A stretch of DNA of 64,000 nucleotides from an uncultured Acidimicrobiia bacterium (GTDB lineage Bacteria > Actinomycetota > Acidimicrobiia > Spongiisociales > UBA5794). A model generated the notes under the pieces. That model was not told the DNA's origin and ran no database searches. It saw only the letters and a list, made by a program, of their open reading frames with translations. Of the stretch, positions 1 through 64,000 are shown one piece after another (within the stretch, counting starts at the first letter, position 1; each line of letters begins with the position of its first letter). Location of the stretch: the NCBI GenBank assembly GCA_964195545.1, contig CAXMQQ010000005.1, positions 278 through 64,277 of the forward strand. The letters run 5' to 3'. The translations under genes were made by a program, and so were the position numbers.

Positions 1-20
1 GCAGCGGGACCACCCGCTGC
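1..20. terminator. GC-rich hairpin GCAGCGGG-ACCA-CCCGCTGC at the window edge, possibly the terminator of a gene outside the window
   Basis: Perfect 8-bp inverted repeat with a 4-nt loop read directly. No U-tract. The upstream gene is not visible. Confidence 0.3.
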
Positions 21-215
21 CGCCTCTCTCTATGAGAAGCGCCTCGTAGCTACTCCGGCGTTCCGCTACCTCTCGCCGACCCAACACTCACACCACCAAC
101 GCCCGCGTGCAGTTCCCTTTTCCAAGATCCTCGATAATCGATTATGCTGCCCGAGTCGCTCTCGTCGAGGCTCAAATCCACCTCGGGAGACGCAGCCACA
201 AGCAAAGGAGAACTC

Positions 216-833
216 ATGTCCCGCCTCGAAGCGCTGCCCCTCGAAGAGGTTCCCGGCATGGAGGAGATCGCAGAACGGTACGAACGGGTCTTCGGCTTCG
301 TTCCCAACGGTGTGCGCATCATGGCTCGGCGGCCAGCGATCGTTGAGGGATTTCTCCACCTGCGCGGCGCCGTCTTCGATCCGGCGACGAGCGAGGTACC
401 GCCCGAGCTGAAGGGCCTGATCGGGCATATCGCCAGCAAGACCGCAGGCTGCCGGTACTGCCAGGCCCACGCGATCTACGGTGCGGACCGCGCCGGAACG
501 GACCGGGCTCGTCTCGACGAACTGTGGGAGTTCGAGACCAGCGATCTCTTCGACGAGTCCGAACGGGTCGCGTTGCGCTTCGCCGTCTCGGCTGCCGCCT
601 CACCAAGCGGGGTCACCGACGAAGACTTCGTGCGACTGAACGAGTACTGGGACGACGGACAGATCGTCGAGATCCTCGCCGTCGTCGCGCTCTACGGATT
701 CCTCAACCGGTGGAACGACTCACTCGCCACCACCCTCGAAGAGCCGTCCCAGACGGTCACCGAAGAGGTCCTCGGTTCGAAGGGCTGGGAAGTCGGCAAG
801 CATCGTCGCAATGAGGCGGCGGACGTTGACTGA
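216..833 (+). CDS. AhpD-like / carboxymuconolactone decarboxylase family peroxidase-related protein
   Basis: CRYCQAH (CxxC-x-H) motif typical of the AhpD-like family. I set the start at ATG 216, preceded by AAGGAGA, instead of the track start at 144. Confidence 0.8.
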   Translation: MSRLEALPLEEVPGMEEIAERYERVFGFVPNGVRIMARRPAIVEGFLHLRGAVFDPATSEVPPELKGLIGHIASKTAGCRYCQAHAIYGADRAGTDRARLDELWEFETSDLFDESERVALRFAVSAAASPSGVTDEDFVRLNEYWDDGQIVEILAVVALYGFLNRWNDSLATTLEEPSQTVTEEVLGSKGWEVGKHRRNEAADVD

Positions 834-1623
834 AGCATCCTCCCCCACCGCGACCGTGGTGGTCGACGGAGCGCCGAACTTCCGCGATGTCGGCGGGTAC
901 GAGACGGCCGATGGTCGCCGCGTCCGCTACGGCAAGCTGTTCCGCTCAGGGATGCTGGTCGGCGTCTCCGACGATGGCGTCGCAACACTTGACGCCCTCG
1001 GAATCCGAACGGTCGTCGATCTGCGAACCCAGGTCGAGGTCGATGCGCTCGGGCCCGATCGCCTGCCGGAAGGCACGCGCGTCGTACAGATCCGGATCCC
1101 CAGCGCCGGGGCCGACCCGATGGTCGTCGAGGCACTCAAGACCGGCCACTTCCCCTACCTCCCCGATCTCGTGTCTGCAAACCGGGCCTACATCACCGAT
1201 GACGCCGTCCAGTTCGGCGACCTCTTCGCGCTGCTCACCGACTCGGCCAACCTCCCCGTCATCATCCATTGCCTCGGGGGGAAGGACCGGACCGGCGTGA
1301 GCATCGCTCTGCTGCTCACGATCCTCGGCGTCCCATGGCCGATCGTGCGACAGGACTACCTCCTCTCAAACGTCTACTTCGCGAACTCGGCCGGTGACCA
1401 ACCAGACTCCCTGAACCGGGTCATGGAGCGAAGCCTCGGTCATGCCCCCGACTTCGGTGACGAGGAGTCAAGGAGGGAATTCTTTGTGCTTCGTCCCGAG
1501 TACATCGACGTCGTGCTCGACGAGACCACGAAGAACGGGCGTACCTTTGACGAGTTCGTCCGGGACGAACTGAGACTCTCGGCCGCAAACGTGGAACGAC
1601 TCCGCGCGGATTTTCTGGAGTGA
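811..1623 (+). CDS. protein tyrosine/serine phosphatase family protein
   Basis: HCLGGKDRTG equals the CX5R(S/T) phosphatase P-loop. NFRDVGG motif near the N-terminus. Confidence 0.85.
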   Translation: MRRRTLTEASSPTATVVVDGAPNFRDVGGYETADGRRVRYGKLFRSGMLVGVSDDGVATLDALGIRTVVDLRTQVEVDALGPDRLPEGTRVVQIRIPSAGADPMVVEALKTGHFPYLPDLVSANRAYITDDAVQFGDLFALLTDSANLPVIIHCLGGKDRTGVSIALLLTILGVPWPIVRQDYLLSNVYFANSAGDQPDSLNRVMERSLGHAPDFGDEESRREFFVLRPEYIDVVLDETTKNGRTFDEFVRDELRLSAANVERLRADFLE

Positions 1624-1686
1624 ACGATGAATCGGACACGAAGACGTGTATGACAAACAGAACAACCGATCGGGGAGATTGACGAG

Positions 1687-3846
1687 ATGACCTACGTCTA
1701 TGCATTCGACCACCAGCACGAGGGCTCGTTCGACGAGACCAAGGCACTCGTCGGCGGCAAAGGGGCGAACCTCGCGGTGATGACGAGCGAGTTGGGTCTT
1801 CCGGTCCCCCCCGGGTTCACGATTTCAACAGAGGCGTGCCGGTTGTACCTCGCCGAGGGCTGGCCGCCCGGCCTCGACACCGAACTGCGCGACCACATCG
1901 GTCGTGTCGAGGCGGCCGTCGGACGGCGATTCGGAGATCCCTCTAATCCGCTGCTCGTCAGCGTCCGCTCCGGAGCATCGGTCTCGATGCCGGGCATGAT
2001 GGACACGATCCTCAACCTCGGTATCAACGACGCCACCGAGCAAGGACTGGTCACGGTCTCAGGGGATCCTGAGTTCGTTGCGGCGTGTCGCGGCCGCTTC
2101 GTCTCGACGTACCGCGAGGTCGTCGGTGTCGCCGAGGTTCCGGTGGACCCCTTCGACCAGCTTCGTGGGGCAGTCGAGGCGGTCTTCCGCTCCTGGAATG
2201 GCGATCGTGCCCGTGCCTACCGCACCCACGAGAGGATTCCCGATGACCTCGGCACCGGGGTCACGGTCCAGGCGATGGTGTTCGGCAACAGCGGTCCGAA
2301 CTCGGCGACGGGAGTCGTGTTCACTCGCAACCCCGCAACCGGCGAACGGGTCCTCTACGGGGACGTCCTCTTCAACGCACAGGGCGAAGACGTCGTGGCA
2401 GGAACTCACGCAACACAACCCATCGCCTACCTCGACGAACGGGAACCGGTGATCGCAGAGGAACTCAAACGTTATGCCGACCACCTCGAACGTCACTACG
2501 TGGACGTGTGCGACATCGAGTTCACGATCGAAGCAGGTCGGCTGTGGATGCTGCAGACGCGGATCGGCAAACGCTGCCCGGAGGCGGCCCTCCGTATCGC
2601 CAAGGAGATGGCCGAGGATCCCGACTTCCCACTCTCGCGTCGCGAAGCCGTGATCCGAGTCGCGGATCATCTCGCGTCGCCTCCCACCGCGGCTACGAAG
2701 CGCTCGGCGGAGGCGGCGCCCATCGTCACGGGTCTCGGTGCTTCCCCAGGGCTCGTCGCCGGAGAGATCGTAACAACACCCAATGCCGCCGTGGAAGCCG
2801 TCGCGAAGGGCAGGTCGGTCATTCTCGTCCGCAGGGAGACCTCCCCCGACGACGTTCATGGCATGGCGGCCGCCGCGGGCATCCTCACGGCGACCGGGGG
2901 CCTCGCCTCCCACGCCGCCGTCGTCGCCCGGGGTTGGGGAATCCCGGCGGTAGTGGGCGCCGCAGCGATGGAGATCGGAGAAGCGACGGTGGCGATCGGC
3001 GACCACGTTCTCGTCGTTGGCGATGCCTTGACCATCGACGGCGGCACGGGCGAAGTCTTCCTCGGTGAGATCGTCGGAGAAGCAGTCGTCGTGCCCGAAG
3101 CCGAGCAGCTTCTCTCCTGGGCGGACGAGTTGGGGATCGAAATCGTCCCGATCGATGAGCAGGAGACAGAACCGACGGACGCCAACGACACCGGGAACAG
3201 TGGAGGTCAAACCATGTGCAGTAGCTCCGCAACCGTCGAGGCGATGGTGCGCCTCCTCGGCATCAAAGGATTCGCGACTTCAGACGCGGCCGCGGCCGCT
3301 CTCCTGACGACGGAGGAGGACGCCACCGGGATCCTCCATCAGATGGCTGCAGACGGCCTGGTCACGACGATGGGTGCCATGTTCAGCCTCACCGACGACG
3401 GAAAGGCGGTCGCGGGAGAGCTCCTCGCCGTAGACCAGGAAGCATGGGGTGCGGACGATGCCCTGGCGGCGCTCGATAGCTTCCTCGCTCTGGACGGCCG
3501 CATCAAACAAATCGTTACGGACTGGCAGATGCGAGAAGTCGACGGCCTCCCAGTGCTCAACGACCATGCCGACTCGGACTACGACGCAGCGGTCCTCACG
3601 GACCTCGAAGCGCTCCACGTCGACGCGGACGCGTGGCTCAATCGACTGCGTGGAGAGCTACCTCGGCTGGGCGCATACGCCGCGAGACTCGGTCGGGCGG
3701 CGGGATTCATAGCCGAGGGCGACTACGCCTACATCGCTTCCCCCCGACTGGACAGCTACCACAACGTCTGGTTCGAACTCCACGAGGATCTCATTCTGCT
3801 CGCCGGTCGCACGCGGGAGGACGAGGTCGCGTCGGGCCGCGCCTGA
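1687..3846 (+). CDS. pyruvate phosphate dikinase-like protein: ATP-grasp plus phosphohistidine swivel domains, no PEP/pyruvate TIM barrel, unrelated C-terminal domain of about 220 aa
   Basis: N-terminus GGKGANLAVMTSELGLPVPPGFTIS and swivel motif GGLASHAAVVARGWGIPAVVG are PPDK hallmarks. After an acidic linker, the C-terminus (from about nt 3190) does not resemble a PEP-utilizer TIM barrel. Confidence 0.85.
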   Translation: MTYVYAFDHQHEGSFDETKALVGGKGANLAVMTSELGLPVPPGFTISTEACRLYLAEGWPPGLDTELRDHIGRVEAAVGRRFGDPSNPLLVSVRSGASVSMPGMMDTILNLGINDATEQGLVTVSGDPEFVAACRGRFVSTYREVVGVAEVPVDPFDQLRGAVEAVFRSWNGDRARAYRTHERIPDDLGTGVTVQAMVFGNSGPNSATGVVFTRNPATGERVLYGDVLFNAQGEDVVAGTHATQPIAYLDEREPVIAEELKRYADHLERHYVDVCDIEFTIEAGRLWMLQTRIGKRCPEAALRIAKEMAEDPDFPLSRREAVIRVADHLASPPTAATKRSAEAAPIVTGLGASPGLVAGEIVTTPNAAVEAVAKGRSVILVRRETSPDDVHGMAAAAGILTATGGLASHAAVVARGWGIPAVVGAAAMEIGEATVAIGDHVLVVGDALTIDGGTGEVFLGEIVGEAVVVPEAEQLLSWADELGIEIVPIDEQETEPTDANDTGNSGGQTMCSSSATVEAMVRLLGIKGFATSDAAAAALLTTEEDATGILHQMAADGLVTTMGAMFSLTDDGKAVAGELLAVDQEAWGADDALAALDSFLALDGRIKQIVTDWQMREVDGLPVLNDHADSDYDAAVLTDLEALHVDADAWLNRLRGELPRLGAYAARLGRAAGFIAEGDYAYIASPRLDSYHNVWFELHEDLILLAGRTREDEVASGRA

Positions 3847-3887
3847 GTTCCGGAGAGCGTTCACGCTGATAGCGATAGCCTGATCAC

Positions 3888-5171
3888 ATGGCCACAGCGG
3901 TACTCCTCGGAACACTCGACACGAAGGGAGGCGAGTATGCCTTCCTCCGAGATCGCGTAATCGAAGCCGGCTGCGATGTCGTGATGATCAACGCCGGCGT
4001 GCTCGGTGACCCCGAGTACCCGGTTGCCTTCGGTCGGACCGACGTCGCTCATGAGGCAGGGGCCGACATCGAGACCCTCGTGGCAGCCGGAGACCGCGGC
4101 GCCGCCGTCACGGCTATGGCCGAAGGGGCGACCGCTCTTGTCCTTCGCCTGTGTGAGGAAGGCCGGATCCACGGCGTCCTCGGTATCGGCGGTTCCGGCG
4201 GTTCCTCGATCATCAGCCAGGCCATGCGGAAACTCCCGATCGGCTTCCCCAAACTCCTCGTGTCAACGATGGGTGCGGGCGACGTAAGGGCCTTCGTCGG
4301 CACGTCGGACATCGCCATGATGTACTCGGTGGTCGACATCGCCGGTATCAACGCGGTCTCGTCGAGCATCCTCAGCAACGCCGCCGCGGGCCTGGCAGGC
4401 ATGGCCAAAGCCTTCGAGGTCCGTGATCCGTCCGTCGACGGCCGTCCGCTCATCGGTGCGACGATGTATGGAACCACCACGCCGTGCGTCAATGCCGCCC
4501 GTGCCGTGCTGCAGGAGTTGGGATACGAAGTCCTGGTCTTCCACGCGACCGGGACCGGCGGTCGTTCGATGGAAGCCCTCATGAAGAGCGGTTACATCAC
4601 TGCGGCACTCGACATTACGACCACCGAACTCGCCGACGACATCGCTGGCGGAACGCTCACGGCCGGTCCTGATCGTCTGGAGGCGGCCGGCGATCTCGGT
4701 CTTCCGCAGGTGGTCTCGATCGGCGCAACCGACCAGATCACGTTCACTCCCCCGAGTGCCGTGCCCACCGAATACTGGGACCGCAACTGCTACGCCCACA
4801 ACCCCAGCATCACGCTCGTGCGCACCAACGCAGAGGAGAGCGTCGAATTGGGTCGTATGCTCGCCGAGAAGCTCAACCGGGCCACCGGACCGGTCTCGCT
4901 CTTCGTTCCACTCCGCGGCGCCTCGTCCTATGCAGTCGCCGGTGCCGTCTTCCACGACCCGATCGCCGATGAAGCCCTGGTCTCGAGCCTCCGCACGCAT
5001 CTCGACTCGACGGTGGAGTTGATCGAGATGGACACCGACATCAACGATCCCATCTTCGCGGAAGCCATGGCGCGTCGCCTCGATCAGCACTACCGGACAT
5101 GGTCGAAGGCTCGCTCCAACTCGGCCGACGTCGGGCAGTCCACGTCACCAGCGTCTCCACCGACTGGGTAG
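3888..5171 (+). CDS. UPF0261 / Tm-1-like ATP-binding domain protein
   Basis: N-terminus AVLLGTLDTKGGEYAFLRDRV and overall length match the UPF0261 family as I recall it. Confidence 0.75.
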   Translation: MATAVLLGTLDTKGGEYAFLRDRVIEAGCDVVMINAGVLGDPEYPVAFGRTDVAHEAGADIETLVAAGDRGAAVTAMAEGATALVLRLCEEGRIHGVLGIGGSGGSSIISQAMRKLPIGFPKLLVSTMGAGDVRAFVGTSDIAMMYSVVDIAGINAVSSSILSNAAAGLAGMAKAFEVRDPSVDGRPLIGATMYGTTTPCVNAARAVLQELGYEVLVFHATGTGGRSMEALMKSGYITAALDITTTELADDIAGGTLTAGPDRLEAAGDLGLPQVVSIGATDQITFTPPSAVPTEYWDRNCYAHNPSITLVRTNAEESVELGRMLAEKLNRATGPVSLFVPLRGASSYAVAGAVFHDPIADEALVSSLRTHLDSTVELIEMDTDINDPIFAEAMARRLDQHYRTWSKARSNSADVGQSTSPASPPTG

Positions 5172-5181
5172 CCGCCGGACG

Positions 5182-6696
5182 TTAGGTCCGCGAAATGGTT
5201 CCTTCCCACGTGTCGACCCGCTCGCCCTTCATGGCTTCCTCGTCGAACCAGAAACTCGTGACAGCCTTCGTCTCGGTGTAGAACATGACTCCATCGCGTC
5301 CCATGACGTGGAGGTCACCGAAGAAGCTGTTCTTGTGCCCGCTGAACGGGAACACCGAGATGGGAACCGGGATGCCAACGTTGACGCCGACCATGCCGGC
5401 GTCGATGCGGCGAGCGAACTCACGTGCGTAGTAGCCGCTCTGGGTGAAGATCGAAGCACCGTTGGCAAACTCGCTGGAGTTGATGAGTTCGACGCCCTCA
5501 TTGAAGTCGGCGACCCTCTTCACATACAAGACGGGGCCGAACACCTCTTCATTGCCGCACGACATCTCCGGCTTGACGTGGTCGAACACGGTCGGGCCCA
5601 TGAAGAAGCCGCCTTCATGGCCTTCGACCTCGACTGTCCGCCCGTCGAGCACGGCCACGGCACCCTCGTCGATCGACTTGTCGAGCCAACCGTTGACAAA
5701 CGCGAAGTGCTCGGCATTGACGAGTGGGCCCATCTCGGTCGACTCATCGTACGCGGGGCCGATCTTGAGGTCCTTCGCGAGTTCAGTGATCGTTGCGACG
5801 AGTTCATCTGCGATCGATTCCTCGACGGCGATGGCGGGGAGCGACATGCAGCGCTCGCCGGCGCATCCGAACGCCGAGTTGATGATCCGCTGTGCGGTTG
5901 CTCGAATCGGAGCGTCGGCGAGCACGAGCGCATGGTTCTTTGCCTCGGTGAGTGCCTGCACCCGCTTGCCGTTCGCCGAAGCAGTGGAGTAGATGTGCTT
6001 ACCAACGGCCGTGGATCCGACGAAGCTCACGCCTTTGACCTTCGGATGCACGAGCAGTCGTTCGGCCTCGTGTCGGGAGCAGGTCACCAGATTGAAGACA
6101 CCGGGCGGCAACCCGGCCTCTTCCAGCAGTTCGGCCATCCGCATCGCCGTTTGCGGCACATACGAGGCAGCCTTGAGAACGAAGGTGTTGCCGGTCGTGA
6201 CGGCAAGCGGCATCATCCATCCCATCGGGATCATTGCCGGGAAGTTCCAGGGCACGATCCCGGCGAAGACGCCCAGCGGCTCACGGAACGTTACCGTGTC
6301 GAAGCCGGTGGCAACATTCATGAGGGAGTCACCCATCATCGTGACCGGCGCCGCACACGCGAGTTCGACAACCTCGATCGCCTTCAGCACATCGCCTCGA
6401 GCCTCGGTGTAGCTCTTCCCCATCTCGGTTGCGAGCAGCATTGACAGGTCGTGCAGATTGTCTTCGAGCAGGCCCTTGAGACGGAACATCACCTGAACGC
6501 GCTTGGTGATCGGAGTGTCGCGCCACCCGGGGAACGCTGCGGCTGCAGCCTCGACCGCTGCATCGACTTCCTCCGCCGTGCAGCGGGGGGCTTCGGCCAT
6601 CACTTCGCCGGTGCTGCTGTTGGTGATCTCGTAGTAGACACCGCTCTCGGTGTCCTTCCACTCACCTGCTACCAGATACTTCAGACGTTTCGGCAT
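5182..6696 (-). CDS. mmsA: CoA-acylating methylmalonate-semialdehyde dehydrogenase
   Basis: 504 aa aldehyde dehydrogenase. Contains FPGWRDTPITKRVQVMFR and GERCMSLPAIAV (catalytic Cys region) typical of MmsA. Confidence 0.9.
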   Translation of the reverse strand: MPKRLKYLVAGEWKDTESGVYYEITNSSTGEVMAEAPRCTAEEVDAAVEAAAAAFPGWRDTPITKRVQVMFRLKGLLEDNLHDLSMLLATEMGKSYTEARGDVLKAIEVVELACAAPVTMMGDSLMNVATGFDTVTFREPLGVFAGIVPWNFPAMIPMGWMMPLAVTTGNTFVLKAASYVPQTAMRMAELLEEAGLPPGVFNLVTCSRHEAERLLVHPKVKGVSFVGSTAVGKHIYSTASANGKRVQALTEAKNHALVLADAPIRATAQRIINSAFGCAGERCMSLPAIAVEESIADELVATITELAKDLKIGPAYDESTEMGPLVNAEHFAFVNGWLDKSIDEGAVAVLDGRTVEVEGHEGGFFMGPTVFDHVKPEMSCGNEEVFGPVLYVKRVADFNEGVELINSSEFANGASIFTQSGYYAREFARRIDAGMVGVNVGIPVPISVFPFSGHKNSFFGDLHVMGRDGVMFYTETKAVTSFWFDEEAMKGERVDTWEGTISRT

Positions 6697-6884
6697 GAAC
6701 CCACTCCTCCTCGACGGCAGACTCGGATGGTCTCAGTAGAATAATCGACTATCGACAATATCTTGATTTGGTCGTCGCGTCGAGTGCCCCCTCTTCGCTC
6801 CGTGCACAGGTGCGTCCGATCCCGCGACTGAGCGCCGCCGGCGTTGTGTGATCATAGAAACATGACGAGGACCATTGGCATCAC

Positions 6885-8093
6885 ATGACTGAGACCACTT
6901 CGACCGCAGACCTCGATCAGGGTGAGAGCGGTGAGTTCCAGACCGGACGAGTCGTCTCCCTTGCCGGCGGCCATGCCGTACACGACACCTTCACCGCGTT
7001 TCTCGCCCCGCTCCTGCCGACGTTCGTCCAGAAGTTCTCTCTGACCAACACAGCCGCCGGTCTTCTCGCTGCATTCCTCCATGCCCCCTCGCTCCTCCAA
7101 CCGGTGATCGGGCACCTTGCCGATCGGACCACGCTTCGATGGATCGTCGTGCTCGGCCCCGGAGTCACGGCAACGGCGATGAGCTTCCTCGGTTGGGCGC
7201 CCACCTATGCGGCGCTCGCCCTTCTCCTCCTTGCAGCCGGATTGAGCGTGGCAGCCTTCCATGCCACGGCGCCGGTCGCCGTCGGATACCTGTCCGGGAA
7301 TCGACTCGGGCGCGGCATGGGCTTCTGGATGGTCGCGGGCGAATTGGGCCGCACACTTGGGCCGCTCGTCATCGTCAGCGCACTCGCCGTGATGTCCCTG
7401 CGGCAGATCGCCTTCCTGTCTATCGCCGGCATCGCGACATCCGTGATCTTCTACTTCCGCCTCAGAGACGTACCGCTCCAGACTCACGACCACGGCGACC
7501 AGGTGCCCTGGAGGACCGCCCTTCGGGGAATGCGGAGCTTCATGCTGGTGCTCGGCGGACTCACTGCCATGCGGAGCATGATGATGTTGTCAACCACCGT
7601 GTTCCTGCCGCTGTATCTCACGGAGAGCGGATCGAGTATCTGGTTGGCCGGAGCTGCTCTGTCGATTGTCGAAGCCGCGGGAATTGCCGGGGCATTCGCT
7701 GGAGGCTGGATCAGCGACCAGGTCGGCCGACGGGCGGTGCTCATCTTCGGTCAGGTCACGGCCCCCGCCGCCCTCTGCCTCTTTCTTGTCGCGGATGGCT
7801 GGCTGCGAATCGCTGCGCTGCCTTTGATCGGCTTCTCACTGCTCGCCGTTCCGCCGGTCATCATGGCCCTGGTTCAAGAGCAGGCGCCGAGGAGCCGGGC
7901 GCTTGCAAACGGCTTCTACCTCTCGATGTCGATGGGGATCCGTTCGATCGCTGCCATCGGTTACGGCGCCTTCGCGGACCATTTCGGCCTGGAGACAGCG
8001 ATGGTCATGGGAGCCATCTCCATGTTCGGCGGCCTCCCCCTCATCTGGCTCCTCCTACGCCCCCTCGGTGCTCTGCGAACCCTGGGCTCGTAG
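6885..8093 (+). CDS. MFS transporter
   Basis: 402 aa with about 12 hydrophobic segments and an MFS-like loop motif (GHLADRTTLR). Confidence 0.85.
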   Translation: MTETTSTADLDQGESGEFQTGRVVSLAGGHAVHDTFTAFLAPLLPTFVQKFSLTNTAAGLLAAFLHAPSLLQPVIGHLADRTTLRWIVVLGPGVTATAMSFLGWAPTYAALALLLLAAGLSVAAFHATAPVAVGYLSGNRLGRGMGFWMVAGELGRTLGPLVIVSALAVMSLRQIAFLSIAGIATSVIFYFRLRDVPLQTHDHGDQVPWRTALRGMRSFMLVLGGLTAMRSMMMLSTTVFLPLYLTESGSSIWLAGAALSIVEAAGIAGAFAGGWISDQVGRRAVLIFGQVTAPAALCLFLVADGWLRIAALPLIGFSLLAVPPVIMALVQEQAPRSRALANGFYLSMSMGIRSIAAIGYGAFADHFGLETAMVMGAISMFGGLPLIWLLLRPLGALRTLGS

Positions 8094-8197
8094 ATGCGTA
8101 TAGGTGTCTTGGGGGCCCACAGTTCCAGAGGTGCCCCCCATTCCGTGGGCCGGGAGAGCACTCAATCGCACCTGCGAACCCAGGGTTCGCAGAGCAC
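8068..8197. repeat. 130-bp element bounded by perfect 19-bp inverted repeats (GTGCTCTGCGAACCCTGGG / CCCAGGGTTCGCAGAGCAC). The right end also folds as hairpin 8172..8192.
   Basis: Read directly. The left arm (8068..8086) encodes the last codons of the MFS gene. The right arm is at 8179..8197. An inner GGGGGC...GCCCCC pairing is present. Confidence 0.6.
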
Positions 8198-8231
8198 GCG
8201 CGGGTGGGGCGGTAGGCAACGGGCCCGGTGA

Positions 8232-8432
8232 TCAGAGGGCCTCGAACCCTTCGGCTCGTGCCGCGTCGGCCTGACGTTGTTCCCTCGTGACGAAACCCGT
8301 CGCGACGCCGTCGGCACGGGGGCCCATAACGGTCGCGAAGTGAATCTCATCAACTGAACCGAGTGTGGGGTCAGCAAGGATGCGGCGTGCATCCACGTCT
8401 AGCGCGACGACATCGAGGAACAACTCGGCCAT
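8232..8432 (-). CDS. hypothetical small protein (66 aa)
   Basis: ORF with reasonable composition and GC3, but no recognised motif and a weak RBS. Confidence 0.25.
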   Translation of the reverse strand: MAELFLDVVALDVDARRILADPTLGSVDEIHFATVMGPRADGVATGFVTREQRQADAARAEGFEAL

Positions 8433-8538
8433 TCATTCCCAATGGGAGATCACATTCGCGTGACCAACGGCACACCCTCGATACTCGGTGTGCGGCGTTG
8501 CCCGAGTATTTCGGGCCCATCAGTAGGTTGCACTCGAC

Positions 8539-9378
8539 ATGGAACCCACCGAAACGACCGTGCCCGTCTGCTATCGCCACCCGGACCGCATCACCGGCCT
8601 GTCGTGCAGTCGCTGTGGGAAACCGATCTGTGTCGAGTGCAGCCACGACAGCTCGGTGGGCCAACTCTGCCCGGAGTGTGCAGCCCCGACCGGGCGGCAC
8701 CAGGTGATCCAGGGTCGGCAGATCTACGGAAAGCCATCCTTCCAAACGGCGCCGGTCACGTTCTCGATCATGGCCGTCACGGTCGCTGTCTACGTCCTCG
8801 GGATGCTCTCGCCCGGCCTCGACGAGCTCCTGTTCCAGAATCTCGCACAGGCGAACTGGCTCGTAGCCGCCGGTGATTGGTGGCGCATCTTCACCGCCGC
8901 CCTCCTCCACGGATCGCTGATGCACATCGGATTCAACATGTATGCGCTGTATCTCTTCGGGCCGCGTATGGAGCAACAGGTCGGATCCCCATCGTTCGCT
9001 GCGCTATACGTCGCCGCTGCAGGTGCCGGCGGTCTGACCTCGTACATGCTCGGTTCGATCGAGCAGGTCAGCATTGGGGCATCCGGTGCGGTATTCGGCT
9101 TGTTCGGCGCTTGGATCTTCGTCGCATGGAAGATGCGCCACACTCCGGGCGGCCGATCGATGTTCACTCAGTTGTTCGTGTTGCTCGCGATCAACGTCGT
9201 CATCAGTTTCACTCCGGGGATCGATGGTTTCGCCCATCTCGGAGGGTTCGTCGCCGGCATCGTCATCGCCGCCCTTTGGTCGGTCCTTGCCGTCGGCAAG
9301 CCGAACGCGGTAGGGATCAGAACGTCAATAGCAATGGCCCTGATCGCCCTAGAACTGCTCACGGTCCTGCTGGTGTAG
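8539..9378 (+). CDS. rhomboid family intramembrane serine protease with N-terminal zinc ribbon
   Basis: CYRHP...CSRCGKPICVEC zinc ribbon. Rhomboid motifs HIGFNM, GASGAVFG (catalytic Ser) and AHLGG (catalytic His). Confidence 0.9.
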   Translation: MEPTETTVPVCYRHPDRITGLSCSRCGKPICVECSHDSSVGQLCPECAAPTGRHQVIQGRQIYGKPSFQTAPVTFSIMAVTVAVYVLGMLSPGLDELLFQNLAQANWLVAAGDWWRIFTAALLHGSLMHIGFNMYALYLFGPRMEQQVGSPSFAALYVAAAGAGGLTSYMLGSIEQVSIGASGAVFGLFGAWIFVAWKMRHTPGGRSMFTQLFVLLAINVVISFTPGIDGFAHLGGFVAGIVIAALWSVLAVGKPNAVGIRTSIAMALIALELLTVLLV

Positions 9379-9409
9379 AGAGCCGATAGCTGACTGCTGT
9401 TCGCTGGGC

Positions 9410-10750
9410 TCAGCGGAGTCCCTGCTCAGCGATGAACTCGTCGAGAACGTCGTCGAGATCCGGCTTGCCGATCTCCTGGAGGTCGTAGAACACCCTCGTG
9501 CTGGGCTTCTCGATGTCCACGATGCGCCGGAGGTCGATCGGCGTGCCGATGACGACCGCATCGCAGTCGGTGGCGTTGATCGTTGCCTCCAGATCCCGCA
9601 ACTGCTCCTCGCCGTACCCCATGGCCGGCAGGATCGTTCCGATATTCGGATAGGTCTCGAAGGTCTCCTTCAGCTTGCCCACGAGGAACGGACGTGGATC
9701 GACGAACTCGGTGGCTCCGTACTTGGTAGCTGCCACAACGCCGGCACCGATCTTCATCCCTCCGTGCGTCAGCGTCGGACCATCTTCAACGGCCAGGACG
9801 CGGCTGCCCTTGACCACCGACGGATCCTCGAGACGCAGCGTCGAGGCGGCGTCGATGACTGTGGCATCTGGATTCACCGCCGCGATGCTGCCACGAACGG
9901 TCTCGATGCCTGCCAGATCTGCAGAGTCCATCTTGTTGATGACGACGACGTCGGCCATGCGCAGGCTCACTTCACCGGGGTAGTAGTTCAGTTCGTGACC
10001 GGGTCGGTGCGGATCGACGACGGTGAAAGCGAGATCGGCTTCGTAGAACGAGAAGTCGTTGTTGCCTCCGTCCCAGACGATCACGTCGCAGCCGTCTGGA
10101 TCGTTCTCTGCCGCCCGGACGATCGCTTCGTAGTCCACGCCGGCGTAGATGACGTTCCCGCGCACGATGTGGGGCTCGTACTCCTCCATCTCCTCGATGG
10201 TGCAGTCGTGCTTCTCCAGATCGGCGATCTCGGCGAAGCGCTGGACCTTCTGCGCCACCAGGTCGCCGTACGGCATGGGGTGGCGGATGGCGACGACCTT
10301 GAGGCCCTTGGCCATCAAGGTCTCCACGATCTTGCGGGAGGTCTGCGACTTGCCCGACCCGGTTCGGACCGCACACACGGAGATCACCGGCTTGGTGCTC
10401 TTCACCTGGGTGTCATTGGGTCCGAGCAGATTGAAGGACGCTCCGGCGGATTGAACGATCGCTGCCACACCCATCACGTGCTTGTAGGGAATGTCGCTGT
10501 AGGCAAAGGCACACTCGTCAACATCGAGTTCGTCGATGAGTCGAGGAAGCTCCTCCTCCGCGAAGACAGGGATTCCTTCCGGGTACAGGGGACCTGCCAG
10601 TTCGGCCGGGTAGGTACGGTCATCGATGCCGGGAATCTGCTCGGCGGTGAACGCGACGACCTCTACTGATTCGTCGTTGCGATAGCGGGTGTTGAAGTTG
10701 TGAAAGTCACGGCCCGCAGCCCCCATGATGATCAAGCGTCGTTTGCTCAT
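9410..10750 (-). CDS. COG2403-type P-loop protein (usually annotated GTPase / cyclic 2,3-diphosphoglycerate synthetase-like)
   Basis: N-terminus RRLIIMGAAGRDFHNFN and P-loop RTGSGKSQTS. Start re-set to ATG 10750, preceded by GGAGAG. The track start at 10879 adds an Arg/Pro-rich extension. Confidence 0.7.
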   Translation of the reverse strand: MSKRRLIIMGAAGRDFHNFNTRYRNDESVEVVAFTAEQIPGIDDRTYPAELAGPLYPEGIPVFAEEELPRLIDELDVDECAFAYSDIPYKHVMGVAAIVQSAGASFNLLGPNDTQVKSTKPVISVCAVRTGSGKSQTSRKIVETLMAKGLKVVAIRHPMPYGDLVAQKVQRFAEIADLEKHDCTIEEMEEYEPHIVRGNVIYAGVDYEAIVRAAENDPDGCDVIVWDGGNNDFSFYEADLAFTVVDPHRPGHELNYYPGEVSLRMADVVVINKMDSADLAGIETVRGSIAAVNPDATVIDAASTLRLEDPSVVKGSRVLAVEDGPTLTHGGMKIGAGVVAATKYGATEFVDPRPFLVGKLKETFETYPNIGTILPAMGYGEEQLRDLEATINATDCDAVVIGTPIDLRRIVDIEKPSTRVFYDLQEIGKPDLDDVLDEFIAEQGLR

Positions 10751-10939
10751 CTGGCTCTCTCCAGTCGTTGGCTCGCTGCGCCCGAATGGGAAGGTCGAAG
10801 GCCGGGCGGTACCCTCTGCGCCACTGGACGCTGGTCCCGATCGGGTTGGATTCCGAGGTCTCCGTTCCCGCGACGGCACCGCTCAGTTCAGTTGCAAAAG
10901 GTATGCTACCTATCGGTTGATAGACGGCGCCAATCAGGA

Positions 10940-11551
10940 GTGTCCCTCATACCCAGGGCGTTCCTCCACCCGTTCACCTCACCCCGCAAGGAAGAGTTCA
11001 TCAAGATCGCGAGCGGTCGAGATGCCGTCGTGCTCGACGACCAAGGCAATGAGTACATCGACGGCATGGCTTCGCTGTGGTACTGCAACGTGGGTCACGG
11101 GCGTGAAGACGTTGCGGAGGCGATCGGCACGCAAGCCAGGACCCTCGCCGCATACAACACCGTCGATCCGTTCACGAACGAACCGACCGAAGCGGCGGCG
11201 GCCAAGATCGCGGATCTCTCTCCCTTCGACGACGCTCGTGTCTTCTTCGGTTCATCAGGGTCTGAGGGCGTGGATACAGCGATGAAGATCGCGCGGATCG
11301 CCCATCGCGAGGCGGGACATCCCGAGAAGCAGATCATCGTCAGCCGTGAGCGCGGCTATCACGGCGCGAACTACGGAGGCACGTCGATCCAGGGCATCGC
11401 CCCGATCCGCGAGGGCTTTGGACAGTTGGTTCCCGGCATCATCATCCGCCCGATTCCGCCGAGCCGTCTCACCCTCTGTCCGCCACTCGTCATCACCGAC
11501 GAGCAGATCGACCAGATCGTCGAAGCGATCGGATCCGTTTTGCGCTATTGA
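10940..11551 (+). pseudogene. class III (omega) aminotransferase remnant with a large in-frame internal deletion
   Basis: The N-terminal third is intact (LWYCNVGHGR, FFGSSGSEGVDTAMK, YHGANYGG). It is joined near nt 11435-11445 directly to the extreme C-terminus (LTLCPPLVITDEQIDQIV). The PLP-lysine region is absent. No ATG is present; a possible GTG lies at 10940. Confidence 0.7.
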
Positions 11552-11617
11552 GCGGCACCAACGAAACTCGGTGGGAGTCGATCCGACCGAGAAACGACCT
11601 CTTCCAGGAGGATGACG

Positions 11618-12736
11618 ATGATCATCGGAGCACCCAAGGAGATCAAGAACGCTGAACGAAGGGTTGGGCTCACTCCATCGAGTGTGCGAGAACTCATCGC
11701 TCACGGCCACGAGGTCATCGTCGAGACATCTGCCGGCGCGGGGATCGGTGCGTCGACCGAAGACTACGTTGCCGTCGGGGCCCGGATCGGGACTGTCGAC
11801 GACGTGTGGAACCAGAGCGAACTCGTCGTCAAGGTCAAAGAACCGCAGGCCGTTGAGCGTGCGCGTTTGCGACCCGATCAGACGCTGTTCACCTACTTGC
11901 ATCTCGCACCCGATCCTGATCAAACAAGCGAACTCGTCAAGAGCGGCGCCACGTGCATCGCGTACGAGACCGTTACGGACGACCAGGGTGGACTTCCGTT
12001 GCTGGCGCCCATGTCTCAGGTGGCCGGACGGATGTCTGTGCAAGCCGGCGCACATTGCCTGGAGGCCCCCAACGGCGGAGCGGGCCTGCTACTCGGCGGC
12101 GTCCCTGGAGTGCATTCGGCCAAGGTCGTCGTGATCGGTGGAGGCGTGGTCGGTGAACACGCCATCGAGATGGCCGTTGGCCTCGGTGCTTTCGTCACCG
12201 TGCTCGATCGGGACATCAACGCTCTCGAGCGTATCGCACGCCGGTTCGGCACGCTGGTAGAGACTGTCTACTCCACTACGGCGTCGCTCGAGGAATTGGT
12301 GCTCGACGCAGATCTCGTGATCGGCGCCGTACTCGTGAAGGGCGACAGGGCCCCCCGACTCGTCACCGCCGACATGGTGAAGCGGATGCGGCCGGGCTCG
12401 GTGCTTGTGGACGTAGCGATCGATCAGGGCGGATGCTTCGAAACCTCGAGAGCCACCACACACGAGAACCCGACCTACGTGGTGGACGACGTCGTCCACT
12501 ACTGCGTTGCCAACATGCCGGGCGCAGTCCCCAAGACATCGACGTACGCGCTCAACAATGCCACCCTTCCGTTCACACTCGCCCTTGCAGACAAGGGTGT
12601 GAAGCAGGCGTTGCTCGACAATCCTCACTTCCTCGGCGGCCTCAACGTGTGCTGCGGAGCGGTCACGGAAGAGCACGTCGCAACGGCGCTGGGTTACGAC
12701 TACGTCGATCCGGCGGAAGCACTCGCGGCGAAGTAG
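11618..12736 (+). CDS. ald: alanine dehydrogenase
   Basis: [21 protein letters not shown]-terminus and VIGGGVVG Rossmann motif. AGGAGG lies 6 nt upstream of ATG 11618. Confidence 0.92.
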
Positions 12737-12766
12737 GTCGCCAGATCGCCGAGCCTGCGAGCGCGC

Positions 12767-13435
12767 CTACTCGGCGTCCCTGTAGGTCGGCAAGCCTTCG
12801 AGAGCGAATGCTTCCGCGGCGATCCCCTCGATTCGACGTGGATCGACCAAGATTGCCCGGAGCATGAAGTCGGCAGTCCGAGTTGGCCGCTGTGCCGGCA
12901 GCTCCTCCCCGAGAGAGCGCTCCCGGATCGTCTCCAACATCAGACCGGAGATGACCTGGCGGGCGAATCCAACGTCGATCTCGATCAACTCGCCGACCTC
13001 GATGCCCTGCCGAACGATGGCTGCAACTGCGACGTACAGTCTCCCGGCAGTCCGCTCCCACGGTTCGAACTCCTCGTCCAGCAGCACGTCGCCGTTGAAG
13101 ATGCTCCTCAGGTCGTATGGGGAGTCCATCAAGTAGCGGAAGTCCTCAACGAGGAACCGGTAGAGCCGCGCGGCGGGACTCCCCGCTTTGCGGGCCAAGA
13201 AGTCAGCTACTTCGGCCGAGTCATCGAGGGAGTAACTGAGTAGTTCCTGGAAGATCGCCTGCTTGTTCGGAAAGTGATGGAACAACGAAGGCTGGCGGAT
13301 ACCAACGGCCGTTGCGATGTCACGAGTAGAACTGCCGTAATAGCCACGAGCAGCAAACAGATGGGATGCCTCTCGCAAGATCCGCTCGCGCGTCGTGATC
13401 ATCTCATCGCTCGCCGGAGTCCGGTTGCCAGCCAC
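12767..13435 (-). CDS. TetR/AcrR family transcriptional regulator
   Basis: N-terminal HTH: RERILREASHLFAARGYYGSSTRDIATAVGIRQPSLFHHF. Confidence 0.85.
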   Translation of the reverse strand: MAGNRTPASDEMITTRERILREASHLFAARGYYGSSTRDIATAVGIRQPSLFHHFPNKQAIFQELLSYSLDDSAEVADFLARKAGSPAARLYRFLVEDFRYLMDSPYDLRSIFNGDVLLDEEFEPWERTAGRLYVAVAAIVRQGIEVGELIEIDVGFARQVISGLMLETIRERSLGEELPAQRPTRTADFMLRAILVDPRRIEGIAAEAFALEGLPTYRDAE

Positions 13436-13547
13436 CGCGTCAGCCTACCGCCCGATAGGGTCGTGGTTCGAGGTGGATGAGTACGAGAGCCAGCGAGTGA
13501 GACAGGGTGAGCGCCTGCGAGCACACGAGGGGTAGTAGCTTGGCCTC

Positions 13548-14309
13548 GTGATTGTGGCCATCACCCGTCCAACGGGCACCGAACTTTGTGACTGCGAGCT
13601 GACACACGTCGACCGGGTCCCGATCGACGTAGATCGAGCCCGGGCACAGCACAGCGGCTACCTGGGTGTGTTGCGCTCGCTAGGGGTGAAGGTCGTTGAA
13701 CTTCCCCGACTCCCGGGTCACCCGGATGCCGTCTTCGTGGAAGACACGGCGCTGGTCCTACCCGAGGCTGCCGTGTTGTTGCGGCCCGGTGTCGAGTCAC
13801 GACGGGGTGAGGTGCCGTCCATGGCGACAGCACTCGCCGACTATCGAGAGCTTCGCGAGATGGAGGCACCGGCAACGCTTGACGGAGGTGACGTCATCGT
13901 CCTCGGAAAGCGCCTGCTCGTGGGACAGACGACCCGATCGAACCCTGCCGGGATAGCCGCACTGGCCGACCTGTTGTCACCGTTCGGCTACACGGTTGAG
14001 TCAGTCCCGGTCTACGGAGTGCTGCACCTGAAATCGGTTGCCACCGTCGTCGACGACGAGACGTTGATCGTCTTCTCGCCCTCCGTCGATCTGACCCCTC
14101 TCGGAGCCAGACTGCTCCAGGCTCATCCCGACGAACCGCAGGGAGCCAATGTCGTGCGCGTGGGGGGCACACTGTTGGTGGATGCCTCGGCGCCTCGGAC
14201 CATGGCCATGCTGAGTGCCTTCGTCGACAACGTCGTGGAGGTACAGGTTGACGAGTTCGCCAAGGCCGAAGGCGCCATCAGCTGCAAAGGCGTCATATTC
14301 GAGGCGTGA
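13548..14309 (+). CDS. dimethylarginine dimethylaminohydrolase-like amidinotransferase
   Basis: 253 aa with DDAH-like N-terminus (CELTH...ID...A..QH), VFVEDTA, and C-terminal GAISCKG (catalytic Cys). GTG start. Confidence 0.75.
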   Translation: MIVAITRPTGTELCDCELTHVDRVPIDVDRARAQHSGYLGVLRSLGVKVVELPRLPGHPDAVFVEDTALVLPEAAVLLRPGVESRRGEVPSMATALADYRELREMEAPATLDGGDVIVLGKRLLVGQTTRSNPAGIAALADLLSPFGYTVESVPVYGVLHLKSVATVVDDETLIVFSPSVDLTPLGARLLQAHPDEPQGANVVRVGGTLLVDASAPRTMAMLSAFVDNVVEVQVDEFAKAEGAISCKGVIFEA

Positions 14310-14418
14310 GTTCTCGACCACCTGAGATGTCGGTCACCAGCATGGGGGTCGAATGGTGCCGGCAGCCGCCATCATCGTGACTCCCGCTCCCAGAACCCCT
14401 GCTGGCTACGGGAGCTCC

Positions 14419-14452
14419 CCGGGTCCCCCCGGCGACAAGGTCGGGGACCCGG
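14419..14452. terminator. bidirectional GC hairpin between convergent genes
   Basis: CCGGGTCCCC ... GGGGACCCGG, a perfect 10-bp stem with a 14-nt loop. Confidence 0.5.
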
Positions 14453-14495
14453 TTGTCAGTCGCGAAGCGTTCATTCCCACTCGTACTCCGGTAAC

Positions 14496-15452
14496 TCAGT
14501 TCTGGGGGGCGAACACGTGCTCCGCGATCTTCCACTCGTCTCCCACCTTCACGATCCGAAATACCGACACGACATCCGCGTCGCCATCCGGGTACGCGAC
14601 AGCGACAGGAGATGTCATGAGACCACCCTCCATGGTGACCAACATGCTGAAGTCACTTCCGACGGCGTAGTACGGCCCGTCGTAGTCGTTGTGCCATTCC
14701 CATCCCTCCAGAGTTGGGAGGAAGTTCGAGCGCAGATACTCCAGGTCGTAAACGACAGCATCGGCGCCGGTCACGATCTCGTGAAAGCGGTACGAGCCGG
14801 TCACCATTCCCTCTATCGCATCGGCGTCGTACTCGTTCCACGCCGTGTAGTAATCCTCCATGAGTTGCTGGACTTCCGGTGGCGCCGCGGTCGGGCTGTT
14901 GGGACGCGTCGCCAGAGTCATCCAGGCGATGAGTCCTACGAGTGCGATCGCCATGACGACGATTACGACGATCGGCCACCGGCTCCGCTGCCCCGTCTTC
15001 TCGGTCGTTTGGGTTTCGGTATCGGCTCTGTCGATCGTTTCCATGATCGTCACCTTCCCTTGATCGGAATCGATCTCCTGTTCGTTCTCTGCCCGCTTCG
15101 ATGAGCGGTGGACCAGCCATACGGTCAGGCCGGCGGCGACGGCAGCCACGACCGCTGCGATGAGCCAGACAGCGATCGTGCTCCCACCGGCGTCAACGGC
15201 TTCCGCGGCCCCGGCGTCTGCCTCGCCCGCAAGGCGAGGGGCAAGCTTCAGAACGGATGCAAGGCCTCCGAGGCCGACGAGCGTCGCAGCAAAAGCCCCG
15301 GCCGCTGCCCATGCAGGCTTGAAGCTCCGCTTCGAGTGGAGCGGCTGAAGCCCTCCTTCGCCAACCCTGGTTCGGGCGAAGACATCTTCCGCGGAGATTC
15401 GCTCAACACCAGCATCGAAGTACTCGCGCAGTTGTGTCTCAGGAAGTGACAT
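14496..15452 (-). CDS. membrane protein, putative anti-sigma factor with C-terminal SnoaL/NTF2-like domain
   Basis: Overlaps the upstream ECF sigma gene by 14 nt. Three predicted TM segments. C-terminal region YYTAWNEYDADAIEGMV... resembles SnoaL-like folds. Confidence 0.55.
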   Translation of the reverse strand: MSLPETQLREYFDAGVERISAEDVFARTRVGEGGLQPLHSKRSFKPAWAAAGAFAATLVGLGGLASVLKLAPRLAGEADAGAAEAVDAGGSTIAVWLIAAVVAAVAAGLTVWLVHRSSKRAENEQEIDSDQGKVTIMETIDRADTETQTTEKTGQRSRWPIVVIVVMAIALVGLIAWMTLATRPNSPTAAPPEVQQLMEDYYTAWNEYDADAIEGMVTGSYRFHEIVTGADAVVYDLEYLRSNFLPTLEGWEWHNDYDGPYYAVGSDFSMLVTMEGGLMTSPVAVAYPDGDADVVSVFRIVKVGDEWKIAEHVFAPQN

Positions 15453-15933
15453 CTGCGCTCACCCCCAATGTGTGTCGTATACGGCGCATTCCCCGCTCGG
15501 CGTGAGTCCTCACCGACCAACGGGAGATGCCGAGCAGATCGGCCACCTCCCGTTCGCTGTGCTCCATCCCGTGAATCAACACGACCGCCACCCGCTGATT
15601 CTTCGACAGGCTGGCCAACGCATTTGTGAGGCCCGGCTCCACCGACGGCGTCTCTGCTGCAGGGAGCGATGGGAATAACACGGTGGGACGCCAGTACCGG
15701 CGAGCCTTCGACTGGCCGACCCGGTACAGGTAGCCGGCGGGGTTGCGCTTGCCCTCGAGGGTCTCCCAGTGCTCCCAGGCCCATGCCAACGCATCCGCAG
15801 TTGCCTCCGCCCCGACTTCTAACCCGTACGCTGCGGCGAGTGCGTACGAGAGTCGCGGCTCCGTCTCCTTGACGAATCGGGTAAACGCCTGTCGTTCATC
15901 GGGTTCCACGGTCCCTCCGTGACTCTCACTCAA
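15439..15933 (-). CDS. ECF-type RNA polymerase sigma factor
   Basis: 164 aa. Region-2-like AWEHW...NPAGYLYRV and region-4 HTH EVADLLGISRWSVRTHAERGMRRIR. Confidence 0.85.
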   Translation of the reverse strand: MSESHGGTVEPDERQAFTRFVKETEPRLSYALAAAYGLEVGAEATADALAWAWEHWETLEGKRNPAGYLYRVGQSKARRYWRPTVLFPSLPAAETPSVEPGLTNALASLSKNQRVAVVLIHGMEHSEREVADLLGISRWSVRTHAERGMRRIRHTLGVSADVTS

Positions 15934-16021
15934 TTAGACCACCCGATTCCCCCGGGTGGGCGACGAATTTCTTGGATTGACAGACGGATCACCGATGGCA
16001 AGTACGCTCTAGATCGAATCC

Positions 16022-17038
16022 ATGAGTACCCCACGCGATACCGGCGTCGAACTCGGCGCAGCTAACGAACTCGCCGACCGGATCGGTTGGAGGGTTACGT
16101 CGACGTGGACGGAAGACGTGATCGGCGGCTTCGGTGGTTTCGCAGCCGGGATCCGCGTCCCTCCCGGGTATCAGATGCCGGTGTTGATGATGTCAACGGA
16201 CGGCGTCGGCACGAAAGCCGAGATCGCACGGGTCACCGGCCTCATCGAAGGACTCGGCTACGACCTCCTGGCGATGGTGGGCGATGACCTCGCCGCCGCC
16301 GGGGCGATCCCCATCGCGATGCAGGACTACATCGCCGTTGAGTACCTGGACCTAGATCGCGTCGACCTCCTCGTTGAATCGATCGCAAACGCCTGCGCCG
16401 ACAACGACGTGGCGCTGCTCGGCGGTGATACGGCCGAGCATCCAGGGACAATTGAACGGGATCACTTCGATCTCGCCGCAACAGCACTGGGAATCGTCGA
16501 ACTCGGAGACGAGATCGACAACAGCCGGATCGAGGTTGGTGACGTGGTCATCGGTGTACACAGCCCCAATCTCCGATCGAGCGGCTTCTCTCTTGTACGA
16601 GCGCTGATCGTCGACCAACTCGACCTCGACGCTCCATTCCCGGGCTCGGACCTCACTGTCGCTGAGACCCTGCTCCAACCGTCCATCGTCTACGCACCCG
16701 CTGTCATGAACGCCCTCGCGCGATCCGAAGCCCACGGGTTGGCTCACATCACGGGAGGCGGTCTGCCCAACAACGTCGGCAGAGTCCTCCCGAAAGGAAC
16801 AGCGGCCGACATCGAACGTTCCCGTTGGACAACTCCGGATGTCTTCGGTGTCATCCAGGATCTCGGATCGGTCGCCGATGAGGAGATGCTGTGGACCTTC
16901 AATATGGGTATCGGTTTCGTCGCTATCGCCCCCGAGGGCGATGCTGACCTGCTCATCAAAGGGTTTGATTCCTATACGCTCGAAGCCACCGTGATCGGCC
17001 GAATCGTAGAAGGTGACCAGACGGTCAAGATCAGCTGA
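16022..17038 (+). CDS. purM: phosphoribosylformylglycinamidine cyclo-ligase (AIR synthetase)
   Basis: GGFGGF and MSTDGVGTK motifs with PurM-typical length. Confidence 0.92.
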   Translation: MSTPRDTGVELGAANELADRIGWRVTSTWTEDVIGGFGGFAAGIRVPPGYQMPVLMMSTDGVGTKAEIARVTGLIEGLGYDLLAMVGDDLAAAGAIPIAMQDYIAVEYLDLDRVDLLVESIANACADNDVALLGGDTAEHPGTIERDHFDLAATALGIVELGDEIDNSRIEVGDVVIGVHSPNLRSSGFSLVRALIVDQLDLDAPFPGSDLTVAETLLQPSIVYAPAVMNALARSEAHGLAHITGGGLPNNVGRVLPKGTAADIERSRWTTPDVFGVIQDLGSVADEEMLWTFNMGIGFVAIAPEGDADLLIKGFDSYTLEATVIGRIVEGDQTVKIS

Positions 17039-17123
17039 TTTCCATCGCCGGTAGTTGGTAGTGGGGAAGGCGTCCCGTGTCTTGCTCACAGTTCATGGCT
17101 CAGAGCTCCACTCGCCTTCTCAT

Positions 17124-17927
17124 TCACTCGCCGCAGGTCACGCCACCAAGGATGCTCGTGATGACGTCGCTGTCGCCTTGGCCCGTCGCGTAGCCGAATA
17201 GCTGGGAGTCGTCGGATCGGTCGTCGTCGACCCACCAGACGCCGGCGATCGGATCCCATGGACTCTCGTTGATCTCGATCGTCGGGTACATCGCCCCAGC
17301 GACCACCAGGGTCGTCCCCACGGTCATGCCCGGCTCCGTAGCAAGTTCGAGGTCGCCGCCGTAGTAGTCGTAGCCGAAGAGGTGCTCTCCTCCCGCCGGC
17401 TTGTGGCTCGTTGGTGCCTTCGTGAACAGCAGTGTGAAAGCGTGGCCAAAGCCGTCCGGGCTCTCGCCCCACTGAACGCCACGGACTTCAGGTGGTGGAC
17501 AGGTTCCGAACTCACTGAAGGAATCCACCCAGCCGGTATCACGATCGGCCGGGCCGAGGATCGCCGTTGCATAACTGAGGGTCTCGTCTGGCGTGGCGCC
17601 GAACGCAACCCCGCCGATGCCGTCGGGCTCCAGCACCAGCGGCGCAAGCGTTGTCGATGTCGTCGACGTTGTAGTCGTTGTGGAAGACGTAGTCGTGGTC
17701 GATGATGTCGTGGTCGATGGTTCCGTCGTCGTTGCTGCCGCTGTCGTCGTCGTCGCCTCTGCCGAACTTGTCGTTGCTTCCGTCGTGCTCGTTGGCAGGG
17801 TCGTCGTCTCCAAAGCCTCTTCGCTCCCATCTAGAGAGCGAAACAGGAAGATCACGATGATGGCCAGAAGCAGCCCTCCGACCACTCCAAGAAGGACCGC
17901 CAACCACTGAGATTTCTGTTCTGCCAT
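17124..17927 (-). CDS. membrane-anchored Thr/Ser-rich secreted protein, function unknown
   Basis: N-terminal TM helix, an approximately 70-aa T/S-rich linker, and a globular C-terminal domain ending in CGE. Confidence 0.65.
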   Translation of the reverse strand: MAEQKSQWLAVLLGVVGGLLLAIIVIFLFRSLDGSEEALETTTLPTSTTEATTSSAEATTTTAAATTTEPSTTTSSTTTTSSTTTTTSTTSTTLAPLVLEPDGIGGVAFGATPDETLSYATAILGPADRDTGWVDSFSEFGTCPPPEVRGVQWGESPDGFGHAFTLLFTKAPTSHKPAGGEHLFGYDYYGGDLELATEPGMTVGTTLVVAGAMYPTIEINESPWDPIAGVWWVDDDRSDDSQLFGYATGQGDSDVITSILGGVTCGE

Positions 17928-17936
17928 GACGGCAGC

Positions 17937-18233
17937 CTACGTGTTTCGGCATCCGTCTTCCGGCAAAGGCTCCCCTTCAGCCTCGTGGGCGGAGACCGCG
18001 ATTGTCGGGATCGTGGAATCTGGGCTCGGCGCAGTGATCGGTAGCTGGGCGGTATCGATGTCTGTCGTATCGACTTCGGTGCTTCGAACCGTCCCGTCTC
18101 CGTCGACAGATCCGAAGGTTCGAGACTTGCAGATCTCTACGTCAGGATCGGCAACTCGACGAAGCGACTCCTCGTCGACGAGTTGCTTCACTACAGCGAA
18201 ACGCACGGGGACTGACGAAACGCCGGGGACCAA
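17937..18233 (-). CDS. hypothetical acidic protein (98 aa)
   Basis: Its stop lies 9 nt before the start of the downstream same-strand gene. Composition is not antisense-like. No motif recognised. Confidence 0.3.
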   Translation of the reverse strand: MVPGVSSVPVRFAVVKQLVDEESLRRVADPDVEICKSRTFGSVDGDGTVRSTEVDTTDIDTAQLPITAPSPDSTIPTIAVSAHEAEGEPLPEDGCRNT

Positions 18234-18247
18234 GTACCGTTGCGCCT

Positions 18248-18856
18248 ATGAGCGGATCCCCCACATACCCGATCGTTGTTGAAGCCCCGGTTGACGACGA
18301 GGAACGAAACCGCTGGCTCGCAGCCTCCGGGATCGTTCTCATCAAAGCGATCCTCCTCCTGCCGCACATCGTGCTGCTCTTTCTGTTCGGCCTGATGATC
18401 CAGATCGTGGCATGGATTGGTTATTGGGGTATCGCCTTCAACGGCCGAATGCCTGACCTCATCCGCCGCCTCGAACTCGTCTTTCTCCGTTGGGTCACAC
18501 GGGTCGTTGCCTGGTACGCCGGCACCACCGACGTCTACCCGACCTATGGAGTCGATCGGGATTACCCGGTGACGGTCACGGTTGAACCAGCACCGGAGCC
18601 CCAGAGTCGCCTCCTCGCCATGCTGGGCATCGTGCTGCTCCGCTCGCTCGCTGCACTCCCGCATTTCCTCATTCTGTTCCTGATGAGCTTCGGTGTGCTC
18701 CTCGTCGCTTGGGTTGGCTACATCGTCGTCGCCTTCACCGGCCAACTGCCGCTCGGCATCCACGAGTTCGTACTGAACTACCAGCGTTGGTGGGCCCGGG
18801 CATGGGGATGGACCGCAGCTCTCACCGACGAGTACCCACCGTTCACGCTGGGGTAA
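18248..18856 (+). CDS. DUF4389 domain membrane protein (two tandem domains)
   Basis: Two copies of the pattern ...LP H(I/F)(V/L)(L/I)LF...VAW(I/V)GY...F(N/T)G(R/Q)(M/L)P...TD(V/E)YP. Confidence 0.7.
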   Translation: MSGSPTYPIVVEAPVDDEERNRWLAASGIVLIKAILLLPHIVLLFLFGLMIQIVAWIGYWGIAFNGRMPDLIRRLELVFLRWVTRVVAWYAGTTDVYPTYGVDRDYPVTVTVEPAPEPQSRLLAMLGIVLLRSLAALPHFLILFLMSFGVLLVAWVGYIVVAFTGQLPLGIHEFVLNYQRWWARAWGWTAALTDEYPPFTLG

Positions 18857-18866
18857 CCCTGACACC

Positions 18867-18897
18867 AGACAAGAGACTGTTGTCGTATCTCTTGTCT
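18867..18897. terminator. hairpin between convergent genes
   Basis: AGACAAGAGA / TCTCTTGTCT, a perfect 10-bp stem with an 11-nt loop. Confidence 0.5.
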
Positions 18898-18911
18898 CAC
18901 ATCTCGAGTCT
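18877..18911. repeat. degenerate heptad array (ctgttgt cgtatct cttgtct cacatct cgagtct)
   Basis: Strict 7-nt phasing of C...TCT read directly. Partly overlaps the hairpin. Confidence 0.6.
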
Positions 18912-18917
18912 CAGGGA

Positions 18918-19874
18918 CTACCCGTCTGACGGCTCCTCGACGGGTGGCTTGCGGCGACGGATGGATCTGACAGCCATCCATAGACCCAGGCCGATGAGCG
19001 CCAGCAGAATAAACGGAAGCGCAAAGGCAGCGCCCACGATGAGCCCCCCGATCGTGGCGAGAAGCACCTCCCCGGCCTGGTCGAGTGCCTCTTCGAGCAC
19101 TCCCGGATCGCTCGGTTCGTCGATCGGTGTGCTCCCTGGGACCTCCGTCAGACCGACGGTTAGCGTCGAAAAGCTGGTGCGACTGTCGAGGTAGCGGAGC
19201 CGGCCCTCGATCTGTTCGATGTTCAGGAGCACGTCCTGCATCCGTGTCTGGATCGTCACAAGATCGTCGATCTCTGTCGCCTCGGCCATCAGGCGCGTAT
19301 AGAACTCCTCCTGGGTCTCCCAATACCGCAGGCGCCCTTCGAGATCGACGTACTCCTCGGTCACGTCCTGGCTCGACACATTGAGGCTGAGCCGCTCTCC
19401 CAGCCCATCGACCCGGTCGAGGGCATCGTCGAAGCGATCCTCAGGGATCCGCATGGTCAACCACCCGACCGTGTATGCGACGTCATCGATCTCCTGAAGA
19501 TGGGTCTCGCCTGCGGTGATGTAGCCACCGAGATCCTGCGCGATACTCCTGAGCTGCGACGAGATCTGCCCGAACGTACCGGGTTCAACCCTGAGCTCCA
19601 CCCGACCGTCACGGATGACCTTGAGCCCCGCGGGTACATCCGTACCAATGGGGGCAGCGATTGCGATCGCCTGCGTCTCTTCCATGTCGGCGTTGCCTGA
19701 TACCTTGCCTTCGCCCGACGCGTACGCCACGGTGGTTAGGTACTCGTCCTCGCCATACCCGATGGATTCGGCCGCCCCATCGGAGGCACTGCTGCACGCC
19801 CCCAGCAACAAAGTGGCAGCCAGCAAGGCCGCCAATGCCGTTCGAGTCTTCACCGCCATGTCGGAAATCTTCAT
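18918..19874 (-). CDS. DUF4349-like lipoprotein
   Basis: Lipobox LLLGAC after a signal peptide, a coiled central region and two C-terminal TM helices. Start re-set to ATG 19874, preceded by GAGGAGAG. Confidence 0.65.
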   Translation of the reverse strand: MKISDMAVKTRTALAALLAATLLLGACSSASDGAAESIGYGEDEYLTTVAYASGEGKVSGNADMEETQAIAIAAPIGTDVPAGLKVIRDGRVELRVEPGTFGQISSQLRSIAQDLGGYITAGETHLQEIDDVAYTVGWLTMRIPEDRFDDALDRVDGLGERLSLNVSSQDVTEEYVDLEGRLRYWETQEEFYTRLMAEATEIDDLVTIQTRMQDVLLNIEQIEGRLRYLDSRTSFSTLTVGLTEVPGSTPIDEPSDPGVLEEALDQAGEVLLATIGGLIVGAAFALPFILLALIGLGLWMAVRSIRRRKPPVEEPSDG

Positions 19875-20034
19875 CAGGGTCTCTCCTCGTTGAGTGCGAT
19901 CCGGCATCGACGCCGGTCCTCGGTCATTTGACGGTCGAACGGCCACAGCGGGTTCCCTCATGGAGATGGCCTGGCGGTGCGGTGCCGCGGGAAGAGACGA
20001 CCCATATTGCTGGGGACTGCCCTACCGTCGCGCC

Positions 20035-20607
20035 ATGGAACGACCTATCGTCGCTGTTCTGGCGGGCGGAGATAGCACCCGGATGGGGTCCGACAAGGCA
20101 GCGATCCCATTCGCGTCGTCAACAATGCTCGAAACCGTCCTGAACTCCGTCTCCTCCGTCGGCGATCCGGTCGTCGTCGGGAGAACGAAGGCTCCGCACG
20201 GTGTTCTGGCAATCCCGGACCGGAGAACAGACTCGAAGGGACCGCTCACCGGCCTCGAAACAATTCTCCAGCACGAACCTGGGCGAACAGTCGTGCTCAT
20301 TGCCGTCGACCATCCGTTCGTTCGACCCCAGACGCTCCGCTCCATGTTGGCCCTTGAGGGAGACGCGGTAATTCCCCTCGACGATGCGTGGCAGCAGGTC
20401 ACATGTGCGGTCTATCGACCGCCACTCCTGGACGCCGTCTCCGAGACCCTCGACAACGGGTGTCGATCGATCATCACCGCCCTCGGTTTGGTCAACGTGA
20501 ACCTGGTCCCCGAGGACACCTGGCGTTCATGGGGTGAGGACGGCCGATCGTGGTTCGGCGTCGATACACCCGAACGGCTCGACGAAGGACTCCGCCGGTT
20601 CGGCTGA
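20035..20607 (+). CDS. MobA-like NTP transferase (molybdenum cofactor guanylyltransferase-like)
   Basis: IVAVLAGGDSTRMGSDKAAIPF N-terminal signature. Start re-set to ATG 20035. Confidence 0.7.
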   Translation: MERPIVAVLAGGDSTRMGSDKAAIPFASSTMLETVLNSVSSVGDPVVVGRTKAPHGVLAIPDRRTDSKGPLTGLETILQHEPGRTVVLIAVDHPFVRPQTLRSMLALEGDAVIPLDDAWQQVTCAVYRPPLLDAVSETLDNGCRSIITALGLVNVNLVPEDTWRSWGEDGRSWFGVDTPERLDEGLRRFG

Positions 20608-20629
20608 GCCCACTCGCTACGCTCTCGTC

Positions 20630-21610
20630 ATGGATTCCACGTCACCCGTCACCGTCGAACGCCGCGGCCACATTGCCGTCGTGTGGCTCGACCGCCCGGA
20701 CCATCGCAACGCATTCGCCCCTCCGTTCTGGACTTCATTCCCGACCGTCATAGAGGAGATGGGGGAAGATCCCGAGATTCGGGCCATCGTTGTGGCAGCA
20801 AAGGGACCGGCGTTCACGGTGGGACTCGACCTGAAGGCATTCGGTCCCGCCATGGTCACAGGAAGCCTTGACCCGGCGGTACCGGCACCTGCCTCACCGG
20901 TCGCTCAACGCGTCCAGACACGGCGTCTCGTCAAGACGATGCAACGGACCTTCTCCTCGCTGGCCGAGTGCCCGAAGCCGGTGATCGCAGCGATCCACGG
21001 GTACTGCATCGGTGCGGGCGTCGACCTGATCACGGCTTGCGATATTCGCTATGCCGCCGCCGACACCACATTCTCGATCCGGGAAACCCGACTTGCCATG
21101 GTGGCAGACGTGGGAACGCTCCAACGTCTCCCAAGGATCATCGACCCGGGTAGCGTCGCCGAACTCGCCTACACAGGACGAGACTTCGACGCCGCCGAAG
21201 CCGCATCAAACGGCCTCGTCACCCGCATCCTCCCCGATGCCAACGCTGCGGTTGCCGCGGCGATCGAAACTGCCGACGCGATCGCAGCGAACTCGCCGCT
21301 GGCCGTGCAGGGAACAAAGGCCGTTCTCCGAGCAGGCGACGGCCGGACGGTCGATGAAGCCCTCGACTACGTGGCCCTCTGGAACGCCGCTTTCCTCCAA
21401 TCGAACGATCTCGGAGAGGCGATGGCGTCGTACGTGGAGCGGAGAACTCCAGAATTTCGCGGGGGGAAGTTCCACATCGTCTGGGGTAATCACTACTCAG
21501 TACTCACTACTCAGTACGAATCCGACGGCGGAGCCGTCGGATTCAGGCATAATGGGTCCATGTTCGGGACTCCTCTCACCGATCGCGGTCACCTCTTCGC
21601 TGCTCCGTAG
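20630..21610 (+). CDS. enoyl-CoA hydratase/isomerase family protein with an atypical ~50-aa C-terminal tail
   Basis: Crotonase fold motifs (VVWLDRPDHRNAF, AAIHGYCIGAGVDL). The conserved end ...ERRTPEFRGG is followed by read-through to the stop at 21608..21610. Confidence 0.85.
   Translation: MDSTSPVTVERRGHIAVVWLDRPDHRNAFAPPFWTSFPTVIEEMGEDPEIRAIVVAAKGPAFTVGLDLKAFGPAMVTGSLDPAVPAPASPVAQRVQTRRLVKTMQRTFSSLAECPKPVIAAIHGYCIGAGVDLITACDIRYAAADTTFSIRETRLAMVADVGTLQRLPRIIDPGSVAELAYTGRDFDAAEAASNGLVTRILPDANAAVAAAIETADAIAANSPLAVQGTKAVLRAGDGRTVDEALDYVALWNAAFLQSNDLGEAMASYVERRTPEFRGGKFHIVWGNHYSVLTTQYESDGGAVGFRHNGSMFGTPLTDRGHLFAAP
21494..21517. repeat. heptanucleotide array TACTCAG TACTCAC TACTCAG TAC
   Basis: Read directly. 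Lies inside the 3' tail of the enoyl-CoA hydratase ORF. Confidence 0.8.
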
Positions 21611-21661
21611 CATCGATCGGATCAAGATCGTCTCCGCTCACCCCGAACTAGGAGGAAGACC

Positions 21662-22930
21662 GTGACCACCCTCTCCGACCGACTCAACACCCTCATCGCC
21701 CCTGTCATCGCGTACGACTCGCAAATCGACATCGTCGACGGCCAGGGTTCGTGGGTTACCGACATCGACGGCAAGCAGTACCTCGACTTCGCCTGTGGCA
21801 TCGCAGTCACCAACCTCGGCCACCGTCCCCCGGCCCTCGAGGCCGCGGCGCATGAGCAACTCTCCCATCTCTGGCACGCCGGTGGGTCGTTCCTGTTCGA
21901 GTCGCGGGCCGACGCTGCCGAGAAGATCATCGACGTGGCGCCAGACAGTATCGAGCAGATCTTCTTCATGAACTCCGGCGCCGAAGCCGTTGAGGCTTCC
22001 GTGAAGTTGGCCAAGAAGACTTCGGGTCGCCAGGGTGTCGTCGTCTTTCGCGGTGGCTTCCACGGCCGGACGATGGGATCGGTCTCGTTCACGACGTCTC
22101 GAGCGAAGTATCGGAAGGGCTACCACCCGATCGTCCCCTCCGTGTTCGTCACCCCGTTCCCCCACCCTTACCGTTGGGGAATGTCACAGGAGGACGCGAA
22201 CGCCTACGCCCTCAACGAACTGCGTCTCATCTTCAAGCATGAGGTGGTGCCGGAGGAGATCGCAGCATTCCTCTTCGAGCCGCTCCAGGGCGAAGGAGGC
22301 TATTACCCCGCCAGCTTCGAGTTCATGCAAGCCATTCGGGATTTGGCCGATGAGCACGGCATCCTCATGATCGTCGATGAAGTCCAGTCCGGGTTCGGCC
22401 GGACAGGGGAGTTCTTCACCAGCCAGGTCTACGGGATCGATCCCGACATCCTCGTGATGGGGAAGGCGATCGCGAACGGCTTGCCGCTTTCTGCCGTTGG
22501 GGCTTCAAGGGAGACCTTCGCAAAGTGGGAGCCGGGATCTCACGGTACGACGTTCGGCGGGAATCCCGTTTCGTGCGCGGCGGCCGCGGCGGGTGTTGAC
22601 GAGTTGAAGAAGGTCATTCCCGGTGTTGCCGACCGTTCGGACTTGGCGTTCACCCGGTTCGGCGATCTGCTCGAGAAGCACCGCACAATCGGTGACGTTC
22701 GGGGTCTCGGACTCATGATCGGCGTCGAACTGGTCAAGCAAGACCGGGAGCCCGATTCAGACGCATTCGGGGTGATTTCGAGTGAGGCACAGAAGAACGG
22801 TTTGTTCATCCTCAGCTGTGGCCCCGACAACAACGTGATCCGTTTCGTCCCGCCGCTCAATGTGTCGCTCGAAGATCTCGAGACCGGCATCGACATCCTC
22901 GATCAAGCGATCGCGACCTACGAGAACTGA
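21662..22930 (+). CDS. class III aminotransferase (4-aminobutyrate / acetylornithine aminotransferase-like)
   Basis: 422 aa with FMNSGAEAVE, DEVQSGFGRTG and a PLP-Lys region (VMGKAIANG). GTG start after AGGAGG. Confidence 0.9.
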   Translation: MTTLSDRLNTLIAPVIAYDSQIDIVDGQGSWVTDIDGKQYLDFACGIAVTNLGHRPPALEAAAHEQLSHLWHAGGSFLFESRADAAEKIIDVAPDSIEQIFFMNSGAEAVEASVKLAKKTSGRQGVVVFRGGFHGRTMGSVSFTTSRAKYRKGYHPIVPSVFVTPFPHPYRWGMSQEDANAYALNELRLIFKHEVVPEEIAAFLFEPLQGEGGYYPASFEFMQAIRDLADEHGILMIVDEVQSGFGRTGEFFTSQVYGIDPDILVMGKAIANGLPLSAVGASRETFAKWEPGSHGTTFGGNPVSCAAAAAGVDELKKVIPGVADRSDLAFTRFGDLLEKHRTIGDVRGLGLMIGVELVKQDREPDSDAFGVISSEAQKNGLFILSCGPDNNVIRFVPPLNVSLEDLETGIDILDQAIATYEN

Positions 22931-22953
22931 TTTCGGGCAGCCTAGAACGTGCA

Positions 22954-22982
22954 GAAGGCGGCGCCCGATGGGCACCGCCTTC
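22954..22982. terminator. bidirectional hairpin GAAGGCGG...CCGCCTTC
   Basis: Perfect 8-bp outer stem plus an inner GCCC/GGGC pairing, between convergent genes. Confidence 0.6.
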
Positions 22983-22986
22983 TCAC

Positions 22987-23021
22987 TCAATACTCGAGTC
23001 TCAGTACTCAATACTGAGCAT
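22987..23021. repeat. degenerate heptad array (tcaatac tcgagtc tcagtac tcaatac tgagcat) with embedded hairpins
   Basis: 7-nt phasing read directly. CTCAGTA-ctcaa-TACTGAG hairpin at 23000..23018. CTGAGC-atcg-GCTCAG hairpin at 23014..23029. Confidence 0.7.
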
Positions 23022-23025
23022 CGGC

Positions 23026-23214
23026 TCAGTTCTGCGTCAGAACACCGCGGAGGCGCGGATACTTGACGGGCTTGTGCGTGTGGCAGAACTCTGCACGGTT
23101 GTAGCGAGAGAGAACGGTCTCACAATCGTCGGAACCGCAGACGCGGCCTTCGTCATACGTCTTGGGGCGACGGGATCTGCCCTGGGGGCGAGACGCTTTC
23201 ATAATATCTGACAT
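23026..23214 (-). CDS. small Cys/His-containing protein (62 aa), possible zinc-binding, function unknown
   Basis: MSDIMKASRPQGRSRRPKTYDEGRVCGSDDCETVLSRYNRAEFCHTHKP. GGAGG RBS before ATG 23214. The track start at 23331 adds an Arg/Ser-rich extension. Confidence 0.5.
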   Translation of the reverse strand: MSDIMKASRPQGRSRRPKTYDEGRVCGSDDCETVLSRYNRAEFCHTHKPVKYPRLRGVLTQN

Positions 23215-23302
23215 GGATGACCTCCGAGGAGAGCGATGTTGGCTCTGCCGACTAGTCGATGGTGAACGACGCCGACGGGAAGAACCGGGATTTGTTGGCC
23301 CT

Positions 23303-23343
23303 ATCCTATTTGCACTATCCCAACATTGCAAAACTATTTTGCA
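23303..23343 (-). promoter_or_regulatory. putative promoter (-35 TTGCAA, 17-nt spacer, -10 TAGGAT) overlapped by palindrome TGCAAAA-n3-TTTTGCA
   Basis: Hexamers read on the minus strand at 23331..23326 and 23308..23303. Perfect 7-bp inverted repeat at 23327..23343. Confidence 0.35.
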
Positions 23344-23352
23344 GTCGACCGG

Positions 23353-24867
23353 TCAATCCGGCCGATGGCGTCCGGCGAGGGCCCCGAGACCGCCCTCTCC
23401 CGGCCAGAGTAGGGCGCCGATCAGACCGAGAATCGCCAGCACGGTCGCCCAGTTGGGGAACCGTGTGAAGACGGTGGGTCCTGCGCTGCGCATTGCAACG
23501 TCGCCGTAGAGCACGCCCTCGGTGAACACCTCGGTGGTTTCCCCGACTTCGCCGGCCGCTGTGACGAAGGTCGATTTCCCCGTGATGGCTGCATGGACGA
23601 GATCCTGGCCGATGGCCGCAGCGTTCACTTTCGTCATGTCGATCAATTGATCAGAGGTGGCTGTTTCACCGAAGGAGCTCTCATTCGTGGCAACGACCAT
23701 GAGTTGCGAGCCGGCATCGGCGATCGAGTGGATCGATCGGGGGAAGGCACCTTCGAATGAGATCACCGAACCCAACTGCCATTGCGCCAACTCCCCGTCG
23801 GTCGAGAGCGTCATCGGGAAGACAACGGGTTCGGTACCGCGAACCATGTCCCTCGGCACCTGGTCGAGTTGGGGGATGAAGCCCAGCATCGAGCGCAGTG
23901 GAACGTACTCACCGAACGGAACCGGGTGTTGCTTGACATACTCGCCGATCTTGACGCCCTCCGGCGAGTAGAACATGTTGACGTTGAGAAAACCGTCGGG
24001 TTCGACAGTTCGGGTTCCCGACACCAGGAAGTAGGTGCCGATTCTTCCCGCTTGAGCGATGATGGCTGCCCTCACGGCATCGTTGCTCTCAGGGTCGAAC
24101 GGAGTCCCCGTCGAGTTCTCTGCCCAGACGACCAGGTCCGCCCCACCGTCCGGGATCGTTTCCGTCCACTCCAGGTGGGATTCGAAGATGCGCTGGTTCT
24201 CGTTCTGACAGTGGGTCATGGGGCAGGGTGACCCACCCTGCACGATCGCAACACGAAGCGGTTGCCCATCCGCTCTCGGCGGGAACAGCATCCCTGCCAC
24301 ACCGAGCAACACGATCACGACCGATACGTCGACAAACTGCCTCCAGTTGTCCCGCGACTCCACGAGGAGTGCGACTGCCGCCGCAAACGCGACCGCGAGC
24401 ACCGTCCAACCCGCCGGGCCGATCCATTGAACGGTGCCAAGGAAGGGTGGCATCCCGGCCGCCGCGTAGCCGATGTTCCCCCAGGGGAACCCGCCGAACG
24501 GGAATCGGGCGCGGACGAACTCGATCACCGTCCACGCCCCGACGACGATGAGCCACCATCGCCATGCGGGCCACAGACGGAAGAGCCAAACGACGAAGGC
24601 GTAGGCCGCGAAGTAGGTCGCCATCAAGAGAACGAGAGGTACCCATGCGATGAAGCCCAGAACGGTAATCCAGAAGAGCAGCGTTCCGAAGAAGACCGTT
24701 CCCCATAGGAAGCCGATCGTGACCGCTTCGAACCCTTGCTCGACACGGCGCAACGCCCAGAACAGGGGAATCGGCGCGACGAACGCAAGCGGCCCGATGT
24801 CGAGCGGCGGGAACGCCGCCCACATGAGCAGAGCGCTGGCCAGCGCGGCGAGATAGGGAAGGAGCAT
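23353..24867 (-). CDS. lnt: apolipoprotein N-acyltransferase
   Basis: 504 aa. N-terminal multi-TM region followed by a nitrilase/CN-hydrolase-like domain (VWAENS, ISFE). Confidence 0.88.
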   Translation of the reverse strand: MLLPYLAALASALLMWAAFPPLDIGPLAFVAPIPLFWALRRVEQGFEAVTIGFLWGTVFFGTLLFWITVLGFIAWVPLVLLMATYFAAYAFVVWLFRLWPAWRWWLIVVGAWTVIEFVRARFPFGGFPWGNIGYAAAGMPPFLGTVQWIGPAGWTVLAVAFAAAVALLVESRDNWRQFVDVSVVIVLLGVAGMLFPPRADGQPLRVAIVQGGSPCPMTHCQNENQRIFESHLEWTETIPDGGADLVVWAENSTGTPFDPESNDAVRAAIIAQAGRIGTYFLVSGTRTVEPDGFLNVNMFYSPEGVKIGEYVKQHPVPFGEYVPLRSMLGFIPQLDQVPRDMVRGTEPVVFPMTLSTDGELAQWQLGSVISFEGAFPRSIHSIADAGSQLMVVATNESSFGETATSDQLIDMTKVNAAAIGQDLVHAAITGKSTFVTAAGEVGETTEVFTEGVLYGDVAMRSAGPTVFTRFPNWATVLAILGLIGALLWPGEGGLGALAGRHRPD

Positions 24868-24880
24868 GGCCAGGGAAGGG

Positions 24881-24901
24881 TACTGAGTACTGAGTACTCA
24901 G
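24881..24901. repeat. heptanucleotide array TACTGAG TACTGAG TACTCAG, with 12-bp palindrome CTGAGTACTCAG at 24890..24901
   Basis: Read directly in the divergent lnt / inositol monophosphatase intergenic region. Confidence 0.8.
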
Positions 24902-24927
24902 TGCCGCCGCAACCGTAGGCTGGCGGC

Positions 24928-25713
24928 ATGGACGATCTTCAACTAGCGATTGACGCCGCGCGGGCCGGCGGGGCGATTGTTCTCGAGGGATTCGATCGTG
25001 GCGTGACAGCGCACTACAAGCGACGCTTCGACCCGGTGACGGAGATCGATCACGCTTCTGAGGCTGCAGTGCTGGCGATCATCTCGGAGCATCGACCGGA
25101 TGACGCGATCCTGGCTGAGGAGCGGGGAGGCACGATTCCCGGAGGTCGCCGCTGGATCGTCGATCCCCTCGACGGAACCGTGAACTTCGTGCACGGCATC
25201 CCTCAGATCGCCGTCAGCGTCGGGTTGTGGGAGGACGACAAACCGCTCGCCGCTGTCATCTACGACCCGCTTCGTGACGAGTGCTTCTCCGCCGCCGCCG
25301 GCCAAGGTGCGTTTCTCAACGGACGCCGAATCAACGTGTCCCAAACCGACGACCTTGAGCGATCCGTAACCGCGACCGGTTTCCCGTACGACCACGGGGA
25401 CCACCCGGAGGAGTACGCCGCAGTGCTGGAAGCGGTGCTGGGATCCGTGAACGGCATTCGTCGGTTCGGTTCCGCGGCGCTCGATCTCGCCTGGGTCGCG
25501 GCGGGCCGATATGAGGCCTACTGGGAGCTCGGTCTCGCGCCTTGGGACCAGGCGGCCGGAATCCTCATCGTTCGGGAGGCCGGCGGTCGTGTAACGGACT
25601 TCAGCGGCAAAGATTCTGTGCCGGAGACACCGATGGTGTTGTCCAGCAACGGCTTGGTTCATGATCAGCTCCAGAAGATCCTCGAACCTGCCCTTCCGGA
25701 TCGCCTCAGATGA
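24928..25713 (+). CDS. inositol monophosphatase family protein
   Basis: WIVDPLDGTVNFVHG and AAG...WELGLAPWD motifs. Confidence 0.9.
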   Translation: MDDLQLAIDAARAGGAIVLEGFDRGVTAHYKRRFDPVTEIDHASEAAVLAIISEHRPDDAILAEERGGTIPGGRRWIVDPLDGTVNFVHGIPQIAVSVGLWEDDKPLAAVIYDPLRDECFSAAAGQGAFLNGRRINVSQTDDLERSVTATGFPYDHGDHPEEYAAVLEAVLGSVNGIRRFGSAALDLAWVAAGRYEAYWELGLAPWDQAAGILIVREAGGRVTDFSGKDSVPETPMVLSSNGLVHDQLQKILEPALPDRLR

Positions 25714-27290
25714 CCACCGATCGAAGACTGCTCGTCGCCGATGCTGTGAGGACGGCACGTGGCATCGCCGGCAACGCGATCCTGATCGAAGGGGACCGCG
25801 TCATCGCCGTGGGTGACCGCCGCACTCTCGATGGCCCCGGCGTCACCGTCGAGGAGTATGTCGGCGCCGTTCTGATCCCCGGCCTACGGGACGCGCACAT
25901 GCATCCTGTGACATACGCCGCTTCGCTCTCTGGGACGTCGCTCAACGGCGTCACAAGCATCAACGAGCTTCAAGCGGCGATCAGGGTGGCTGCGGAGAGT
26001 CTCGCACCAGGTGAGCCGTTGGTGGCGCTCCGCTTCGACGACGAGGCACTTGCCGAACAGCGTCTGCCCACCCGTGTCGATCTCGATGCGGCCGTGTCGG
26101 ATCGGCCCGTGCTCGTCCACCGCTACTGCGGTCATGTTGCCATCGCCAATACGGCCGCTCTTCGTCATGCAGGCGTCGACGCCGCCACACAGGATCCCGG
26201 TGGCGGGTCGCTCGACCGTGACGCCGGCGGCCAACCAACCGGTGTTCTGCGAGAGACCGCTATCGACCTCGTCTCGACCCGTCTCGACGCTTCGGGATCG
26301 CTGACCGAGCAATCGCTACTTGACGCGTTGGCCGGCCTCGGCGGCCTCGGGATTACTTCGATCGGCGCCATGCTCGGACTCGGCGACGGGCCATGGGCCA
26401 GCCTCGGGGATGAAGTCGCCGCAATCACTGCCATCGCTGATCGCCTTCCCATCAGCATCCACGGCTTCGTCATCGCTCACAGCGTTGGCGATCTTGAGGC
26501 GGCAGCTCATCTCCTCGAAGAGGCAGGAGATCGGCTCCGTTGGGCGGGCTACAAGGGCTTCGCCGATGGAAGTCTCGGCGGACACACTGCGGCGATGCAC
26601 ACCCCGTTCAGTGATCGTCCAGACGAGTTCGGCACGATGAGACTCGACGATTCAGATCGACTCCTCGCAGAGGCATCGCTCCAGATGGGCGGGATGGTTG
26701 CACTCCACGCGATCGGGGATCGAGCCAACGGGGCGGTCATCGATCTCTATGAGAGTCTCGTAGCGGGAGGTGCATCTCCGCAGCAACTCCGGATCGAACA
26801 CGCTTCCGTGCTTGACCGCGCCGACATCGACCGGATCGCACGTCTCGGTGTGGTCGTATCGGTTCAGCCGGCGTTCCTCGGATCCGAGTTCCGATGGATC
26901 GCTGATCGAGTCGGACCTGATCGGATCGTATCCACCTATCCATTCGCATCCCTTGACCATGCCGGAGTGCCAATGTGTGCCGGATCAGACAGTCCGGTCG
27001 AGTCACCCGATCCGTGGGAAGGGATGGCCTTGGCCAGAGACAGAGCCGGCGTCACGCGAAGCGAGGGCCTCTCGCCCGATCGCGCACTGTCACTCTTCAC
27101 GGATGGAGCAGCGGCCGCGCTCGGCGAACCGCTCCCGCTCTCCCCCGGCAGCCCCGCCGACGTCGTTGCCGTCGACCGGGATCCAGTCGCGAGCGACTCC
27201 GATCGGCTGAGGGGCACCGTCGTCTTCGAGACCTGGGTCCACGGCGAGCGACTCGTGGTGGACAGAGCACGCCCCATCTACAGCGGGTGA
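25710..27290 (+). CDS. amidohydrolase family protein (Amidohydro_3 / YtcJ-like metal-dependent hydrolase)
   Basis: GLRDAHMHP (HxH metal site), LHAIGD, and C-terminal GSDSPV. ATGA overlap with the upstream gene. Confidence 0.85.
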   Translation: MTTDRRLLVADAVRTARGIAGNAILIEGDRVIAVGDRRTLDGPGVTVEEYVGAVLIPGLRDAHMHPVTYAASLSGTSLNGVTSINELQAAIRVAAESLAPGEPLVALRFDDEALAEQRLPTRVDLDAAVSDRPVLVHRYCGHVAIANTAALRHAGVDAATQDPGGGSLDRDAGGQPTGVLRETAIDLVSTRLDASGSLTEQSLLDALAGLGGLGITSIGAMLGLGDGPWASLGDEVAAITAIADRLPISIHGFVIAHSVGDLEAAAHLLEEAGDRLRWAGYKGFADGSLGGHTAAMHTPFSDRPDEFGTMRLDDSDRLLAEASLQMGGMVALHAIGDRANGAVIDLYESLVAGGASPQQLRIEHASVLDRADIDRIARLGVVVSVQPAFLGSEFRWIADRVGPDRIVSTYPFASLDHAGVPMCAGSDSPVESPDPWEGMALARDRAGVTRSEGLSPDRALSLFTDGAAAALGEPLPLSPGSPADVVAVDRDPVASDSDRLRGTVVFETWVHGERLVVDRARPIYSG

Positions 27291-27321
27291 CGGCGAGGGG
27301 ACGCTCCGGCGGTGGGTTGCG

Positions 27322-27522
27322 TCAGTGAACGATGCCGGCGGCATGCTGCCAGCAATCGGTGCAGAGGTAGCCGGCGTCGTGGAAGCGGGCGTCCTGCTCG
27401 AAAACCGTTATATGACACATGCTGCAGGTCCCGGCAACGAAATCGCGAGCGGCGTCCTGGAACGGTCCGTCTGACACGGCAAGATCCGAGACGAGGACGG
27501 TTCTGCTGGTTCCTTGTTTCAC
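27322..27522 (-). CDS. small zinc-ribbon-like protein (66 aa)
   Basis: CSMC ... CTDC (CxxC x n CxxC). GTG start 42 nt downstream of the Rdx gene on the same strand. Confidence 0.4.
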   Translation of the reverse strand: MKQGTSRTVLVSDLAVSDGPFQDAARDFVAGTCSMCHITVFEQDARFHDAGYLCTDCWQHAAGIVH

Positions 27523-27563
27523 TCGCTGAAGGCTATCGGGGAACCAGACTCATCGACTGACCA

Positions 27564-27809
27564 CTAGGTCAGGATGTCCCTCAGGGGCACCGCTATGTCC
27601 TCATACTCGGCGTGGCGACCGGTCTCCGCTTTCGAATAGATAAGACGGTCGTCGAGCATGACCTCAAACCGCCCGCCGCTCGACGGGATCAGGATAAGGC
27701 GGTCAATGATTCGCTCGAACTCGTCGAGCAGCTGATCGGCCGTGCGCACGGCACGGTTCCGATAGCCTCAAACGGCGCAGTATTCAATGCTGAGATTCAT
27801 GACGATCAT
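27564..27809 (-). CDS. Rdx/SelW-like selenoprotein; in-frame TGA at 27770..27768 read as Sec (CxxU)
   Basis: The track ORF 27564..27749 is only the C-terminal part. Extending upstream in frame gives M(IVM)NLSIEYCAV-TGA-GYRNRAVRTADQLL...GGRFEV...IYSK. ATG is at 27809 or 27800. CAVU aligns with the Rdx family CxxC/U redox motif. Confidence 0.8.
27735..27763 (-). other. candidate bacterial SECIS hairpin for the Rdx gene
   Basis: Minus-strand ATCGG-aa-CCGTGC [CGTGC] GCACGG-CCGAT starts 8 nt after the U of UGA. The apical loop lies 21-25 nt downstream. Confidence 0.55.
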
Positions 27810-27925
27810 CGTAGTCGGCATCGCGTACGCTATTGGACCATCATCTCCGGATCATGTGGGTGACCCAGAGTTTGCCGCCGGCGTCGACCCACACGCCCGA
27901 ACCGGCCTCCGTCAACGTCCTGTGA

Positions 27926-29605
27926 TCAATCGCAAACGGCGCCACGTTCGGCGGATCCGACCAACTTGGCGTACTTTCCGAGGGCGCCGGTTGGGTAGCG
28001 AGCCGCAGGTGCCTCCCAGGAGCCGCGCCTGGCCTCCATTTCGTCTTCGTCGATCAGAAGGTCGAGTCGCCGCGCCGGTAGATCGACACGGATCCGATCG
28101 CCCTCGTGCACAAGACCCATCGGTCCACCCTTTGCGGCTTCCGGAGCCACGTGTCCGATGCAAAGGCCCGTCGTCCCGCCGGAGAATCGGCCATCGGTGA
28201 TCAGAAGCACGTCCTTGCCGAGGCCTGCGCCCTTGATCGCCGCGGTGATCGCAAGCATCTCCCTCATCCCCGGACCTCCGGCCGGGCCCTCGTATCGGAT
28301 CACCACAACGTCCCCGGCATGAAGATCGTGGGCCCACAACGCCTCGAGCGCATGCTGTTCGTCGTCGAAGACCCTGGCGGTTCCCTCAAAGACATCGAGG
28401 TCGATACCGGCGATCTTCACGACGGCGCCGCCCGGGGCGAGCGAGCCACGGAGGATGGCGATGCCACCCTCTTCGGCGACCGGCTCTGCGAACGCTCGGA
28501 CCACGTCCTGCTGCTCCGGGAACACGACCGTCTCGAGGTTCTCAGCCATCGTCCCGCCGGTCACGGTCAGCGCATCCCCATTGATGAGCCCCTCGTCGTA
28601 GAGGGCACGCAGCACAACGGGAACCCCGCCGATCCGATCGAGATCCACCATGTGATAGCGACCGAACGGCTTGAGATCACCGACATGAGGTGTTCGCCGG
28701 CTTATCCGATCGAAGTCTTCGAGCGTGAGGTCGACGCGCGCTTCGTGGGCGAGAGCGAGAAGGTGCAACACAGCGTTCGTCGACCCTCCGAGCGCCATTA
28801 CCACGGTGACGGCGTTCTCGAACGCCTCCCTCGTCATGATGTCTCTCGGGCGGATGCCGGCCCGGAGCAACTCCATGGCCGCTTCACCGGACTGTCGGGC
28901 GTAGTCGTCGAGGCGCTTCGAGATGGCGGGGACCGAGGCGCTACCGGGGAGCGACATGCCGAGGGCCTCACCCACCGAAGCCATTGTGTTCGCAGTGAAC
29001 ATCCCGGCACACGAGCCAACGCCGGGACAGGCAGCCTGTTCGATGCGTAGCAATTGAGAATCGTCAATTCGACCCTCGGAGTGGGCGCCGATGCCCTCGA
29101 AGACATCCACGATTGAGATGTCGACACCATCGAGCTTGCCTGGAAGGGACGACCCTCCGTATAGGAACACCGACGGGAGATTGTGCCGCGCAGCGGCCAT
29201 GAGCATCCCAGGGAGCGACTTGTCGCAACCGGCGATCGAGACCATCGCGTCGAACCTCTCTGCGTGCATGACGAGCTCAACGGAGTCTGCGATGACCTCC
29301 CTGGAGACGAGCGAGGCCCGCATGCCCTCGTGTCCCATCGAGATTCCGTCGGAGACGGCAATGGTGGCGAAGACGAGACCCACACCGCCCGCCTCGTTCA
29401 CGCCCTCTCTGGCTCGTGCAGAGAGCTTCGGACCGGTCAGATTGCAGGGGGTGACTTCATTGCCGGCGCTCACGACACCGACCTGCGCCTTGATGAAATC
29501 GTTCTCGCCAAGGCCGACGGCGCGCAGCATCGCTCTGGCACCGGCCTTGGCAGGGCCGTCGGTCACGTCCTGGGAATGGATCTTGACGGGGGTCTCGTTA
29601 GACAT
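27926..29605 (-). CDS. ilvD: dihydroxy-acid dehydratase
   Basis: Full-length IlvD with CDKSLPGM and [12 protein letters not shown] Fe-S motifs. Start re-set to ATG 29605 ([11 protein letters not shown]). Confidence 0.93.
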
Positions 29606-29686
29606 GGCAGCAGCGTAACCGGTGGATTCGTCACCGGAGTCAGCCAGAGACGAGAGGACAGCCAGCACTCCGGCGTCTGGTCTTCA

Positions 29687-29749
29687 CTGTTTGCTGTTTG
29701 CTGTTTGCTGTTTGCTGTTTGCTGTTTGCTGTTTGCTGTTTGCTGTTTG
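29687..29749. repeat. tandem heptanucleotide array (CTGTTTG)x7 followed by CTGTTCG and CTGTCCG
   Basis: Read directly in the 208-bp divergent ilvD / LCP intergenic region. It is translated as the CLLFAV repeats in a spurious track ORF. Confidence 0.9.
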
Positions 29750-29813
29750 CTGTTCGCTGTCCGCTTCCCGTCACCAGCACAATCCGTATCAGGATTCCGG
29801 CGATAGCCTCTTC

Positions 29814-30854
29814 ATGGTCATGACCACCGATACATACCCTGCGATCCCCCAGACGCCGCCTCCGCCACCACCTGCCCCGACGAAGAAGAAGGGCGGATTC
29901 GCGAAGAAGGCGTTCTTCGCTCTCCTCATCCTCGCGGTCATCGGAGTATTCGGGACAATCGGGTACGTCAAGTGGACCGAAGGCAAGATCGACCGGATCC
30001 CAACGGAGGAGTTGGCCAGCCTCGCGACCATGGCGCCCGGGTCTTCGGAGCCAGTCAACTTCCTAGTTATCGCCACGGACGACCGGTCCGACCTCCCCGC
30101 CGACTGGGAAGACAACTTCGGCGAGTTCACCGGTCGCAGGACCGACGTGATGATGCTCGCTCACCTCGTTCCAGGTGAACGGATCCAGCTGCTCAGCCTC
30201 CCACGTGATCTCCAAGCCGAGATCGAGGGTCACGGGACGAATCGACTGAACGCAGCGTTCGTATTCGGTGGACCGGACCTCCTCATCAAGACGGTGCAAG
30301 AGGAAACCGGTATCCCCGTTCACCACTACGTCGAGATCGACTTTGGTGGTTTCGGTCGGATCGTCGACTCGCTCGGCGGCGTGACGATCGATTTCCCCTA
30401 CCCGGCTCGGGATGGCAAGTCTGGATTCGAGGTCGACGCAGGAACGCACACCCTCGACGGCGAGATGGCGGTCGCCTATGCCCGGTCCCGGACATACGAG
30501 GAGTACAAGGACGGCTCGTGGCAAGGAACCGGTGGTGGAGACATCGCCAGGACACAGCGTCAGCAGGACATCATGGTGCAACTCTTCGACCAGGTTGCCT
30601 CTCCATCGAGCGCCTTCAATCTCCCACGGTTCCTGCCCACGTTCGCCGACAACATCACAGCCGATGAGGCGCTTGGACTTGCGTTGATGACGGATCTCGG
30701 TCGATCGGCCCTCGGTCTGCAGTCTTCGAGCATCGACCGGATCACGCTCCCGGTCAAGAACCACAAAGGCAGCGACGGCCGCGCCTATGTGATCCCGACT
30801 GAGGCGGCACCGGCAGTGATCGCCGCCTTCAAGGTTGGCGACCCCTACCCCTGA
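29814..30854 (+). CDS. LytR-CpsA-Psr (LCP) family protein
   Basis: Pro-rich cytoplasmic tail, one TM helix, and LCP domain motifs (RTDVMMLAH, SLPRDL, GGFGRIVDSLGGV). Start re-set to ATG 29814. Confidence 0.85.
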   Translation: MVMTTDTYPAIPQTPPPPPPAPTKKKGGFAKKAFFALLILAVIGVFGTIGYVKWTEGKIDRIPTEELASLATMAPGSSEPVNFLVIATDDRSDLPADWEDNFGEFTGRRTDVMMLAHLVPGERIQLLSLPRDLQAEIEGHGTNRLNAAFVFGGPDLLIKTVQEETGIPVHHYVEIDFGGFGRIVDSLGGVTIDFPYPARDGKSGFEVDAGTHTLDGEMAVAYARSRTYEEYKDGSWQGTGGGDIARTQRQQDIMVQLFDQVASPSSAFNLPRFLPTFADNITADEALGLALMTDLGRSALGLQSSSIDRITLPVKNHKGSDGRAYVIPTEAAPAVIAAFKVGDPYP

Positions 30855-30904
30855 CCAGGTCACCACCGCGCCCCTTCCGCGCAACTTCTGGGTACAACGA
30901 CGTG

Positions 30905-32074
30905 TCAGAGGGTGGCGACGGTGGCAACCAGTCGGTCGATCTCGTCTTCTGTATTGAAGTAGTGGACCGAAGCTCGCACCAGATTCGGCAGATCTCTCGC
31001 CTCCATGTCGAAGCGCGCTGAGTACGGGGTCACCACCGAGACGTTGATCCCTTGCGCATGCAGCGCCGCTTTGACGACTGCCGCTGAGTGGTCTTCGACG
31101 GTGAAGGTCACGATCGCCCCTCGTACCGAGCCGATGTCACGCACCGTTGCCCCGGCCACATCGGAGAGCCCCTCTCGGAGCATCCCGCTGAGTTCCAGGA
31201 TCCGTTCCCAGATCTCCTCGAGTCCGATGGCCATCGCATAGGTCACAGCCCTCCCCATACCGAGCAACAGCGCCGGCGAGCGCTCCCAGAGTTCGAAGCG
31301 TCGGGCGTCCGGTCTCAACTCATAGCGGTCCGGGGCCTCCCAACGCGCACCTTGGTTGTCGAGCACCGCCGGATCGAGTCGATCGAGCATCCTCTTTGAT
31401 ACGAAGAGGAATCCGGCACCGCGCGGCCCTCGCAGGAACTTCCTCGAGGTCGCCGAGAGCATGTCGCATCCGATCTCTCCGACGTCGATCGGCATCTGTC
31501 CGACCGACTGACAGGCATCGAGCAGGTACGGGACACCGTGGGCGTTCGCAACGCGACCAACTTCAGCGGCCGGGTTGACGAGGCCGCTATTCGTCGGCAC
31601 GTGGTTGATGGCGATCAACCGGGCTTGATCATCGATCATCGCATCGAGTGCATCAACATCGACCTCACCGGTCATCCGGTCCGGTATGACGTCGATTCTC
31701 ACGCCGGTTCGCTCTGCGACCTGGAGGAATGCGATCACGTTCGAGGCGTACTCGCTGGTCGTTGTCAGGATGCGATCACCGGTGGAAAAGCGGAGTGCGG
31801 TGAATGCCAGATCCCACGCCCGCGTAGCGCTGTCGGCAAGAGCGATCTCAGAGCAATCCGCACCGATCAGACGCGCGATAGTGTCGTAGACGGCCTCGAT
31901 CTCAGCGTCATGGGCGTCAGCCGTCTCATATCCGCCCAGACGAGCCTCTTCATCCAGATAGCCGGTGATCGTCTCCAGCACGGGCCGTGGGATCAGGGAG
32001 GCCCCGGCATTGTTGAAGTGAGCGACGAAGGCGGCCCCTGGTGTGTCGGCTCGTACGGCTGGGATGTCGATCAT
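30905..32074 (-). CDS. class V aminotransferase-fold PLP enzyme (cysteine desulfurase-like)
   Basis: 389 aa with HFNNAGASL, LDACQSVG and SATSRKFLRGPRG (PLP-Lys region). Confidence 0.82.
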   Translation of the reverse strand: MIDIPAVRADTPGAAFVAHFNNAGASLIPRPVLETITGYLDEEARLGGYETADAHDAEIEAVYDTIARLIGADCSEIALADSATRAWDLAFTALRFSTGDRILTTTSEYASNVIAFLQVAERTGVRIDVIPDRMTGEVDVDALDAMIDDQARLIAINHVPTNSGLVNPAAEVGRVANAHGVPYLLDACQSVGQMPIDVGEIGCDMLSATSRKFLRGPRGAGFLFVSKRMLDRLDPAVLDNQGARWEAPDRYELRPDARRFELWERSPALLLGMGRAVTYAMAIGLEEIWERILELSGMLREGLSDVAGATVRDIGSVRGAIVTFTVEDHSAAVVKAALHAQGINVSVVTPYSARFDMEARDLPNLVRASVHYFNTEDEIDRLVATVATL

Positions 32075-32093
32075 GTCCAGTGCTCCCAGAGAC

Positions 32094-32513
32094 TCAGAGG
32101 CCGAGCTCGTCGATCAGATCGACCATGGTCGGCGTCAGGAGCATCTTCCGAACCTCCGCCACAGGCACCCACCTTGTCTCAGCGGCATCGTCACCCGCCA
32201 CCAGATCCCCTCCAACCACGGTGCCACGGAAGTCGACGACCGTGTAGTGATACGCGGGAGGATCAGCATCGTCGAGGATGTCGCCCACCCACACCGCCTC
32301 CCCGACTTCGATCGTCAAACCCGTCTCCTCCAGGACCTCCCTGGCTGCCGCCGCACGCATCGTTTCGCCGCGCCGTTGGCGACCTCCGGGAACGGCCCAG
32401 TGGTCCACGTAAGCGCCACGCCTTCGACGAATCAGCAGCATTCGTCCGTCGTTGATGATGACGGCTCCGGCGCCGGGAGTCGGGTGGCCCTCAGCCATAG
32501 AGATATCAGACAT
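32094..32513 (-). CDS. NUDIX hydrolase
   Basis: Nudix box GGRQRRGETMRAAAAREVLEETG. Start uncertain (32513 or 32498). Confidence 0.8.
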   Translation of the reverse strand: MSDISMAEGHPTPGAGAVIINDGRMLLIRRRRGAYVDHWAVPGGRQRRGETMRAAAAREVLEETGLTIEVGEAVWVGDILDDADPPAYHYTVVDFRGTVVGGDLVAGDDAAETRWVPVAEVRKMLLTPTMVDLIDELGL

Positions 32514-32550
32514 AGACAGAACCGTACATCGACCGAGATCGCTCGGAAAC

Positions 32551-33411
32551 CTAGGGTGCTCCAACATCGACGATCTCGTCGACCTTCCGGTCCCGGAACC
32601 CGGCAGTCACGTTCTTCACCGTGAGGACGATGAAGAAGATGGCGATCGGGATGACGGCCATCGTTGCCGAGCCGGACGTGTTGGCGTGATACGAGATGAT
32701 CAGACCCACGACCACTGAGAAGACACCTATCAGCGCCGCCACAGTCATCATCGCGGGCACTCGACGCACAAGCAGAGCCGCCGTCGCCGGTGGTCCGACC
32801 AACAGGCCGAACACGAGAAGCGTCCCAACGGTCTGGAATGATCCGACGATCGACAGCACGATGAGTCCGAGCAGCAGCACGTGCGTCACACCAGGACGAA
32901 GGCCGTACAGCTGCGCTTTCTGTTCATTGAACGACAGGACCAGGAAGTGCCGGTAGAAGAGCACGGATGTTCCGATGGCGACCACCGTGATGACGGCCAG
33001 GACAATCAGATCGGTCTGCGTGACGCCGAGTACGTCGCCGAAGAGAATCGCGGTGAGGCTCCCGCTGTACGAGGCCGACTTCGAGATGAGAATGACACCG
33101 AGCCCCAGCATTCCCACGAAGAGCAGTCCGATTCCCGTGTCCTCCGAAAACGTCGTCTGCCGGTGGACGAGGTTGATGCCCCAGATCATGACGAGTGCAG
33201 CAATCGCCGCACCGATGAGCGGGTTGAATCCGATGAGGATGGCGAGGGCGATTCCTGGGATCACACCGTGAACGAGAGCGTCACCGAGGAAGGTCATCCC
33301 CCGAATGACCACCCAGGTCCCGACGACCGAAGTGGTGAGTGCCGCGAGCGAACCCGCAAGCAGCGCCCGCTGCTGGAACGCCAGTTCGAAGGGAGCGGTC
33401 AGGAACTCCAT
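32551..33411 (-). CDS. znuB: metal (Zn/Mn) ABC transporter permease, ABC-3 family
   Basis: 286 aa with 8-9 TM segments and the ABC-3 family pattern (FLGDALVHGVIPG). Confidence 0.85.
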   Translation of the reverse strand: MEFLTAPFELAFQQRALLAGSLAALTTSVVGTWVVIRGMTFLGDALVHGVIPGIALAILIGFNPLIGAAIAALVMIWGINLVHRQTTFSEDTGIGLLFVGMLGLGVILISKSASYSGSLTAILFGDVLGVTQTDLIVLAVITVVAIGTSVLFYRHFLVLSFNEQKAQLYGLRPGVTHVLLLGLIVLSIVGSFQTVGTLLVFGLLVGPPATAALLVRRVPAMMTVAALIGVFSVVVGLIISYHANTSGSATMAVIPIAIFFIVLTVKNVTAGFRDRKVDEIVDVGAP

Positions 33412-33451
33412 GCGATTTCCACGGTAGGCCTGGCGTCGATGATGGCAGGCG

Positions 33452-33532
33452 GACAGCAGACAGCAGACAGCAGACAGCCAGATGCCGGTGACAGAGAGTC
33501 TGGCTGTCTGCTGTCCGCTGTTGTCTGTCGTC
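33452..33532. repeat. heptad-built long inverted repeat: (GACAGCA)x3 GACAGCC, a 22-nt loop, then GGCTGTC TGCTGTC CGCTGTT GTCTGTC
   Basis: Read directly between znuA and znuB. The first 14 nt of the arms pair perfectly and the next 14 pair at about 5 of 7 per heptad. Confidence 0.85.
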
Positions 33533-33539
33533 TCATATA

Positions 33540-34463
33540 TCAGTCCAACGCTTCGGCTATCCGGCGCGCGTTCGATCGCAGCAGGCCGACCAGTGTGTCG
33601 CCTTCGGTTCCCGGTTCGCCGAGGGAACCCGTGTACAACTCAACGACCTCGATCCCGTGGCCAACTTCGGCGGCGACGGTGCGAGCGAGCACGTCGGACT
33701 CGACCGTTTCGGTGAAGATGGCAGGAACCTGTTCGCGTTCGATGGTTTCCACGAGCGACGCAAGTTCGGCAGATGAGGGATTCGCGAGCGTCGCGCCACC
33801 AGGGATCACTCTCCCGATCATCTCGAAGTCGTAGCGATCGGAGAAGTACCCGAATGCCCCGTGATTCGTAACCAGTTTGCGGTCGGCGGCCGGCACAACG
33901 GCAAGCATCTCGATGCTCTCCTCATGAACCCGATCCAACTCAACAACATATGCCTCTGCGCTCGCGGACCAGTCTCGACCAGGCGCTATCTCGGAGAGGT
34001 GAACGGCAAGGAGTCGGGCGGCGTCGATGTCCCGCAAGGGATCGAGCCAGAAGTGAGGGTCGAGATTCCCGTCGTCGTGCTCGTCGGCATCCGGGGCTTC
34101 CGCGAAGTGCCGCGGGTTGATGTCCGGCCCGACCTCCCAAACTCGAACACCGTCGGCGGCCGCGGCATCAAGAACGTCGCTCAATCCGTCTTCGAGACCG
34201 AGTCCGCTCGCAACGACAAGATCGGCCCTCTGGATGGCTGCGACTTGTTGAGCAGACGCGTGGAAGTCGTGCGGGTTCACGCCGACCGGCATCAGGACGA
34301 CGACCTCGCCCGCATCACCGACCACACTCTGCGCCAGATCCCCCAAAACCGTCGTGGTAGCAACGACACGGACGCCCGCGTCGTCGTCAACGCCGGACTC
34401 GCATCCAGCAAGTGTCAGCAGCGTGAGCGCGGCAACAGCGATCACCGCTGCGAATCTCTTCAC
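33540..34463 (-). CDS. znuA: metal ABC transporter substrate-binding lipoprotein (ZnuA/TroA family)
   Basis: Lipobox LTLAGC, His/Asp-rich loop (EAPDADEHDDGNLDPHFW), and NHGAFGYF. Start re-set to GTG 34463 after AAGGAG. The track ORF extends to 34808 through the zur antisense strand. Confidence 0.82.
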   Translation of the reverse strand: MKRFAAVIAVAALTLLTLAGCESGVDDDAGVRVVATTTVLGDLAQSVVGDAGEVVVLMPVGVNPHDFHASAQQVAAIQRADLVVASGLGLEDGLSDVLDAAAADGVRVWEVGPDINPRHFAEAPDADEHDDGNLDPHFWLDPLRDIDAARLLAVHLSEIAPGRDWSASAEAYVVELDRVHEESIEMLAVVPAADRKLVTNHGAFGYFSDRYDFEMIGRVIPGGATLANPSSAELASLVETIEREQVPAIFTETVESDVLARTVAAEVGHGIEVVELYTGSLGEPGTEGDTLVGLLRSNARRIAEALD

Positions 34464-34479
34464 TCCCGACTCCTTGCAT

Positions 34480-34502
34480 ATAATGAGAATGGTTCCTATT
34501 AT
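34480..34502. promoter_or_regulatory. putative Zur box ATAATGAGAATGGTTCCTATTAT in the divergent znuA / zur promoter region
   Basis: AT-rich imperfect palindrome (arms match 8 of 10) in an otherwise GC-rich context, centred between the two starts. Confidence 0.55.
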
Positions 34503-34532
34503 CAACGCAACGCTATCAGTAAGCATCCGGTA

Positions 34533-34967
34533 ATGCAACACGTCGAGCAATCCGTCGAACAGCGTCTCGCTCAGGAGGGCATCCGCTTCACACAAGGGCG
34601 GAGAAGCACCGTCGAAATGCTGTCGACGATGCACGGGCCTCGCGCGGCGGCAGAGATCCACAATCGACTCGGCGGCACAGTCCCCCTGTCCTCGTTGTAC
34701 CGATCGCTGTCGGTTCTCACCGAGGCAGGCGTCCTCTCCGCGCAGCACGGATCCGACGGAGTCATCAGATTCGAGCTCGCAGAGTGGATCACCGGTCACC
34801 ACCACCACCTCGTCTGCACATCATGTGGGGCGGTTATCGACGTGACTCCATCCAGCGACCAGGAAGAAGCGATGGAGCAACTTGTTGAGAACATGGCTCA
34901 TGAAGTCGACTTCGTCGTATCGGGCCACCGATTCGAGATCGAAGGGACGTGCAACGCATGCCGGTAA
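34533..34967 (+). CDS. zur: Fur family transcriptional regulator, Zur-like
   Basis: 144 aa with a winged-helix N-terminus, HHHHLVCTSCG and CNAC (two CxxC pairs). Located in the zinc-transporter locus. Confidence 0.85.
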   Translation: MQHVEQSVEQRLAQEGIRFTQGRRSTVEMLSTMHGPRAAAEIHNRLGGTVPLSSLYRSLSVLTEAGVLSAQHGSDGVIRFELAEWITGHHHHLVCTSCGAVIDVTPSSDQEEAMEQLVENMAHEVDFVVSGHRFEIEGTCNACR

Positions 34968-35809
34968 ACCCGCCCGCCGTCATCGCTGCGAACGTTGTGT
35001 TCAAGTACGGAACGCGCACCGCCGTCGCCTCGTCCTCCTTCTCCATCCCCGAGGGCAGCATCACGGCAATCATCGGCCCGAACGGTTCCGGGAAGTCGAC
35101 GATGCTCAACGGAATCGCCGGACTGGCTCAACCCTCCTCCGGCGCCATCGAGGTGCTCCCGATCGGCGAACGGCGGCGGCGCGTCTCCTACGTGCTCCAG
35201 ACCACCAAGGTGAACGAGTCCCTTCCCATCACCGTTCGTGAAGTCGTCACGATGGGCCGGTACCCGTCGGCCGGCGCATACGGTCGGTTGAAGGATGCGG
35301 ACCGAACTGCCGTCCAGGCGGCTATGGATCGAATGGAGATTAGCGACCTCGCCGATCGCCATCTCACGGAACTCTCCGGTGGGCAACGACAACGGGTCTT
35401 CGTGGCTCAGGGCCTCACCCAGGATCACGAAATGCTGCTCCTCGACGAACCTCTCACCGGTTTGGATATCACATCCGCTCACGCCATCGACGACGTCATC
35501 CACGAGGAGCAGACCCACGGTTGCACGATCGTCCTTACGACGCACGACCTGACGTCCGCTCAGGTTGTGGACCATGTTGTTCTGATGTCTGGCCGTGTCG
35601 TGGCATCGGGTGCGCCGGATGAGGTCCTCACCGAGGAGCACCTACGTGCTGCGTATGGCCCGAGTCTCATCCACGTCGAAGGAACTCGGCTGTTTCTCGA
35701 TGATCCGATCCACCGTTCGACGGATCCTCGCCATGACCATCAGGATCGTTCTATCCATCTCGAGGTCTCTCCGACGGGTCAGCACGGTGGTGAGGACATC
35801 CCTCATTGA
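34958..35809 (+). CDS. znuC: metal ABC transporter ATP-binding protein
   Basis: Walker A GPNGSGKST, signature LSGGQRQR and Walker B LLLDEP. His-rich C-terminal extension. Overlaps the zur stop by 10 nt. Confidence 0.88.
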   Translation: MPVNPPAVIAANVVFKYGTRTAVASSSFSIPEGSITAIIGPNGSGKSTMLNGIAGLAQPSSGAIEVLPIGERRRRVSYVLQTTKVNESLPITVREVVTMGRYPSAGAYGRLKDADRTAVQAAMDRMEISDLADRHLTELSGGQRQRVFVAQGLTQDHEMLLLDEPLTGLDITSAHAIDDVIHEEQTHGCTIVLTTHDLTSAQVVDHVVLMSGRVVASGAPDEVLTEEHLRAAYGPSLIHVEGTRLFLDDPIHRSTDPRHDHQDRSIHLEVSPTGQHGGEDIPH

Positions 35810-35873
35810 TGTCCGAGCGACAGAGCGGCGCAGACACTTCTTGAACTTGCAATAATCACATCGACGGACCGGG

Positions 35874-37532
35874 ATGCAGGGAAGGGAACCAATCGTGGGC
35901 AAGTCCGACAAGGCTGAGAAGGCGAAAGCCAGGCTCTCTGCGCGCGTTGAGCCGTTCTGGCTGAATCCCGCGACGATCAAGGGAACGGTCGCGCTTGTTG
36001 GCGGTGGCGCGATGCTTGCTTTCCCGAGTGAGGCGACCCTGGTGCTGCGGCTTGTTCTCGGCATTGCTCTCATCATCACCGGTGGCACCGATCTCTGGTT
36101 CCACCTTCGCGGTCAGAAGCCTGGGAATCGGGTTCGCGATCTTGTTGAGGGTCTCCTGACGGTGGGGGTTGGTGTCCTGTTCTTGGTTTGGCCGGGCCAG
36201 ACGTTGAGAGTGATCATGTTGATCACCGGTATCTACTTTGCTGCGCGCGGCGTCACCTTGACGATCGGTGCGATCAGGGAACGCGGTTCAGACATGTGGG
36301 CGCTCGACCTGGCCAGGGGAGGCTTCTTCCTCGTCTTCGCCGCTGTCATCGTGGCCCTCCCCGAGGCTGTGTTCGCGGGATTCCTCGCAGTCCTTGCCGT
36401 TGCAGCCGTCGTGATCGGTGGTGTGATGCTCGCCTACGGGGTCCAACACCACAGCGACGATGCCCTCGTCGATGTGGATGCGGGGTCGGTGTCTCAGATC
36501 GTTCGTGACTGGATGATGCTCCAGGACGTCGGCGACCAACGGAGAGACGAGATCGACGACGGCCTCTACTTCGAACAGCCCGACCGGACGAACAAACTGG
36601 TTGCCTGGTGGGTCATGCTGCTGCTTTCGGTCGCTATCGCGACGTTCGGTATCCTCCAGGATTCGACGGCCGTTGTGATCGGCGCCATGTTGATCGCACC
36701 GTTGATGACCCCGATCATCGGCACGGCTGCGGGCGCGGTCAACGGGTGGCCGATGAGAGTCACAACCTCACTCGGAATGATCGCTGCCGGTGTCGGCGCG
36801 TCGATCGGCCTCGCATTCGTCATCGGCGCCTGGGCACCTCAACTCATCCCACTTGCGACGAACTCCCAGGTCACATCTCGGGTGAGTCCGAACATCATCG
36901 ATATGGGGATCGCTCTCGCCGCGGGTGCGGCGGGTGCATTCGCCAGCGTGAACAAACGGGTCTCAGCATCCATCGCCGGCGTGGCGATCGCCGTGGCCCT
37001 CGTGCCACCACTCGGCGTTGTCGGGCTCACCATGCACGCTGGAATGTACGGAGACTCGTTCGGAGCCTTCCTTCTCTTCCTGACGAACCTGGTATCGATC
37101 ATCCTCGCCGCGATGGTCGTGTTCGCCCTCACCGGGTTCTCCCCGGTCTCGAGGATGAAGGAGAACGCGATCGAGATCAAGCGGGTGGCGATCACCGTCG
37201 CCACCGCGGCCGTTCTCATCGCCGTCCCACTCGCCTTCACCGTGACGAGTGTTCTCCAGACTGCCGCAGATCAAAACGAGGCACGGAAAGCGGCAGAGAC
37301 CTGGCTCGAAGATTCATCTGGACTGGAACTCGGTCGCATCGAGGTGAAGGGTTCGGATGTGTCGATCGTCGTCACCGGATCCGAGAACACTCCACCGATC
37401 CAGGACCTCGAGAACGCCCTCACCAAGTCGCTCGACAAGCCCGTCACCGTCACGGTCGGACACATCCCCGCCATCGTCATCATCTACTCCGACGCCGACG
37501 GAGAAACCCGAACCGAGGTCGACGACAGCTGA
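35874..37532 (+). CDS. DUF389/TIGR00341-type integral membrane protein with an N-terminal HdeD-like (DUF308) region
   Basis: 552 aa, polytopic. The central segment AVVIGAMLIAPLMTPIIG is typical of DUF389. An alternative GTG start lies at 35895. Confidence 0.7.
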   Translation: MQGREPIVGKSDKAEKAKARLSARVEPFWLNPATIKGTVALVGGGAMLAFPSEATLVLRLVLGIALIITGGTDLWFHLRGQKPGNRVRDLVEGLLTVGVGVLFLVWPGQTLRVIMLITGIYFAARGVTLTIGAIRERGSDMWALDLARGGFFLVFAAVIVALPEAVFAGFLAVLAVAAVVIGGVMLAYGVQHHSDDALVDVDAGSVSQIVRDWMMLQDVGDQRRDEIDDGLYFEQPDRTNKLVAWWVMLLLSVAIATFGILQDSTAVVIGAMLIAPLMTPIIGTAAGAVNGWPMRVTTSLGMIAAGVGASIGLAFVIGAWAPQLIPLATNSQVTSRVSPNIIDMGIALAAGAAGAFASVNKRVSASIAGVAIAVALVPPLGVVGLTMHAGMYGDSFGAFLLFLTNLVSIILAAMVVFALTGFSPVSRMKENAIEIKRVAITVATAAVLIAVPLAFTVTSVLQTAADQNEARKAAETWLEDSSGLELGRIEVKGSDVSIVVTGSENTPPIQDLENALTKSLDKPVTVTVGHIPAIVIIYSDADGETRTEVDDS

Positions 37533-37541
37533 CTCGCAGAG

Positions 37542-38597
37542 TCAGGCCGCTTTCCGCTGCTTTCTGCGCCACGCGAGGAACGTACCGGCTCCGATGAAGA
37601 CCTGGGGGAAGTAGGTCAGCGCCCGCCACACCATCACAGCAGCCAGAGCGTCGCTGTTCGCTGCGCCGAACGCAACGAGGATCGCTGTGATCGCTGCGTC
37701 GACCGTTCCGAGACCGCCCGGCGTGATCGGGATGAACGAGGCGAGGCGTCCGAAGGCGTAGGCAACAAGCGCCTCAACAAAGGTCACGGGGGCCGTGGAA
37801 CCACCTTGGATCGCGTAGACCGCCAACCAGAGGATGAGGAACTGCATGAACTGCTGGAAATAGTTCGTTGCGGTGATCCGCAACCAGCGTCCCTTGATGA
37901 CATCAACCGTCGAATTCCGGAAGTCGACCACCCACTCGGTCACGTCGAGGCTCGGCTCCTTCTTGAAGAGTCCGTACGCCCATCCGACGATCCGATCGGC
38001 GAATCGACCGATCTTCCGTGCGCTGTTCTCGCTCCAGAAGATCGCCACGAAGAGGGCCACGATGCCCACGATCGCGATTAGTCCGATACCGGCGAGTGCG
38101 TATGCCTGGCTGGTTCCCTGACCGATGATGACGAGAGCGACGGCGCCGATGACGGGGAGACTGAGTGTTACGAACGTGTTCCAGGTGCTCGTGATTCCGA
38201 TTGCAGCGGTGGTCTCCGCCGCCCCGTATCTGTAGGAACTGAGCATGGCGTACTGGATAGCGAGTCCGAATGCACCACCGGCCGGGATCACATTGCTGAT
38301 CAGGAACGAGGTCTGGCGAACGACGAACCCGGGTCCGTACTTCAGACCGGGGAGTGCCGCCTGATACGGCCAGACGTAGACGATGATGAGAATGACCGTG
38401 GCAATAACCAGGAACACCAGGGCGACCGTCGACATCTTCTGCACGGCGTCCCAGGCTTCTCCATAATCGGCGAACTGCGGAAACACCACCCCGAACACGA
38501 AGACGAGCGTGACCAGCGTGATGATCCCGGCGATGATCTGCTTCTTCTTGTTGGTCTTGTTCGGCGCCGGAAGTGCCGCAGCTGGGTCGTTGGTCAT
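37542..38597 (-). CDS. UPF0104 / lysylphosphatidylglycerol-synthase-TM-region (flippase-like) membrane protein
   Basis: Polytopic with C-terminal PGGLGTVDAAITAILVAFG. Start re-set to ATG 38597. Confidence 0.7.
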   Translation of the reverse strand: MTNDPAAALPAPNKTNKKKQIIAGIITLVTLVFVFGVVFPQFADYGEAWDAVQKMSTVALVFLVIATVILIIVYVWPYQAALPGLKYGPGFVVRQTSFLISNVIPAGGAFGLAIQYAMLSSYRYGAAETTAAIGITSTWNTFVTLSLPVIGAVALVIIGQGTSQAYALAGIGLIAIVGIVALFVAIFWSENSARKIGRFADRIVGWAYGLFKKEPSLDVTEWVVDFRNSTVDVIKGRWLRITATNYFQQFMQFLILWLAVYAIQGGSTAPVTFVEALVAYAFGRLASFIPITPGGLGTVDAAITAILVAFGAANSDALAAVMVWRALTYFPQVFIGAGTFLAWRRKQRKAA

Positions 38598-38653
38598 AGG
38601 CGAGAGTCTAGATCCAAGAGGGCACCGGGCAACGAGAGATCTGCGCCGGAGCC

Positions 38654-38681
38654 CTGTCTGGGAACTGGAGACTGAGGACTG
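38654..38681. repeat. heptad array CTGTCTG GGAACTG GAGACTG AGGACTG
   Basis: 7-nt phasing of ...ACTG read directly in the divergent intergenic region. Confidence 0.6.
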
Positions 38682-38725
38682 CGAAGCCGGGGAATCCCAC
38701 AAGGGAAGATGGCGTTGGGCGATGT

Positions 38726-39778
38726 ATGAGCTCTGTACGGGTGCGCACTGGCTTAGGAGTCCTGGGCCTGGCTGTGCTCGTCACGGCAGTGGCGGCTGTG
38801 CTGATGAGAGCACCGTCTCAGACCGGCGGTCCTCTTGCGCAGACCCCGACGCCCGATATCACAGTTGTCCGGAGCCATCCCGGCGACGTGTACGACCCGG
38901 TGAAAGCAGGAGAACCGACCCCTCCCGGGTACCGGCAGCTACTGCATCGGGATCAGATCCTGCCCGTATACGACCCGGTCTTCACGTCCGCCAGCCTGGT
39001 CGACTGGCCTGCCGGGATGCTGGTCATTGGGATCGCCGGAGAAGAGACAGCGAAGGCATACCCGGTGACCCACCTGAACCAGAGAGAGATGGTGATCGAC
39101 TCCCTGGAGGGCACACCGCTGCTGGTCAGTTGGTGACCGATTTGCGGTACGGCGATGGTCCATCGCCGAGAGCTCAACGGCGCCGTGCTCACGCTTGGCA
39201 ATCAAGGTGCCCTCTGGGGCAACGCCATGACGTGGTGGGACCACGACACCGGATCTATCTGGAGTCAGCCGCTCGGCGAGGCGATTCTGGGACCGAGGAA
39301 AGGGGAACGGCTAGAGCTCTTCCCTTCGACACTCACCACATGGGAAGCCTGGCTGGGAGCCCACCCCGAGTCGTTCGCCCTCGATGTACACGCATGGCGA
39401 ACAGCGTTCGATCTGGCAGACATGGCGATCGTCGTCGACCTGGGTACGGAGACCGTCGCATACCGGATACCCGCTCTTCGGGAGATCGGCGTTGTCAGCG
39501 ACGTCGTCGCAGGCCTCGAGATTGCCGTGGTGATCGATCCAAATGACGCGGCACGGTGGGCGGTGTTCAGCAGACGAATCGACAGTGCGGTGGTCGACTT
39601 GGTCCTGACTCCTGATGGTCTCGTCGATTCGGTATCTGGAACCGTATTCGATCCGTTCCTCGGGGTCGGACGATCCGGATCACTCGCCGATCAGACTCTA
39701 AACAGGCTGCCGGGTTTCACTTCGTTCCCGGACGACTACGTGGCGTTCTTCCCTGACGGCCGGATTTGGCCCGAATAG
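38726..39778 (+). CDS. DUF3179 domain protein with in-frame TGA at 39134..39136 (candidate Sec, UPIC in place of CPxC)
   Basis: Track ORFs 38726..39136 and 39155..39778 are in the same frame. The joined translation ...AKAYPVTHL...GTPLLVSW-TGA-PICGTAMVHRRELNG...LWGNAMTWWDHDTGSIWSQPLGEA matches the DUF3179 core. N-terminal signal/anchor present. Confidence 0.7.
39150..39168 (+). other. candidate SECIS hairpin for the DUF3179 gene
   Basis: C-GGCGATG [GTC] CATCGCC-G starts 17 nt after the U of UGA. G/U bases in the apical loop lie about 24 nt downstream. Confidence 0.45.
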
Positions 39779-39817
39779 ACGATAGGTAGCCGGCGCCCCC
39801 GCATGAGAAGCCGCGAG

Positions 39818-40612
39818 TCAGCCGTGGAGGCCGTTCAGCTCCGTTTGGGTCACGTCGGAGGGGAGCTTGCCGACGATGATCATGCCGAGGACATCGTCCA
39901 TCGTCACATCGTCCTTGTTGACCGTGCCAACGAGCTTGCCCTGCAGCATCACACTGATTCGATCTGCAAGATCAAAGACGTCATGGATGTCGTGGCTGAT
40001 CAGGAAGATGCCGATCCCCTCAGCCTTCAGCTGCATGATCAGTTCACCCACTTGGGTAGTCTCGGCTGGTCCCAGTGCAGCCGTCGGCTCATCCATGATG
40101 ATGATCCTGGCGTTGTAGTAGACCGACTTCGCGATGGCGACAGACTGCCGTTGACCACCCGACAGCGAACTCACTGGCACCTTCAGATTCGTGAATTTGG
40201 GATTCAGCCTCGCCATCACCTCGCGTGTTGCGGATTCCATCGCGGAGTCGTCAAGAGTTCCCCAACGGGTCCGCAACTCTCGCCCGAGAAACATGTTCCC
40301 CGGCGAGTCGATGTTCTCGGCAAGAGCAAGTGTCTGATAGATCGTCTCGATCCCGAGCGCCTTGGCATCTCTGGGATTGTCGATGGTGACCTTCTCGCCA
40401 CCGATCCTGATCTCCCCCGAATCCGCACGGTGGGCTCCTGACAAGGTCTTGATCAGCGTGGTCTTGCCGGCACCGTTTCCACCGACGAGAGCTACGACCT
40501 CTCCCGCGTGGAGGTCGACGGAAACCCCGTCAACGGCATGCACACCACCGAAGGCGACTCTGATGTCCCTCATCTCGACGAGGGGACCCTGCTGGGTGGA
40601 TTCCTGCGTCAT
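39818..40612 (-). CDS. sugar (CUT2-type) ABC transporter ATP-binding protein, single NBD
   Basis: Walker [10 protein letters not shown], signature LSGGQRQS and Walker B IIMDEP. Start re-set to ATG 40612. Confidence 0.9.
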
Positions 40613-40616
40613 GTCG

Positions 40617-42011
40617 CTACGTCGCCTTCCTCCGGTAGAGACTGTCCAACGCAACCGCACCGATCAACACGATGCCGACCACGATGTCCTGGAGTGGTGC
40701 ATCGACTCCCATCAGGACCATCCCCGACACCAACGACTGCATCACGAGGGCGCCGAGTATCGCGCCGGGAATCGTGCCGACTCCACCGGAGAGCGATGTT
40801 CCCCCGATCACCGCAGCGGCGATGACATAGAGTTCGGCAAGTTGGCCCATGCCGCTCGTGGCGGCGTTGAGACGTGCGATCTGAACGGAGGCAGCGATCG
40901 AGACGAGAACGCCCATCAGCATGAACGTCTTGACGATCGTCCAGCGGGTCTTCACGCCGGCGAGTACGGCCGCTTCCGGATTGCCTCCGAGGGCGTATAC
41001 GTAGCGACCGTAGCGAGTGCGCGTCGCCGTGAACTGCATCACGAGGGCCACAATGATGGTGAGCAACACCGGAGTAGCGAGACCAAGAGGGATGCTAAGA
41101 CCCCCAGGAGGCCAGGCGATACCATTCTCCTCGGCGTACTTCATCGCGAGACGTTCCGGCATGGGGTAGCTATTGATGACGGCGATCGCACCGATCACGA
41201 CGACGCATGCGACGACCGCGACACCGACCTCCGCCCACATGGGTCGGGGTTCGAATCCGTGCTTGATCCGCTGACGGCGTCGCACAACGAGCAGAGCAAC
41301 GATGCCGAAGCAGGCCGCCCCTCCGATGATCCATGTCCAGGTTCCACCGATCGTTCCTCGGGCGCCGCCCCCGAAGATCTGGAATGTCTTGTCCATGGGA
41401 GCGATTGTGCGTCCACTCGCCATCCACCATGCAGCACCGCGCCAGACGAGGAGGCCACCGAGTGTGACAATGAACGACGGTACGCCGACATAGGCGACAA
41501 CGACACCCTGGAGTCCGCCCATCGCTGCCCCGAGCGCTATCCCAGCCGCGAGCGACAGGATCCAGATAGCCGGATGACCGATGCCGAAGAGATCCGGAAG
41601 GATCTCGGTCTGGAGGAGGGCCATCGCCATGCCGACGGCCGCAAGCATCGATCCGACAGAGAGATCGATGTTCCGAGTAACGATAATCAGCACCATCCCC
41701 GTCGCCATCATGGCGACGACCGACGTCTGAACGGTGAGGTTCCAGAGGTTGCGCGCCGTCAGGAACGTGCCGCCGGACATGATATTGAAGCCGATCCAGA
41801 GGACGATCAGCGCGCCGACCATGCCGAGGAGACGGGTATCGATCTCGGCAGTGCGAATGAGTCCGCCGATGGACCGCGATCCATCGGCTCCGACTGCTGT
41901 GGGCTCCGTCAGTTGCCCGGCACTCCCACGGCCGTCGTCGGCTGGCTCGTCCCCGTTCGTGCTAGGCGTATCTCCCACAGTGCGCGATACCTTAAACCGT
42001 TCGGATGGCAA
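40617..42011 (-). CDS. sugar ABC transporter permease (XylH/RbsC-like)
   Basis: Polytopic. The GTxLxGGxGS-like segment [11 protein letters not shown] is typical of CUT2 permeases. The N-terminal ~60 aa are low-complexity, so the start is uncertain. Confidence 0.82.
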
Positions 42012-42088
42012 GCCAGAAATGAGAGGACCACGCCCACGGAGCGTGGGCGTGGTCCTCTTCGATCGACGAGATGTCGGCTACGCGGTGT

Positions 42089-43192
42089 CTACGGACAGAC
42101 CGCCACGGAACCGGCTTCAACGTCCTTGCAGAGATCCTCAACGGTGATCCATCCAGCCGTTACGACCAGATCCAGGTTGTCGGCCTTGATCGGAATCGGC
42201 GAGAGAAGGATCGAGTACATTTTGTTGCCTCCGGGCGTGTCGAACTGCACCATCGATGGCACGTCCTCCAGCGCCGTACCCGCGGCCAACAGCGCGGCGA
42301 CCTCACCGGCCGTCTTGCCGAGCAGACGGGCATCCTTCCACACTGACACGGTCTGCGTGCCGAGGGCAACACGGTTCAGAGCGGCACCGTCGCCGTCCTG
42401 ACCGGACACCGGAACGACACCGTCGAGACCCTGCGCTGCGAGAGCAGCAACAACCCCGCCGGCCGTACCATCGTTGGAAGCGACGACAGCCTGGACATCG
42501 TTGTCGAGTTCCGTGAGGAACTGCTCCATGTTGGTCTGTGCGACCTCAGGGGCCCAGTTGTCCGTGTAGGACTCGCCGACGATGACTACGTCACCGGCGT
42601 CGATGGCGTCCTGCAGGATCTCTTGCTGACCGCCACGCAGGAAGTCTGCGTTCGCGTCGGCAGCATTGCCCTTGATCATGACGTAGTTGCCCGCCGGAAC
42701 CGCTTCGAGGATCGCCCGTGCCTGCATCCGTCCTACTTCGACATTGTCGAACGTGATGTAGAACGCGCCCGGATCCTCAATGAGACGGTCGTACGCGATA
42801 ACCGGGATTCCTTGGTCAATAGCGCTTTGCACCGCCGGCTTGATGGCCGTGCCGTCCTGAGCAAGAATGATCAGCGCCTGAGCGCCTTGCGCAATCAGGT
42901 TCTCGACATCTGCGATCTGCTGCTCGGGTGAGGAGCCGGCATCTGCTGAGATGTAAGTGGCTCCGGCCGCTGCGAGGGCGGCCTTGATGTCAGGCTCATC
43001 CCACTTCGCCCAACGCTCTTCGTTGTAGTTGTTCCAGGAAACGCCGACGATGAGCTCGTCGGCCATGGCCTCTGTCGTCGTAGTCGCTTCTGCACCTGCG
43101 GTCGTCGTCGTGTCATCGCTATCACTGCTGCATGCAGCAACGATCATTGCGAACACGGCGAGCAACACGAGAAGTTTGATACTTCGCTTCAT
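42089..43192 (-). CDS. sugar ABC transporter substrate-binding lipoprotein (XylF-like periplasmic binding protein type I)
   Basis: Lipobox VAACSS followed by a PBP1 fold pattern. Start re-set to ATG 43192 after GGAGGG. Confidence 0.85.
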   Translation of the reverse strand: MKRSIKLLVLLAVFAMIVAACSSDSDDTTTTAGAEATTTTEAMADELIVGVSWNNYNEERWAKWDEPDIKAALAAAGATYISADAGSSPEQQIADVENLIAQGAQALIILAQDGTAIKPAVQSAIDQGIPVIAYDRLIEDPGAFYITFDNVEVGRMQARAILEAVPAGNYVMIKGNAADANADFLRGGQQEILQDAIDAGDVVIVGESYTDNWAPEVAQTNMEQFLTELDNDVQAVVASNDGTAGGVVAALAAQGLDGVVPVSGQDGDGAALNRVALGTQTVSVWKDARLLGKTAGEVAALLAAGTALEDVPSMVQFDTPGGNKMYSILLSPIPIKADNLDLVVTAGWITVEDLCKDVEAGSVAVCP

Positions 43193-43491
43193 TTGCCCTC
43201 CATATACGTAGTGAGCGCTCGTGCGCTCACACTGCTCCAAATGGTACTCCCGATTCAGTATTGTGACTAGGTCAATGTCGCTTTTATCGGTGCTCGGCGC
43301 GTCTTGACGGACTCAGTGACGGGCCAACGCTCGCGGAGCAACAGCACACCGCGTTGAATCTCGTTCCCGGGGTTCGGGCTACGCTGCGTATCGCTCACGA
43401 CCGCTGACATTCCTCGATGACGCTCGGTGCGAAGAGAACCGCTCCGGCGGTGGATACGGTAGTGGTGAACAGGTCGGAGAAGGGGCGCCTG

Positions 43492-45366
43492 ATGGCGAAC
43501 ACACGAGCGAGATGGCTGACCGCGGCGGTCGGCGCACTTCTCGTGGCTGGCATGGTCCTGGGAGGGTTCCTTCTCTTCAATTCCGGCGAGGACGAGACCG
43601 TCTGTCCCCCGATCCACGAGCATCCAGAGTGGTCGGTGGCCCGCCGTTGGAATGAGGTTCTCCTCGATGCCATTCGCCGAGATCTCCCTGCACCGACGGT
43701 CCACAGTCGAAATCTCTATCACACCTCGACAGCGATGTGGGATGCCTGGGCCGCCTACGACTCGAAGGCCATTGGTATATTTGTCGATGAACAACAGGGC
43801 ACCTCGAACGTCGATGCCGATCGCGACGAGGCCGTCAGCTATGCCGCTTTCCGGGTACTCGAGGCCCGCTACCTCGATTCGGTCGGCGCGACCGAAACGA
43901 TCCCCGAGTTCGACCGACTCATGGAAGACCTCTGCTACTCGACCGACGTCACAACAACCGCGGGAGATACCCCCGCGGCGCTTGGGAATCGAATCGCTGG
44001 GTTCATCCTCGATTCGGGGGTGGCCGACGGCTCCAACGAGGCCGAGGGATATGCTTCCCCGGGCTTCGACGTTGTCAATCCACCACTCATCGTCGACGCG
44101 TCCGGAACGACGCTGATCGATCCGAATCGCTGGCAGCCCCTCCAGATCCAGCACATGATCTCGCAGAACGGGATCGAGCTCGAGAACGGTGTCCAGGAGT
44201 CCATCGATCCGCATTGGGGCCATGTGGTTGGATTCGCGCTTCCGCCGGCTGGCGAGACCGGCGTACCGGTCGACCCGGGCGATCCTCCGTACGCCCATGA
44301 TCCCGAGACCGATCAGGAGTACAAGGACGCGGCGGTTGAGGTCGTTGGCTACAGCAGCGTGCTCGATCCCACCTTCGGCGTCATGGTGGACATCTCGCCC
44401 GCCACGGTCGGCGCCAACTCGCTCGGAACAAACGACGGTACCGGATACGACGTCAACCCGGCGGCCGGGGTGCCGTACGAACCCAACATCGTCAACCAGG
44501 GAGACTTCGGGCGAACCGTCGCCGAGTTCTGGGCCGACGGCCCCGACTCGGAGACACCGCCGGGTCACTGGAACACGGTGGCCAATGCTGTCACCGAAGC
44601 ACTCGGCGAGAACCTGCGCATCGGAGGGACCGGCGAACCCGTCGACGCGCTGGAATGGGACGTCAAGCTCTACCTCGCCCTGAACGGTGCGAACCACGAC
44701 GCAGCGATTGCCGCGTGGGGTGCCAAGGGCTACTACGACTACATCCGCCCTATTTCGATGATTCGATGGATGGGCGGCAACGGTCAATCGAGTGATCCCG
44801 ATGGCTCGTCGTATTCCGAGGATGGCCTCCCGCTCCAGGACGGTCTCGTCGAGGTGATCACCGCTGAGTCGACGGCTCCTGGTGGGCGTCACGCTGAACT
44901 TGCCGGCCATGAGGGCGAGATTGCGGTCCTGTCCTATGCGGGAAATCCGCCGGATCCCGAAACCGAGATCGGCGGCGTGGAATGGATCCTCGCGATCGAC
45001 TGGGTTCCGTACCAGGCTCCGACGTTCGTCACACCGTCGTTCTCCGGATACGTGTCTGGCCACAGCACGTTCAGTCGGGCGTCCGCCGAGGTCCTCACCG
45101 GCATCACCGGCAGTGAGTTCTTCCCCGGAGGACTCGGCGAGTGGGGCATCGCGTCCGACTCGCTCAAGTTCGAAGCCGGGACCGCGAACGGTATCACACT
45201 GCAGTGGGCGACCTACCAGGACGCGTCGGATCAAGCTGGCGTATCGCGGCTCTACGGCGGGATCCATGTCCGTGCGGATGATTTCGCCGGACGCGTGATG
45301 GGAGCTGAAATCGGGCAGGCGGCATGGGCGCTTGCACAGTTCTACTACGGAGATACCACCGAATGA
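43492..45366 (+). CDS. secreted PAP2-superfamily / vanadium-haloperoxidase-like protein
   Basis: All three PAP2 motifs are visible: KGYYDYIRP (Kx6RP), VSGHS (PSGH-like) and SRLYGGIHVRADD (SRx5Hx3D). N-terminal TM/signal. Start re-set to ATG 43492. Confidence 0.72.
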   Translation: MANTRARWLTAAVGALLVAGMVLGGFLLFNSGEDETVCPPIHEHPEWSVARRWNEVLLDAIRRDLPAPTVHSRNLYHTSTAMWDAWAAYDSKAIGIFVDEQQGTSNVDADRDEAVSYAAFRVLEARYLDSVGATETIPEFDRLMEDLCYSTDVTTTAGDTPAALGNRIAGFILDSGVADGSNEAEGYASPGFDVVNPPLIVDASGTTLIDPNRWQPLQIQHMISQNGIELENGVQESIDPHWGHVVGFALPPAGETGVPVDPGDPPYAHDPETDQEYKDAAVEVVGYSSVLDPTFGVMVDISPATVGANSLGTNDGTGYDVNPAAGVPYEPNIVNQGDFGRTVAEFWADGPDSETPPGHWNTVANAVTEALGENLRIGGTGEPVDALEWDVKLYLALNGANHDAAIAAWGAKGYYDYIRPISMIRWMGGNGQSSDPDGSSYSEDGLPLQDGLVEVITAESTAPGGRHAELAGHEGEIAVLSYAGNPPDPETEIGGVEWILAIDWVPYQAPTFVTPSFSGYVSGHSTFSRASAEVLTGITGSEFFPGGLGEWGIASDSLKFEAGTANGITLQWATYQDASDQAGVSRLYGGIHVRADDFAGRVMGAEIGQAAWALAQFYYGDTTE

Positions 45367-45394
45367 CTCGAGTCACGCTGCGAACAGCTGCGCG

Positions 45395-47047
45395 ATGAAT
45401 AGGAAGAGATGGCTCATAGCGGGTGCCGTTGCCCTCGTCGTGGCAATGGGGATCGGAGCCGTTGTCGTACTGACTTCAGCCGGTGCTACTGCACCCACCG
45501 TCGCAATGGAGGCGCCGCGCTTCGTCGCGGAGGCCGAGGTGGCGGGCGTCGACCACTCCTACGACGGTGACTGGACGTTCTTCGTCGGCGGGGGAGTCGC
45601 CGTCTTCGACTGCAACGAGGATCGAAGGCCGGACCTCTACTTCGCCGGCGGAGCCAACCCCGCTGGCCTCTATCTCAACGACAGCCCGATCGGCGGTTCG
45701 CTCCGATTCACCGAGGTTCACGACACCGGCACGGATCTGACCGAGGTCACCGGGGCTTACCCGGTCGACCTCGACTCGGACGGGCACATCGACCTCGCCG
45801 TGCTGCGCTTCGGAGAGAACATACTCTTCCGGGGAATCGGCGAATGTCGGTTCGAGCGCGCCAATGAGGATCTTGCGTTCGACGGCGGCGACGAGTGGAC
45901 CGCAGGGTTCAGCGCAACGTGGGAGGGATCGAACGAGATCCCGACCCTCGCCGTCGGAATGTACGTCGAACTCGATGACGACGGGCGGCAGAACGGCGAA
46001 TGCTCCGACAACCTCATGTTCCGGCCAGAAGGAGCCACCTACGCGGCTCCGACTCTCCTGAGCCCCGGATGGTGCACGCTGTCGCTCCTCTTCAGCGACT
46101 GGGACCGCTCGGGACGACGCGACCTGCGCGTCGCCAACGACAGGCACTACTACCGCGACGGCGAGGAGCAACTCTGGCGCATCGAGGAGGGGCAGACCCC
46201 CCGCCTCTACACCAGGGACGACGGCTGGAAGAAGCTCCAGATCTGGGGGATGGGAATCGCAACTCACGATGTCACCGGCGACGGACTCCCCGAGGTGTAC
46301 CTGACCAGCCAGGGTGATAACAAGTTCCAGGAACTCAGCGACGGCTCGTCCCAACCGACCTACAGCGATATCGCGATCCGGCGCGGCCTCACCGCCCATC
46401 GTCCGTTCACCGGCGGTGACATCATGCCGTCGACCGGATGGCACCCCGAATTCCAGGACGTGAACAACGACGGCTTCACCGACCTCTTCCTCTCGAAAGG
46501 CAATGTCAACGCGATGCCCGAGTATGCAGCGGAGGACCCGAACAACCTCCTCCTCGGCCAACCCGATGGGACGTTCGTCGACAGCGCCGTCGAGGCCGGG
46601 ATCGTTCACTACGACCGCAGCCGAGGCGCAGCGCTGGTTGACCTCAATCTCGACGGCATGCTCGACCTCGTCGAAGTGAACCGGGTCGAGAGTGTGAACA
46701 TCTGGCGAAACGTAGGTTGGGGGGATACCGCAAGCCCCACACCCATGGGCAACTGGGTCGCCGTTCAACTCGAACAGCAGGACGTCAATGTCGATGCAAT
46801 CGGCTCGTGGGTCGAGGTGCGGATCGGTGACCATGTGATGCAGCAGGAAGTAAGCATCGGAGGTGGCCACGCCGGCGATCAACTCGGTTGGATCCACTTC
46901 GGACTCGGCCCTTCGGACGCAGCCGAGATCCGCGTGCAGTGGCCGGACGGTGAGATGGGGCCATGGCTGAAGGTCGATGCCAATCAGTTCATCACCATCG
47001 ACCGGGGACGCGCGGAAGCCAAGGCCTGGGTTCCGGAACAGAGCTGA
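45395..47047 (+). CDS. FG-GAP/VCBS repeat protein with C-terminal ASPIC/UnbV domain (CRTAC1 family)
   Basis: Repeated DxDxDGxxD-type motifs (DLDSDGHIDL, DVNNDGFTDL, DLNLDGMLDL). C-terminus GSWVEVRIG...IGGGHAG...IHFGLG...VQWPDG. Confidence 0.8.
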   Translation: MNRKRWLIAGAVALVVAMGIGAVVVLTSAGATAPTVAMEAPRFVAEAEVAGVDHSYDGDWTFFVGGGVAVFDCNEDRRPDLYFAGGANPAGLYLNDSPIGGSLRFTEVHDTGTDLTEVTGAYPVDLDSDGHIDLAVLRFGENILFRGIGECRFERANEDLAFDGGDEWTAGFSATWEGSNEIPTLAVGMYVELDDDGRQNGECSDNLMFRPEGATYAAPTLLSPGWCTLSLLFSDWDRSGRRDLRVANDRHYYRDGEEQLWRIEEGQTPRLYTRDDGWKKLQIWGMGIATHDVTGDGLPEVYLTSQGDNKFQELSDGSSQPTYSDIAIRRGLTAHRPFTGGDIMPSTGWHPEFQDVNNDGFTDLFLSKGNVNAMPEYAAEDPNNLLLGQPDGTFVDSAVEAGIVHYDRSRGAALVDLNLDGMLDLVEVNRVESVNIWRNVGWGDTASPTPMGNWVAVQLEQQDVNVDAIGSWVEVRIGDHVMQQEVSIGGGHAGDQLGWIHFGLGPSDAAEIRVQWPDGEMGPWLKVDANQFITIDRGRAEAKAWVPEQS

Positions 47048-47051
47048 GATT

Positions 47052-47960
47052 TCACCGCTGCGGGCTACGCGTGGCGCCCACCTCTATCCCCGACATCTTC
47101 TCAAGCGCCTTCACCAACGCGTGGTTGCCGTCTCCACCGAGGCCTTCGTTCTGGAGTGCCCTGTAGAACTGGAAGACGAGGGCCGTTCCTGGGATCGGAG
47201 ATCCGACGGAGTCGGCGGCCTCAAGGGCGAGCCTCAGATCCTTCTGCTGGAGGTCGATCGTGAATCCTGGACGCCAGTCCCGTTCGATCATCTGGGGGCC
47301 GCGATTCGCCAGCATCCAGGAACCGGCGGCACCACCTTTGACAGCATCGAGCGTGGCTTCGAGATCGAGACCCGCAGCCTGAGCGAAGAGCAGTGCCTCG
47401 GACACGGCAAGCTGATTCACGACAACGAGGATCTGGTTGACGATCTTGACCTGTTGGCCTGCCCCAACCGGACCGACGCGAGTGATCGTTGTCCCAAACG
47501 CTTCCATGTACGGACGGGCCCGCTGCACATCGTCTTCACTCCCACCGACCATGATCGAGAGCGTTCCACTTGCGGCACCTTCGGATCCACCGCTCACCGG
47601 AGCGTCGATCCAGCTACCACCAAGGTTCGCAACCTCTTCGGCGAACCCAACAGTTGCCCCGGGGCTGATTGTCGAGTGGTCGACCACGAGTGACCCCGCA
47701 GACACACCCGCCAGCAGGCCGTCATCGGCGTGTAGGACCGCGTCAACGTCCGGCGTATCCGACACGCAGATCATGACGATCGGACAGAGCCGCCCGACCT
47801 CGGCCGGCGACGATGCCGCAGATGCGCCGGCCGCCACAAGGGGATCCATGCGCGAGGCCGTCCGATTCCACACCACGACAGCATGGCCCTTGTCGATCAG
47901 ATTGGCTGCCATGCCGGCACCCATGATTCCAAGTCCGACGAAACCGATCCGTTCCGACAT
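47052..47960 (-). CDS. NAD(P)-dependent 3-hydroxyisobutyrate dehydrogenase family oxidoreductase
   Basis: IGFVGLGIMGAGMAANL Rossmann N-terminus with beta-hydroxyacid dehydrogenase length. Start re-set to ATG 47960. Confidence 0.85.
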   Translation of the reverse strand: MSERIGFVGLGIMGAGMAANLIDKGHAVVVWNRTASRMDPLVAAGASAASSPAEVGRLCPIVMICVSDTPDVDAVLHADDGLLAGVSAGSLVVDHSTISPGATVGFAEEVANLGGSWIDAPVSGGSEGAASGTLSIMVGGSEDDVQRARPYMEAFGTTITRVGPVGAGQQVKIVNQILVVVNQLAVSEALLFAQAAGLDLEATLDAVKGGAAGSWMLANRGPQMIERDWRPGFTIDLQQKDLRLALEAADSVGSPIPGTALVFQFYRALQNEGLGGDGNHALVKALEKMSGIEVGATRSPQR

Positions 47961-48113
47961 GCTCGCGACCTTCTTCCGCTGTTCTTGCGTCCTAGCCGGG
48001 GACGGTACCGCATCTGGATCGGCAGGAATACCCGTCACAGGAAACCGAACGGGCATAATGGTCGTCGTAGTGATGGTGGCACCGCAACACGGCACATGAT
48101 CAGGGAGAACACA

Positions 48114-49289
48114 ATGGACAGCGCCGACACCGAACCCGTCGAGGAAAAGCCATTCGGAGATCCGAGGCCGGACTTCCACATCTCAATCGGCTGGCAGACC
48201 ATCTGGAAGGTCATTGCGGCGATCCTCGTCACGCTCCTGGCACTTTGGGCTGCCGGCGAGATGTCCTCCCTGCTGTCGATGCTCGCTATCTCCTTCTTCT
48301 TCAGTTTGGCAATGCAGCCGGCGGTCATGTGGCTCGTCGATCGATACGAGTGGAAACGCGGCGCAGCCGTCGGATTGATCTATCTCTCGGGATTCGTGGC
48401 GACGATCCTCATGGTTCTCGTACTCATCCCTGCTGTCGCGGAGCTTGCCGGCGGTATCGGCGAGAAGGGTGGGGGGTGGCTCACCGATGCGAGTCTCTGG
48501 GTCGAGGACACGTTCAATGTCGAGATCTGGACGCCGGGTACCGGTGAGGAGATCGCGCAAGGGACGGAAGAGGCGCTCGTCAGTTGGGCGAAAGGGGCCT
48601 TCGGGAGCGCGCTGGGTATCTTCACCAGTGGGATCGGTTTCATCTTCAACCTGGCGACGATCGCCATGTTCACCTTCTATTTCACCGCCGATGCGCCGCG
48701 CCTGCAACGTTCGATCCTCTCCCACATGAGTCCGGCGAACCAGCGGCGTGTGGGCTGGACCTGGGACGAGGCGATCCGACAGACCGGTGGCTACTTCTAC
48801 TCCCGGATGCTGCTGATGCTGATCAACAGCACAGGGTTCTTCTTCACGATGGTCCTGGTCGGTATGCCGGTCGCGTTCGCGCTTCCTCTCGCGATATTCG
48901 GCGGATTCGTATCGGTCTTCATCCCGGCGATCGGGACGTACATCGGTGGAGCGATTCCCATCATTCTCACCCTCGCTGTCCAGGGTCTGACGGCTGCGCT
49001 CATCGTGCTGGCGTACGTCCTCATCTACCAGCAGGCAGAGAACTACTGGCTGAGTCCGAAGATCAGCTCGAAGACGATGACGCTCAACGGCGCTGTTGCA
49101 TTTGGTGCGGCGCTCGCCGGCGGTGCGATCGCCGGTCCGATGGGGGCGTTCGTGGCTCTCCCGGTCGCGGCGCTGATCATCTCACTCACCTCGAACTTCG
49201 CGAAGAGTTATGAGGTCGTTTACAACCCCGAAGATCTGAAGGAAGCAGTCACAATCGCGGAGGAGGAAGCAACCGACCCCGCCGAATGA
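48114..49289 (+). CDS. AI-2E family (PerM/UPF0118) transporter
   Basis: Polytopic membrane protein of about 390 aa with the UPF0118-like pattern (IPAIGTYIGGAIPI). Start at ATG 48114 after AGGGAGA. Confidence 0.8.
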   Translation: MDSADTEPVEEKPFGDPRPDFHISIGWQTIWKVIAAILVTLLALWAAGEMSSLLSMLAISFFFSLAMQPAVMWLVDRYEWKRGAAVGLIYLSGFVATILMVLVLIPAVAELAGGIGEKGGGWLTDASLWVEDTFNVEIWTPGTGEEIAQGTEEALVSWAKGAFGSALGIFTSGIGFIFNLATIAMFTFYFTADAPRLQRSILSHMSPANQRRVGWTWDEAIRQTGGYFYSRMLLMLINSTGFFFTMVLVGMPVAFALPLAIFGGFVSVFIPAIGTYIGGAIPIILTLAVQGLTAALIVLAYVLIYQQAENYWLSPKISSKTMTLNGAVAFGAALAGGAIAGPMGAFVALPVAALIISLTSNFAKSYEVVYNPEDLKEAVTIAEEEATDPAE

Positions 49290-49298
49290 CCCTGTAGG

Positions 49299-52083
49299 TC
49301 AGTTGGTGGAAGTCTCCCGGGCTCCGACAAGCGCCCGCTGTGGCGCGACGACTGCCTCCAAGGGTTCGGTCCTCGTCGTGCTGTGTCTGCGGACGGCTTT
49401 CTCTGTCTCGATCACTGCTAGCACGACGAGGGCAAGGCCGATCGAAATGAGCCACTCGTAGCCGGTGAGCGACTGGGTCATCAGGAACCGTTGGAGAAGG
49501 CTCCACTCGGTAGCGATCAACGTCAGGGCAGCCGGGATGGCGAGGATGCCGAGTGCCTTGAGGATCGGAGCCGTCAGTCCCGATCCCGGATCCCGACGGA
49601 TCGAGAGACCGCTAAGCAGCGTGCCGATCGACATAACTGCGAACGCCATCGTCATCGAAGCTGTCGCCTCCGTGGCACTCGGCGTGTCGGGACCCAAGAG
49701 CAGTGGTGTGAGAGTCATGAGGAACAGCGCGCTTCCGTAGATGGCCCACCGAACCATCTCCGATCCGTTCGCGAGCACCTTCTTCGGATCGCGCGGGCGT
49801 CGACTCATCAGATCGGAATCGACTCCTCCAATCATGATCACGATCACCGGGGCACTGGCGACCAAGAAGTTGATCCACAGCACCATGATCGGGGTGAGCG
49901 CCACACCGGACGCAATGTTGAAGATGCTCGCTGCCAGGAACAACAGGACAAGCGACAGCAGTTGCGACATCTGGTACCGCACGTAGAGGGCGATCTTCTG
50001 ATAGATGCTTCGGCCCAGTTCGACGGCGTGTACGAGTGTGCCGAAGTTGTCGTCCGTGAGGATCATCTTGGCGGCCTGTTTCGTGACCTCGCTGCCGCTC
50101 CCCATCGCGACGCCGATGTCTGCCTGCTTCAACGCCGCAGCATCGTTAACGGCGTCCCCTGTCATCGCAACGACCAGTCCCTGGCTCTGCATCAGTTGCA
50201 CGAGTCGGAGCTTGTCTTCGGGAGCCACCCGGCCGAACACGTGCAATGCGGGCAGTCGTTCCAAGATCGCCTCGTCGGAGAGGCTGCGGAATTCGACACC
50301 ACTGATCGCGCCTGAACCGAGACCGAGATCCTTCCCGATCGCGAGCGCCGTCGTGGCATGGTCCCCCGTGATCATCCGAACGTCGATGCCGGCATCCGCC
50401 GCAATGCTGACCGCTTCCTTGGCAGAGGGGCGCAGCGGATCGATGATCCCGATGAGCGCACCGAATCGGAGGTTCTCGACGAAGGCCATCGGATCGTTCG
50501 TCGCTGCGGCTTCGTCGCTTTCATCGATGAAGCGTGCTGCGAACGACAGTACGCGAAGACCCTCGCTCGCCATCCGGTTGTTCGCAGCGTTGATCTCCTC
50601 TCGAGCCGAAGCATCGATCGGGGTCGCGGATCCTTCCGGTCCGGCAGCTTCGGTGCAGCGGGCGAGCACGATGTCCGGCGCCCCCTTGACGAGCATCACC
50701 GAACGCGTTTCGCCTCGAATCGGCAGGTGATGGATGGTCGCCATGAACTTATAGGCGGAGTCGAATGGAACCTCGGCTTCTCTCGGGTACATCCGCCGGG
50801 TCTCGACGGCGTTGACGCCGAGCTTGGCTGCCAGCACGACGAGGGCAGCTTCAGTGGGGTCTCCGATTACGGCGCCGTCGTCACCGACCGTCGCGTCGCT
50901 GTCGAGGGCGAGCCCGTACGCGAGGGGCGTCAGGTCCGGTGCCGGAGCACCTGCGACGCCGAGGATCGACCCGTGCTTGTCGTAGCCGACCCCTTCAACC
51001 GTGAGCCATTGTTGGTTGGTGTACACGAGATGCACCATCATCTCGTTCATCGTCAATGTGCCCGTCTTGTCCGTGTTGATCGCACTGGTCGAACCGAGCG
51101 TCTCGACATCGGTGAGGTTCTTGACCACGGCCTTCGCCGCGGCAAGCTGCTTTGAGCCGTATGCGAGCATCGCCTGGACGAAGGTCGGCAACCCCGTCGG
51201 GATTGCGGAGATCGCCATCGCTGTGCCCAGCAGCAACAACTCACTGGTCTCGAGGCCTCGCCCCATCCCGATCACGACGATCACCGCGACAGCACCCCAG
51301 GCGATGAAGCCGAGGATCTTGGTCAGCGAGTCCAGTTCACGCTGGAGCGGTGACCGCTTCCGCTTCACTGACTCGAGCATGGCCGCGATCTGACCCATCT
51401 CGGTCGCCATGCCCGTAGCGGTCACGACGATCGTGCCCGAGCCACGAGTGACCGACGTGTTCTGATACAACATGCACAGCCGATCCCCGAGGCCGATGTC
51501 CTCATCAGGGAGGGCGATCGCATCCTTGGCGATGGGTTGGCTCTCACCGGTGAGTGCCGCCTCCTGCGCCTCGAGCGTCGCGGACCGCAGGATTCGACCG
51601 TCGGCAGGGACGATGTCTCCAGCCTCCAGGTTCACGATGTCTCCCGGCACGAGAGCCGTGGCAGGGAGTAACTCCAGCGTGCCGTCCCTGACGACGCGCG
51701 CTTGGGGAACCTGCATCTGAGCGAGCGCATCGACGGCCGCTTGGGCCGAGAGTTCCTGCCGGGAGCCCATGACAACGTTGAGTAGCACCAGGGCTGCAAC
51801 CAGGATCGCCGTCGAGACCTCTCCGAGTAGGAGGCTGACGAGGGCCACCATCAACAGCATGAGATTCATCGGATCGAGGACTTGGGCAAGAGCGATCTTC
51901 CAGACCGACGGCGGCGCTTCGGCATGGAGTTCATTCGGTCCGTACTCAACGAGACGGCTCTTCGCCTCGGACTCGGAGAGCCCTTCCTCGCGATCAGTCG
52001 ATTGACGCGCGACGGCAACCTCGGGATCCGAGCGAATACCAACGGGTCTTCGAAGCCTCGGGAAGTGTTGTCGAAGTTGTCAT
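49299..52083 (-). CDS. P-type (type II, Ca2+/cation) ATPase with an apparent 1-nt frameshift near codon 18
   Basis: DKTGTLT, TGD, MTGDAVNDAAALK. The longest intact ORF starts at 51869, inside TM1. The conserved N-terminus (EGLSESEAKSRLVEYGPNEL) continues upstream in frame without a start codon. ATG 52083 is in the +1 frame (MTTSTTLPEASKTRWYSL) and joins at about 52028. Confidence 0.8.
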
Positions 52084-52376
52084 CCGAGAAGCCTACCAAC
52101 GGTGGCGGACCCCGACTCAGCGTCCAATTGCAATGGCGCACCCCGACACTCTGCTGACGATCGTCGACCAACTCCCCCGTTGGATCGATGGGGCCGAAGG
52201 TATTCGCCGCCTGAGAATCTTCGCCCTGGAGACGTGAAACGCATCGGGTATCGGAGGGCTCACCGACATCGAGGAGCTGCTCACGGGAACGGGGGAAACC
52301 GTCCTCACCACACAACAGACCGGCATTGCGTTTCGGAACGATAAGGATTGACCACAACAAGAGAGAGGACATCGTC

Positions 52377-53378
52377 ATGGCGTACAACTTGAAGAACCGG
52401 AGTTTCGTCAAAGAACTCGACTTCGCCCCGAAAGAGATAGGGTTCCTCCTCGATCTCTCTGCCGCACTCAAGACGGCGAAATATGCCGGCACGGAGCAGC
52501 CCCAGCTCTCCGGCAAGAACATCGCCCTCCTGTTCGAAAAGACGTCGACACGCACCCGCGCGGCATTCGAAGTCGCAGCATTCGACCAAGGTGCACACGT
52601 CACCTACTTCGATCCATCCGGTTCCCAGATGGGCCACAAAGAGTCCATCGCGGACACAGGCCGAGTCCTGGGACGCATGTACGACGCACTCGAATACCGC
52701 GGTTCACGCCAGGCCGACGTCGAAGAGTTGGCCGCCAGCGCCGGTGTCCCTGTCTACAACGGACTCACCGAAGAATGGCACCCCACCCAGATGCTCGCCG
52801 ACTTCCTCACCATGGGTGAGGCGTCCAGCAAGGCATACGACACCATCTCGTATGCGTTCATGGGTGACCTGCGCTTCAACATGGCACGCTCACACATCGT
52901 GATGGCTGCACTCATGGGATCGGATCTGCGCCTCGGAGGGCCCGCCGAACTCGCACCGCCCGCCGACGTGCTCGACGTGGCGAACAAGATCGCGGAGCGT
53001 ACCGGTGCGACGATCACCGTCACCGAAGACCCCGACGAAGCAGTCCGAGGCGTCGACTTCATCCACACCGACGTATGGGTCTCGATGGGGGAACCGAAGG
53101 ACGTGTGGACCAGCCGGGTCGGATTGTTGAAGCCGTATCAGGTCAACACCGACCTCATGGCCGCGTCCGGCAACGATGCCGTCCAGTTCCTGCACTGTCT
53201 GCCTGGGTTCCACGACACCAACACCGTCGTCGGCAAAGACATTATGGAACACACCAACATGCCAAACGGACTCGAAGTCACCGACGCCGTGTTCGATTCC
53301 CCCGCAAGCATCGTCTTCGACCAAGCAGAGAACCGACTCCACACCATCAAAGCCGTCATGGTCGCCACCCTGACATAG
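52377..53378 (+). CDS. argF: ornithine carbamoyltransferase
   Basis: [13 protein letters not shown] and HCLP motifs. Close resemblance to enterobacterial ArgI/ArgF across the N-terminal half. Start at ATG 52377 after GAGAGAGGA. Confidence 0.92.
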
Positions 53379-53461
53379 GAGGCGCCTAAGCGACCCCATA
53401 CGGTGAGGAATATAACGACCGTCTCATCGGTTTCACCGACGCATCTACAACCTGGAGTTTC

Positions 53462-54448
53462 GTGCCGGCTGTAACCGTTGACGACACCCTCGTGCTTCCT
53501 CGCCTCGACATCGAGGCGGTCGGGACACTCGATCGTCCCGTGAAGTCTGTGACGACCGGTCCGACCGGGTTCGAGGGTGAAGGCTTCCCCGTGCGTCGGG
53601 CGTTCGGCGGCGTTGACCTCGCCGATACCGACCCGTTCATCCATCTCGATCAGATGGGTGAGGTTGAGTATGCCCCCGGGGAACCGAAGGGCACGCCCTG
53701 GCATCCGCATCGAGGATTCGAGACTGTCACGTACATGATCGACGGCACCCTCCGTCATCAGGATTCGCACGGCGGTGGCGGCGTGATCACCGATGGGGAT
53801 ACCCAGTGGATGACCGCCGGGTCCGGGATCCTCCACATCGAGGCGCCTCCCGAAGAGCTCGTCGTGAGCGGCGGTCTCTTCCACGGATTCCAGTTGTGGG
53901 TGAACCTCCCGAGCTCCGACAAGTTCCTCGCTCCGAGGTATCAGGATCTTCGTGCAGGGAGTGTGACGTTGCTGACCACGCATGACGGTGGTGTGTTGAT
54001 CAGACTGATCGCCGGCGAATTGGCCGGCCACCAGGGCCCCGGATCGACGCACACGCCGATCACCATGTTCCATGCGACCCTGTCCCCCGGCGCCCGGCTT
54101 CAAGTGCCTTGGCGACAAGACTTCAATGCTCTGGCGTACGTACTGAACGGATCCGGCAGCTTCGGATCACATCGCCGTCCGGCTCGGATGGGGAATCTCG
54201 CCGTCTTCGGATCCGGCGACATGCTCACGATCAGCGCGGACGAGCAGCAGGACGCCCGCAGCCCGAACATGGATGTGTTGGTACTCGGTGGACTCCCCAT
54301 ACGCGAGCCGATCGCGTGGGCGGGCCCATTCGTGATGAACACCCGTGCCGAACTCATCCAGGCCTACGACGACTTCCAGGCCGGCCGCCTTGGCAGCATC
54401 CCTCACGAGGGAATCGGCAACGAAGAGCCGTCGGTCACCGGTAGCTAG
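53462..54448 (+). CDS. pirin family protein
   Basis: HPHRGFETVTYM and WMTAGSGILHIE motifs. GTG start. Confidence 0.88.
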   Translation: MPAVTVDDTLVLPRLDIEAVGTLDRPVKSVTTGPTGFEGEGFPVRRAFGGVDLADTDPFIHLDQMGEVEYAPGEPKGTPWHPHRGFETVTYMIDGTLRHQDSHGGGGVITDGDTQWMTAGSGILHIEAPPEELVVSGGLFHGFQLWVNLPSSDKFLAPRYQDLRAGSVTLLTTHDGGVLIRLIAGELAGHQGPGSTHTPITMFHATLSPGARLQVPWRQDFNALAYVLNGSGSFGSHRRPARMGNLAVFGSGDMLTISADEQQDARSPNMDVLVLGGLPIREPIAWAGPFVMNTRAELIQAYDDFQAGRLGSIPHEGIGNEEPSVTGS

Positions 54449-54488
54449 CAGAGTGCCCGGATAGAGAACGGTGGTGCGCGATTCTCTT

Positions 54489-55532
54489 CCTCCCCCTGAA
54501 GACTCGCGGCGGAATTGGGGTTGGGTCGTGTCTACCCAGGGGGTGGTGTTGGTTGGGGTTAGGTGAGGGTGGCGAGTATCCCGATGGCTTTGGCGGTCTG
54601 GTCGAATGCGGCGGCGGGTCGTCGCCAGTAGGCGAGGACCCGCCAGTGTTTCATCGCCCCGATGGCGTGTTCGACCGGCATCCGGCGCGATGACAAATGA
54701 CGGTTGAAACAGCGATCTGCGTCACTGAGCGGCCCATAGCGGGTCTTGTAGACCGGAGTGACAACATTGTCGGCGCCGAGATCCTTCCACAGTGTTTGAT
54801 ATCCGCGATCGGCGAGCACTACGACCCCGGCGGTGACCGCGACCGACAGCATCGCCATCAATCCTGTCTGGGCACGCAGCATCGCAATGTCATTCGTTCG
54901 GCCGTCCCCAGAAGGGTTCGCCTCAACCCACAACGGACGCCGCGAACTGTCCGACACGACGGTGGCTTTGACGACATGGGCTTTCGTCTTCCCCGACCAG
55001 GCTTGCTTCTGATCCGCCCACAACTCGGGAGACCACCGCCGCACCTCGGTGCCGTCGATCATCACCGGATCGTCACCATGATCCTCAACATAGGCCCCAA
55101 GGTCGTCAAGGCTCCGAATCGGACGGGTCGCACCAGCGGGTTGAAACCCGTGGGCGACAAGGAGTACTTCGACTTCGTCTCGATAACGGCGCACCGAGCG
55201 TTCGTGAACACCGAAGATCCTGCCCGTCGCACGCACAGAGATACCTTGACGCAGCAACGTCAACGCCACCAACAGACGCAACCAAAACGGTTTCGGTGGC
55301 CGACCCGCACCCGGAGCACGCCGACGTCCCGGCCGATCCGCCAGGTCGCGGCGCCGCTGCTCGGCGATCGGTGCCAGCCGGATCAGCAAGTCACCGAACT
55401 GTTCCGGTGTTGTGCCACACAACTCACGAGACGGACCCAACCTGACCACACGGGTAACAGCCATACGCGGAACCTATCCAACCCGAACCCAAAACGCGAG
55501 CATCAAATACGCCGCACCTCTTGAGGGGGAGG
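54489..55532 (-). mobile_element. IS5/Harbinger-like (DDE_Tnp_4) insertion sequence, about 1044 bp
   Basis: Imperfect terminal inverted repeats: left CCTCCCCCTGAAGACTCGCGGCGGAATTG, and right (reverse complement) CCTCCCCCTCAAGAGGTGCGGCGTATTTG. The first 13 of 14 positions match and about 24 of 32 overall. One transposase ORF inside. No clear target-site duplication seen. Confidence 0.6.
54559..55464 (-). CDS. DDE transposase (DDE_Tnp_4 / PIF-Harbinger-like, IS5 family) with N-terminal HTH
   Basis: VMIDGTE...GKTKAHVVK...LADRGY...RMPVEHAIGAMKHWRVL pattern typical of this transposase family. Confidence 0.85.
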   Translation of the reverse strand: MAVTRVVRLGPSRELCGTTPEQFGDLLIRLAPIAEQRRRDLADRPGRRRAPGAGRPPKPFWLRLLVALTLLRQGISVRATGRIFGVHERSVRRYRDEVEVLLVAHGFQPAGATRPIRSLDDLGAYVEDHGDDPVMIDGTEVRRWSPELWADQKQAWSGKTKAHVVKATVVSDSSRRPLWVEANPSGDGRTNDIAMLRAQTGLMAMLSVAVTAGVVVLADRGYQTLWKDLGADNVVTPVYKTRYGPLSDADRCFNRHLSSRRMPVEHAIGAMKHWRVLAYWRRPAAAFDQTAKAIGILATLT

Positions 55533-55997
55533 TGCCGCCCGCAGGGCGGTGGAGGGGGTCAAGGGCTGCAGGTGAAGTGAACCGTCTGACCCCTCCCGTC
55601 AGCGTCTGACGGCTCTGCCACCCTCCCCTGAGAGGCGGGAAGAGGACACCGGATCCCAACCCTCTTTGCCATCGCGAGAGGGACCCCGAAGCGCGAGAAA
55701 GCCACCCGGGAGTCCTGGGAAGGAGGGAGGCGGGTGGCGATCTCGTGCTTGGAGGCTTGACACGAAGTATGCCAGGTCCCCCTGAGAGCAATCTGAAGGG
55801 AACCTGAGAACCAGATGAGAGATCTCGGGATGCTCCGTGGCCAAACGCGACAGAGCGCCAACCGTCTCCCTTGATGAGGGAGAGATCGGGTTGACGCCAC
55901 ACCTAGAGCATCACCTCAGGAGACACAAAGGCGGATGCTTCTGTCGTGCCAACTTGAACATATCGGATCGTCGGATTGTCCCCGACTACCGGCTACG

Positions 55998-56012
55998 CCC
56001 GGCGAAGCCGGG
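55998..56012 (-). terminator. hairpin CCCGGC-TTC-GCCGGG immediately after the catalase stop codon
   Basis: Perfect 6-bp GC stem read on the minus strand, abutting the stop at 56013..56015. Confidence 0.5.
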
Positions 56013-57509
56013 TCACAAGGTGGCTGCCACCAGCTCGTCTTGGCTCAGCGCTGCAAGGCGTGCGACCTCGGCTGTATCGAGGCCGATCGCCTCGGCAACA
56101 CGGGTTCCGAAGTCTGGATCCACCCGGTAGAACAGAGCGGTCTGGCGAAACTGCAACCGCTTCTGCGCTCCACCGAGATGGCCGGCGATGTTGGAGACCA
56201 GGTGATCTCTGTCCGTGTCGTCCATCACATCGGAGTACAACGAACGGGGCTGCTCGTAGTCGTCGTTCGAGTGTGTGTACTCGAACCGGCCGGCCTCACC
56301 CGCAACCGTCACACCCGGCTCTGCTGCCGTGGCGTCGGGGACCGGTCCACCGAAGGAGTTCGGGTAGTAGTTCGGTCCTCCGCCATGGTTGCCATCGGTT
56401 CGCATGGAACCGTCACGCTCATAGGTCTGTGCGACGGTTCCTTTCGGCTGGTTGACCGGGATCAGCGCATGGTTCGTTCCGAGGCGATGGCGGTGCGTAT
56501 CCGGATATGAGAAGAGACGGCCCTGGAGCATCTTGTCTGGAGATGCTGCGACTCCCGGGACGAACGATCCGGGGCTAAACGCAGCCTGCTCGACCTCGGC
56601 GAAGTAGTTCTCCGGATTTCGGTTGAGCACCATCTTGCCGAACGGGATGAGCGGGTAGTCGGCGTGTGGCCAGACCTTCGTAATGTCGAACGGGTCGTAC
56701 CGGTAGTCGGCCGCGTCGGTTTCGTTCATGATCTGCACGTTGACGGTCCACGACGGGTAGTCACCGTCGGCGATCGCTCCGTACAGGTCACCGGTCGCCT
56801 GATCCGGGTCACTGGATGCCAGGGCTGCCGCCTCAGATCCGGTGAGCGTCTCGTTGCCTTGATCGGTCTTGAAGTGGAGTTTGATCCAGTACCGGTTCGT
56901 ATCGGTGTACCAGAGGTACGTGTGACTCGTGTAGCCATTCATGTGACGATACGACTTCGGTGTTCCCCGGTCGGAGAACAGGATCGAGACTTGGTGCAGC
57001 GACTCGGGGGTCAACGACAGGAAGTCCCAGAACATGTCTGGGTCCTTGAGGTTCGTTGCCGGGTTGCGCTTCTGGGTATGGATGAAGTCGGGGAACTTCA
57101 GCGGATCACGGATGAAGAAGACCGGCGTGTTGTTGCCGACCATCTCGTAGTTGCCGTCCTCTGTGTAGAACTTCACGGCGAAGCCACGCGGGTCCCGCTC
57201 GGAGTCGGCCGATCCCTTCTCCCCACCGACGGTGGAGAAGCGAACGAACAGTTCGGTCTGTTTGCCAACCTCTGAGAGGAAAGCGGCTTTCGTGTACTGC
57301 GAGACGTCTGCGGTCACCTCGAAGTAGCCGTAGGCGCCCGCACCTTTCGCATGGACGACTCGCTCCGGGATTCGTTCACGGTCGAAGTGCGCCAGTTTGT
57401 CGAGCAGATGTGTGTCCTGGATCAGGGCGGGCCCGTCGATTCCGGCGGTCACGGTGTTCTGATCGTCGGCGACGGGGCGTCCGAACGTGTTGGTCAGCTT
57501 GTCGGGCAT
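56013..57509 (-). CDS. katA: monofunctional heme catalase
   Basis: [26 protein letters not shown] and [14 protein letters not shown] catalase signatures. 498 aa. Confidence 0.95.
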
Positions 57510-57554
57510 GGGTCCTCCTCGAGCAGGCAGGTGGTCGGAACTGTGGATTGTTTG

Positions 57555-57571
57555 TTTAGACTAGTTCTAAA
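57555..57571. promoter_or_regulatory. putative Fur-family operator TTTAGA-ctagt-TCTAAA in the divergent catalase / fur-like promoter region
   Basis: 6-bp AT-rich inverted repeat with a 5-nt spacer, 30 nt upstream of the regulator start. Confidence 0.5.
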
Positions 57572-57600
57572 GTAGTACGTCTGTCCATCGGAATCGAGCC

Positions 57601-58020
57601 ATGACCGCATCCGACACCTCGCAGGTGATCCGCAACGCCGGCCTGAGAGCGACCAAGCCAAGAGTCCTCATCTACGACCTCCTCCAAGAGGCCGGTGGCC
57701 ACCGCACAGCCGACGAGGTCGCCGGGCTGGTCGTCGACAGTCGAAGGCGTCTTCCTCGTGCATCGGTATACAACGTGCTCGACGATCTGTCCAGGGTCGA
57801 CCTTGTCATGCGCGCCGATCGGGGACCGGGAACGGCGATCTACGAAGTCTCCGACACGTGGCATCACCACTTCGTGTGTCATGTGTGCGGAGAGGTAATG
57901 GACGTGGCGTGCGTGGTCGGGTCGAAGCCGTGTCTCGACGCGGACGTGCCGGGCGCCGTCATCGACGAGGCTCAGATCATCTTCCGCGGTGTCTGCGCTT
58001 CCTGCGCCGGCTCAACCTGA
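57601..58020 (+). CDS. Fur family transcriptional regulator (PerR/CatR/FurA-like)
   Basis: LRATKPRVLIYDLL, HHHFVCHVCG, and a C-terminal CASC. Divergent from the catalase gene. Confidence 0.88.
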   Translation: MTASDTSQVIRNAGLRATKPRVLIYDLLQEAGGHRTADEVAGLVVDSRRRLPRASVYNVLDDLSRVDLVMRADRGPGTAIYEVSDTWHHHFVCHVCGEVMDVACVVGSKPCLDADVPGAVIDEAQIIFRGVCASCAGST

Positions 58021-58415
58021 CCGAACCGACGGCAAGGTACGCTACGCAGGACTCTCACCGGGTCGAGGATCGCGGGAGGTGCCGTAGTTCATCCGCTCGA
58101 GGCGGGCTCTGACCTGGTCTGCATCATCGTCATCCACACGCCTCGTCGCCCCCACTCCGCGGAGTCGGTCGGTGGTACGTTCCCGGTAGCGCTCGTCGTC
58201 ATCGCGGTTCCGGGATCGAGAAGACCACATCAGGATTTCCCCCTTGTCATCGAGCTAGCTCCCAAATCGTTGCACATAGCCATCAATATCGGGCGAATTT
58301 CCGAATACAAGAGACACAGATCGTCGACTGCCGAGCGAACTAGTGTCGAACGGCCGCTTCGACCGCACCACTAATGTCAGGTCTCGCACGACCCCCTCCC
58401 TGGAAAGGGTTCTCA

Positions 58416-59795
<1,380 letters not shown>

Positions 59796-59819
59796 CAAGT
59801 CGACGGAGCAAGGAGCGAA

Positions 59820-60593
59820 ATGAGACTCGAAGGCAAATCGGCTGTGATCACGGGAGCCGGGAACGGAATCGGGCGAGAGACTGCGCTGTTGTTCACCACC
59901 GAAGGCGCTGCGGTCACAGCCGTAGATCTCAACGAGGAGGCAGTGAACAACACGGTTTCAGAGATCATCGCCGGCGGCGGAACCGCCATCCCGATCGTCG
60001 CCGACGTCTCCAGCGACAACGATTCGGCTGCGATGTTCGCGGCGGCCGAAGAGGCATTCGGTCGCGTCGATATCGTGTTCAACAACGCAGGGATCATGCA
60101 CTCCGACGACGGAGATGCCGTCGGCACGGACGAGGCGATCTGGGACCTGACGATGGATGTCAATGCCAAGGGCGTGTTCCTCGGATGCAAACACGGCATC
60201 CCGGCGCTGCGCAGAGCCGGTGGCGGCTCCATCATCAATACCGCCTCGTTCGTGGCACATCTCGGTGCCGCCACGCCGCAGGTCGCCTACACCGCGTCGA
60301 AAGGCGCCGTGATGGCAATGACACGCGAACTCGCCGTCGTGCATGCCAGGGAAGGAATCCGCGTCAACGCGCTCTGCCCCGGGCCATTGCGTACTGAGTT
60401 GCTCATGAAGTTTCTCGACACCGAGGAGAAGAAGCAGCGGCGGCTCGTCCATATCCCGATGGGACGCTTCGGCGAAGCAGCCGAGATGGCCAAGGCGGTG
60501 CTTTGGCTTGCCTCCGACGATTCGTCCTACGTGACCGGAACCGAGTTCCTCGTCGATGGCGGTATCACCGCCGCATACGTGACACCGGAGTGA
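59820..60593 (+). CDS. SDR family oxidoreductase
   Basis: TGAGNGIG cofactor motif, NNAG, and the YTASKGAV catalytic motif. Confidence 0.9.
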   Translation: MRLEGKSAVITGAGNGIGRETALLFTTEGAAVTAVDLNEEAVNNTVSEIIAGGGTAIPIVADVSSDNDSAAMFAAAEEAFGRVDIVFNNAGIMHSDDGDAVGTDEAIWDLTMDVNAKGVFLGCKHGIPALRRAGGGSIINTASFVAHLGAATPQVAYTASKGAVMAMTRELAVVHAREGIRVNALCPGPLRTELLMKFLDTEEKKQRRLVHIPMGRFGEAAEMAKAVLWLASDDSSYVTGTEFLVDGGITAAYVTPE

Positions 60594-60660
60594 TCGGCAA
60601 ACTCGACAGGGTTCTAGCGAGGTATCGTGATGCCGTACGCCAACAGTCGGGAAGGCAGAC

Positions 60661-61497
60661 ATGACGACCGCAGGTGAATCCGTATTCGACACGATCGAGC
60701 CGGAGAAGAGTGTCAAGAAGCCGAAGCTGGGCAAGAAGTTCTACGAGTCAGAGCTCGTTCGGCTTCAGGGCGAACTCGTCAAACTCCAGAGCTACGTCAA
60801 GGAAGAAGGGCTGAAGGTCGTCGTCGTCTTCGAGGGACGGGATGCCGCGGGGAAGGGCGGTGTAATCAAGCGGATCACCGACCGCCTGAACCCCCGGATC
60901 TGTCGGGTTGAGGCCCTCGGGACACCCACGGAACGGGAGAAGACCCAGTGGTGGTTCCAGCGCTACGTCAACTACCTGCCAGCGGCGGGAGAGATGGTTC
61001 TGTTCGACCGCTCCTGGTACAACCGCGGTCTCGTTGAGCCCGTCATGGGCTTCTGTACCAACGACGAATACACAGAGTTCTTGCGTACCTGTCCGGAGTT
61101 CGAACGGATGCTGGTCCGGAGCGGGATCATCCTCATCAAGTACTGGTTCTCCGTGAGTGACGAAGAGCAGGAACGCCGGTTCCAGGCCCGCATCGACAGC
61201 ACAACCAAACGTTGGAAGCTCAGCGACATGGATCTCGAGTCACGCGCCCGCTGGGTCGAATTCTCGAAAGCGAAAGACATTCTGTTCGACCACACCGACA
61301 TCAAGCAGGCTCCGTGGTTCGTCGTCAACGCCGAGGACAAGAAACGGGCTCGCCTCAACTGCATCAGCCACCTGCTGTCGATCATCCCGTACGAGGACCG
61401 GACGCCCACTCCGGTCGACCTTCCGCCCCGCCAGGAGAACACGGGCTACATCCGTCCACCGATCACTGAACAGACGTTCGTTCCGGATGCCTACTGA
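60661..61497 (+). CDS. ppk2: polyphosphate kinase 2 (single-domain)
   Basis: VVVFEGRDAAGKGG Walker A and the FDRSWYNR lid motif. Confidence 0.9.
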   Translation: MTTAGESVFDTIEPEKSVKKPKLGKKFYESELVRLQGELVKLQSYVKEEGLKVVVVFEGRDAAGKGGVIKRITDRLNPRICRVEALGTPTEREKTQWWFQRYVNYLPAAGEMVLFDRSWYNRGLVEPVMGFCTNDEYTEFLRTCPEFERMLVRSGIILIKYWFSVSDEEQERRFQARIDSTTKRWKLSDMDLESRARWVEFSKAKDILFDHTDIKQAPWFVVNAEDKKRARLNCISHLLSIIPYEDRTPTPVDLPPRQENTGYIRPPITEQTFVPDAY

Positions 61498-61525
61498 ACC
61501 CCTCTGGTGACGAATTCGGGTGACT

Positions 61526-61552
61526 GAGAGGCTGGTGAAACGCTAGCCTCTC
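61526..61552 (+). terminator. hairpin GAGAGGCT ... AGCCTCTC downstream of ppk2
   Basis: Perfect 8-bp stem with an 11-nt loop. Confidence 0.45.
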
Positions 61553-61586
61553 TGGCGCTAACCCTCGATTTGAAGGATGGAGCGAC

Positions 61587-63461
61587 GTGGCCTCAGCGGA
61601 TCCACAGAGCTATCCCCTGCTGGAGAGCCTCGATCTTCCGGCGGATCTCGAAGGCCTCGACGAACGGGCCCTCGCCGATCTCGGCGACGAGATTCGCTCG
61701 TTCATGCTCGAGGTCATCTCCCAGAACGGCGGCCACCTGTCCCCAAATCTCGGCGTCGTTGAACTCACGATTGCTCTCCACACCGTGTTCGACAGTCCGA
61801 CAGATCGGATCATCTGGGACGTCGGACATCAGTCGTATCCCCACAAACTCCTTACGGGCCGCTTCAAGGAGTTCCCGACACTTCGGCAGGAGTCCGGTAT
61901 GTCGGGCTATCCGTCGCGAGCGGAGAGTGCCCACGATTTCGTCGAGAACAGCCATGCATCGACGTCGCTCAGCTACGCGGCAGGACTCGCCCTCGCACGC
62001 GGGGAAGGGGATGACTCCTACGTCGTTGCCGTCATCGGCGACGGAGCACTCACCGGTGGAATGGCATACGAAGCGCTCAATCACATCGCACAGCTGAGTC
62101 CCGAACGGCTGATCATCGTGATCAACGACAACGGTCGCTCATACGCTCCAACCGTGGGTGGTCTCGCGGCACACCTCGCCGCGCTCAGAGTGAACCCCGC
62201 CTACGAGCGATCGAAAGAGATCCTGGGCGAGATGGCCCGCAGGATCCCTGTGGTCGGTGAGACAACCGATGAGGCACTCCACCGGATGAAGGAGGCGATC
62301 AAGCAGGTCCTCCAGCCCGCCACGTTCCTCGACGTGCTCGGTATCAAATACACCGGGCCGATCGACGGCCATGACTTGGAAGTCCTCGAAGCGACCCTTG
62401 ATCGAGCCAAACAGTTCAAAGAGCCGGTTGTTGTGCACGTCGTGACGGAGAAGGGTCGGGGCTATGCGCCGGCAAGGGATGAGAGCGAGAGAACCCACGG
62501 GGTCGGTGCATTCGATCTCGGCACGGGCGACGCTCATTCCAACGGCATCGGATTTACCGATGCGGCCGAGGCCATCATCGCCGACGCCGCAGAACGGAAT
62601 CCGGATGTGATAGCGATCACCGCCGCCATGGGTTCGGCAACGGGACTCGGTCGCCTCGCGAGAGAACATCCCAACCGCGTCATCGACGTGGGCTTGGCCG
62701 AACAGCATGCGGTGACCCTTGCTTCCGGACTGGCCATGGGCGGGCGTCGACCGATCGTCTGCATCTACTCGACGTTCCTCCAACGAGCCTTTGACCAACT
62801 CGTGACGGACGTCGCTCTCCACGATCTGCCGGTCGTCTTCATGATCGACCGCGCAGGCATCACCGGTTCAGACGGACCGTCTCACCATGGTGCCTTCGAC
62901 CTCGCATACATGCGGATGGTGCCGGGACTATCGATCGCCGCACCGTCCACTGCGGAAGAACTCGCCGGGATGCTCGCGACCGCTCTGGACCATCCAGGTC
63001 CTGTGGGGATCCGATATCCGAAGGCCGGCGTCGACTCTCTTCCACAGTCTCCACCCGTACCGATTCCACTCGGCGAGTGGGAGGAGCTCCGCTCCGGATC
63101 CGACGTTCTCATCCTTGCCGTGGGCCGCATGGTTTCCGTGGCATCCAAGGCGGCAGCGATGCTGGAGGAGGAAGGGCTCTCGTGCGGTCTCGTCAACGCT
63201 CGCTGGGTGAAGCCCCTCGATCCCCGCCTCCTCGAGTGGGCGGAGCAGTATCAACAGATCTTCACCTTGGAAGACGGCGTCGTCTCAGGCGGTTTCGGCT
63301 CTGCAGTGCTGGGAGCACTTGCACCATCGGGATTGGCGGGAAGGGTCCGTGTTCTTGGTCTACCGGACGCGTTCCTGCCCCCTGGAAACGCGAACGCGAT
63401 CCTCTCGGAGCTGGGCCTTGACGCCGAAGGCGTCGTAGCCCGAATCCTCGCTGGTACCTAG
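61587..63461 (+). CDS. dxs: 1-deoxy-D-xylulose-5-phosphate synthase
   Basis: GGHLSPNLGVVELTIALH, GDGALTGGMAYEALN and DRAGITGSDGPSHHG. GTG start after AAGGATGGAG. Confidence 0.93.
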   Translation: MASADPQSYPLLESLDLPADLEGLDERALADLGDEIRSFMLEVISQNGGHLSPNLGVVELTIALHTVFDSPTDRIIWDVGHQSYPHKLLTGRFKEFPTLRQESGMSGYPSRAESAHDFVENSHASTSLSYAAGLALARGEGDDSYVVAVIGDGALTGGMAYEALNHIAQLSPERLIIVINDNGRSYAPTVGGLAAHLAALRVNPAYERSKEILGEMARRIPVVGETTDEALHRMKEAIKQVLQPATFLDVLGIKYTGPIDGHDLEVLEATLDRAKQFKEPVVVHVVTEKGRGYAPARDESERTHGVGAFDLGTGDAHSNGIGFTDAAEAIIADAAERNPDVIAITAAMGSATGLGRLAREHPNRVIDVGLAEQHAVTLASGLAMGGRRPIVCIYSTFLQRAFDQLVTDVALHDLPVVFMIDRAGITGSDGPSHHGAFDLAYMRMVPGLSIAAPSTAEELAGMLATALDHPGPVGIRYPKAGVDSLPQSPPVPIPLGEWEELRSGSDVLILAVGRMVSVASKAAAMLEEEGLSCGLVNARWVKPLDPRLLEWAEQYQQIFTLEDGVVSGGFGSAVLGALAPSGLAGRVRVLGLPDAFLPPGNANAILSELGLDAEGVVARILAGT

Positions 63462-64000
63462 TCGGCTTCCTTGATGCTCCTCATCGACCAGACCAGCGTC
63501 CGCATCGACAGAGGCTGCTTCAGGACAGTAACCACTGCTTCGGCGACGTCCTCGGCCCGCATCATGTCGGCGAGTCCCGGCATGTCCGGAGTACGACCGG
63601 CACCCATCGCGAACTCGGTCGCCGTTCCTCCAGGCGCGATCGTGCTCACGCGGACACCAGAGTCCCGCAACTCGCGGTCGAGACCGCCGGCCAGACCAAT
63701 CTGGGCGAACTTCGTCGCGGCATAGACGGCCTCATCACCGGCTCCCCGCAGGCCGGCAACGGAAGCGACGATGACGATGTCGCCGCCACCGGCGTCGACA
63801 AATCCCGGGACCGCGGCGCGGATCGGCCACACCGTCCCTGCGACATTCGTATCCATCATCACCCGAAGCTGTTCATCGCTCAGATCCATGATCCCGCCGT
63901 ACGCTCCGATCCCGGCATTAGCCACAAGCGCGTCGAGGCGACCGAAGGTCGCAAACGCCTGCTCAACAAGTCGCGCCGAGTCTGTCGGATTCCGCACGTC
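63458..64000 (-). CDS. SDR family oxidoreductase (partial; N-terminus beyond the window end)
   Basis: NAGIG..., SVAG..., YAATKFA catalytic motif. The ORF is open to the window edge. Confidence 0.8.
   Translation of the reverse strand, partial: DVRNPTDSARLVEQAFATFGRLDALVANAGIGAYGGIMDLSDEQLRVMMDTNVAGTVWPIRAAVPGFVDAGGGDIVIVASVAGLRGAGDEAVYAATKFAQIGLAGGLDRELRDSGVRVSTIAPGGTATEFAMGAGRTPDMPGLADMMRAEDVAEAVVTVLKQPLSMRTLVWSMRSIKEAD

What the first reader, a model, noticed from the sequence alone, without database searches (positions are those of the whole stretch)
9389..38681. Family of intergenic arrays with strict 7-nt periodicity (STRR-like heptanucleotide repeats) in a high-GC, actinobacterial-type genome
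At least eight intergenic loci in this window carry short arrays phased at exactly 7 nt, with differing units:
- 9389..9409: GCTGACT GCTGTTC GCTGGGC
- 18877..18911: CNNNTCT x4-5
- 21494..21517: TACTCAG-type
- 22987..23021: TCNNNAC x4
- 24881..24901: TACTGAG / TACTCAG
- 29687..29749: CTGTTTG x7, then two degenerate copies
- 33452..33532: GACAGCA x3-4 and its complement
- 38654..38681: NNNACTG x3-4

They sit at convergent gene ends, in divergent promoter regions and in one intercistronic gap, but never inside a conserved coding core. The closest established analogue I know of is the STRR heptanucleotide repeats of filamentous cyanobacteria. I am not aware of an equivalent description for this kind of genome. 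Because the units are diverse but the period is conserved, a period-specific generating mechanism or selection seems more likely than the spread of one mobile sequence.
Basis: partly seen in the sequence, partly recalled or inferred. Interest (0 to 1): 0.6.

Follow-up and report, generated by a model that had tools for sequence, protein, structure and literature searches.

The report
Heptamer repeat arrays between genes
The spaces between genes of this uncultured marine-sediment actinobacterium (class Acidimicrobiia) hold many fast-changing 7-base tandem repeats, a known and still unexplained kind of bacterial repeat, and here they use the same repeat units as the paired arms that bracket a small four-helix-bundle gene (PF05635) in its relatives, which gives a testable lead on their origin.

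Summary
The period-7 signal is real. Genome-wide, Tandem Repeats Finder gives 225 period-7 arrays, against 63 for period 8 and 82 for period 10. Density is 399/Mb between genes and 40/Mb in genes.

Of the eight listed loci:
- four are individually strong (21494, 24881, 29687, 33452)
- two are moderate (18877, 22987)
- two are at chance level (9389, 38654)

The trait is patchy within the genus and order. About 1 Mb of other actinobacterial DNA shows no period-7 excess. At orthologous spacers the unit and copy number turn over between species.

Heptanucleotide repeats are already reported as the commonest long simple-sequence repeat in prokaryotes (Mrazek 2007, read only through citing papers), so this is a new member of a known kind.

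The units are not free. They are rich in TA and GTA. 47 of 131 are identical to units of the inverted arms that bracket PF05635 ("23S rRNA intervening-sequence protein") genes in relatives (about 5 expected). Two G000 sites that hold such cassettes in relatives carry decayed cassettes; a third carries a gene-less hairpin.

Best reading (about 0.5): paired or orphaned arms of such hairpin cassettes, remodelled by slippage. Function is unknown.

The parts
33452..33532 (.). Gene-less hairpin whose two arms are heptamer arrays: GACAGCA x3.9 (33452-33478), a loop of about 20 nt, then CTGTCTG/CTGTCCG-type units (33498-33532). It sits in the gap between the metal ABC-transporter binding-protein gene (33540-34595, minus) and the permease gene (32551-33411, minus).
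   Evidence: TRF. The sequence was read. The RNA fold of 33440-33540 (minus) gives -56.2 kcal/mol, z = -6.9, with 0 of 200 shuffles as stable. The unit is identical to the arm units of PF05635 cassettes L177, L179 and L180. Flanking genes were named.
29640..29760 (+). CTGTTTG x9, then CTGTTCG and CTGT (29687-29760). This is an expanded right arm. A decayed complementary left arm lies at about 29640-29668 (CAGCCAGAGACGAGAGGACAGCCAGCA). The site is the divergent spacer between ilvD (true ATG about 29605, minus) and the LCP-family gene (ATG 29814, plus).
   Evidence: TRF score 141, 98% matches. In the orthologous spacer, G012 and G020 have GACAGC-type and CTGTNNG arms, G005 and G010 have TCGGTAC-type arrays, and seven other species have a short spacer of about 90 nt with no array. 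The stretch has no significant fold of its own.
24880..24902 (.). GTACTGA GTACTGA GTACTCA array. It is self-complementary and forms a 12-bp hairpin. It lies in the 60-nt divergent spacer between lnt (23353-24867, minus) and an inositol-monophosphatase-family gene (24928-25713, plus).
   Evidence: TRF. Fold z = -3.4. Logan contigs of the probable source sample carry one extra GTACTGA unit here. G012 and G005 have AGCTACC...GGTAGCT inverted arrays around about 110 nt at the same spacer.
21486..21517 (+). GTAATCA CTACTCA GTACTCA CTACTCA GTAC array, directly followed by a 12-bp GC-rich hairpin (21518-21544). It lies downstream of the conserved end of the enoyl-CoA hydratase gene.
   Evidence: TRF: period 7 x4.6, period 14 x2.3. 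The Pfam ECH domain ends at residue 310 (about 21464). G011, G012 and G016 have a TAG stop just after PEFRG, followed by a variable spacer. Fold.
22985..23021 (+). Degenerate heptamer array (TCAATAC TCGAGTC TCAGTAC TCAATAC TGAGCAT). It follows a terminator-like hairpin (about 22953-22983) in the convergent spacer after the aminotransferase gene.
   Evidence: TRF x4.4 at 66% matches. Lag-7 match 16/28, moderate. Fold z = -4.8 for 22930-23030. A relative about 90% identical in run X6 skips 22925-23027; what lies between in its contig is not known.
18857..18917 (.). Small hairpin (CAGACAAGAGA / TCTCTTGTCTG). Its right side continues as degenerate TGTCTC-type heptamers (18877-18911). It lies in the convergent spacer between the DUF4389 and DUF4349 genes.
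   Evidence: Lag-7 match 16/28, moderate. Fold z = -2.0 (plus strand) and -3.3 (minus strand). Flanking genes.
9389..9409 (.). GCTGACT GCTGTTC GCTGGGC. Not distinguishable from chance.
   Evidence: Lag-7 match 9/14. 73 windows in the 64 kb reach this at period 7, against 31-108 at periods 8, 10 and 11. Not reported by TRF.
38654..38681 (.). NNNACTG x4. Not distinguishable from chance.
   Evidence: Lag-7 match 13/21. 21 windows reach this at period 7, against 8-21 at periods 8, 10 and 11. Not reported by TRF. No fold signal.

Best explanation
The arrays are heptanucleotide long simple-sequence repeats of the STRR type. They gain and lose whole 7-nt units by replication slippage and are tolerated only outside reading frames.

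In this lineage they are largely not independent microsatellites. They are the stem arms of small hairpin cassettes, found paired, self-paired, orphaned or decayed. The full-length cassette, present in nearly every species of the genus, carries a PF05635 four-helix-bundle gene (the '23S rRNA intervening-sequence protein' or S23p family) between two inverted arrays of about four units.

G000 mostly holds gene-less or broken derivatives. One arm can then expand on its own, as CTGTTTG x9 has at 29687.

- **Shown:** the excess of period 7, the intergenic restriction, the fast turnover at fixed sites, the arm architecture of the cassettes, the shared unit repertoire, and decayed cassettes at two orthologous G000 sites (a partial gene copy lies at a third site, not mapped to a relative).
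- **Inferred:** that most solo arrays descend from cassette arms, and that slippage is the resizing mechanism.
- **Unknown:** how the arms spread, why the period is 7, and whether the hairpins do anything. RNase III processing or termination of intergenic transcripts is the obvious candidate.
For: 1. **Real and specific excess.**
2. **Lineage-specific and patchy.** Density is 90-275/Mb in 12 of the 35 sampled relatives and 0-33/Mb in 18 others. In 0.97 Mb from 80 other Actinomycetota loci, period 7 gives 27 arrays and period 8 gives 35.
3. **Turnover at fixed sites.** The ilvD-LCP spacer, the lnt spacer and the spacer after the hydratase gene differ in unit and copy number between species. Across 55 kb compared between the MAG and contigs of the same sample, the only two indels are +7 nt (one GTACTGA unit) and +9 nt, a multiple of three.
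4. **Cassette architecture.** Of 32 PF05635 loci in the order, 22 have periodic arrays on both sides. In 20 of those 22, the 3' unit is the reverse complement of the 5' unit, with at most 1 mismatch. Several of the others are cut by contig ends. At a background of at most about 270 arrays/Mb, two arrays within 200 nt of a given gene are expected in well under 1% of cases.
5. **Arms track the protein.** Each protein subclade has its own arm unit, and two subclades have 8-nt units.
6. **Shared repertoire.** 47 of 131 G000 units are identical to a cassette-arm unit, against 4.7 in letter-shuffled controls. 101 of 131 are within one mismatch, against 54 expected (maximum 71).
7. **Shared sites.**
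   - G000 C6:56340-56520 keeps the cassette leader and a TGCTGTC x4 arm, but the gene is deleted.
   - C9:4700-5050 and C29:42899-43156 hold partial PF05635 genes with arm remnants.
   - C21:6140-6215 is a gene-less TCTCACA hairpin at the site where G014 has a cassette.
8. **Window hairpins.** 33440-33540 has z = -6.9 and 24868-24930 has z = -3.4.
9. **Elsewhere in the phylum.** 8 of 14 PF05635 loci have inverted arms 365-421 nt apart bracketing the gene, and by my reading most of these arms are heptamer-periodic.
10. **Published parallel.** The Coxiella 23S IVS carries an S23p ORF, a 28-bp terminal stem cut by RNase III, and tandem GACAGAT heptamers whose number varies between strains (PMC4990558).
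Against: - No intact PF05635 gene is assembled in G000 (the MAG is 84% complete), and none lies in the window or in the syntenic regions of relatives.
- Only 34 of 125 arrays have a complementary partner within 120 nt, against 12-18 in the controls.
- Spacers with arrays do not fold better than spacers without them.
- The link between PF05635 copy number and array density is weak: rho = 0.44, p = 0.014, with no phylogenetic correction. There are clear exceptions. G033 has 150 arrays/Mb and no PF05635. G001, G003, G022, G028 and G029 have the gene and few arrays.
- Flanks of arrays share no sequence between loci, and I saw no obvious target-site duplication at the one spacer I inspected, so no transposition mechanism is evident.
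- The shuffled-unit control keeps base composition but not dinucleotide composition. Part of the unit sharing could therefore reflect a common sequence preference and not common descent.
- The direction could be the reverse: cassettes may settle in hairpins that already exist.
Confidence: 0.5

Rival explanations
1. These are plain microsatellite-like repeats. A property of replication or repair in these lineages favours slippage by 7 nt, as Mrazek and co-workers proposed from the length of DNA held by the polymerase. Arrays arise anew anywhere that selection allows. PF05635 cassettes have heptamer arms only because any long-lived hairpin or spacer in such a genome becomes heptamer-periodic.
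For: - Two-copy exact heptamer duplicates are 5 times the Markov expectation between genes and show no excess in genes.
- Perfect runs such as CTGTTTG x9 look like recent expansions.
- There is a one-unit difference within one sample.
- About 70% of arrays lack a partner.
- G033 has arrays but no PF05635.
- Within arrays, distinct variant events are not significantly concentrated in particular columns (p = 0.12), which fits drift plus slippage.
- The hypothesis is published for many phyla (via PMC4679880, and PMC4692102).
Against: - It does not explain why the two arms of 20 of 22 cassettes are exact complements of each other while the units differ between cassettes.
- It does not explain why arm units follow protein clades, including two clades with 8-nt units.
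- It does not explain why a third of G000 units equal cassette-arm units.
- It does not explain why G000 has decayed cassettes at the cassette sites of relatives.
- Neither repair-gene candidate tracks the trait. Ku is absent from the genus but present in most of the order. NucS is present almost everywhere.
Confidence: 0.3
2. The arrays are selected cis-acting elements. They could be binding sites for a nucleic-acid-binding protein with a 7-nt register, or RNA stems that set transcript ends, RNase III processing or translation. This has been proposed for TAACTGA repeats in Beggiatoaceae and for heptamer repeats upstream of recF and recO in Nostoc.
For: - Arrays persist at the same spacers across species while their sequence changes.
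- Density is highest in convergent spacers: 0.68/kb, against 0.33 in tandem and 0.21 in divergent spacers.
- Several window arrays abut terminator-like hairpins.
- Many arrays end 5-15 nt before my predicted start codons, where I saw no obvious Shine-Dalgarno motif.
- The purine-rich arm tends to come first: 16 to 4 in cassettes, and 15 to 4 among strongly skewed G000 pairs.
- There are published hints of regulatory effects (PMC4679880; bioRxiv 10.1101/2022.06.06.494920).
Against: - Units differ between loci and between orthologous sites, so one sequence-specific binding protein cannot serve them all.
- Seven species of the genus lack any array at the ilvD spacer, and several species have almost none. 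The arrays are therefore dispensable.
- Strand bias relative to the neighbouring genes is weak.
- There is no general gain in predicted structure.
- No RNA data exist for this organism.
Confidence: 0.15
3. The arrays are chance or an assembly artefact.
For: Two of the eight listed loci (9389, 38654) are at chance level. MAG contigs and Logan contigs break at long arrays.
Against: - The genome-wide excess is five- to nine-fold over neighbouring periods and over Markov controls.
- Independent assemblies of the same sample reproduce the arrays.
- Related species assembled by others show arrays at the same spacers.
Confidence: 0.01

Closest known systems
Long simple-sequence repeats with heptanucleotide units (Mrazek, Guo and Shah, PNAS 2007; read only through PMC4679880 and PMC4692102)
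   Same: Tandem 7-nt units are over-represented relative to other long units. The distribution among lineages is sporadic. Units that are not multiples of three are mostly outside genes. Slippage is the proposed source.
   Different: I found no report for Acidimicrobiia. Here many unit families coexist in one genome, about a quarter of arrays come as inverted pairs, and the units are shared with the arms of PF05635 cassettes.
Cyanobacterial STRR sequences (three tandem heptanucleotides first reported in Calothrix PCC 7601; cited in PMC4692102, unit sequences from my own knowledge)
   Same: Tandem heptamers lie between genes. There are several unit types. Different arrays sit side by side. The function is unknown.
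   Different: The phylum differs and so do the units. One relative, G032, has CTGGGGA, a rotation of the complement of STRR1. Arrays here are short, mostly 3-5 copies.
Xanthomonas GGGAATC and Nostoc GGGGAYT heptamer arrays (Rehm et al. 2015, PMC4692102)
   Same: Arrays are intergenic, about four units is the commonest length, and 70-75 convergent pairs per Xanthomonas genome could form stem-loops. Arrays sit between the same genes in related species but differ in length and sequence.
   Different: Those genomes use essentially one G-rich unit with quadruplex potential. Here the units are GGG-poor and TA-rich and number over 100 classes. That paper makes no link to S23p/PF05635. Yet the only solved structure matching the cassette protein is XCC0516 of X. 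campestris (2GSC).
TAACTGA direct repeats of marine Beggiatoaceae, some Cyanobacteria and Bacteroidetes (MacGregor 2015, PMC4679880)
   Same: Sets of 2-6 copies of a heptamer lie between genes, many just upstream of start codons that lack a Shine-Dalgarno site. The phylogenetic distribution is patchy. The unit resembles GTACTGA.
   Different: There is one dominant unit in one orientation, and almost no inverted pairs (one indirect repeat among 170 sets). In G000 the strand bias is weak.
ORF-bearing intervening sequence (IVS) of 23S rRNA, e.g. Coxiella burnetii (Warrier et al. 2016, PMC4990558)
   Same: An S23p/PF05635 ORF lies between terminal inverted repeats that form a stem of about 28 bp. 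Tandem heptamers (GACAGAT, close to GACAGCA here) lie in the 5' arm, and their copy number varies between strains. The element is regarded as selfish.
   Different: The IVS sits inside the 23S rRNA gene and is excised by RNase III. The cassettes of this genus sit between protein-coding genes, and the window holds only gene-less forms. No RNA processing was tested here.

Membership tests
Heptanucleotide long simple-sequence repeats (LSSR) | Head-to-tail tandem copies of a 5-11 nt unit, longer than composition predicts | tested here: met
   There are 15 arrays with at least 3 perfect copies at period 7, against 0-3 at periods 5, 6 and 8-12. There are 129 exact two-copy duplicates between genes, against 26 in a Markov control. 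TRF finds 54 arrays of at least 4 copies.
Heptanucleotide long simple-sequence repeats (LSSR) | Copy number changes by whole units (slippage) | tested here: inconclusive
   There is one +7 nt (GTACTGA) difference between the MAG and contigs of the same sample. Species differ in copy number at the same spacer. Only contigs were available, not reads, so within-population variation could not be measured. Five arrays on C9 showed no change.
Cyanobacterial STRR | Tandem heptanucleotide units in non-coding DNA | tested here: met
Cyanobacterial STRR | Membership by descent: a cyanobacterial host and the STRR unit sequences | tested here: not met
   The genome is Acidimicrobiia (closest IlvD relatives). 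None of the top units equals an STRR unit. Only relative G032 has one array of the STRR1 complement.
IVS-like PF05635 (S23p) hairpin cassette | Two inverted, complementary arms able to form a long stem | tested here: met
   Met for 33452-33532 (z = -6.9) and, as a self-paired mini-hairpin, for 24880-24902. Not met for 29687-29760, which is a solo arm. Genome-wide, 34 of 125 arrays have a partner.
IVS-like PF05635 (S23p) hairpin cassette | PF05635 ORF between the arms | tested here: not met
   There is no PF05635 match in the window or in the syntenic loci of relatives. G000 has only degenerate copies, on C29 and C9. The window arrays can therefore be at most gene-less derivatives, not members in the full sense.
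IVS-like PF05635 (S23p) hairpin cassette | Same arm units as bona fide cassettes of the lineage | tested here: met
   GACAGCA, GTACTGA and GTACTCA are identical to cassette-arm units. CTGTTTG and ACTCAAT differ by one base. Genome-wide, 47 of 131 units are identical, against 4.7 expected.
IVS-like PF05635 (S23p) hairpin cassette | Location in 23S rRNA and excision by RNase III | tested here: not met
   Location: all window arrays lie between protein-coding genes, and Rfam finds no rRNA in the window. The RNase III half of this feature could not be tested with these tools; no RNA run holds this organism.
MITE / REP-type mobile repeat | Conserved element body and ends shared between copies, with target-site duplications | tested here: not met
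   An all-against-all BLAST of 100-nt flanks finds no shared sequence between loci apart from further heptamer stretches and two longer matches of 56-66 nt. I saw no obvious duplication at the ilvD spacer insertion.

The most novel reading that the evidence does not exclude
Tandem heptamer arrays in bacteria have gone unexplained since the STRRs of 1990. On this reading they are mainly the cis-acting stem arms of a widespread selfish hairpin cassette, not free microsatellites. The autonomous form of the cassette encodes a pentameric PF05635 four-helix-bundle protein. This is the family of the ORFs in 23S rRNA intervening sequences and, from my own knowledge, of the Avd proteins of diversity-generating retroelements. 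Gene-less arrays such as those in this window would be its miniature or decayed copies. The 7-nt (sometimes 8-nt) register would be set by how the protein, or the machinery that copies the arms, reads them.
Probability: 0.3. Interest if true: 0.8.

Novelty: new member of a known kind. Interest (0 to 1): 0.42.

Why it matters
On its own, this is one more lineage with heptamer repeats (marine-sediment Acidimicrobiia). Such repeats are known but unexplained, and that adds little.

Two things could matter more.
1. In this genus nearly every PF05635 gene sits between inverted arrays of the same units that litter the spacers, and broken cassettes sit at orthologous sites. This turns 'why seven?' into concrete experiments: does the protein bind the arms, and does RNase III cut them?
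2. The arrays break short-read assemblies and cover start and stop regions. They therefore cause mis-called gene ends, as with the enoyl-CoA hydratase ORF here.

Tried and rejected
1. **NHEJ fill-in of staggered breaks as the source of 7-nt duplications.** Ku (PF02735) is absent from 18 of 20 genus members and from G000, yet present in most array-free genera of the order. There is no correlation.
2. **Loss of NucS/EndoMS mismatch repair.** NucS is present in 35 of 41 genomes irrespective of arrays.
3. **A classical MITE with a conserved body.** Flanks share nothing between loci.
4. **A general structured-RNA class.** Fold z-scores of spacers with and without arrays do not differ (p = 0.34 to 0.99). 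Rfam finds nothing in the window.
5. **A conserved core with a variable block within units, as a protein site would give.** Mismatches do cluster in columns (p < 0.001). This disappears when identical variants are counted once (p = 0.12). Only the contiguity of variable columns remains (p = 0.005).
6. **Strand-specific placement relative to genes.** Only a weak pyrimidine bias, at 30-60 nt.
7. **RNA evidence.** No RNA run holds this organism.
8. **Population copy-number variation.** Only Logan contigs were available. They gave two indels in 55 kb.
9. **The original Mrazek 2007 paper.** It could not be read and is cited second-hand.

Full report
**What the window is.** It is C5:278-64277 of a 2.08-Mb, 91-contig MAG with 62.5% G+C and 84% completeness. 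The closest named relatives of its IlvD are Acidimicrobiia MAGs at 75-79% identity. The runs that hold it are marine-sediment metagenomes. Twenty species of the same genus are held (IlvD 89-95%).

- TRF on the window reports eight period-7 rows out of 25.
- I compared each listed locus with all windows of equal length in the 64 kb, at other periods.
  - 21494, 24881, 29687 and 33452 are unmatched at periods 5, 6, 8, 10 and 11.
  - 18877 and 22987 are moderate.
  - 9389 and 38654 are at chance level.
  - TRF arrays: 225 at period 7, against 93, 63, 82 and 71 at periods 6, 8, 10 and 11. Arrays of at least four copies: 54, against 2 at period 8.
  - Arrays of at least three perfect copies: 15, against 0-3 at other periods.
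  - Match probability between genes is raised at lags 7, 14, 21 and 28.
  - With gene starts refined by coding score, period-7 density is 399/Mb between genes and 40/Mb within them. Period 8 is 43 and 27.
  - Exact two-copy heptamer duplicates between genes number 129. A Markov control gives 26 and period 8 gives 13. Coding DNA follows the simple geometric decline.
- The arrays cover about 1% of intergenic DNA.
- The array at 21486 lies in a long ORF but past the conserved PEFRG end of the hydratase, where G011, G012 and G016 have a stop codon.

**Who has them?**
- In 0.97 Mb from 80 other Actinomycetota loci there is no period-7 excess: 27 arrays, against 35 at period 8.
- I sampled 35 relatives.
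  - Ten genus members and two other genera of the order (G032, G033) have 90-275 arrays/Mb.
  - Eighteen other genomes, five of them in the same genus, have 0-33/Mb.
- The trait is therefore patchy, as described for such repeats in general (PMC4679880).

**How do they evolve?**
- At the ilvD-LCP spacer, seven species have about 90 nt and no array. G000, G012 and G020 carry GACAGC-type and CTGTNNG arms. G005 and G010 carry TCGGTAC-type arrays of up to 10 copies.
- The lnt spacer holds GTACTGA x3 in G000. In G012 and G005 it holds AGCTACC...GGTAGCT arms around about 110 nt.
- The spacer after the hydratase gene also differs between species.
- In a relative of about 90% identity, contigs skip two array regions; what they hold there is not known.
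- Across 55 kb, the MAG and contigs of the same sample differ by only two indels: one GTACTGA unit, and a 9-nt unit whose length is a multiple of three.

**Are the units free?** No.
- There are 109 classes, but TA is 4.5 times and GTA/TAC 6 times the intergenic background. GGG/CCC is depleted to 0.16 times.
- A few families dominate: NGTASTS, GAGACAY, ACAGCNN and AAGTAG.
- The same families recur in other species at other loci.
- Arrays cluster. About 17 spacers hold two or more arrays.
- 34 of 125 arrays have a complementary partner within 120 nt, against 12-18 in controls.

**The cassette lead.**
- Notes of earlier agents of this scan said that heptamer arms bracket PF05635 genes in other phyla. 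I tested this here.
- PF05635 is present in 19 of 20 genus members and in five other genera of the order. It is present in only 9 of 151 sampled Actinomycetota.
- Of the 32 PF05635 loci, 22 have periodic arrays on both sides. In 20 of those 22 the arms are reverse complements. Several of the remaining loci are cut by contig ends.
- In L197 a variant unit is mirrored at the matching position of the other arm.
- Arm units follow protein subclades, and two subclades use 8-nt units.
- The same chromosomal site can hold cassettes of different clades and orientations in different species.
- Elsewhere in the phylum, 8 of 14 loci have inverted arms 365-421 nt apart that bracket the gene. By my reading most of these arms are heptamer-periodic.
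- The protein matches the solved Xanthomonas XCC0516 (2GSC), described as a pentamer of four-helix bundles (PMC4990558).
- The same paper describes tandem GACAGAT heptamers of variable number in the 5' arm of the Coxiella IVS.

**The link to G000.**
- 47 of 131 G000 units are identical to a cassette-arm unit (4.7 expected). 101 are within one mismatch (54 expected).
- All six intergenic TRF arrays of the window are within one mismatch, and four are identical.
- Flanks of the cassettes of relatives map to G000 sites that hold:
  - a cassette leader plus one arm, with the gene deleted (C6)
  - a partial gene (C9)
  - a gene-less hairpin with another unit (C21)
- A degenerate gene copy with arm remnants also lies on C29; it was found by protein search, not by flank mapping.
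- In the window, 33440-33540 folds into a stem of about 30 bp (z = -6.9). 24868-24930 forms a 12-bp stem. 29640-29775 does not fold.

**What weakens the link.**
- G000 has no intact PF05635 gene assembled.
- Most arrays are solo.
- Spacers with arrays fold no better than spacers without them.
- The correlation of gene copies with array density is weak and has exceptions.
- No mobility mechanism is visible.
- I therefore give the cassette-arm reading about 0.5, pure slippage 0.3 and a selected regulatory role 0.15.

**Other tests.** Ku and NucS do not track the trait. The purine-rich arm tends to come first: 16 to 4 in cassettes, 15 to 4 among strongly skewed G000 pairs, but 19 to 13 over all pairs.

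**Verdict.** It is a new member of a known and unexplained class. The cassette association is the part worth following.

Noticed in passing
window 21545-21610 (+): A 16-codon ORF (MFGTPLTDRGHLFAAP, 21560-21610) is conserved in G011, G012 and G016. A conserved CATAAT lies 7 nt before its ATG, just upstream of the aminotransferase gene (21662). It may be a leaderless leader peptide.
   Followed up: partly
window 21464-21610 (+): The enoyl-CoA hydratase ORF of G000 lacks the TAG stop that three relatives have after PEFRG. It reads on for 46 codons through the heptamer array and the hairpin, into the small ORF's frame. This is either a real stop loss or an error in the GGGGGG run.
   Followed up: partly
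relatives' loci L189, L194, L195, L196, L200, L208: Two PF05635 protein subclades have arms with 8-nt units (GAGTAGCN, CAGTAGAT). All sit at one hot-spot locus next to a LuxR-type regulator gene, in either orientation depending on the species.
   Followed up: partly
relatives' PF05635 loci: Many PF05635 genes lie within a few hundred bases of contig ends, so these cassettes break short-read assemblies. Their copy numbers in MAGs, G000 included, are probably underestimates.
   Followed up: no
relatives' cassettes, 10-20 nt upstream of the PF05635 start codon: A conserved TCTGGTA / TCTGATA motif lies between the 5' arm and the start codon in most cassettes of the genus. It may be a promoter or a processing signal.
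   Followed up: no
genus G001-G020: Ku (PF02735) is missing from 18 of 20 species of this genus and from G000, while most other genera of the order have it.
   Followed up: no
window 29518-30018 in runs X1 and X2: Summed contig depth jumps to 196 and 1670 (background 10-30 and 1-5) over the CTGTTTG array. Contigs from elsewhere in the same sediment metagenomes, or from other organisms in them, therefore carry the same repeat words.
   Followed up: no
G000 C34:1229 / C6:59303 and C65:3080 / C15:47450: Two pairs of array flanks share 56-66 nt at 84-85% identity. These may be copies of the 51-nt REPIN-like element that other readers noted in this genome.
   Followed up: no

What the first reader, a model, noticed from the sequence alone, without database searches (positions are those of the whole stretch)
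27564..27809. Hidden Rdx/SelW-like selenoprotein (CAV-U) missed by ORF calling, with a SECIS-like hairpin
The 61-aa track ORF (27564..27749) is a truncated piece. Extending upstream in frame on the minus strand gives ATG(27809 or 27800)...NLSIEYCAV-TGA-GYRNRAVRTADQLLDEFE...SSGGRFEVMLDDRLIYSKAETGRHAEYEDI. This is a complete Rdx-family fold with its N-terminal CxxC/U redox motif, where U is encoded by the TGA at 27770..27768.

Immediately downstream is an 11-bp interrupted stem (ATCGG-aa-CCGTGC / GCACGG-CCGAT) with a 5-nt loop CGUGC, 21-25 nt from the UGA. Rdx proteins are a known Sec/Cys family, so this is strong evidence that the organism decodes selenocysteine. It also supports the DUF3179 call. 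A CxxC...CxxC mini-protein (27322..27522) follows 42 nt downstream on the same strand and may be co-transcribed.
Basis: partly seen in the sequence, partly recalled or inferred. Interest (0 to 1): 0.6.

Follow-up and report, generated by a model that had tools for sequence, protein, structure and literature searches.

The report
Truncated SelW-like selenoprotein gene
A small redox-protein gene that gene finders cut to a 61-residue stub is really a 78-residue member of the long-known bacterial selenoprotein W-like family, with an internal UGA read as selenocysteine; the call is solid but the finding is ordinary.

Summary
On the minus strand, one frame runs from ATG 27800 to TAG 27564 (78 codons) with a single in-frame TGA at 27770..27768, codon 11. 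This gives MNLSIEYCAV-U-GYRNRAV.

The read-through product is a full Rdx/SelW-like domain. It scores 68 bits on Pfam PF10262, against 40 bits for the stub. The AlphaFold model has pLDDT 96.5 and TM 0.9 to bacterial SelW-related crystal structures.

The genome (an Acidimicrobiia MAG from marine sediment) has selA, selB, a Sec-containing selD and a tRNA-Sec. All 48 homologs found in 61 relatives keep exactly one TGA at this position.

A 17-nt hairpin (6-bp stem, loop NGUNN) starts 11 nt after the UGA. It pairs fully in 30 of 30 relatives, with frozen synonymous sites and one compensatory change.

Three details need correcting:
- The start is ATG 27800, not 27809.
- Only the upper stem is conserved; the lower AUCGG/CCGAU stem is specific to the genus.
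- The GTG "start" of the stub is Val18, inside the hairpin loop.

The family has been catalogued since 2005, so this is a new member of a known kind. The mild extra is a conserved CxxC...CxxC mini-gene directly downstream.

The parts
27564..27800 (-). SelW-like/Rdx selenoprotein gene: 78 codons plus TAG stop, Sec at codon 11
   Evidence: Pfam Rdx scores 68 bits. The start codon aligned with 27800 is ATG or GTG in 30/30 relatives, and in-frame stops lie just upstream in four of them.
27768..27770 (-). In-frame UGA, read as selenocysteine (CAV-U motif)
   Evidence: All 48 homologs found in 61 relatives, and 45 of 53 homologs in a phylum-wide sample, have exactly one TGA here. The other 8 have none, and all 8, once fetched, carry Cys at this position. 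The second Cys of CxxC in the solved Cys-form structures aligns with it.
27740..27756 (-). Conserved 17-nt SECIS core hairpin: CCGUGC / loop CGUGC / GCACGG, starting 11 nt after the UGA
   Evidence: It is 100% paired in 30/30 relatives, with one U-A to C-G compensatory change and G-C/G-U alternation. The Arg16 codon is CGT in 29/30, while other conserved Arg codons vary freely. G and U at loop positions 2-3 are invariant.
27730..27767 (-). Extended lower stem (GGCU-AUCGG..CCGAU-AGCU) around the core hairpin; not conserved outside the genus
   Evidence: It is in the minimum-free-energy fold. The lower pairs are broken in 28-64% of distinct relatives.
27747..27749 (-). GTG taken by gene callers as the start of the 61-aa stub; really the Val18 codon inside the SECIS loop
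   Evidence: It is GTT or GTC in three relatives, so it cannot be a conserved start.
27808..27813 (-). -10-like hexamer TACGAT (TANNNT), 7 nt before ATG 27800; suggests a leaderless mRNA
   Evidence: TANNNT lies 6-8 nt upstream of the start in 30/30 relatives, at 7 nt in 26. The motif and its position match mapped actinobacterial promoters (PMC3898074). This is inferred, not shown.
27322..27522 (-). Conserved 66-aa CxxC...CxxC mini-protein gene directly downstream, with its own TAGCCT -10-like box at 27535..27530
   Evidence: It lies on the same strand and downstream in every relative where both genes share a contig: 25 within 150 nt and 5 more within 2 kb.

Best explanation
This is a genuine selenoprotein gene of the bacterial SelW-like (Rdx) family. 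It encodes a 78-residue thioredoxin-like protein with the redox motif Cys8-Ala-Val-Sec11, placed between strand 1 and helix 1.

The likely mechanism is as follows. The ribosome reaches UGA at codon 11. The 17-nt hairpin that starts 11 nt further on, with G and U exposed in its 5-nt loop, is bound by the C-terminal domains of SelB carrying Sec-tRNA(Sec). Selenocysteine is inserted instead of termination. The protein then acts as a small selenol/thiol oxidoreductase, forming a reversible Cys8-Sec11 selenenylsulfide.

Shown here:
- Family membership and fold.
- Conservation of the TGA.
- Conservation of the hairpin at the RNA level.
- A complete Sec machinery in the genome.

Inferred:
- Actual Sec insertion and SelB binding.
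- The redox role and its substrate, which are unknown for the whole bacterial family.
- Transcription as a leaderless mRNA from a TANNNT promoter 7 nt upstream of the ATG.
For: - **Family scores.** Pfam Rdx gives 68 bits for the read-through product against 39.7 for the stub, with the match starting at profile position 2. TIGR02174 CXXU_selWTH gives 53.1 bits against a cut-off of 34.2.
- **Sec machinery.** selA and selB are adjacent on contig 84, at 376.6 and 296.4 bits, both over their cut-offs. selD scores 389 bits and has its own Sec codon in SGUACK. The tRNA-Sec has anticodon TCA.
- **TGA conservation.** All 48 homologs in 61 relatives of the same order have exactly one in-frame TGA, down to 38% identity. 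In a phylum sample, 45 of 53 have it.
- **Coding upstream of the TGA.** The codons before it are conserved as protein with synonymous variation. For example, Ser4 is AGC, AGT or TCG.
- **Hairpin.** The stem pairs in 30/30, with one compensatory change and an invariant loop GU. Arg16 is CGT in 29/30, while Arg44 and Arg74 use six codons each. A comparable hairpin is found in 80/85 Sec forms against 1/8 Cys forms.
- **Structure.** The AlphaFold model has pLDDT 96.5. TM is 0.89-0.92 and rmsd 1.1 A to 2FA8, 2OBK, 3DEX and 2P0G.
- **TGA as a normal stop.** TGA closes 33 of 52 long frames in the window, including ilvD just upstream. This is therefore context-dependent recoding, not a variant genetic code.
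- **Published SECIS rules.** These are 16-37 nt from UGA to the apical loop (PMC10778597), a G in the apical loop (PMC1088965), and in E. coli a 17-nt upper stem-loop 11 nt from the UGA with G23/U24 (PMC8659212).
Against: - There is no direct evidence of selenium incorporation or of translation past the UGA. No ribosome profiling, proteomics or isolate exists for this organism, which is a metagenome-assembled genome.
- The hairpin alone is not unusually stable for this composition (z = -1.7).
- Covariation is thin: one compensatory pair. The overall covariation score does not exceed shuffles when the non-conserved lower stem is included.
- It lacks the bulged U17 of the E. coli element.
- It scores below the cut-off of the NF041051 equivalog model (75.7 against 88).
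- Metatranscriptome contigs from relatives extend about 110 nt upstream of the ATG. This does not fit a strictly leaderless transcript.
Confidence: 0.93

Rival explanations
1. The TGA is an ordinary stop. On this reading the locus holds a 10-codon upstream mini-ORF and a separate 61-aa Rdx fragment that initiates at GTG 27749, as public annotation has it.
For: Every database entry for this clade is the 61-aa form. The GTG is present in 27 of 30 relatives. TGA is the commonest stop codon in this genome.
Against: - The 61-aa form lacks strand 1, the whole CxxU loop and the start of helix 1 of a fold that otherwise models at pLDDT 96.5.
- The ten upstream codons are conserved as protein in frame with the rest across the order.
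- The Val18 codon is GTT or GTC in three relatives.
- Database entries are automatic calls that cannot read UGA as Sec. Two entries that used a TGA=Trp code recover the full length.
Confidence: 0.03
2. The gene is a decaying pseudogene of a Cys-type Rdx gene, in which TGC mutated to TGA.
For: TGC to TGA is a single-base change, and Cys forms exist in the phylum.
Against: The TGA sits at the same codon in all 48 homologs found in the order and in 45 of 53 across the phylum. The frame is otherwise intact, under purifying selection, and followed by a conserved hairpin. A pseudogene would not persist in this way.
Confidence: 0.01
3. The UGA is recoded, but to something other than Sec: near-cognate Trp or Cys read-through, without SelB.
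For: Two public gene calls translate it as W. Direct chemistry is untested.
Against: - Those two calls are an artefact of the gene caller's choice of code on contigs of about 550 nt.
- The genome has the full Sec pathway.
- The residue is the redox-active position that is Cys in homologs.
- A SECIS-type hairpin accompanies the TGA forms (80 of 85) but only 1 of 8 Cys forms.
Confidence: 0.03

Closest known systems
Prokaryotic SelW-like selenoproteins (Pfam PF10262 Rdx; NCBIfam TIGR02174 CXXU_selWTH), catalogued by Zhang, Fomenko and Gladyshev 2005 (PMC1088965) as the most abundant selenoprotein family of the Sargasso Sea
   Same: It has the CxxU motif at the same position, a similar size (about 75-90 aa), the thioredoxin-like Rdx fold and an in-ORF SECIS hairpin just after the UGA with a G in a small apical loop. 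It also comes from a marine setting. HMM scores are above the curated cut-offs.
   Different: It belongs to an Acidimicrobiia lineage whose members are stored publicly only as 61-aa stubs. It is paired with a conserved downstream CxxC...CxxC mini-gene, and it probably has a leaderless promoter.
Cys-type bacterial SelW-related proteins with solved structures: Atu0228 (2FA8), SAV_2001 (3DEX), V. cholerae VcR75 (2P0G), P. fluorescens 2OBK
   Same: The fold matches at TM 0.89-0.92 and rmsd 1.1 A, and the profile E-value reaches 1e-19. Their Y-C-x-x-C aligns with Y-C-A-V-U here.
   Different: They have Cys in place of Sec and lack the SECIS hairpin. They carry W/R-W-L after the motif rather than G-Y-R, and identity is only 25-35%. 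None has a known function.
E. coli fdhF SECIS element (upper 17-nt stem-loop, 11 nt from UGA, U17 bulge, G23/U24 in the loop; PMC8659212 citing Liu et al. 1998)
   Same: The 17-nt stem-loop occupies nt 15-31 counted from the U of UGA, with an 11-nt spacer and invariant adjacent G and U in the apical loop.
   Different: There is no bulged U. The loop has 5 nt rather than 4, and the GU sits at nt 22-23 rather than 23-24. The lower stem is not conserved. In sister clades of the same protein family the hairpin sits 5 nt further downstream, with loop GGUCU.
Mammalian selenoprotein W (2NPB) and MIEN1 (2LJK)
   Same: The Rdx fold and the CxxU/CxxC position are shared.
   Different: The relationship is distant (E 4.5e-6, TM about 0.7). 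The eukaryotic SECIS lies in the 3' UTR and is of a different type.

Membership tests
Rdx / SelW-like (PF10262, TIGR02174) | Profile score above the curated cut-off over the whole domain | tested here: met
   PF10262 scores 68 bits against a cut-off of 22.6, covering profile positions 2-69 of 74. TIGR02174 scores 53.1 against 34.2.
Rdx / SelW-like (PF10262, TIGR02174) | CxxC/CxxU redox motif at the end of strand 1, before helix 1 | tested here: met
   C8-A-V-U11. Strand 1 is residues 2-8 and helix 1 starts at residue 14. Both positions are invariant in 39 homologs.
Rdx / SelW-like (PF10262, TIGR02174) | Thioredoxin-like beta-alpha-beta-beta-beta-alpha fold | tested here: met
   The AF2 model has pLDDT 96.5. 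Foldseek gives TM 0.89-0.92 to 2FA8, 2OBK, 3DEX and 2P0G.
Rdx / SelW-like (PF10262, TIGR02174) | Thiol/selenol oxidoreductase activity | not testable with these tools
   This needs purified protein. The function of the bacterial family is itself unknown (PMC1088965).
NF041051 SelTWH_Campy equivalog | Score above the equivalog cut-off (88 bits) | tested here: not met
   It scores 75.7 bits. It is a relative, not a member of that narrow equivalog.
Bacterial SECIS element | Stem-loop inside the ORF with 16-37 nt between the UGA and the apical loop | tested here: met
   There are 17 nt (11-nt spacer plus 6-nt arm) between the UGA and the loop. The rule is from PMC10778597.
Bacterial SECIS element | Small apical loop with a conserved G (GU in the E. 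coli type) | tested here: met
   The loop is CGUGC. G and U at loop positions 2-3 are invariant in 30 relatives. The rules are from PMC1088965 and PMC8659212.
Bacterial SECIS element | Structure conserved in orthologs beyond what the protein requires | tested here: met
   The stem is 100% paired in 30/30 with one compensatory change. Synonymous sites are frozen, with Arg16 CGT in 29/30. Only 1 of 8 Cys forms carries such a hairpin. Covariation proper is sparse.
Bacterial SECIS element | Binding by SelB and dependence of UGA read-through on the hairpin | not testable with these tools
   This needs a gel shift or reporter assay.
Selenocysteine-decoding trait | selA, selB, selD and tRNA-Sec (selC) present in the same genome | tested here: met
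   All four are over their curated cut-offs. SelB matches the model full length (positions 2-580 of 581), and the tRNA-Sec has anticodon TCA.
Selenocysteine-decoding trait | Selenium actually present in the protein | not testable with these tools
   This needs 75Se labelling or mass spectrometry.

The most novel reading that the evidence does not exclude
The SelW-like selenoprotein and the 66-aa CxxC...CxxC zinc-knuckle-like protein encoded directly downstream may form a dedicated two-protein module in this Acidimicrobiia family. The mini-protein would be the redox substrate or partner of the Cys-Sec site, for example through zinc release or disulfide control of its four invariant cysteines.

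The two genes stay side by side on the same strand in every one of about 30 genomes where both share a contig, across at least 10 genera. Each has its own leaderless-type -10 box. If this holds, it would give a first concrete partner for a bacterial protein family whose function has been open for twenty years.
Probability: 0.2. Interest if true: 0.45.

Novelty: new member of a known kind. Interest (0 to 1): 0.2.

Why it matters
The practical value is in annotation. In this marine-sediment Acidimicrobiia lineage every public protein entry for the gene is a 61-residue stub that lacks the active site. Selenoproteome counts and redox inventories for these abundant sediment bacteria are therefore too low.

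The gene, the Sec-containing selD and the DUF3179 gene in the same window together show that the organism uses selenium. The false start codon lies inside the SECIS loop, which shows neatly why gene callers fail here in a systematic way.

Biologically the family is already well known, so the gene itself teaches nothing new. The conserved downstream mini-gene is the only lead towards function.

Tried and rejected
- **Rfam.** A scan of 27300..27950 at permissive thresholds found nothing relevant.
- **Promoter and terminator consensus scan.** It found neither between ilvD, the SelW-like gene and the mini-gene. The sigma-70 consensus does not suit this phylum.
- **RNA evidence.** No run holds this organism's transcript. 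Three runs labelled RNA-Seq (two metatranscriptomic, one filed as metagenomic) hold contigs of relatives less than 90% alike that cover the gene and about 110 nt upstream. They show the region is probably transcribed in relatives. They give no direction, no transcription start and nothing about translation. One is a 12-kb contig that may be DNA.
- **Free energy as a discriminator.** It does not separate Sec forms from Cys forms: mean minimum free energy is -15.2 against -13.4 kcal/mol. I therefore used a motif-based test instead.
It shows no covariation above shuffles, because its lower half is not conserved. Only the upper 6 pairs were kept.
- **The mini-protein.** Pfam, NCBIfam, PDB profile and Foldseek searches gave only generic zinc-finger noise.
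- **A variant genetic code (TGA = Trp).** I considered and rejected it.

Full report
**1. What is in the sequence**

On the minus strand, a single frame is open from upstream of 27821 to the TAG at 27566..27564. It is interrupted only by TGA at 27770..27768. With that codon read through, the frame gives MPTTMIVMNLSIEYCAV-U-GYRNRAVRTADQLLDEFE...RDILT. The 61-aa ORF listed by mechanical ORF calling (27564..27749, start GTG) is the C-terminal part of this frame.

**2. Family and fold**

- The read-through product matches Pfam Rdx (PF10262) at 68 bits, from profile position 2. The stub alone reaches 39.7 bits and starts at profile position 19.
- NCBIfam TIGR02174 (CXXU_selWTH) scores 53.1 bits against a cut-off of 34.2. 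The narrower equivalog NF041051 scores 75.7, below its cut-off of 88.
- A profile of 39 homologs hits the solved Cys-type bacterial SelW-related proteins 2FA8, 3DEX, 2P0G, 2OKA, 2OJL and 2OBK at E-values from 1e-19 to 1e-13. It also hits MIEN1 and mouse SelW. The second Cys of their Y-C-x-x-C aligns with the TGA position.
- AlphaFold2 on that alignment gives pLDDT 96.5. Strand 1 is residues 2-8 and helix 1 runs from residue 14. Foldseek gives TM 0.89-0.92 at 1.1 A rmsd to the same crystal structures.
- The 61-aa stub would lack strand 1, the redox loop and the start of helix 1.

**3. Sec machinery**

The window's genome has 2.08 Mb in 91 contigs and is about 84% complete.
- selA (376.6 bits) and selB (296.4 bits, matching the model full length) are adjacent on contig 84.
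- selD scores 389 bits on contig 57 and has its own in-frame TGA in the motif S-G-U-A-C-K.
- A tRNA-Sec (59.4 bits, above the gathering score) has anticodon TCA according to ARAGORN.
- TGA is also the commonest ordinary stop. It closes 33 of 52 long open frames in the window, including ilvD immediately upstream. The recoding is therefore local, not a variant genetic code.

**4. Conservation of the TGA**

- In 61 relatives of the same order, 48 have a homolog, and all 48 have exactly one in-frame TGA, down to 38% identity.
- In an even sample of 201 genomes of the phylum, 53 have a homolog. Of these, 45 have the TGA and 8 have none. The 8, once fetched, carry Cys (CxxC) at this position.
- A pattern scan of GTDB genomes found Sec forms in Acidimicrobiia, Caldilineaceae, Gemmatimonadota, Marinimicrobia, Verrucomicrobiales and Robertmurraya.
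- The ten codons before the TGA are conserved as protein (M-x-[LI]-S-I-E-Y-C-[AV]-x) with synonymous variation. For example, Ser4 uses AGC, AGT and TCG.

**5. The start codon**

The codon aligned with ATG 27800 is ATG or GTG in 30 of 30 relatives. Sequences further upstream are unrelated, and four relatives have in-frame stops there. The protein is therefore 78 aa with Sec at residue 11. ATG 27809 and ATG 27821 are not the start.

A TANNNT hexamer (here TACGAT, 27813..27808) lies 6-8 nt upstream of the start in 30/30 relatives, and at exactly 7 nt in 26. This is the position and form of the actinobacterial -10 element mapped in M. tuberculosis, where leaderless transcripts are common (PMC3898074). 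I infer a leaderless mRNA.

That inference has a caveat. Metatranscriptome contigs from relatives less than 90% alike extend about 110 nt upstream of the ATG. Read-through from ilvD, or an additional upstream start, is therefore not excluded.

**6. The hairpin**

- Counting the U of UGA as 1, nt 15-31 form CCGUGC / CGUGC / GCACGG (27756..27740). That is an 11-nt spacer followed by a 17-nt stem-loop.
- In an alignment of 30 relatives, all six pairs form in every sequence. One pair alternates G-C and G-U, and one shows a U-A to C-G double change.
- The G and U at loop positions 2-3 are invariant.
- The invariant Arg16 uses CGT in 29 of 30 sequences. The single CGC is the compensated case. Other conserved Arg codons (44, 52, 74) use five or six codons each. 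This is selection on the RNA, not on the protein.
With it included, the structure shows no covariation above shuffles.
- Among 85 distinct Sec-form sequences from all the loci fetched, 80 have a stem of at least 5 bp closing a 3-7-nt loop that contains GU, with the loop starting 16-23 nt after the UGA. The shuffle expectation is 11%. Only one of eight Cys forms has such a hairpin.
- In sister clades the hairpin sits 5 nt further downstream, with loop GGUCU.
- These features match the published rules: 16-37 nt from the UGA to the apical loop (PMC10778597) and a small apical loop with a conserved G (PMC1088965). In E. coli fdhF the upper 17-nt stem-loop lies 11 nt from the UGA with G23/U24 (PMC8659212). 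The bulged U17 of E. coli is absent here.
- The GTG that gene callers use as the stub's start (27749..27747) is the Val18 codon, and it supplies the conserved G-U of the loop. It is GTT or GTC in three relatives.
- Rfam has no matching family.

**7. Public annotation and organism**

All 46 database relatives of this clade are stubs of 55-61 aa, apart from two entries of 80-82 aa from contigs of about 550 nt that translate the TGA as W. Source names include "Rdx family protein", "selenoprotein W-related protein" and "predicted Rdx family selenoprotein".

The nearest genomes are Acidimicrobiia MAGs. The DNA is found in marine-sediment metagenomes.

**8. The downstream mini-gene**

- The ORF at 27322..27522 encodes 66 aa. 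C33, C36, C54 and C57 are invariant, as is an N-terminal K-x-G-T-x-x-x-V-L-V-x-D-L motif.
- It is conserved as protein in 36 of 61 relatives.
- Wherever it shares a contig with the SelW-like gene it lies downstream on the same strand. This holds within 150 nt in 25 genomes and within 2 kb in 5 more, covering at least 10 genera of the family (coordinates).
- It has its own TANNNT (TAGCCT, 27535..27530) 7 nt before its GTG, and this is conserved in the genus.
- No terminator-like site separates the two genes.
- It matches no Pfam, NCBIfam or PDB family. Its model (pLDDT 74) resembles only generic zinc knuckles.

**9. Verdict**

The gene belongs to the SelW-like family, described as a bacterial selenoprotein family and as the most abundant one in the Sargasso Sea in 2005 (PMC1088965).

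It is a new, mis-annotated member of a known kind. Many equivalent cases have already been logged in this scan. Interest is low. The only lead beyond the ordinary is the conserved pairing with the CxxC...CxxC mini-gene.

Noticed in passing
window 27322-27535 (minus strand): A conserved 66-aa CxxC...CxxC protein of no known family always lies just downstream of the SelW-like gene in this Acidimicrobiia family. It has its own TANNNT box 7 nt before its GTG start.
   Followed up: partly
window 27747-27749: The GTG that gene callers use as the start of the 61-aa stub is the Val18 codon, which forms the conserved G-U of the SECIS loop. The RNA signal itself creates the false start.
   Followed up: yes
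L009 (G000 contig 57, 10397-11326): This genome's selenophosphate synthetase SelD is itself a selenoprotein, with TGA in S-G-U-A-C-K. selA and selB are adjacent on contig 84.
   Followed up: partly
L120-L148 versus L019-L048: Within the same protein family the SECIS hairpin has two registers. In this order the loop is CGUGM and starts 18 nt after the UGA. In other Actinomycetota the loop is GGUCU and starts 23 nt after it. The element has moved by 5 nt relative to the conserved R-A-V peptide.
   Followed up: partly
L075-L114 (other Acidimicrobiia): There is a second, longer SelW-like subfamily of about 88 aa (motif Y-C-V-P-U-[DN]-Y-S, then Y-Q-H and G-V-F-D-V). It also has Sec, with stem GCGC(C)/GCGC. 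This window's genome has only the short type (one match).
   Followed up: no
P0044, P0045 (public entries, contigs of about 550 nt): Two public protein entries of this family carry W at the Sec position. This is evidently because the gene caller chose a TGA=Trp code for short contigs.
   Followed up: no
window 27801-27925: The 125-nt spacer between the ilvD stop (TGA 27928..27926) and the SelW-like start is similar enough in relatives for metatranscriptome contigs to align along it. I did not examine what it holds.
   Followed up: no

What the first reader, a model, noticed from the sequence alone, without database searches (positions are those of the whole stretch)
38726..39778. DUF3179 gene with a single in-frame TGA at the first Cys of the family CPxC motif: candidate new selenoprotein (UxxC)
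Track ORFs 38726..39136 and 39155..39778 are in the same frame and are separated only by TGA (39134..39136) plus six sense codons. Reading through gives ...EGTPLLVSW-[TGA]-PICGTAMVHRRELNGAVLTLGNQGALWGNAMTWWDHDTGSIWSQ.... I recognise this as the DUF3179 core, where the conserved sequence is (V/T)(Y/W)-C-P-L-C-(G/N). The stop therefore sits exactly on a putative redox or metal-binding Cys, which is the classic Sec/Cys signature.

A perfect 7-bp GC hairpin (39151..39167) begins 17 nt after the UGA, placing its apical loop within the 16-37 nt window used by bacterial SECIS models. TGA serves as an ordinary stop for many neighbouring genes, so this is not a global reassignment. A second gene 11 kb away shows the same pattern. 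I am not aware of DUF3179 being a catalogued selenoprotein family.
Basis: partly seen in the sequence, partly recalled or inferred. Interest (0 to 1): 0.85.

Follow-up and report, generated by a model that had tools for sequence, protein, structure and literature searches.

The report
Known DUF3179 selenoprotein gene, mis-split
The in-frame TGA is real and almost certainly encodes selenocysteine in a DUF3179 protein of an Acidimicrobiia bacterium, but DUF3179 has been catalogued as a selenoprotein family since 2007, so this is a well-supported example of a known thing and not a new family.

Summary
Observation confirmed. ORFs 38726..39136 and 39155..39778 are one 350-codon DUF3179 gene (Pfam E=3.6e-44), interrupted only by TGA 39134-39136. 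That TGA sits on the first Cys of the family's conserved CxxC.

Comparative evidence for selenocysteine (Sec) is strong:
- The same column is TGA in 79 of 83 gene copies from about 70 Acidimicrobiia MAGs. It is TGA in 113 of 114 metagenome contigs that carry the hairpin.
- The six codons between the TGA and the next ATG vary synonymously, so they are translated.
- An 8-bp hairpin (39150-39168, loop GUC) meets all four constraints of the published bacterial SECIS model.
- The hairpin's synonymous sites are frozen, whereas equally conserved residues elsewhere use 3-4 codons.
- TGA ends 29 of 44 other genes in the window, so the codon is not reassigned.
- A second selenoprotein gene (SelW-like, CxxU) lies 11.4 kb upstream.

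The novelty claim fails. Two reviews (2022, 2026) list DUF3179 as a UxxC/T selenoprotein family, crediting Zhang & Gladyshev 2007. NCBI already names Acidimicrobiia homologues 'DUF3179 domain-containing (seleno)protein'.

No selA/B/C/D lies in the window, so the Sec machinery is untested. The protein's function remains unknown. I infer an exported two-residue selenol/thiol site on a non-thioredoxin, mostly beta fold.

The parts
38726..39778 (+). Complete DUF3179 selenoprotein gene: 350 sense codons including one UGA (Sec137), stop TAG at 39776-39778
   Evidence: frame and translation. (PF11376, E=3.6e-44). (co-linear with full-length Cys homologues).
38726..38815 (+). N-terminal basic plus hydrophobic segment (MSSVRVRTGLGVLGLAVLVTAVAAVLMRAP...), read as a signal peptide or membrane anchor, which implies an extracytoplasmic protein
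   Evidence: Read directly from the sequence. Paralogues in L068, L072, L079 and L080 carry lipoprotein-like ...AAC / ...AGC / ...TAC boxes at the same place. This is inference; no signal-peptide predictor was run.
39134..39136 (+). In-frame UGA read as selenocysteine (U137)
   Evidence: It aligns to the invariant Cys of CxxC. The column is TGA in 79 of 83 gene copies from Acidimicrobiia genomes. It is TGA in 113 of 114 metagenome contigs that carry the hairpin.
39134..39145 (+). U-P-I-C motif (UxxC), the only candidate redox or metal site conserved across the family
   Evidence: Across 107 diverse full-length representatives, Cys occupies the first position in 104 and the second in 103. Codons +1 to +4 vary synonymously among the TGA forms, so they are translated.
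39150..39168 (+). Bacterial SECIS-type hairpin: 8-bp stem CGGCGAUG/CAUCGCCG, apical loop GUC (39158-39160), 21 nt between UGA and loop
   Evidence: 99.3% of cells are paired over 74 distinct sequences. Synonymous sites are frozen: ACG 75/75, GCG 74/74, CAT 75/75, and CGC 68 / CGT 6, where the CGT variant keeps a G-U pair. MFE is -11.7 kcal/mol. It meets the four constraints of the consensus bSECIS model quoted in PMC13188914.
27564..27800 (-). Second selenoprotein gene in the window: SelW-like (Rdx / SelT-SelW-SelH family), MNLSIEYCAV-U-GYRN..., with UGA at 27770-27768 (CxxU) and a downstream stem-loop at about 27767-27730 (loop CGUGC, 27750-27746)
   Evidence: sequence. (PF10262 Rdx, E=6.2e-19). 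(TIGR02174 CXXU_selWTH, 53.5 bits against a cut-off of 34.2). (fold -29 kcal/mol, z=-2.56).

Best explanation
38726..39778 is a single gene for an exported DUF3179 protein. Codon 137 (UGA, 39134-39136) is decoded as selenocysteine, giving a U-x-x-C site in place of the family's C-x-x-C.

Decoding is directed by an 8-bp hairpin with a GUC loop that lies inside the coding sequence, 21 nt after the UGA. This is a bacterial SECIS element, which would recruit SelB carrying Sec-tRNA(Sec). Gene callers stop at the UGA and report only the 207-residue C-terminal fragment.

Shown here: the position of the UGA on the conserved Cys, its conservation, translation of the codons after it, and selection on the hairpin at the RNA level.

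Inferred: that the inserted residue is Sec, since the machinery and the protein were not observed. Also inferred: that the U/C-x-x-C pair is a selenol/thiol redox or soft-metal site acting outside the cytoplasm.
For: 1. Family and column. The gene matches PF11376 at E=3.6e-44. Cys homologues read VSW-C-PLC-GTAMVHRR. CxxC is the only such pair conserved family-wide, at 104/107 and 103/107.

2. UGA conservation. The column is TGA in 79 of 83 copies across about 70 Acidimicrobiia MAGs, down to about 53% protein identity, with TGC/TGT in the other 4.

3. Coding on both sides of the UGA. Conserved residues upstream and downstream vary synonymously. The six codons between the TGA and the ATG behave the same way: Pro CCG/CCA/CCT, Leu CTG/CTT/TTG/CTC, Cys TGC/TGT, Ala/Gly 4 codons. 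They are therefore translated in frame.

4. Hairpin under RNA-level selection. Thr+5 is ACG in 75/75, Ala+6 is GCG in 74/74, and His+9 is CAT in 75/75, whereas His+36 is CAC in 69/75. Arg+10 is CGC 68 / CGT 6, and the CGT variant is G-U compatible. Thr+32, Ala+30 and the Gly codons use 3-4 codons each. 99.3% of cells are paired.

5. The hairpin travels with TGA. Among 114 metagenome contigs with an intact hairpin, 113 have TGA and 1 has TGC. Distant Cys forms (L059, L060, L070, L083) have lost the hairpin. Close Cys forms keep it, as expected for recent Sec-to-Cys conversions.

6. The hairpin fits the consensus bSECIS model (loop 3-9 nt, stem 4-16 bp, G in the first two loop positions, 16-37 nt spacing, MFE <= -7.5). 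It has a 3-nt GUC loop, an 8-bp stem, 21-nt spacing and -11.7 kcal/mol.

7. TGA is the normal stop of 29/44 genes in the window.

8. A SelW-like CxxU gene with its own hairpin lies in the same window.

9. The family is already listed as a UxxC/T selenoprotein family. A preprint reports selA/B/C/D in all 84 complete genomes of Actinomarina, another genus of the class Acidimicrobiia.
Against: - No tRNA-Sec, selA, selB or selD was found in the window. The one AIR-synthase-like gene (16022-17038) is purM. None was found in about 2 Mb of fetched related loci either.
- The hairpin shows no compensatory (both-sides) changes, so the structure is supported by frozen synonymous sites rather than by covariation.
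- In the single sequence the fold is not better than shuffles (z=-1.2).
- No protein-level evidence for selenium exists.
- NCBIfam has no model that hits this protein.
Confidence: 0.9

Rival explanations
1. UGA read-through without selenocysteine. A near-cognate tRNA (Trp or Cys) decodes UGA-C, and the downstream hairpin stimulates read-through by stalling the ribosome or hindering release factor 2.
For: The Sec machinery was not observed in the window or in the fetched loci. The base after the UGA is always C, which from general knowledge is a weak termination context. The comparative data prove translation through the UGA, but not the identity of the inserted residue.
Against: The UGA replaces a Cys of CxxC exactly, which is the classic Sec/Cys pair. 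The hairpin meets every bSECIS constraint, including the loop G-U. A SelW-like CxxU gene in the same window shows the same arrangement. The family is already catalogued as a selenoprotein family. Other Acidimicrobiia carry selABCD.
Confidence: 0.05
2. A genuinely split gene. The TGA is a true stop, and the conserved ATG at 39155 restarts translation, giving a 136-residue and a 207-residue polypeptide that assemble.
For: The ATG six codons downstream is present in 73/75 TGA forms. Public gene callers annotate exactly this 207-residue product.
Against: The Met is equally conserved in the uninterrupted Cys forms, so it is a family residue and not a start signal. The six codons between TGA and ATG are conserved as amino acids with synonymous variation, including the second Cys of CxxC. 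That would be pointless if they were untranslated. The split would also delete half of the only conserved site.
Confidence: 0.03
3. A pseudogene, or a sequencing or assembly error that created a premature stop.
For: A single in-frame stop in a MAG-derived contig is the usual appearance of such errors.
Against: The same TGA occurs at the same codon in 79 of 83 independently assembled copies and in 113 further metagenome contigs. There are no additional disruptions, and both halves are under purifying selection.
Confidence: 0.01

Closest known systems
DUF3179 domain-containing selenoprotein family (PF11376, motif UxxC/T), listed in PMC9312934 Table (2022) and PMC13188914 (2026) and credited to Zhang & Gladyshev, NAR 2007 (Olavius algarvensis symbiont metagenome)
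   Same: Same Pfam family, same Sec position (first residue of CxxC), one Sec per protein, and a SECIS-like stem-loop directly downstream of the UGA.
   Different: The original description came from deltaproteobacterial worm symbionts. The clade here is Acidimicrobiia (Actinomycetota), where the Sec form is the majority (79/83), often has several paralogues per genome, and keeps an almost invariant SECIS sequence. I could not check which of the 2007 paper's provisional names (OS_HP1 or OS_HP2) corresponds to DUF3179.
Consensus bacterial SECIS (bSECIS) model of Zhang & Gladyshev, as summarised in PMC13188914
   Same: A stem-loop inside the coding sequence just 3' of the UGA. It has a 3-nt loop starting G-U, an 8-bp upper stem, 21-nt spacing and MFE -11.7 kcal/mol. 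All four constraints are met.
   Different: The hairpin is very short and compact, with no evident conserved lower stem or bulge. SelB binding has not been tested.
SelW-like / Rdx family selenoproteins (PF10262, TIGR02174 CXXU_selWTH)
   Same: This is another small redox-motif selenoprotein encoded in the same window (27564..27800, -). Its UGA sits in a CxxU motif and is followed by a hairpin. It shows that the organism carries more than one Sec-type gene.
   Different: It is an unrelated fold and family. The Sec is the second residue of the motif (CxxU rather than UxxC), and the protein has no signal sequence.
Rieske [2Fe-2S] ferredoxin fold (e.g. PDB 2qpz, 5bok)
   Same: These are the best, though weak, structural matches of the AlphaFold model of a Cys homologue: E=0.033, target TM about 0.6 over about 95 columns. 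More than 25 of the top 50 hits are Rieske domains.
   Different: No hit reaches E<=0.001. The CxH...CxxH ligand set is absent, and the two His residues near the CxxC are not conserved across the family. This is a resemblance in fold only, not membership.

Membership tests
DUF3179 (Pfam PF11376) | Match to the family HMM above the gathering threshold | tested here: met
   151.8 bits against a cut-off of 27, E=3.6e-44. All 27 aligned homologues also match.
DUF3179 (Pfam PF11376) | Conserved (W/Y/F)-C-P-L-C core with downstream R, D and T | tested here: met
   The window reads SW-U-PIC...R148...D172...T175. The family columns are C 104/107, C 103/107, R 104/107, D 106/107 and T 99/107.
Bacterial selenoprotein (Sec decoded at UGA) | In-frame UGA aligned to Cys in homologues (Sec/Cys pair) | tested here: met
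   TGA in 79 copies and TGC/TGT in 4, at one column.
Bacterial selenoprotein (Sec decoded at UGA) | Coding sequence conserved on both sides of the UGA in the same frame | tested here: met
   Synonymous variation at conserved residues from codon -25 to +59, including codons +1 to +4.
Bacterial selenoprotein (Sec decoded at UGA) | [quoted passage not shown] | tested here: met
   Loop GUC, 8 bp, 21 nt, -11.7 kcal/mol. Criteria are quoted from PMC13188914. Conservation is shown. bSECISearch itself was not run.
Bacterial selenoprotein (Sec decoded at UGA) | Genome encodes tRNA-Sec (selC), SelA, SelB and SelD | not testable with these tools
   None is in the 64-kb window or in about 2 Mb of related loci. 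Indirect support: a second selenoprotein gene in the window, and selABCD reported in Actinomarina.
Bacterial selenoprotein (Sec decoded at UGA) | Selenium demonstrated in the protein (75Se labelling or mass spectrometry) | not testable with these tools
   This needs an experiment.
Thioredoxin-fold thiol/selenol oxidoreductases | Thioredoxin-like alpha/beta fold carrying the CxxC/UxxC | tested here: not met
   The AlphaFold model (pLDDT 87) is almost all beta. No thioredoxin-fold protein appears among the Foldseek PDB hits. No Trx-type Pfam family matches, even at E<=10.
Rieske [2Fe-2S] proteins | CxH ... CxxH cluster ligands | tested here: not met
   Only CxxC is conserved. The nearby His146 and His173 are His in only 20/107 and 34/107 family members. 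The fold match is weak (E=0.033).
SelW-like / Rdx selenoproteins (for the second gene, 27564..27800) | Rdx HMM match with UGA at the U of CxxU | tested here: met
   PF10262 E=6.2e-19. TIGR02174 scores 53.5 bits against a cut-off of 34.2. The sequence is YCAV-TGA-GY.

The most novel reading that the evidence does not exclude
In sediment and marine Acidimicrobiia, DUF3179 is a dominant selenoprotein. It is exported (signal-anchored or lipoprotein) and has expanded into several paralogues. Its U-x-x-C site sits on a non-thioredoxin, Rieske-like beta fold. That would make it a so-far uncharacterised class of extracytoplasmic selenol-based redox or soft-metal (Cu/Hg)-handling protein in a monoderm lineage. 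Its SECIS has been frozen at the nucleotide level across a whole class.
Probability: 0.3. Interest if true: 0.45.

Novelty: already known. Interest (0 to 1): 0.2.

Why it matters
The value is mainly practical. This gene and more than 100 relatives are present in public databases only as 206-208-residue C-terminal fragments, because gene callers stop at the Sec codon. DUF3179 is therefore systematically mis-annotated in Acidimicrobiia.

The data also show that the window's organism almost certainly decodes Sec, since the 64 kb holds two selenoprotein genes. They provide a very clean example of a SECIS element that constrains synonymous sites inside a coding region.

This does not add a new selenoprotein family. 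The biochemical role of DUF3179 remains open.

Tried and rejected
1. Sec machinery.
- ARAGORN and Rfam on the window found no tRNA-Sec.
- Pfam/NCBIfam annotation of about 50 window genes found no SelA, SelB or SelD. The AIRS/AIRS_C protein at 16022-17038 is PurM (TIGR00878, 297 bits), not SelD.
- ARAGORN on 60 loci, and later on all loci, found nothing.
This is a weak test because the queries came from memory.

2. Exact look-up of the window's 207-aa product in the look-up of encoding contigs returned nothing. The identical protein, P0271, turned up later through the cluster listing.

3. Covariation test of the hairpin. There are no both-sides changes, so classical covariation gives no support. 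I used synonymous-site freezing instead.

4. Conserved operon partners. There is none for the window's copy, whose neighbours are an LPG_synthase_TM membrane protein and a convergent sugar-type ABC transporter. Redoxin plus DsbD_TM (CcdA-like) genes occur about 3 kb away in 10-11 of 80 loci but on the opposite strand. That is suggestive at most.

5. Cys2His2 metal site (C137, C140, H146, H173). Rejected, because the His residues are not conserved across the family.

6. PDB sequence search found no hit. Foldseek against PDB gave only weak Rieske-like hits. Foldseek against viral structures gave one uncharacterised giant-virus protein, which is uninformative.

7. NCBIfam has no model for this protein.

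8. Sub-threshold Pfam hits on the CPxCG knuckle (DUF7340, HMBD, Zn-ribbons) were judged not significant.

Full report
**1. The observation**

The window sequence and the ORF list show two + strand ORFs, 38726..39136 and 39155..39778. They share a frame and are separated by TGA (39134-39136) and six sense codons. Translation through the stop gives a 350-codon product...EGTPLLVSW*PICGTAMVHRRELNG..., ending at TAG 39776-39778. With Cys in place of the stop, the protein matches Pfam DUF3179 (PF11376) at E=3.6e-44, 151.8 bits against a gathering score of 27.

The hairpin is also there, but it is 8 bp rather than 7. It runs 39150-39157 (CGGCGAUG) paired with 39161-39168 (CAUCGCCG), with loop GUC at 39158-39160. 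It contains A-U pairs, so it is not a pure GC hairpin. In the single sequence its folding energy is unremarkable (z about -1.2 against shuffles). By itself it would not be evidence.

**2. Is the TGA on the conserved Cys?**

A search of 5.8 billion proteins returned two kinds of close hits. The first kind is full-length proteins of 300-390 residues. These read ...VSW-C-PLC-GTAMVHRREL..., which places an invariant Cys at the TGA column and a second invariant Cys three residues later. The second kind is about 80 fragments of 206-208 residues that all start MVHRRE.... That is exactly what a gene caller produces when it stops at the same TGA and restarts at the next ATG.

A profile search of 1.84 billion cluster representatives found 11,144 family members. 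In an alignment of 107 diverse full-length representatives, the two Cys are present in 104 and 103 sequences. Three sequences have Ser at each position.

**3. Conservation of the TGA**

A scan of one genome per species returned 80 loci. Most are labelled Acidimicrobiia, Acidimicrobiales or Ilumatobacteraceae MAGs. A few carry other labels, which I take to be mis-binning. Protein identity to the window runs from 94% down to about 53%.

Reading the DNA at the motif gives TGA in 79 of 83 gene copies and TGC/TGT in 4. At least 12 MAGs carry two or more copies. In L011 and L082 a Sec form and a Cys form sit in tandem.

This rules out a sequencing error or a decaying pseudogene. No further disruptions are seen. 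Conserved residues on both sides of the TGA show ordinary synonymous variation.

Crucially, the six codons between the TGA and the downstream ATG behave the same way. Pro uses CCG/CCA/CCT, Leu uses CTG/CTT/TTG/CTC, Cys uses TGC/TGT, and Ala/Gly use four codons. They are therefore under protein-level selection and must be translated, so the ribosome reads through the TGA. The Met that gene callers use as a start is equally conserved in the uninterrupted Cys forms. It is a family residue, not a start signal.

**4. The hairpin**

Among the 75 TGA-containing sequences analysed, the stem codons are frozen at their synonymous sites:
- Thr+5 is ACG in 75/75.
- Ala+6 is GCG in 74/74.
- His+9 is CAT in 75/75, although the other conserved His (+36) prefers CAC in 69/75.
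- Arg+10 is CGC in 68 and CGT in 6, and the CGT variant keeps a G-U pair.

Equally conserved residues outside the stem (Thr+32, Ala+30, many Gly) use three or four codons.

On the alignment, 99.3% of cells in the 8 pairs are standard pairs. That compares with 13-59% when the partner is slid by 1-3 columns. There are no both-sides compensatory changes. The support therefore comes from suppressed synonymous change rather than from covariation.

The hairpin travels with the TGA. A metagenome scan used a pattern that fixes the hairpin but allows TGA, TGC or TGT. It gave 113 TGA and 1 TGC among 114 distinct contigs, many of them labelled as marine-sediment metagenomes. Among Cys forms, the close ones (L011, L081, L082, L084) still carry the hairpin, as expected for recent Sec-to-Cys conversions. 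The more distant ones (L059, L060, L070, L083) have lost it.

The element meets all four constraints of the consensus bacterial SECIS model as quoted in PMC13188914. The model requires a loop of 3-9 nt, a stem of 4-16 bp, a G in the first two loop positions (usually followed by G or U), a spacing of 16-37 nt, and MFE <= -7.5 kcal/mol. Here the loop is GUC, the stem is 8 bp, the spacing is 21 nt, and the MFE is -11.7 kcal/mol.

**5. Not a code change, and not alone**

TGA terminates 29 of 44 Pfam-supported genes in the window.

It reads MNLSIEYCAV-TGA-GYRNRAV..., a CxxU motif. It matches PF10262 at E=6.2e-19 and TIGR02174 (CXXU_selWTH) at 53.5 bits against a cut-off of 34.2. A strong stem-loop starts directly after its UGA (-29 kcal/mol, z=-2.56), with loop CGUGC 17 nt from the UGA. 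Two independent Sec-type genes within 64 kb argue that the organism decodes Sec.

**6. What could not be shown**

The window holds no tRNA at all and no Rfam family at gathering score. None of about 50 annotated genes is selA, selB or selD. The AIR-synthase-like gene at 16022-17038 is purM.

About 2 Mb of related loci also hold none. The one SelB-like hit is TypA.

Indirect support comes from a 2026 preprint reporting selA, selB, selC and selD in all 84 complete genomes of Actinomarina, another genus of the class Acidimicrobiia.

**7. What the protein may do**

This section is inference. The N-terminus is a basic plus hydrophobic segment, and several paralogues have lipoprotein-like boxes there. 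The protein is therefore probably extracytoplasmic.

An AlphaFold model of a Cys homologue is confident (pLDDT 87) and almost entirely beta. It has no sequence relative in the PDB. Its best structural matches are weak but consistent hits to Rieske ferredoxin domains (E=0.033, target TM about 0.6). It is not a thioredoxin fold. It also lacks the Rieske ligands.

The two His residues near the CxxC in this clade are not conserved family-wide, whereas R148, D172 and T175 are. The conserved site is thus a two-residue (seleno)thiol pair. My preferred reading is a selenenylsulfide-forming redox site or a two-coordinate soft-metal site.

Gene neighbourhood gives little. The window's neighbours are an LPG-synthase-type membrane protein and a convergent ABC sugar transporter. 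In 10-11 of 80 loci a Redoxin and a CcdA-like DsbD_TM gene lie about 3 kb away on the other strand. Single loci show a MauE/DoxX gene or a CsoR-type repressor next door.

**8. Comparison with what is known**

DUF3179 (PF11376) is listed as a prokaryotic selenoprotein family with motif UxxC/T in the 2022 review PMC9312934 and the 2026 review PMC13188914. Both cite Zhang & Gladyshev 2007 (PMC1976440). NCBI names Cys-form homologues from Ilumatobacteraceae and Acidimicrobiia 'DUF3179 domain-containing (seleno)protein'.

What public data do get wrong is the gene model. The window's own product exists in the collection only as an unnamed 207-residue fragment (P0271, 100% identical, on an NCBI contig of 65,044 bp).

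**9. Verdict**

This is a real, well-supported selenocysteine codon with a bona fide SECIS-type hairpin, in a member of an already known selenoprotein family. Confidence in Sec decoding is about 0.9.

The remaining alternatives are non-Sec read-through (about 0.05), a split gene with reinitiation (about 0.03), and an error or pseudogene (about 0.01).

Novelty is 'already known', and interest is low (0.2). The modest added value is the scale of Sec use in Acidimicrobiia DUF3179 genes, the frozen SECIS, and the systematic mis-annotation.

Noticed in passing
window 27564..27800 (-): SelW-like/Rdx selenoprotein gene with an in-frame TGA (27770-27768) in a CxxU motif and a strong downstream stem-loop. 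ORF listing gives only a 61-aa fragment (27564..27749).
   Followed up: yes
L022, L026, L029, L030, L037-L039, L041, L044, L047-L049, L051, L052, L054, L057, L058, L064, L067, L077, L078 (e.g. L022 10900..11448 +): In 22 related loci the DUF3179 gene is followed on the same strand by a conserved polytopic membrane protein of about 181 aa that typically ends ...QLGHLL. Its start overlaps the DUF3179 stop, which suggests translational coupling. It has no Pfam hit (tested on L058:10690-11469). It is absent downstream of the window's copy.
   Followed up: partly
L011 (10364 and 11516), L082 (298 and 1425), L045 (3455 and 10265), L100 (two matches): Several DUF3179 paralogues occur per locus or genome. 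L011 and L082 have tandem pairs of one Sec form and one Cys form. At least 12 MAGs have two or more copies.
   Followed up: partly
window 32551..35809: A ZnuA/ABC-3/ABC_tran metal (Zn/Mn-type) uptake transporter lies 3-6 kb upstream of the DUF3179 gene. Its ZnuA has an N-terminal extension of about 147 residues. No link to DUF3179 was established.
   Followed up: no
window 56013..58020: A catalase gene (56013-57509, -) is divergent from a Fur-family regulator (57601-58020, +), which looks like a PerR/Fur-type oxidative-stress pair.
   Followed up: no
window 54559..55464 (-): A DDE_Tnp_4 transposase (an IS element) sits among housekeeping genes.
   Followed up: no
window 43267..45366: Two long overlapping ORFs lie on opposite strands: 43267-45267 (-, 666 aa) and 43417-45366 (+, 649 aa). 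The minus-strand ORF has no Pfam hit, and which of the two is the real gene was not resolved.
   Followed up: no
window 39155..39778 and P0271: The window's source appears to be an NCBI contig of 65,044 bp on which this gene is called only as an unnamed 207-aa fragment. About 80 of the 120 best database hits are equivalent truncated fragments.
   Followed up: yes
model of P0002 (homologue of window 38726..39778): The AlphaFold model is nearly all beta. Its best PDB matches are Rieske ferredoxin domains, but weak ones (E=0.033). One uncharacterised giant-virus protein (Indivirus A0A1V0SD44) matches at E=1e-8.
   Followed up: partly
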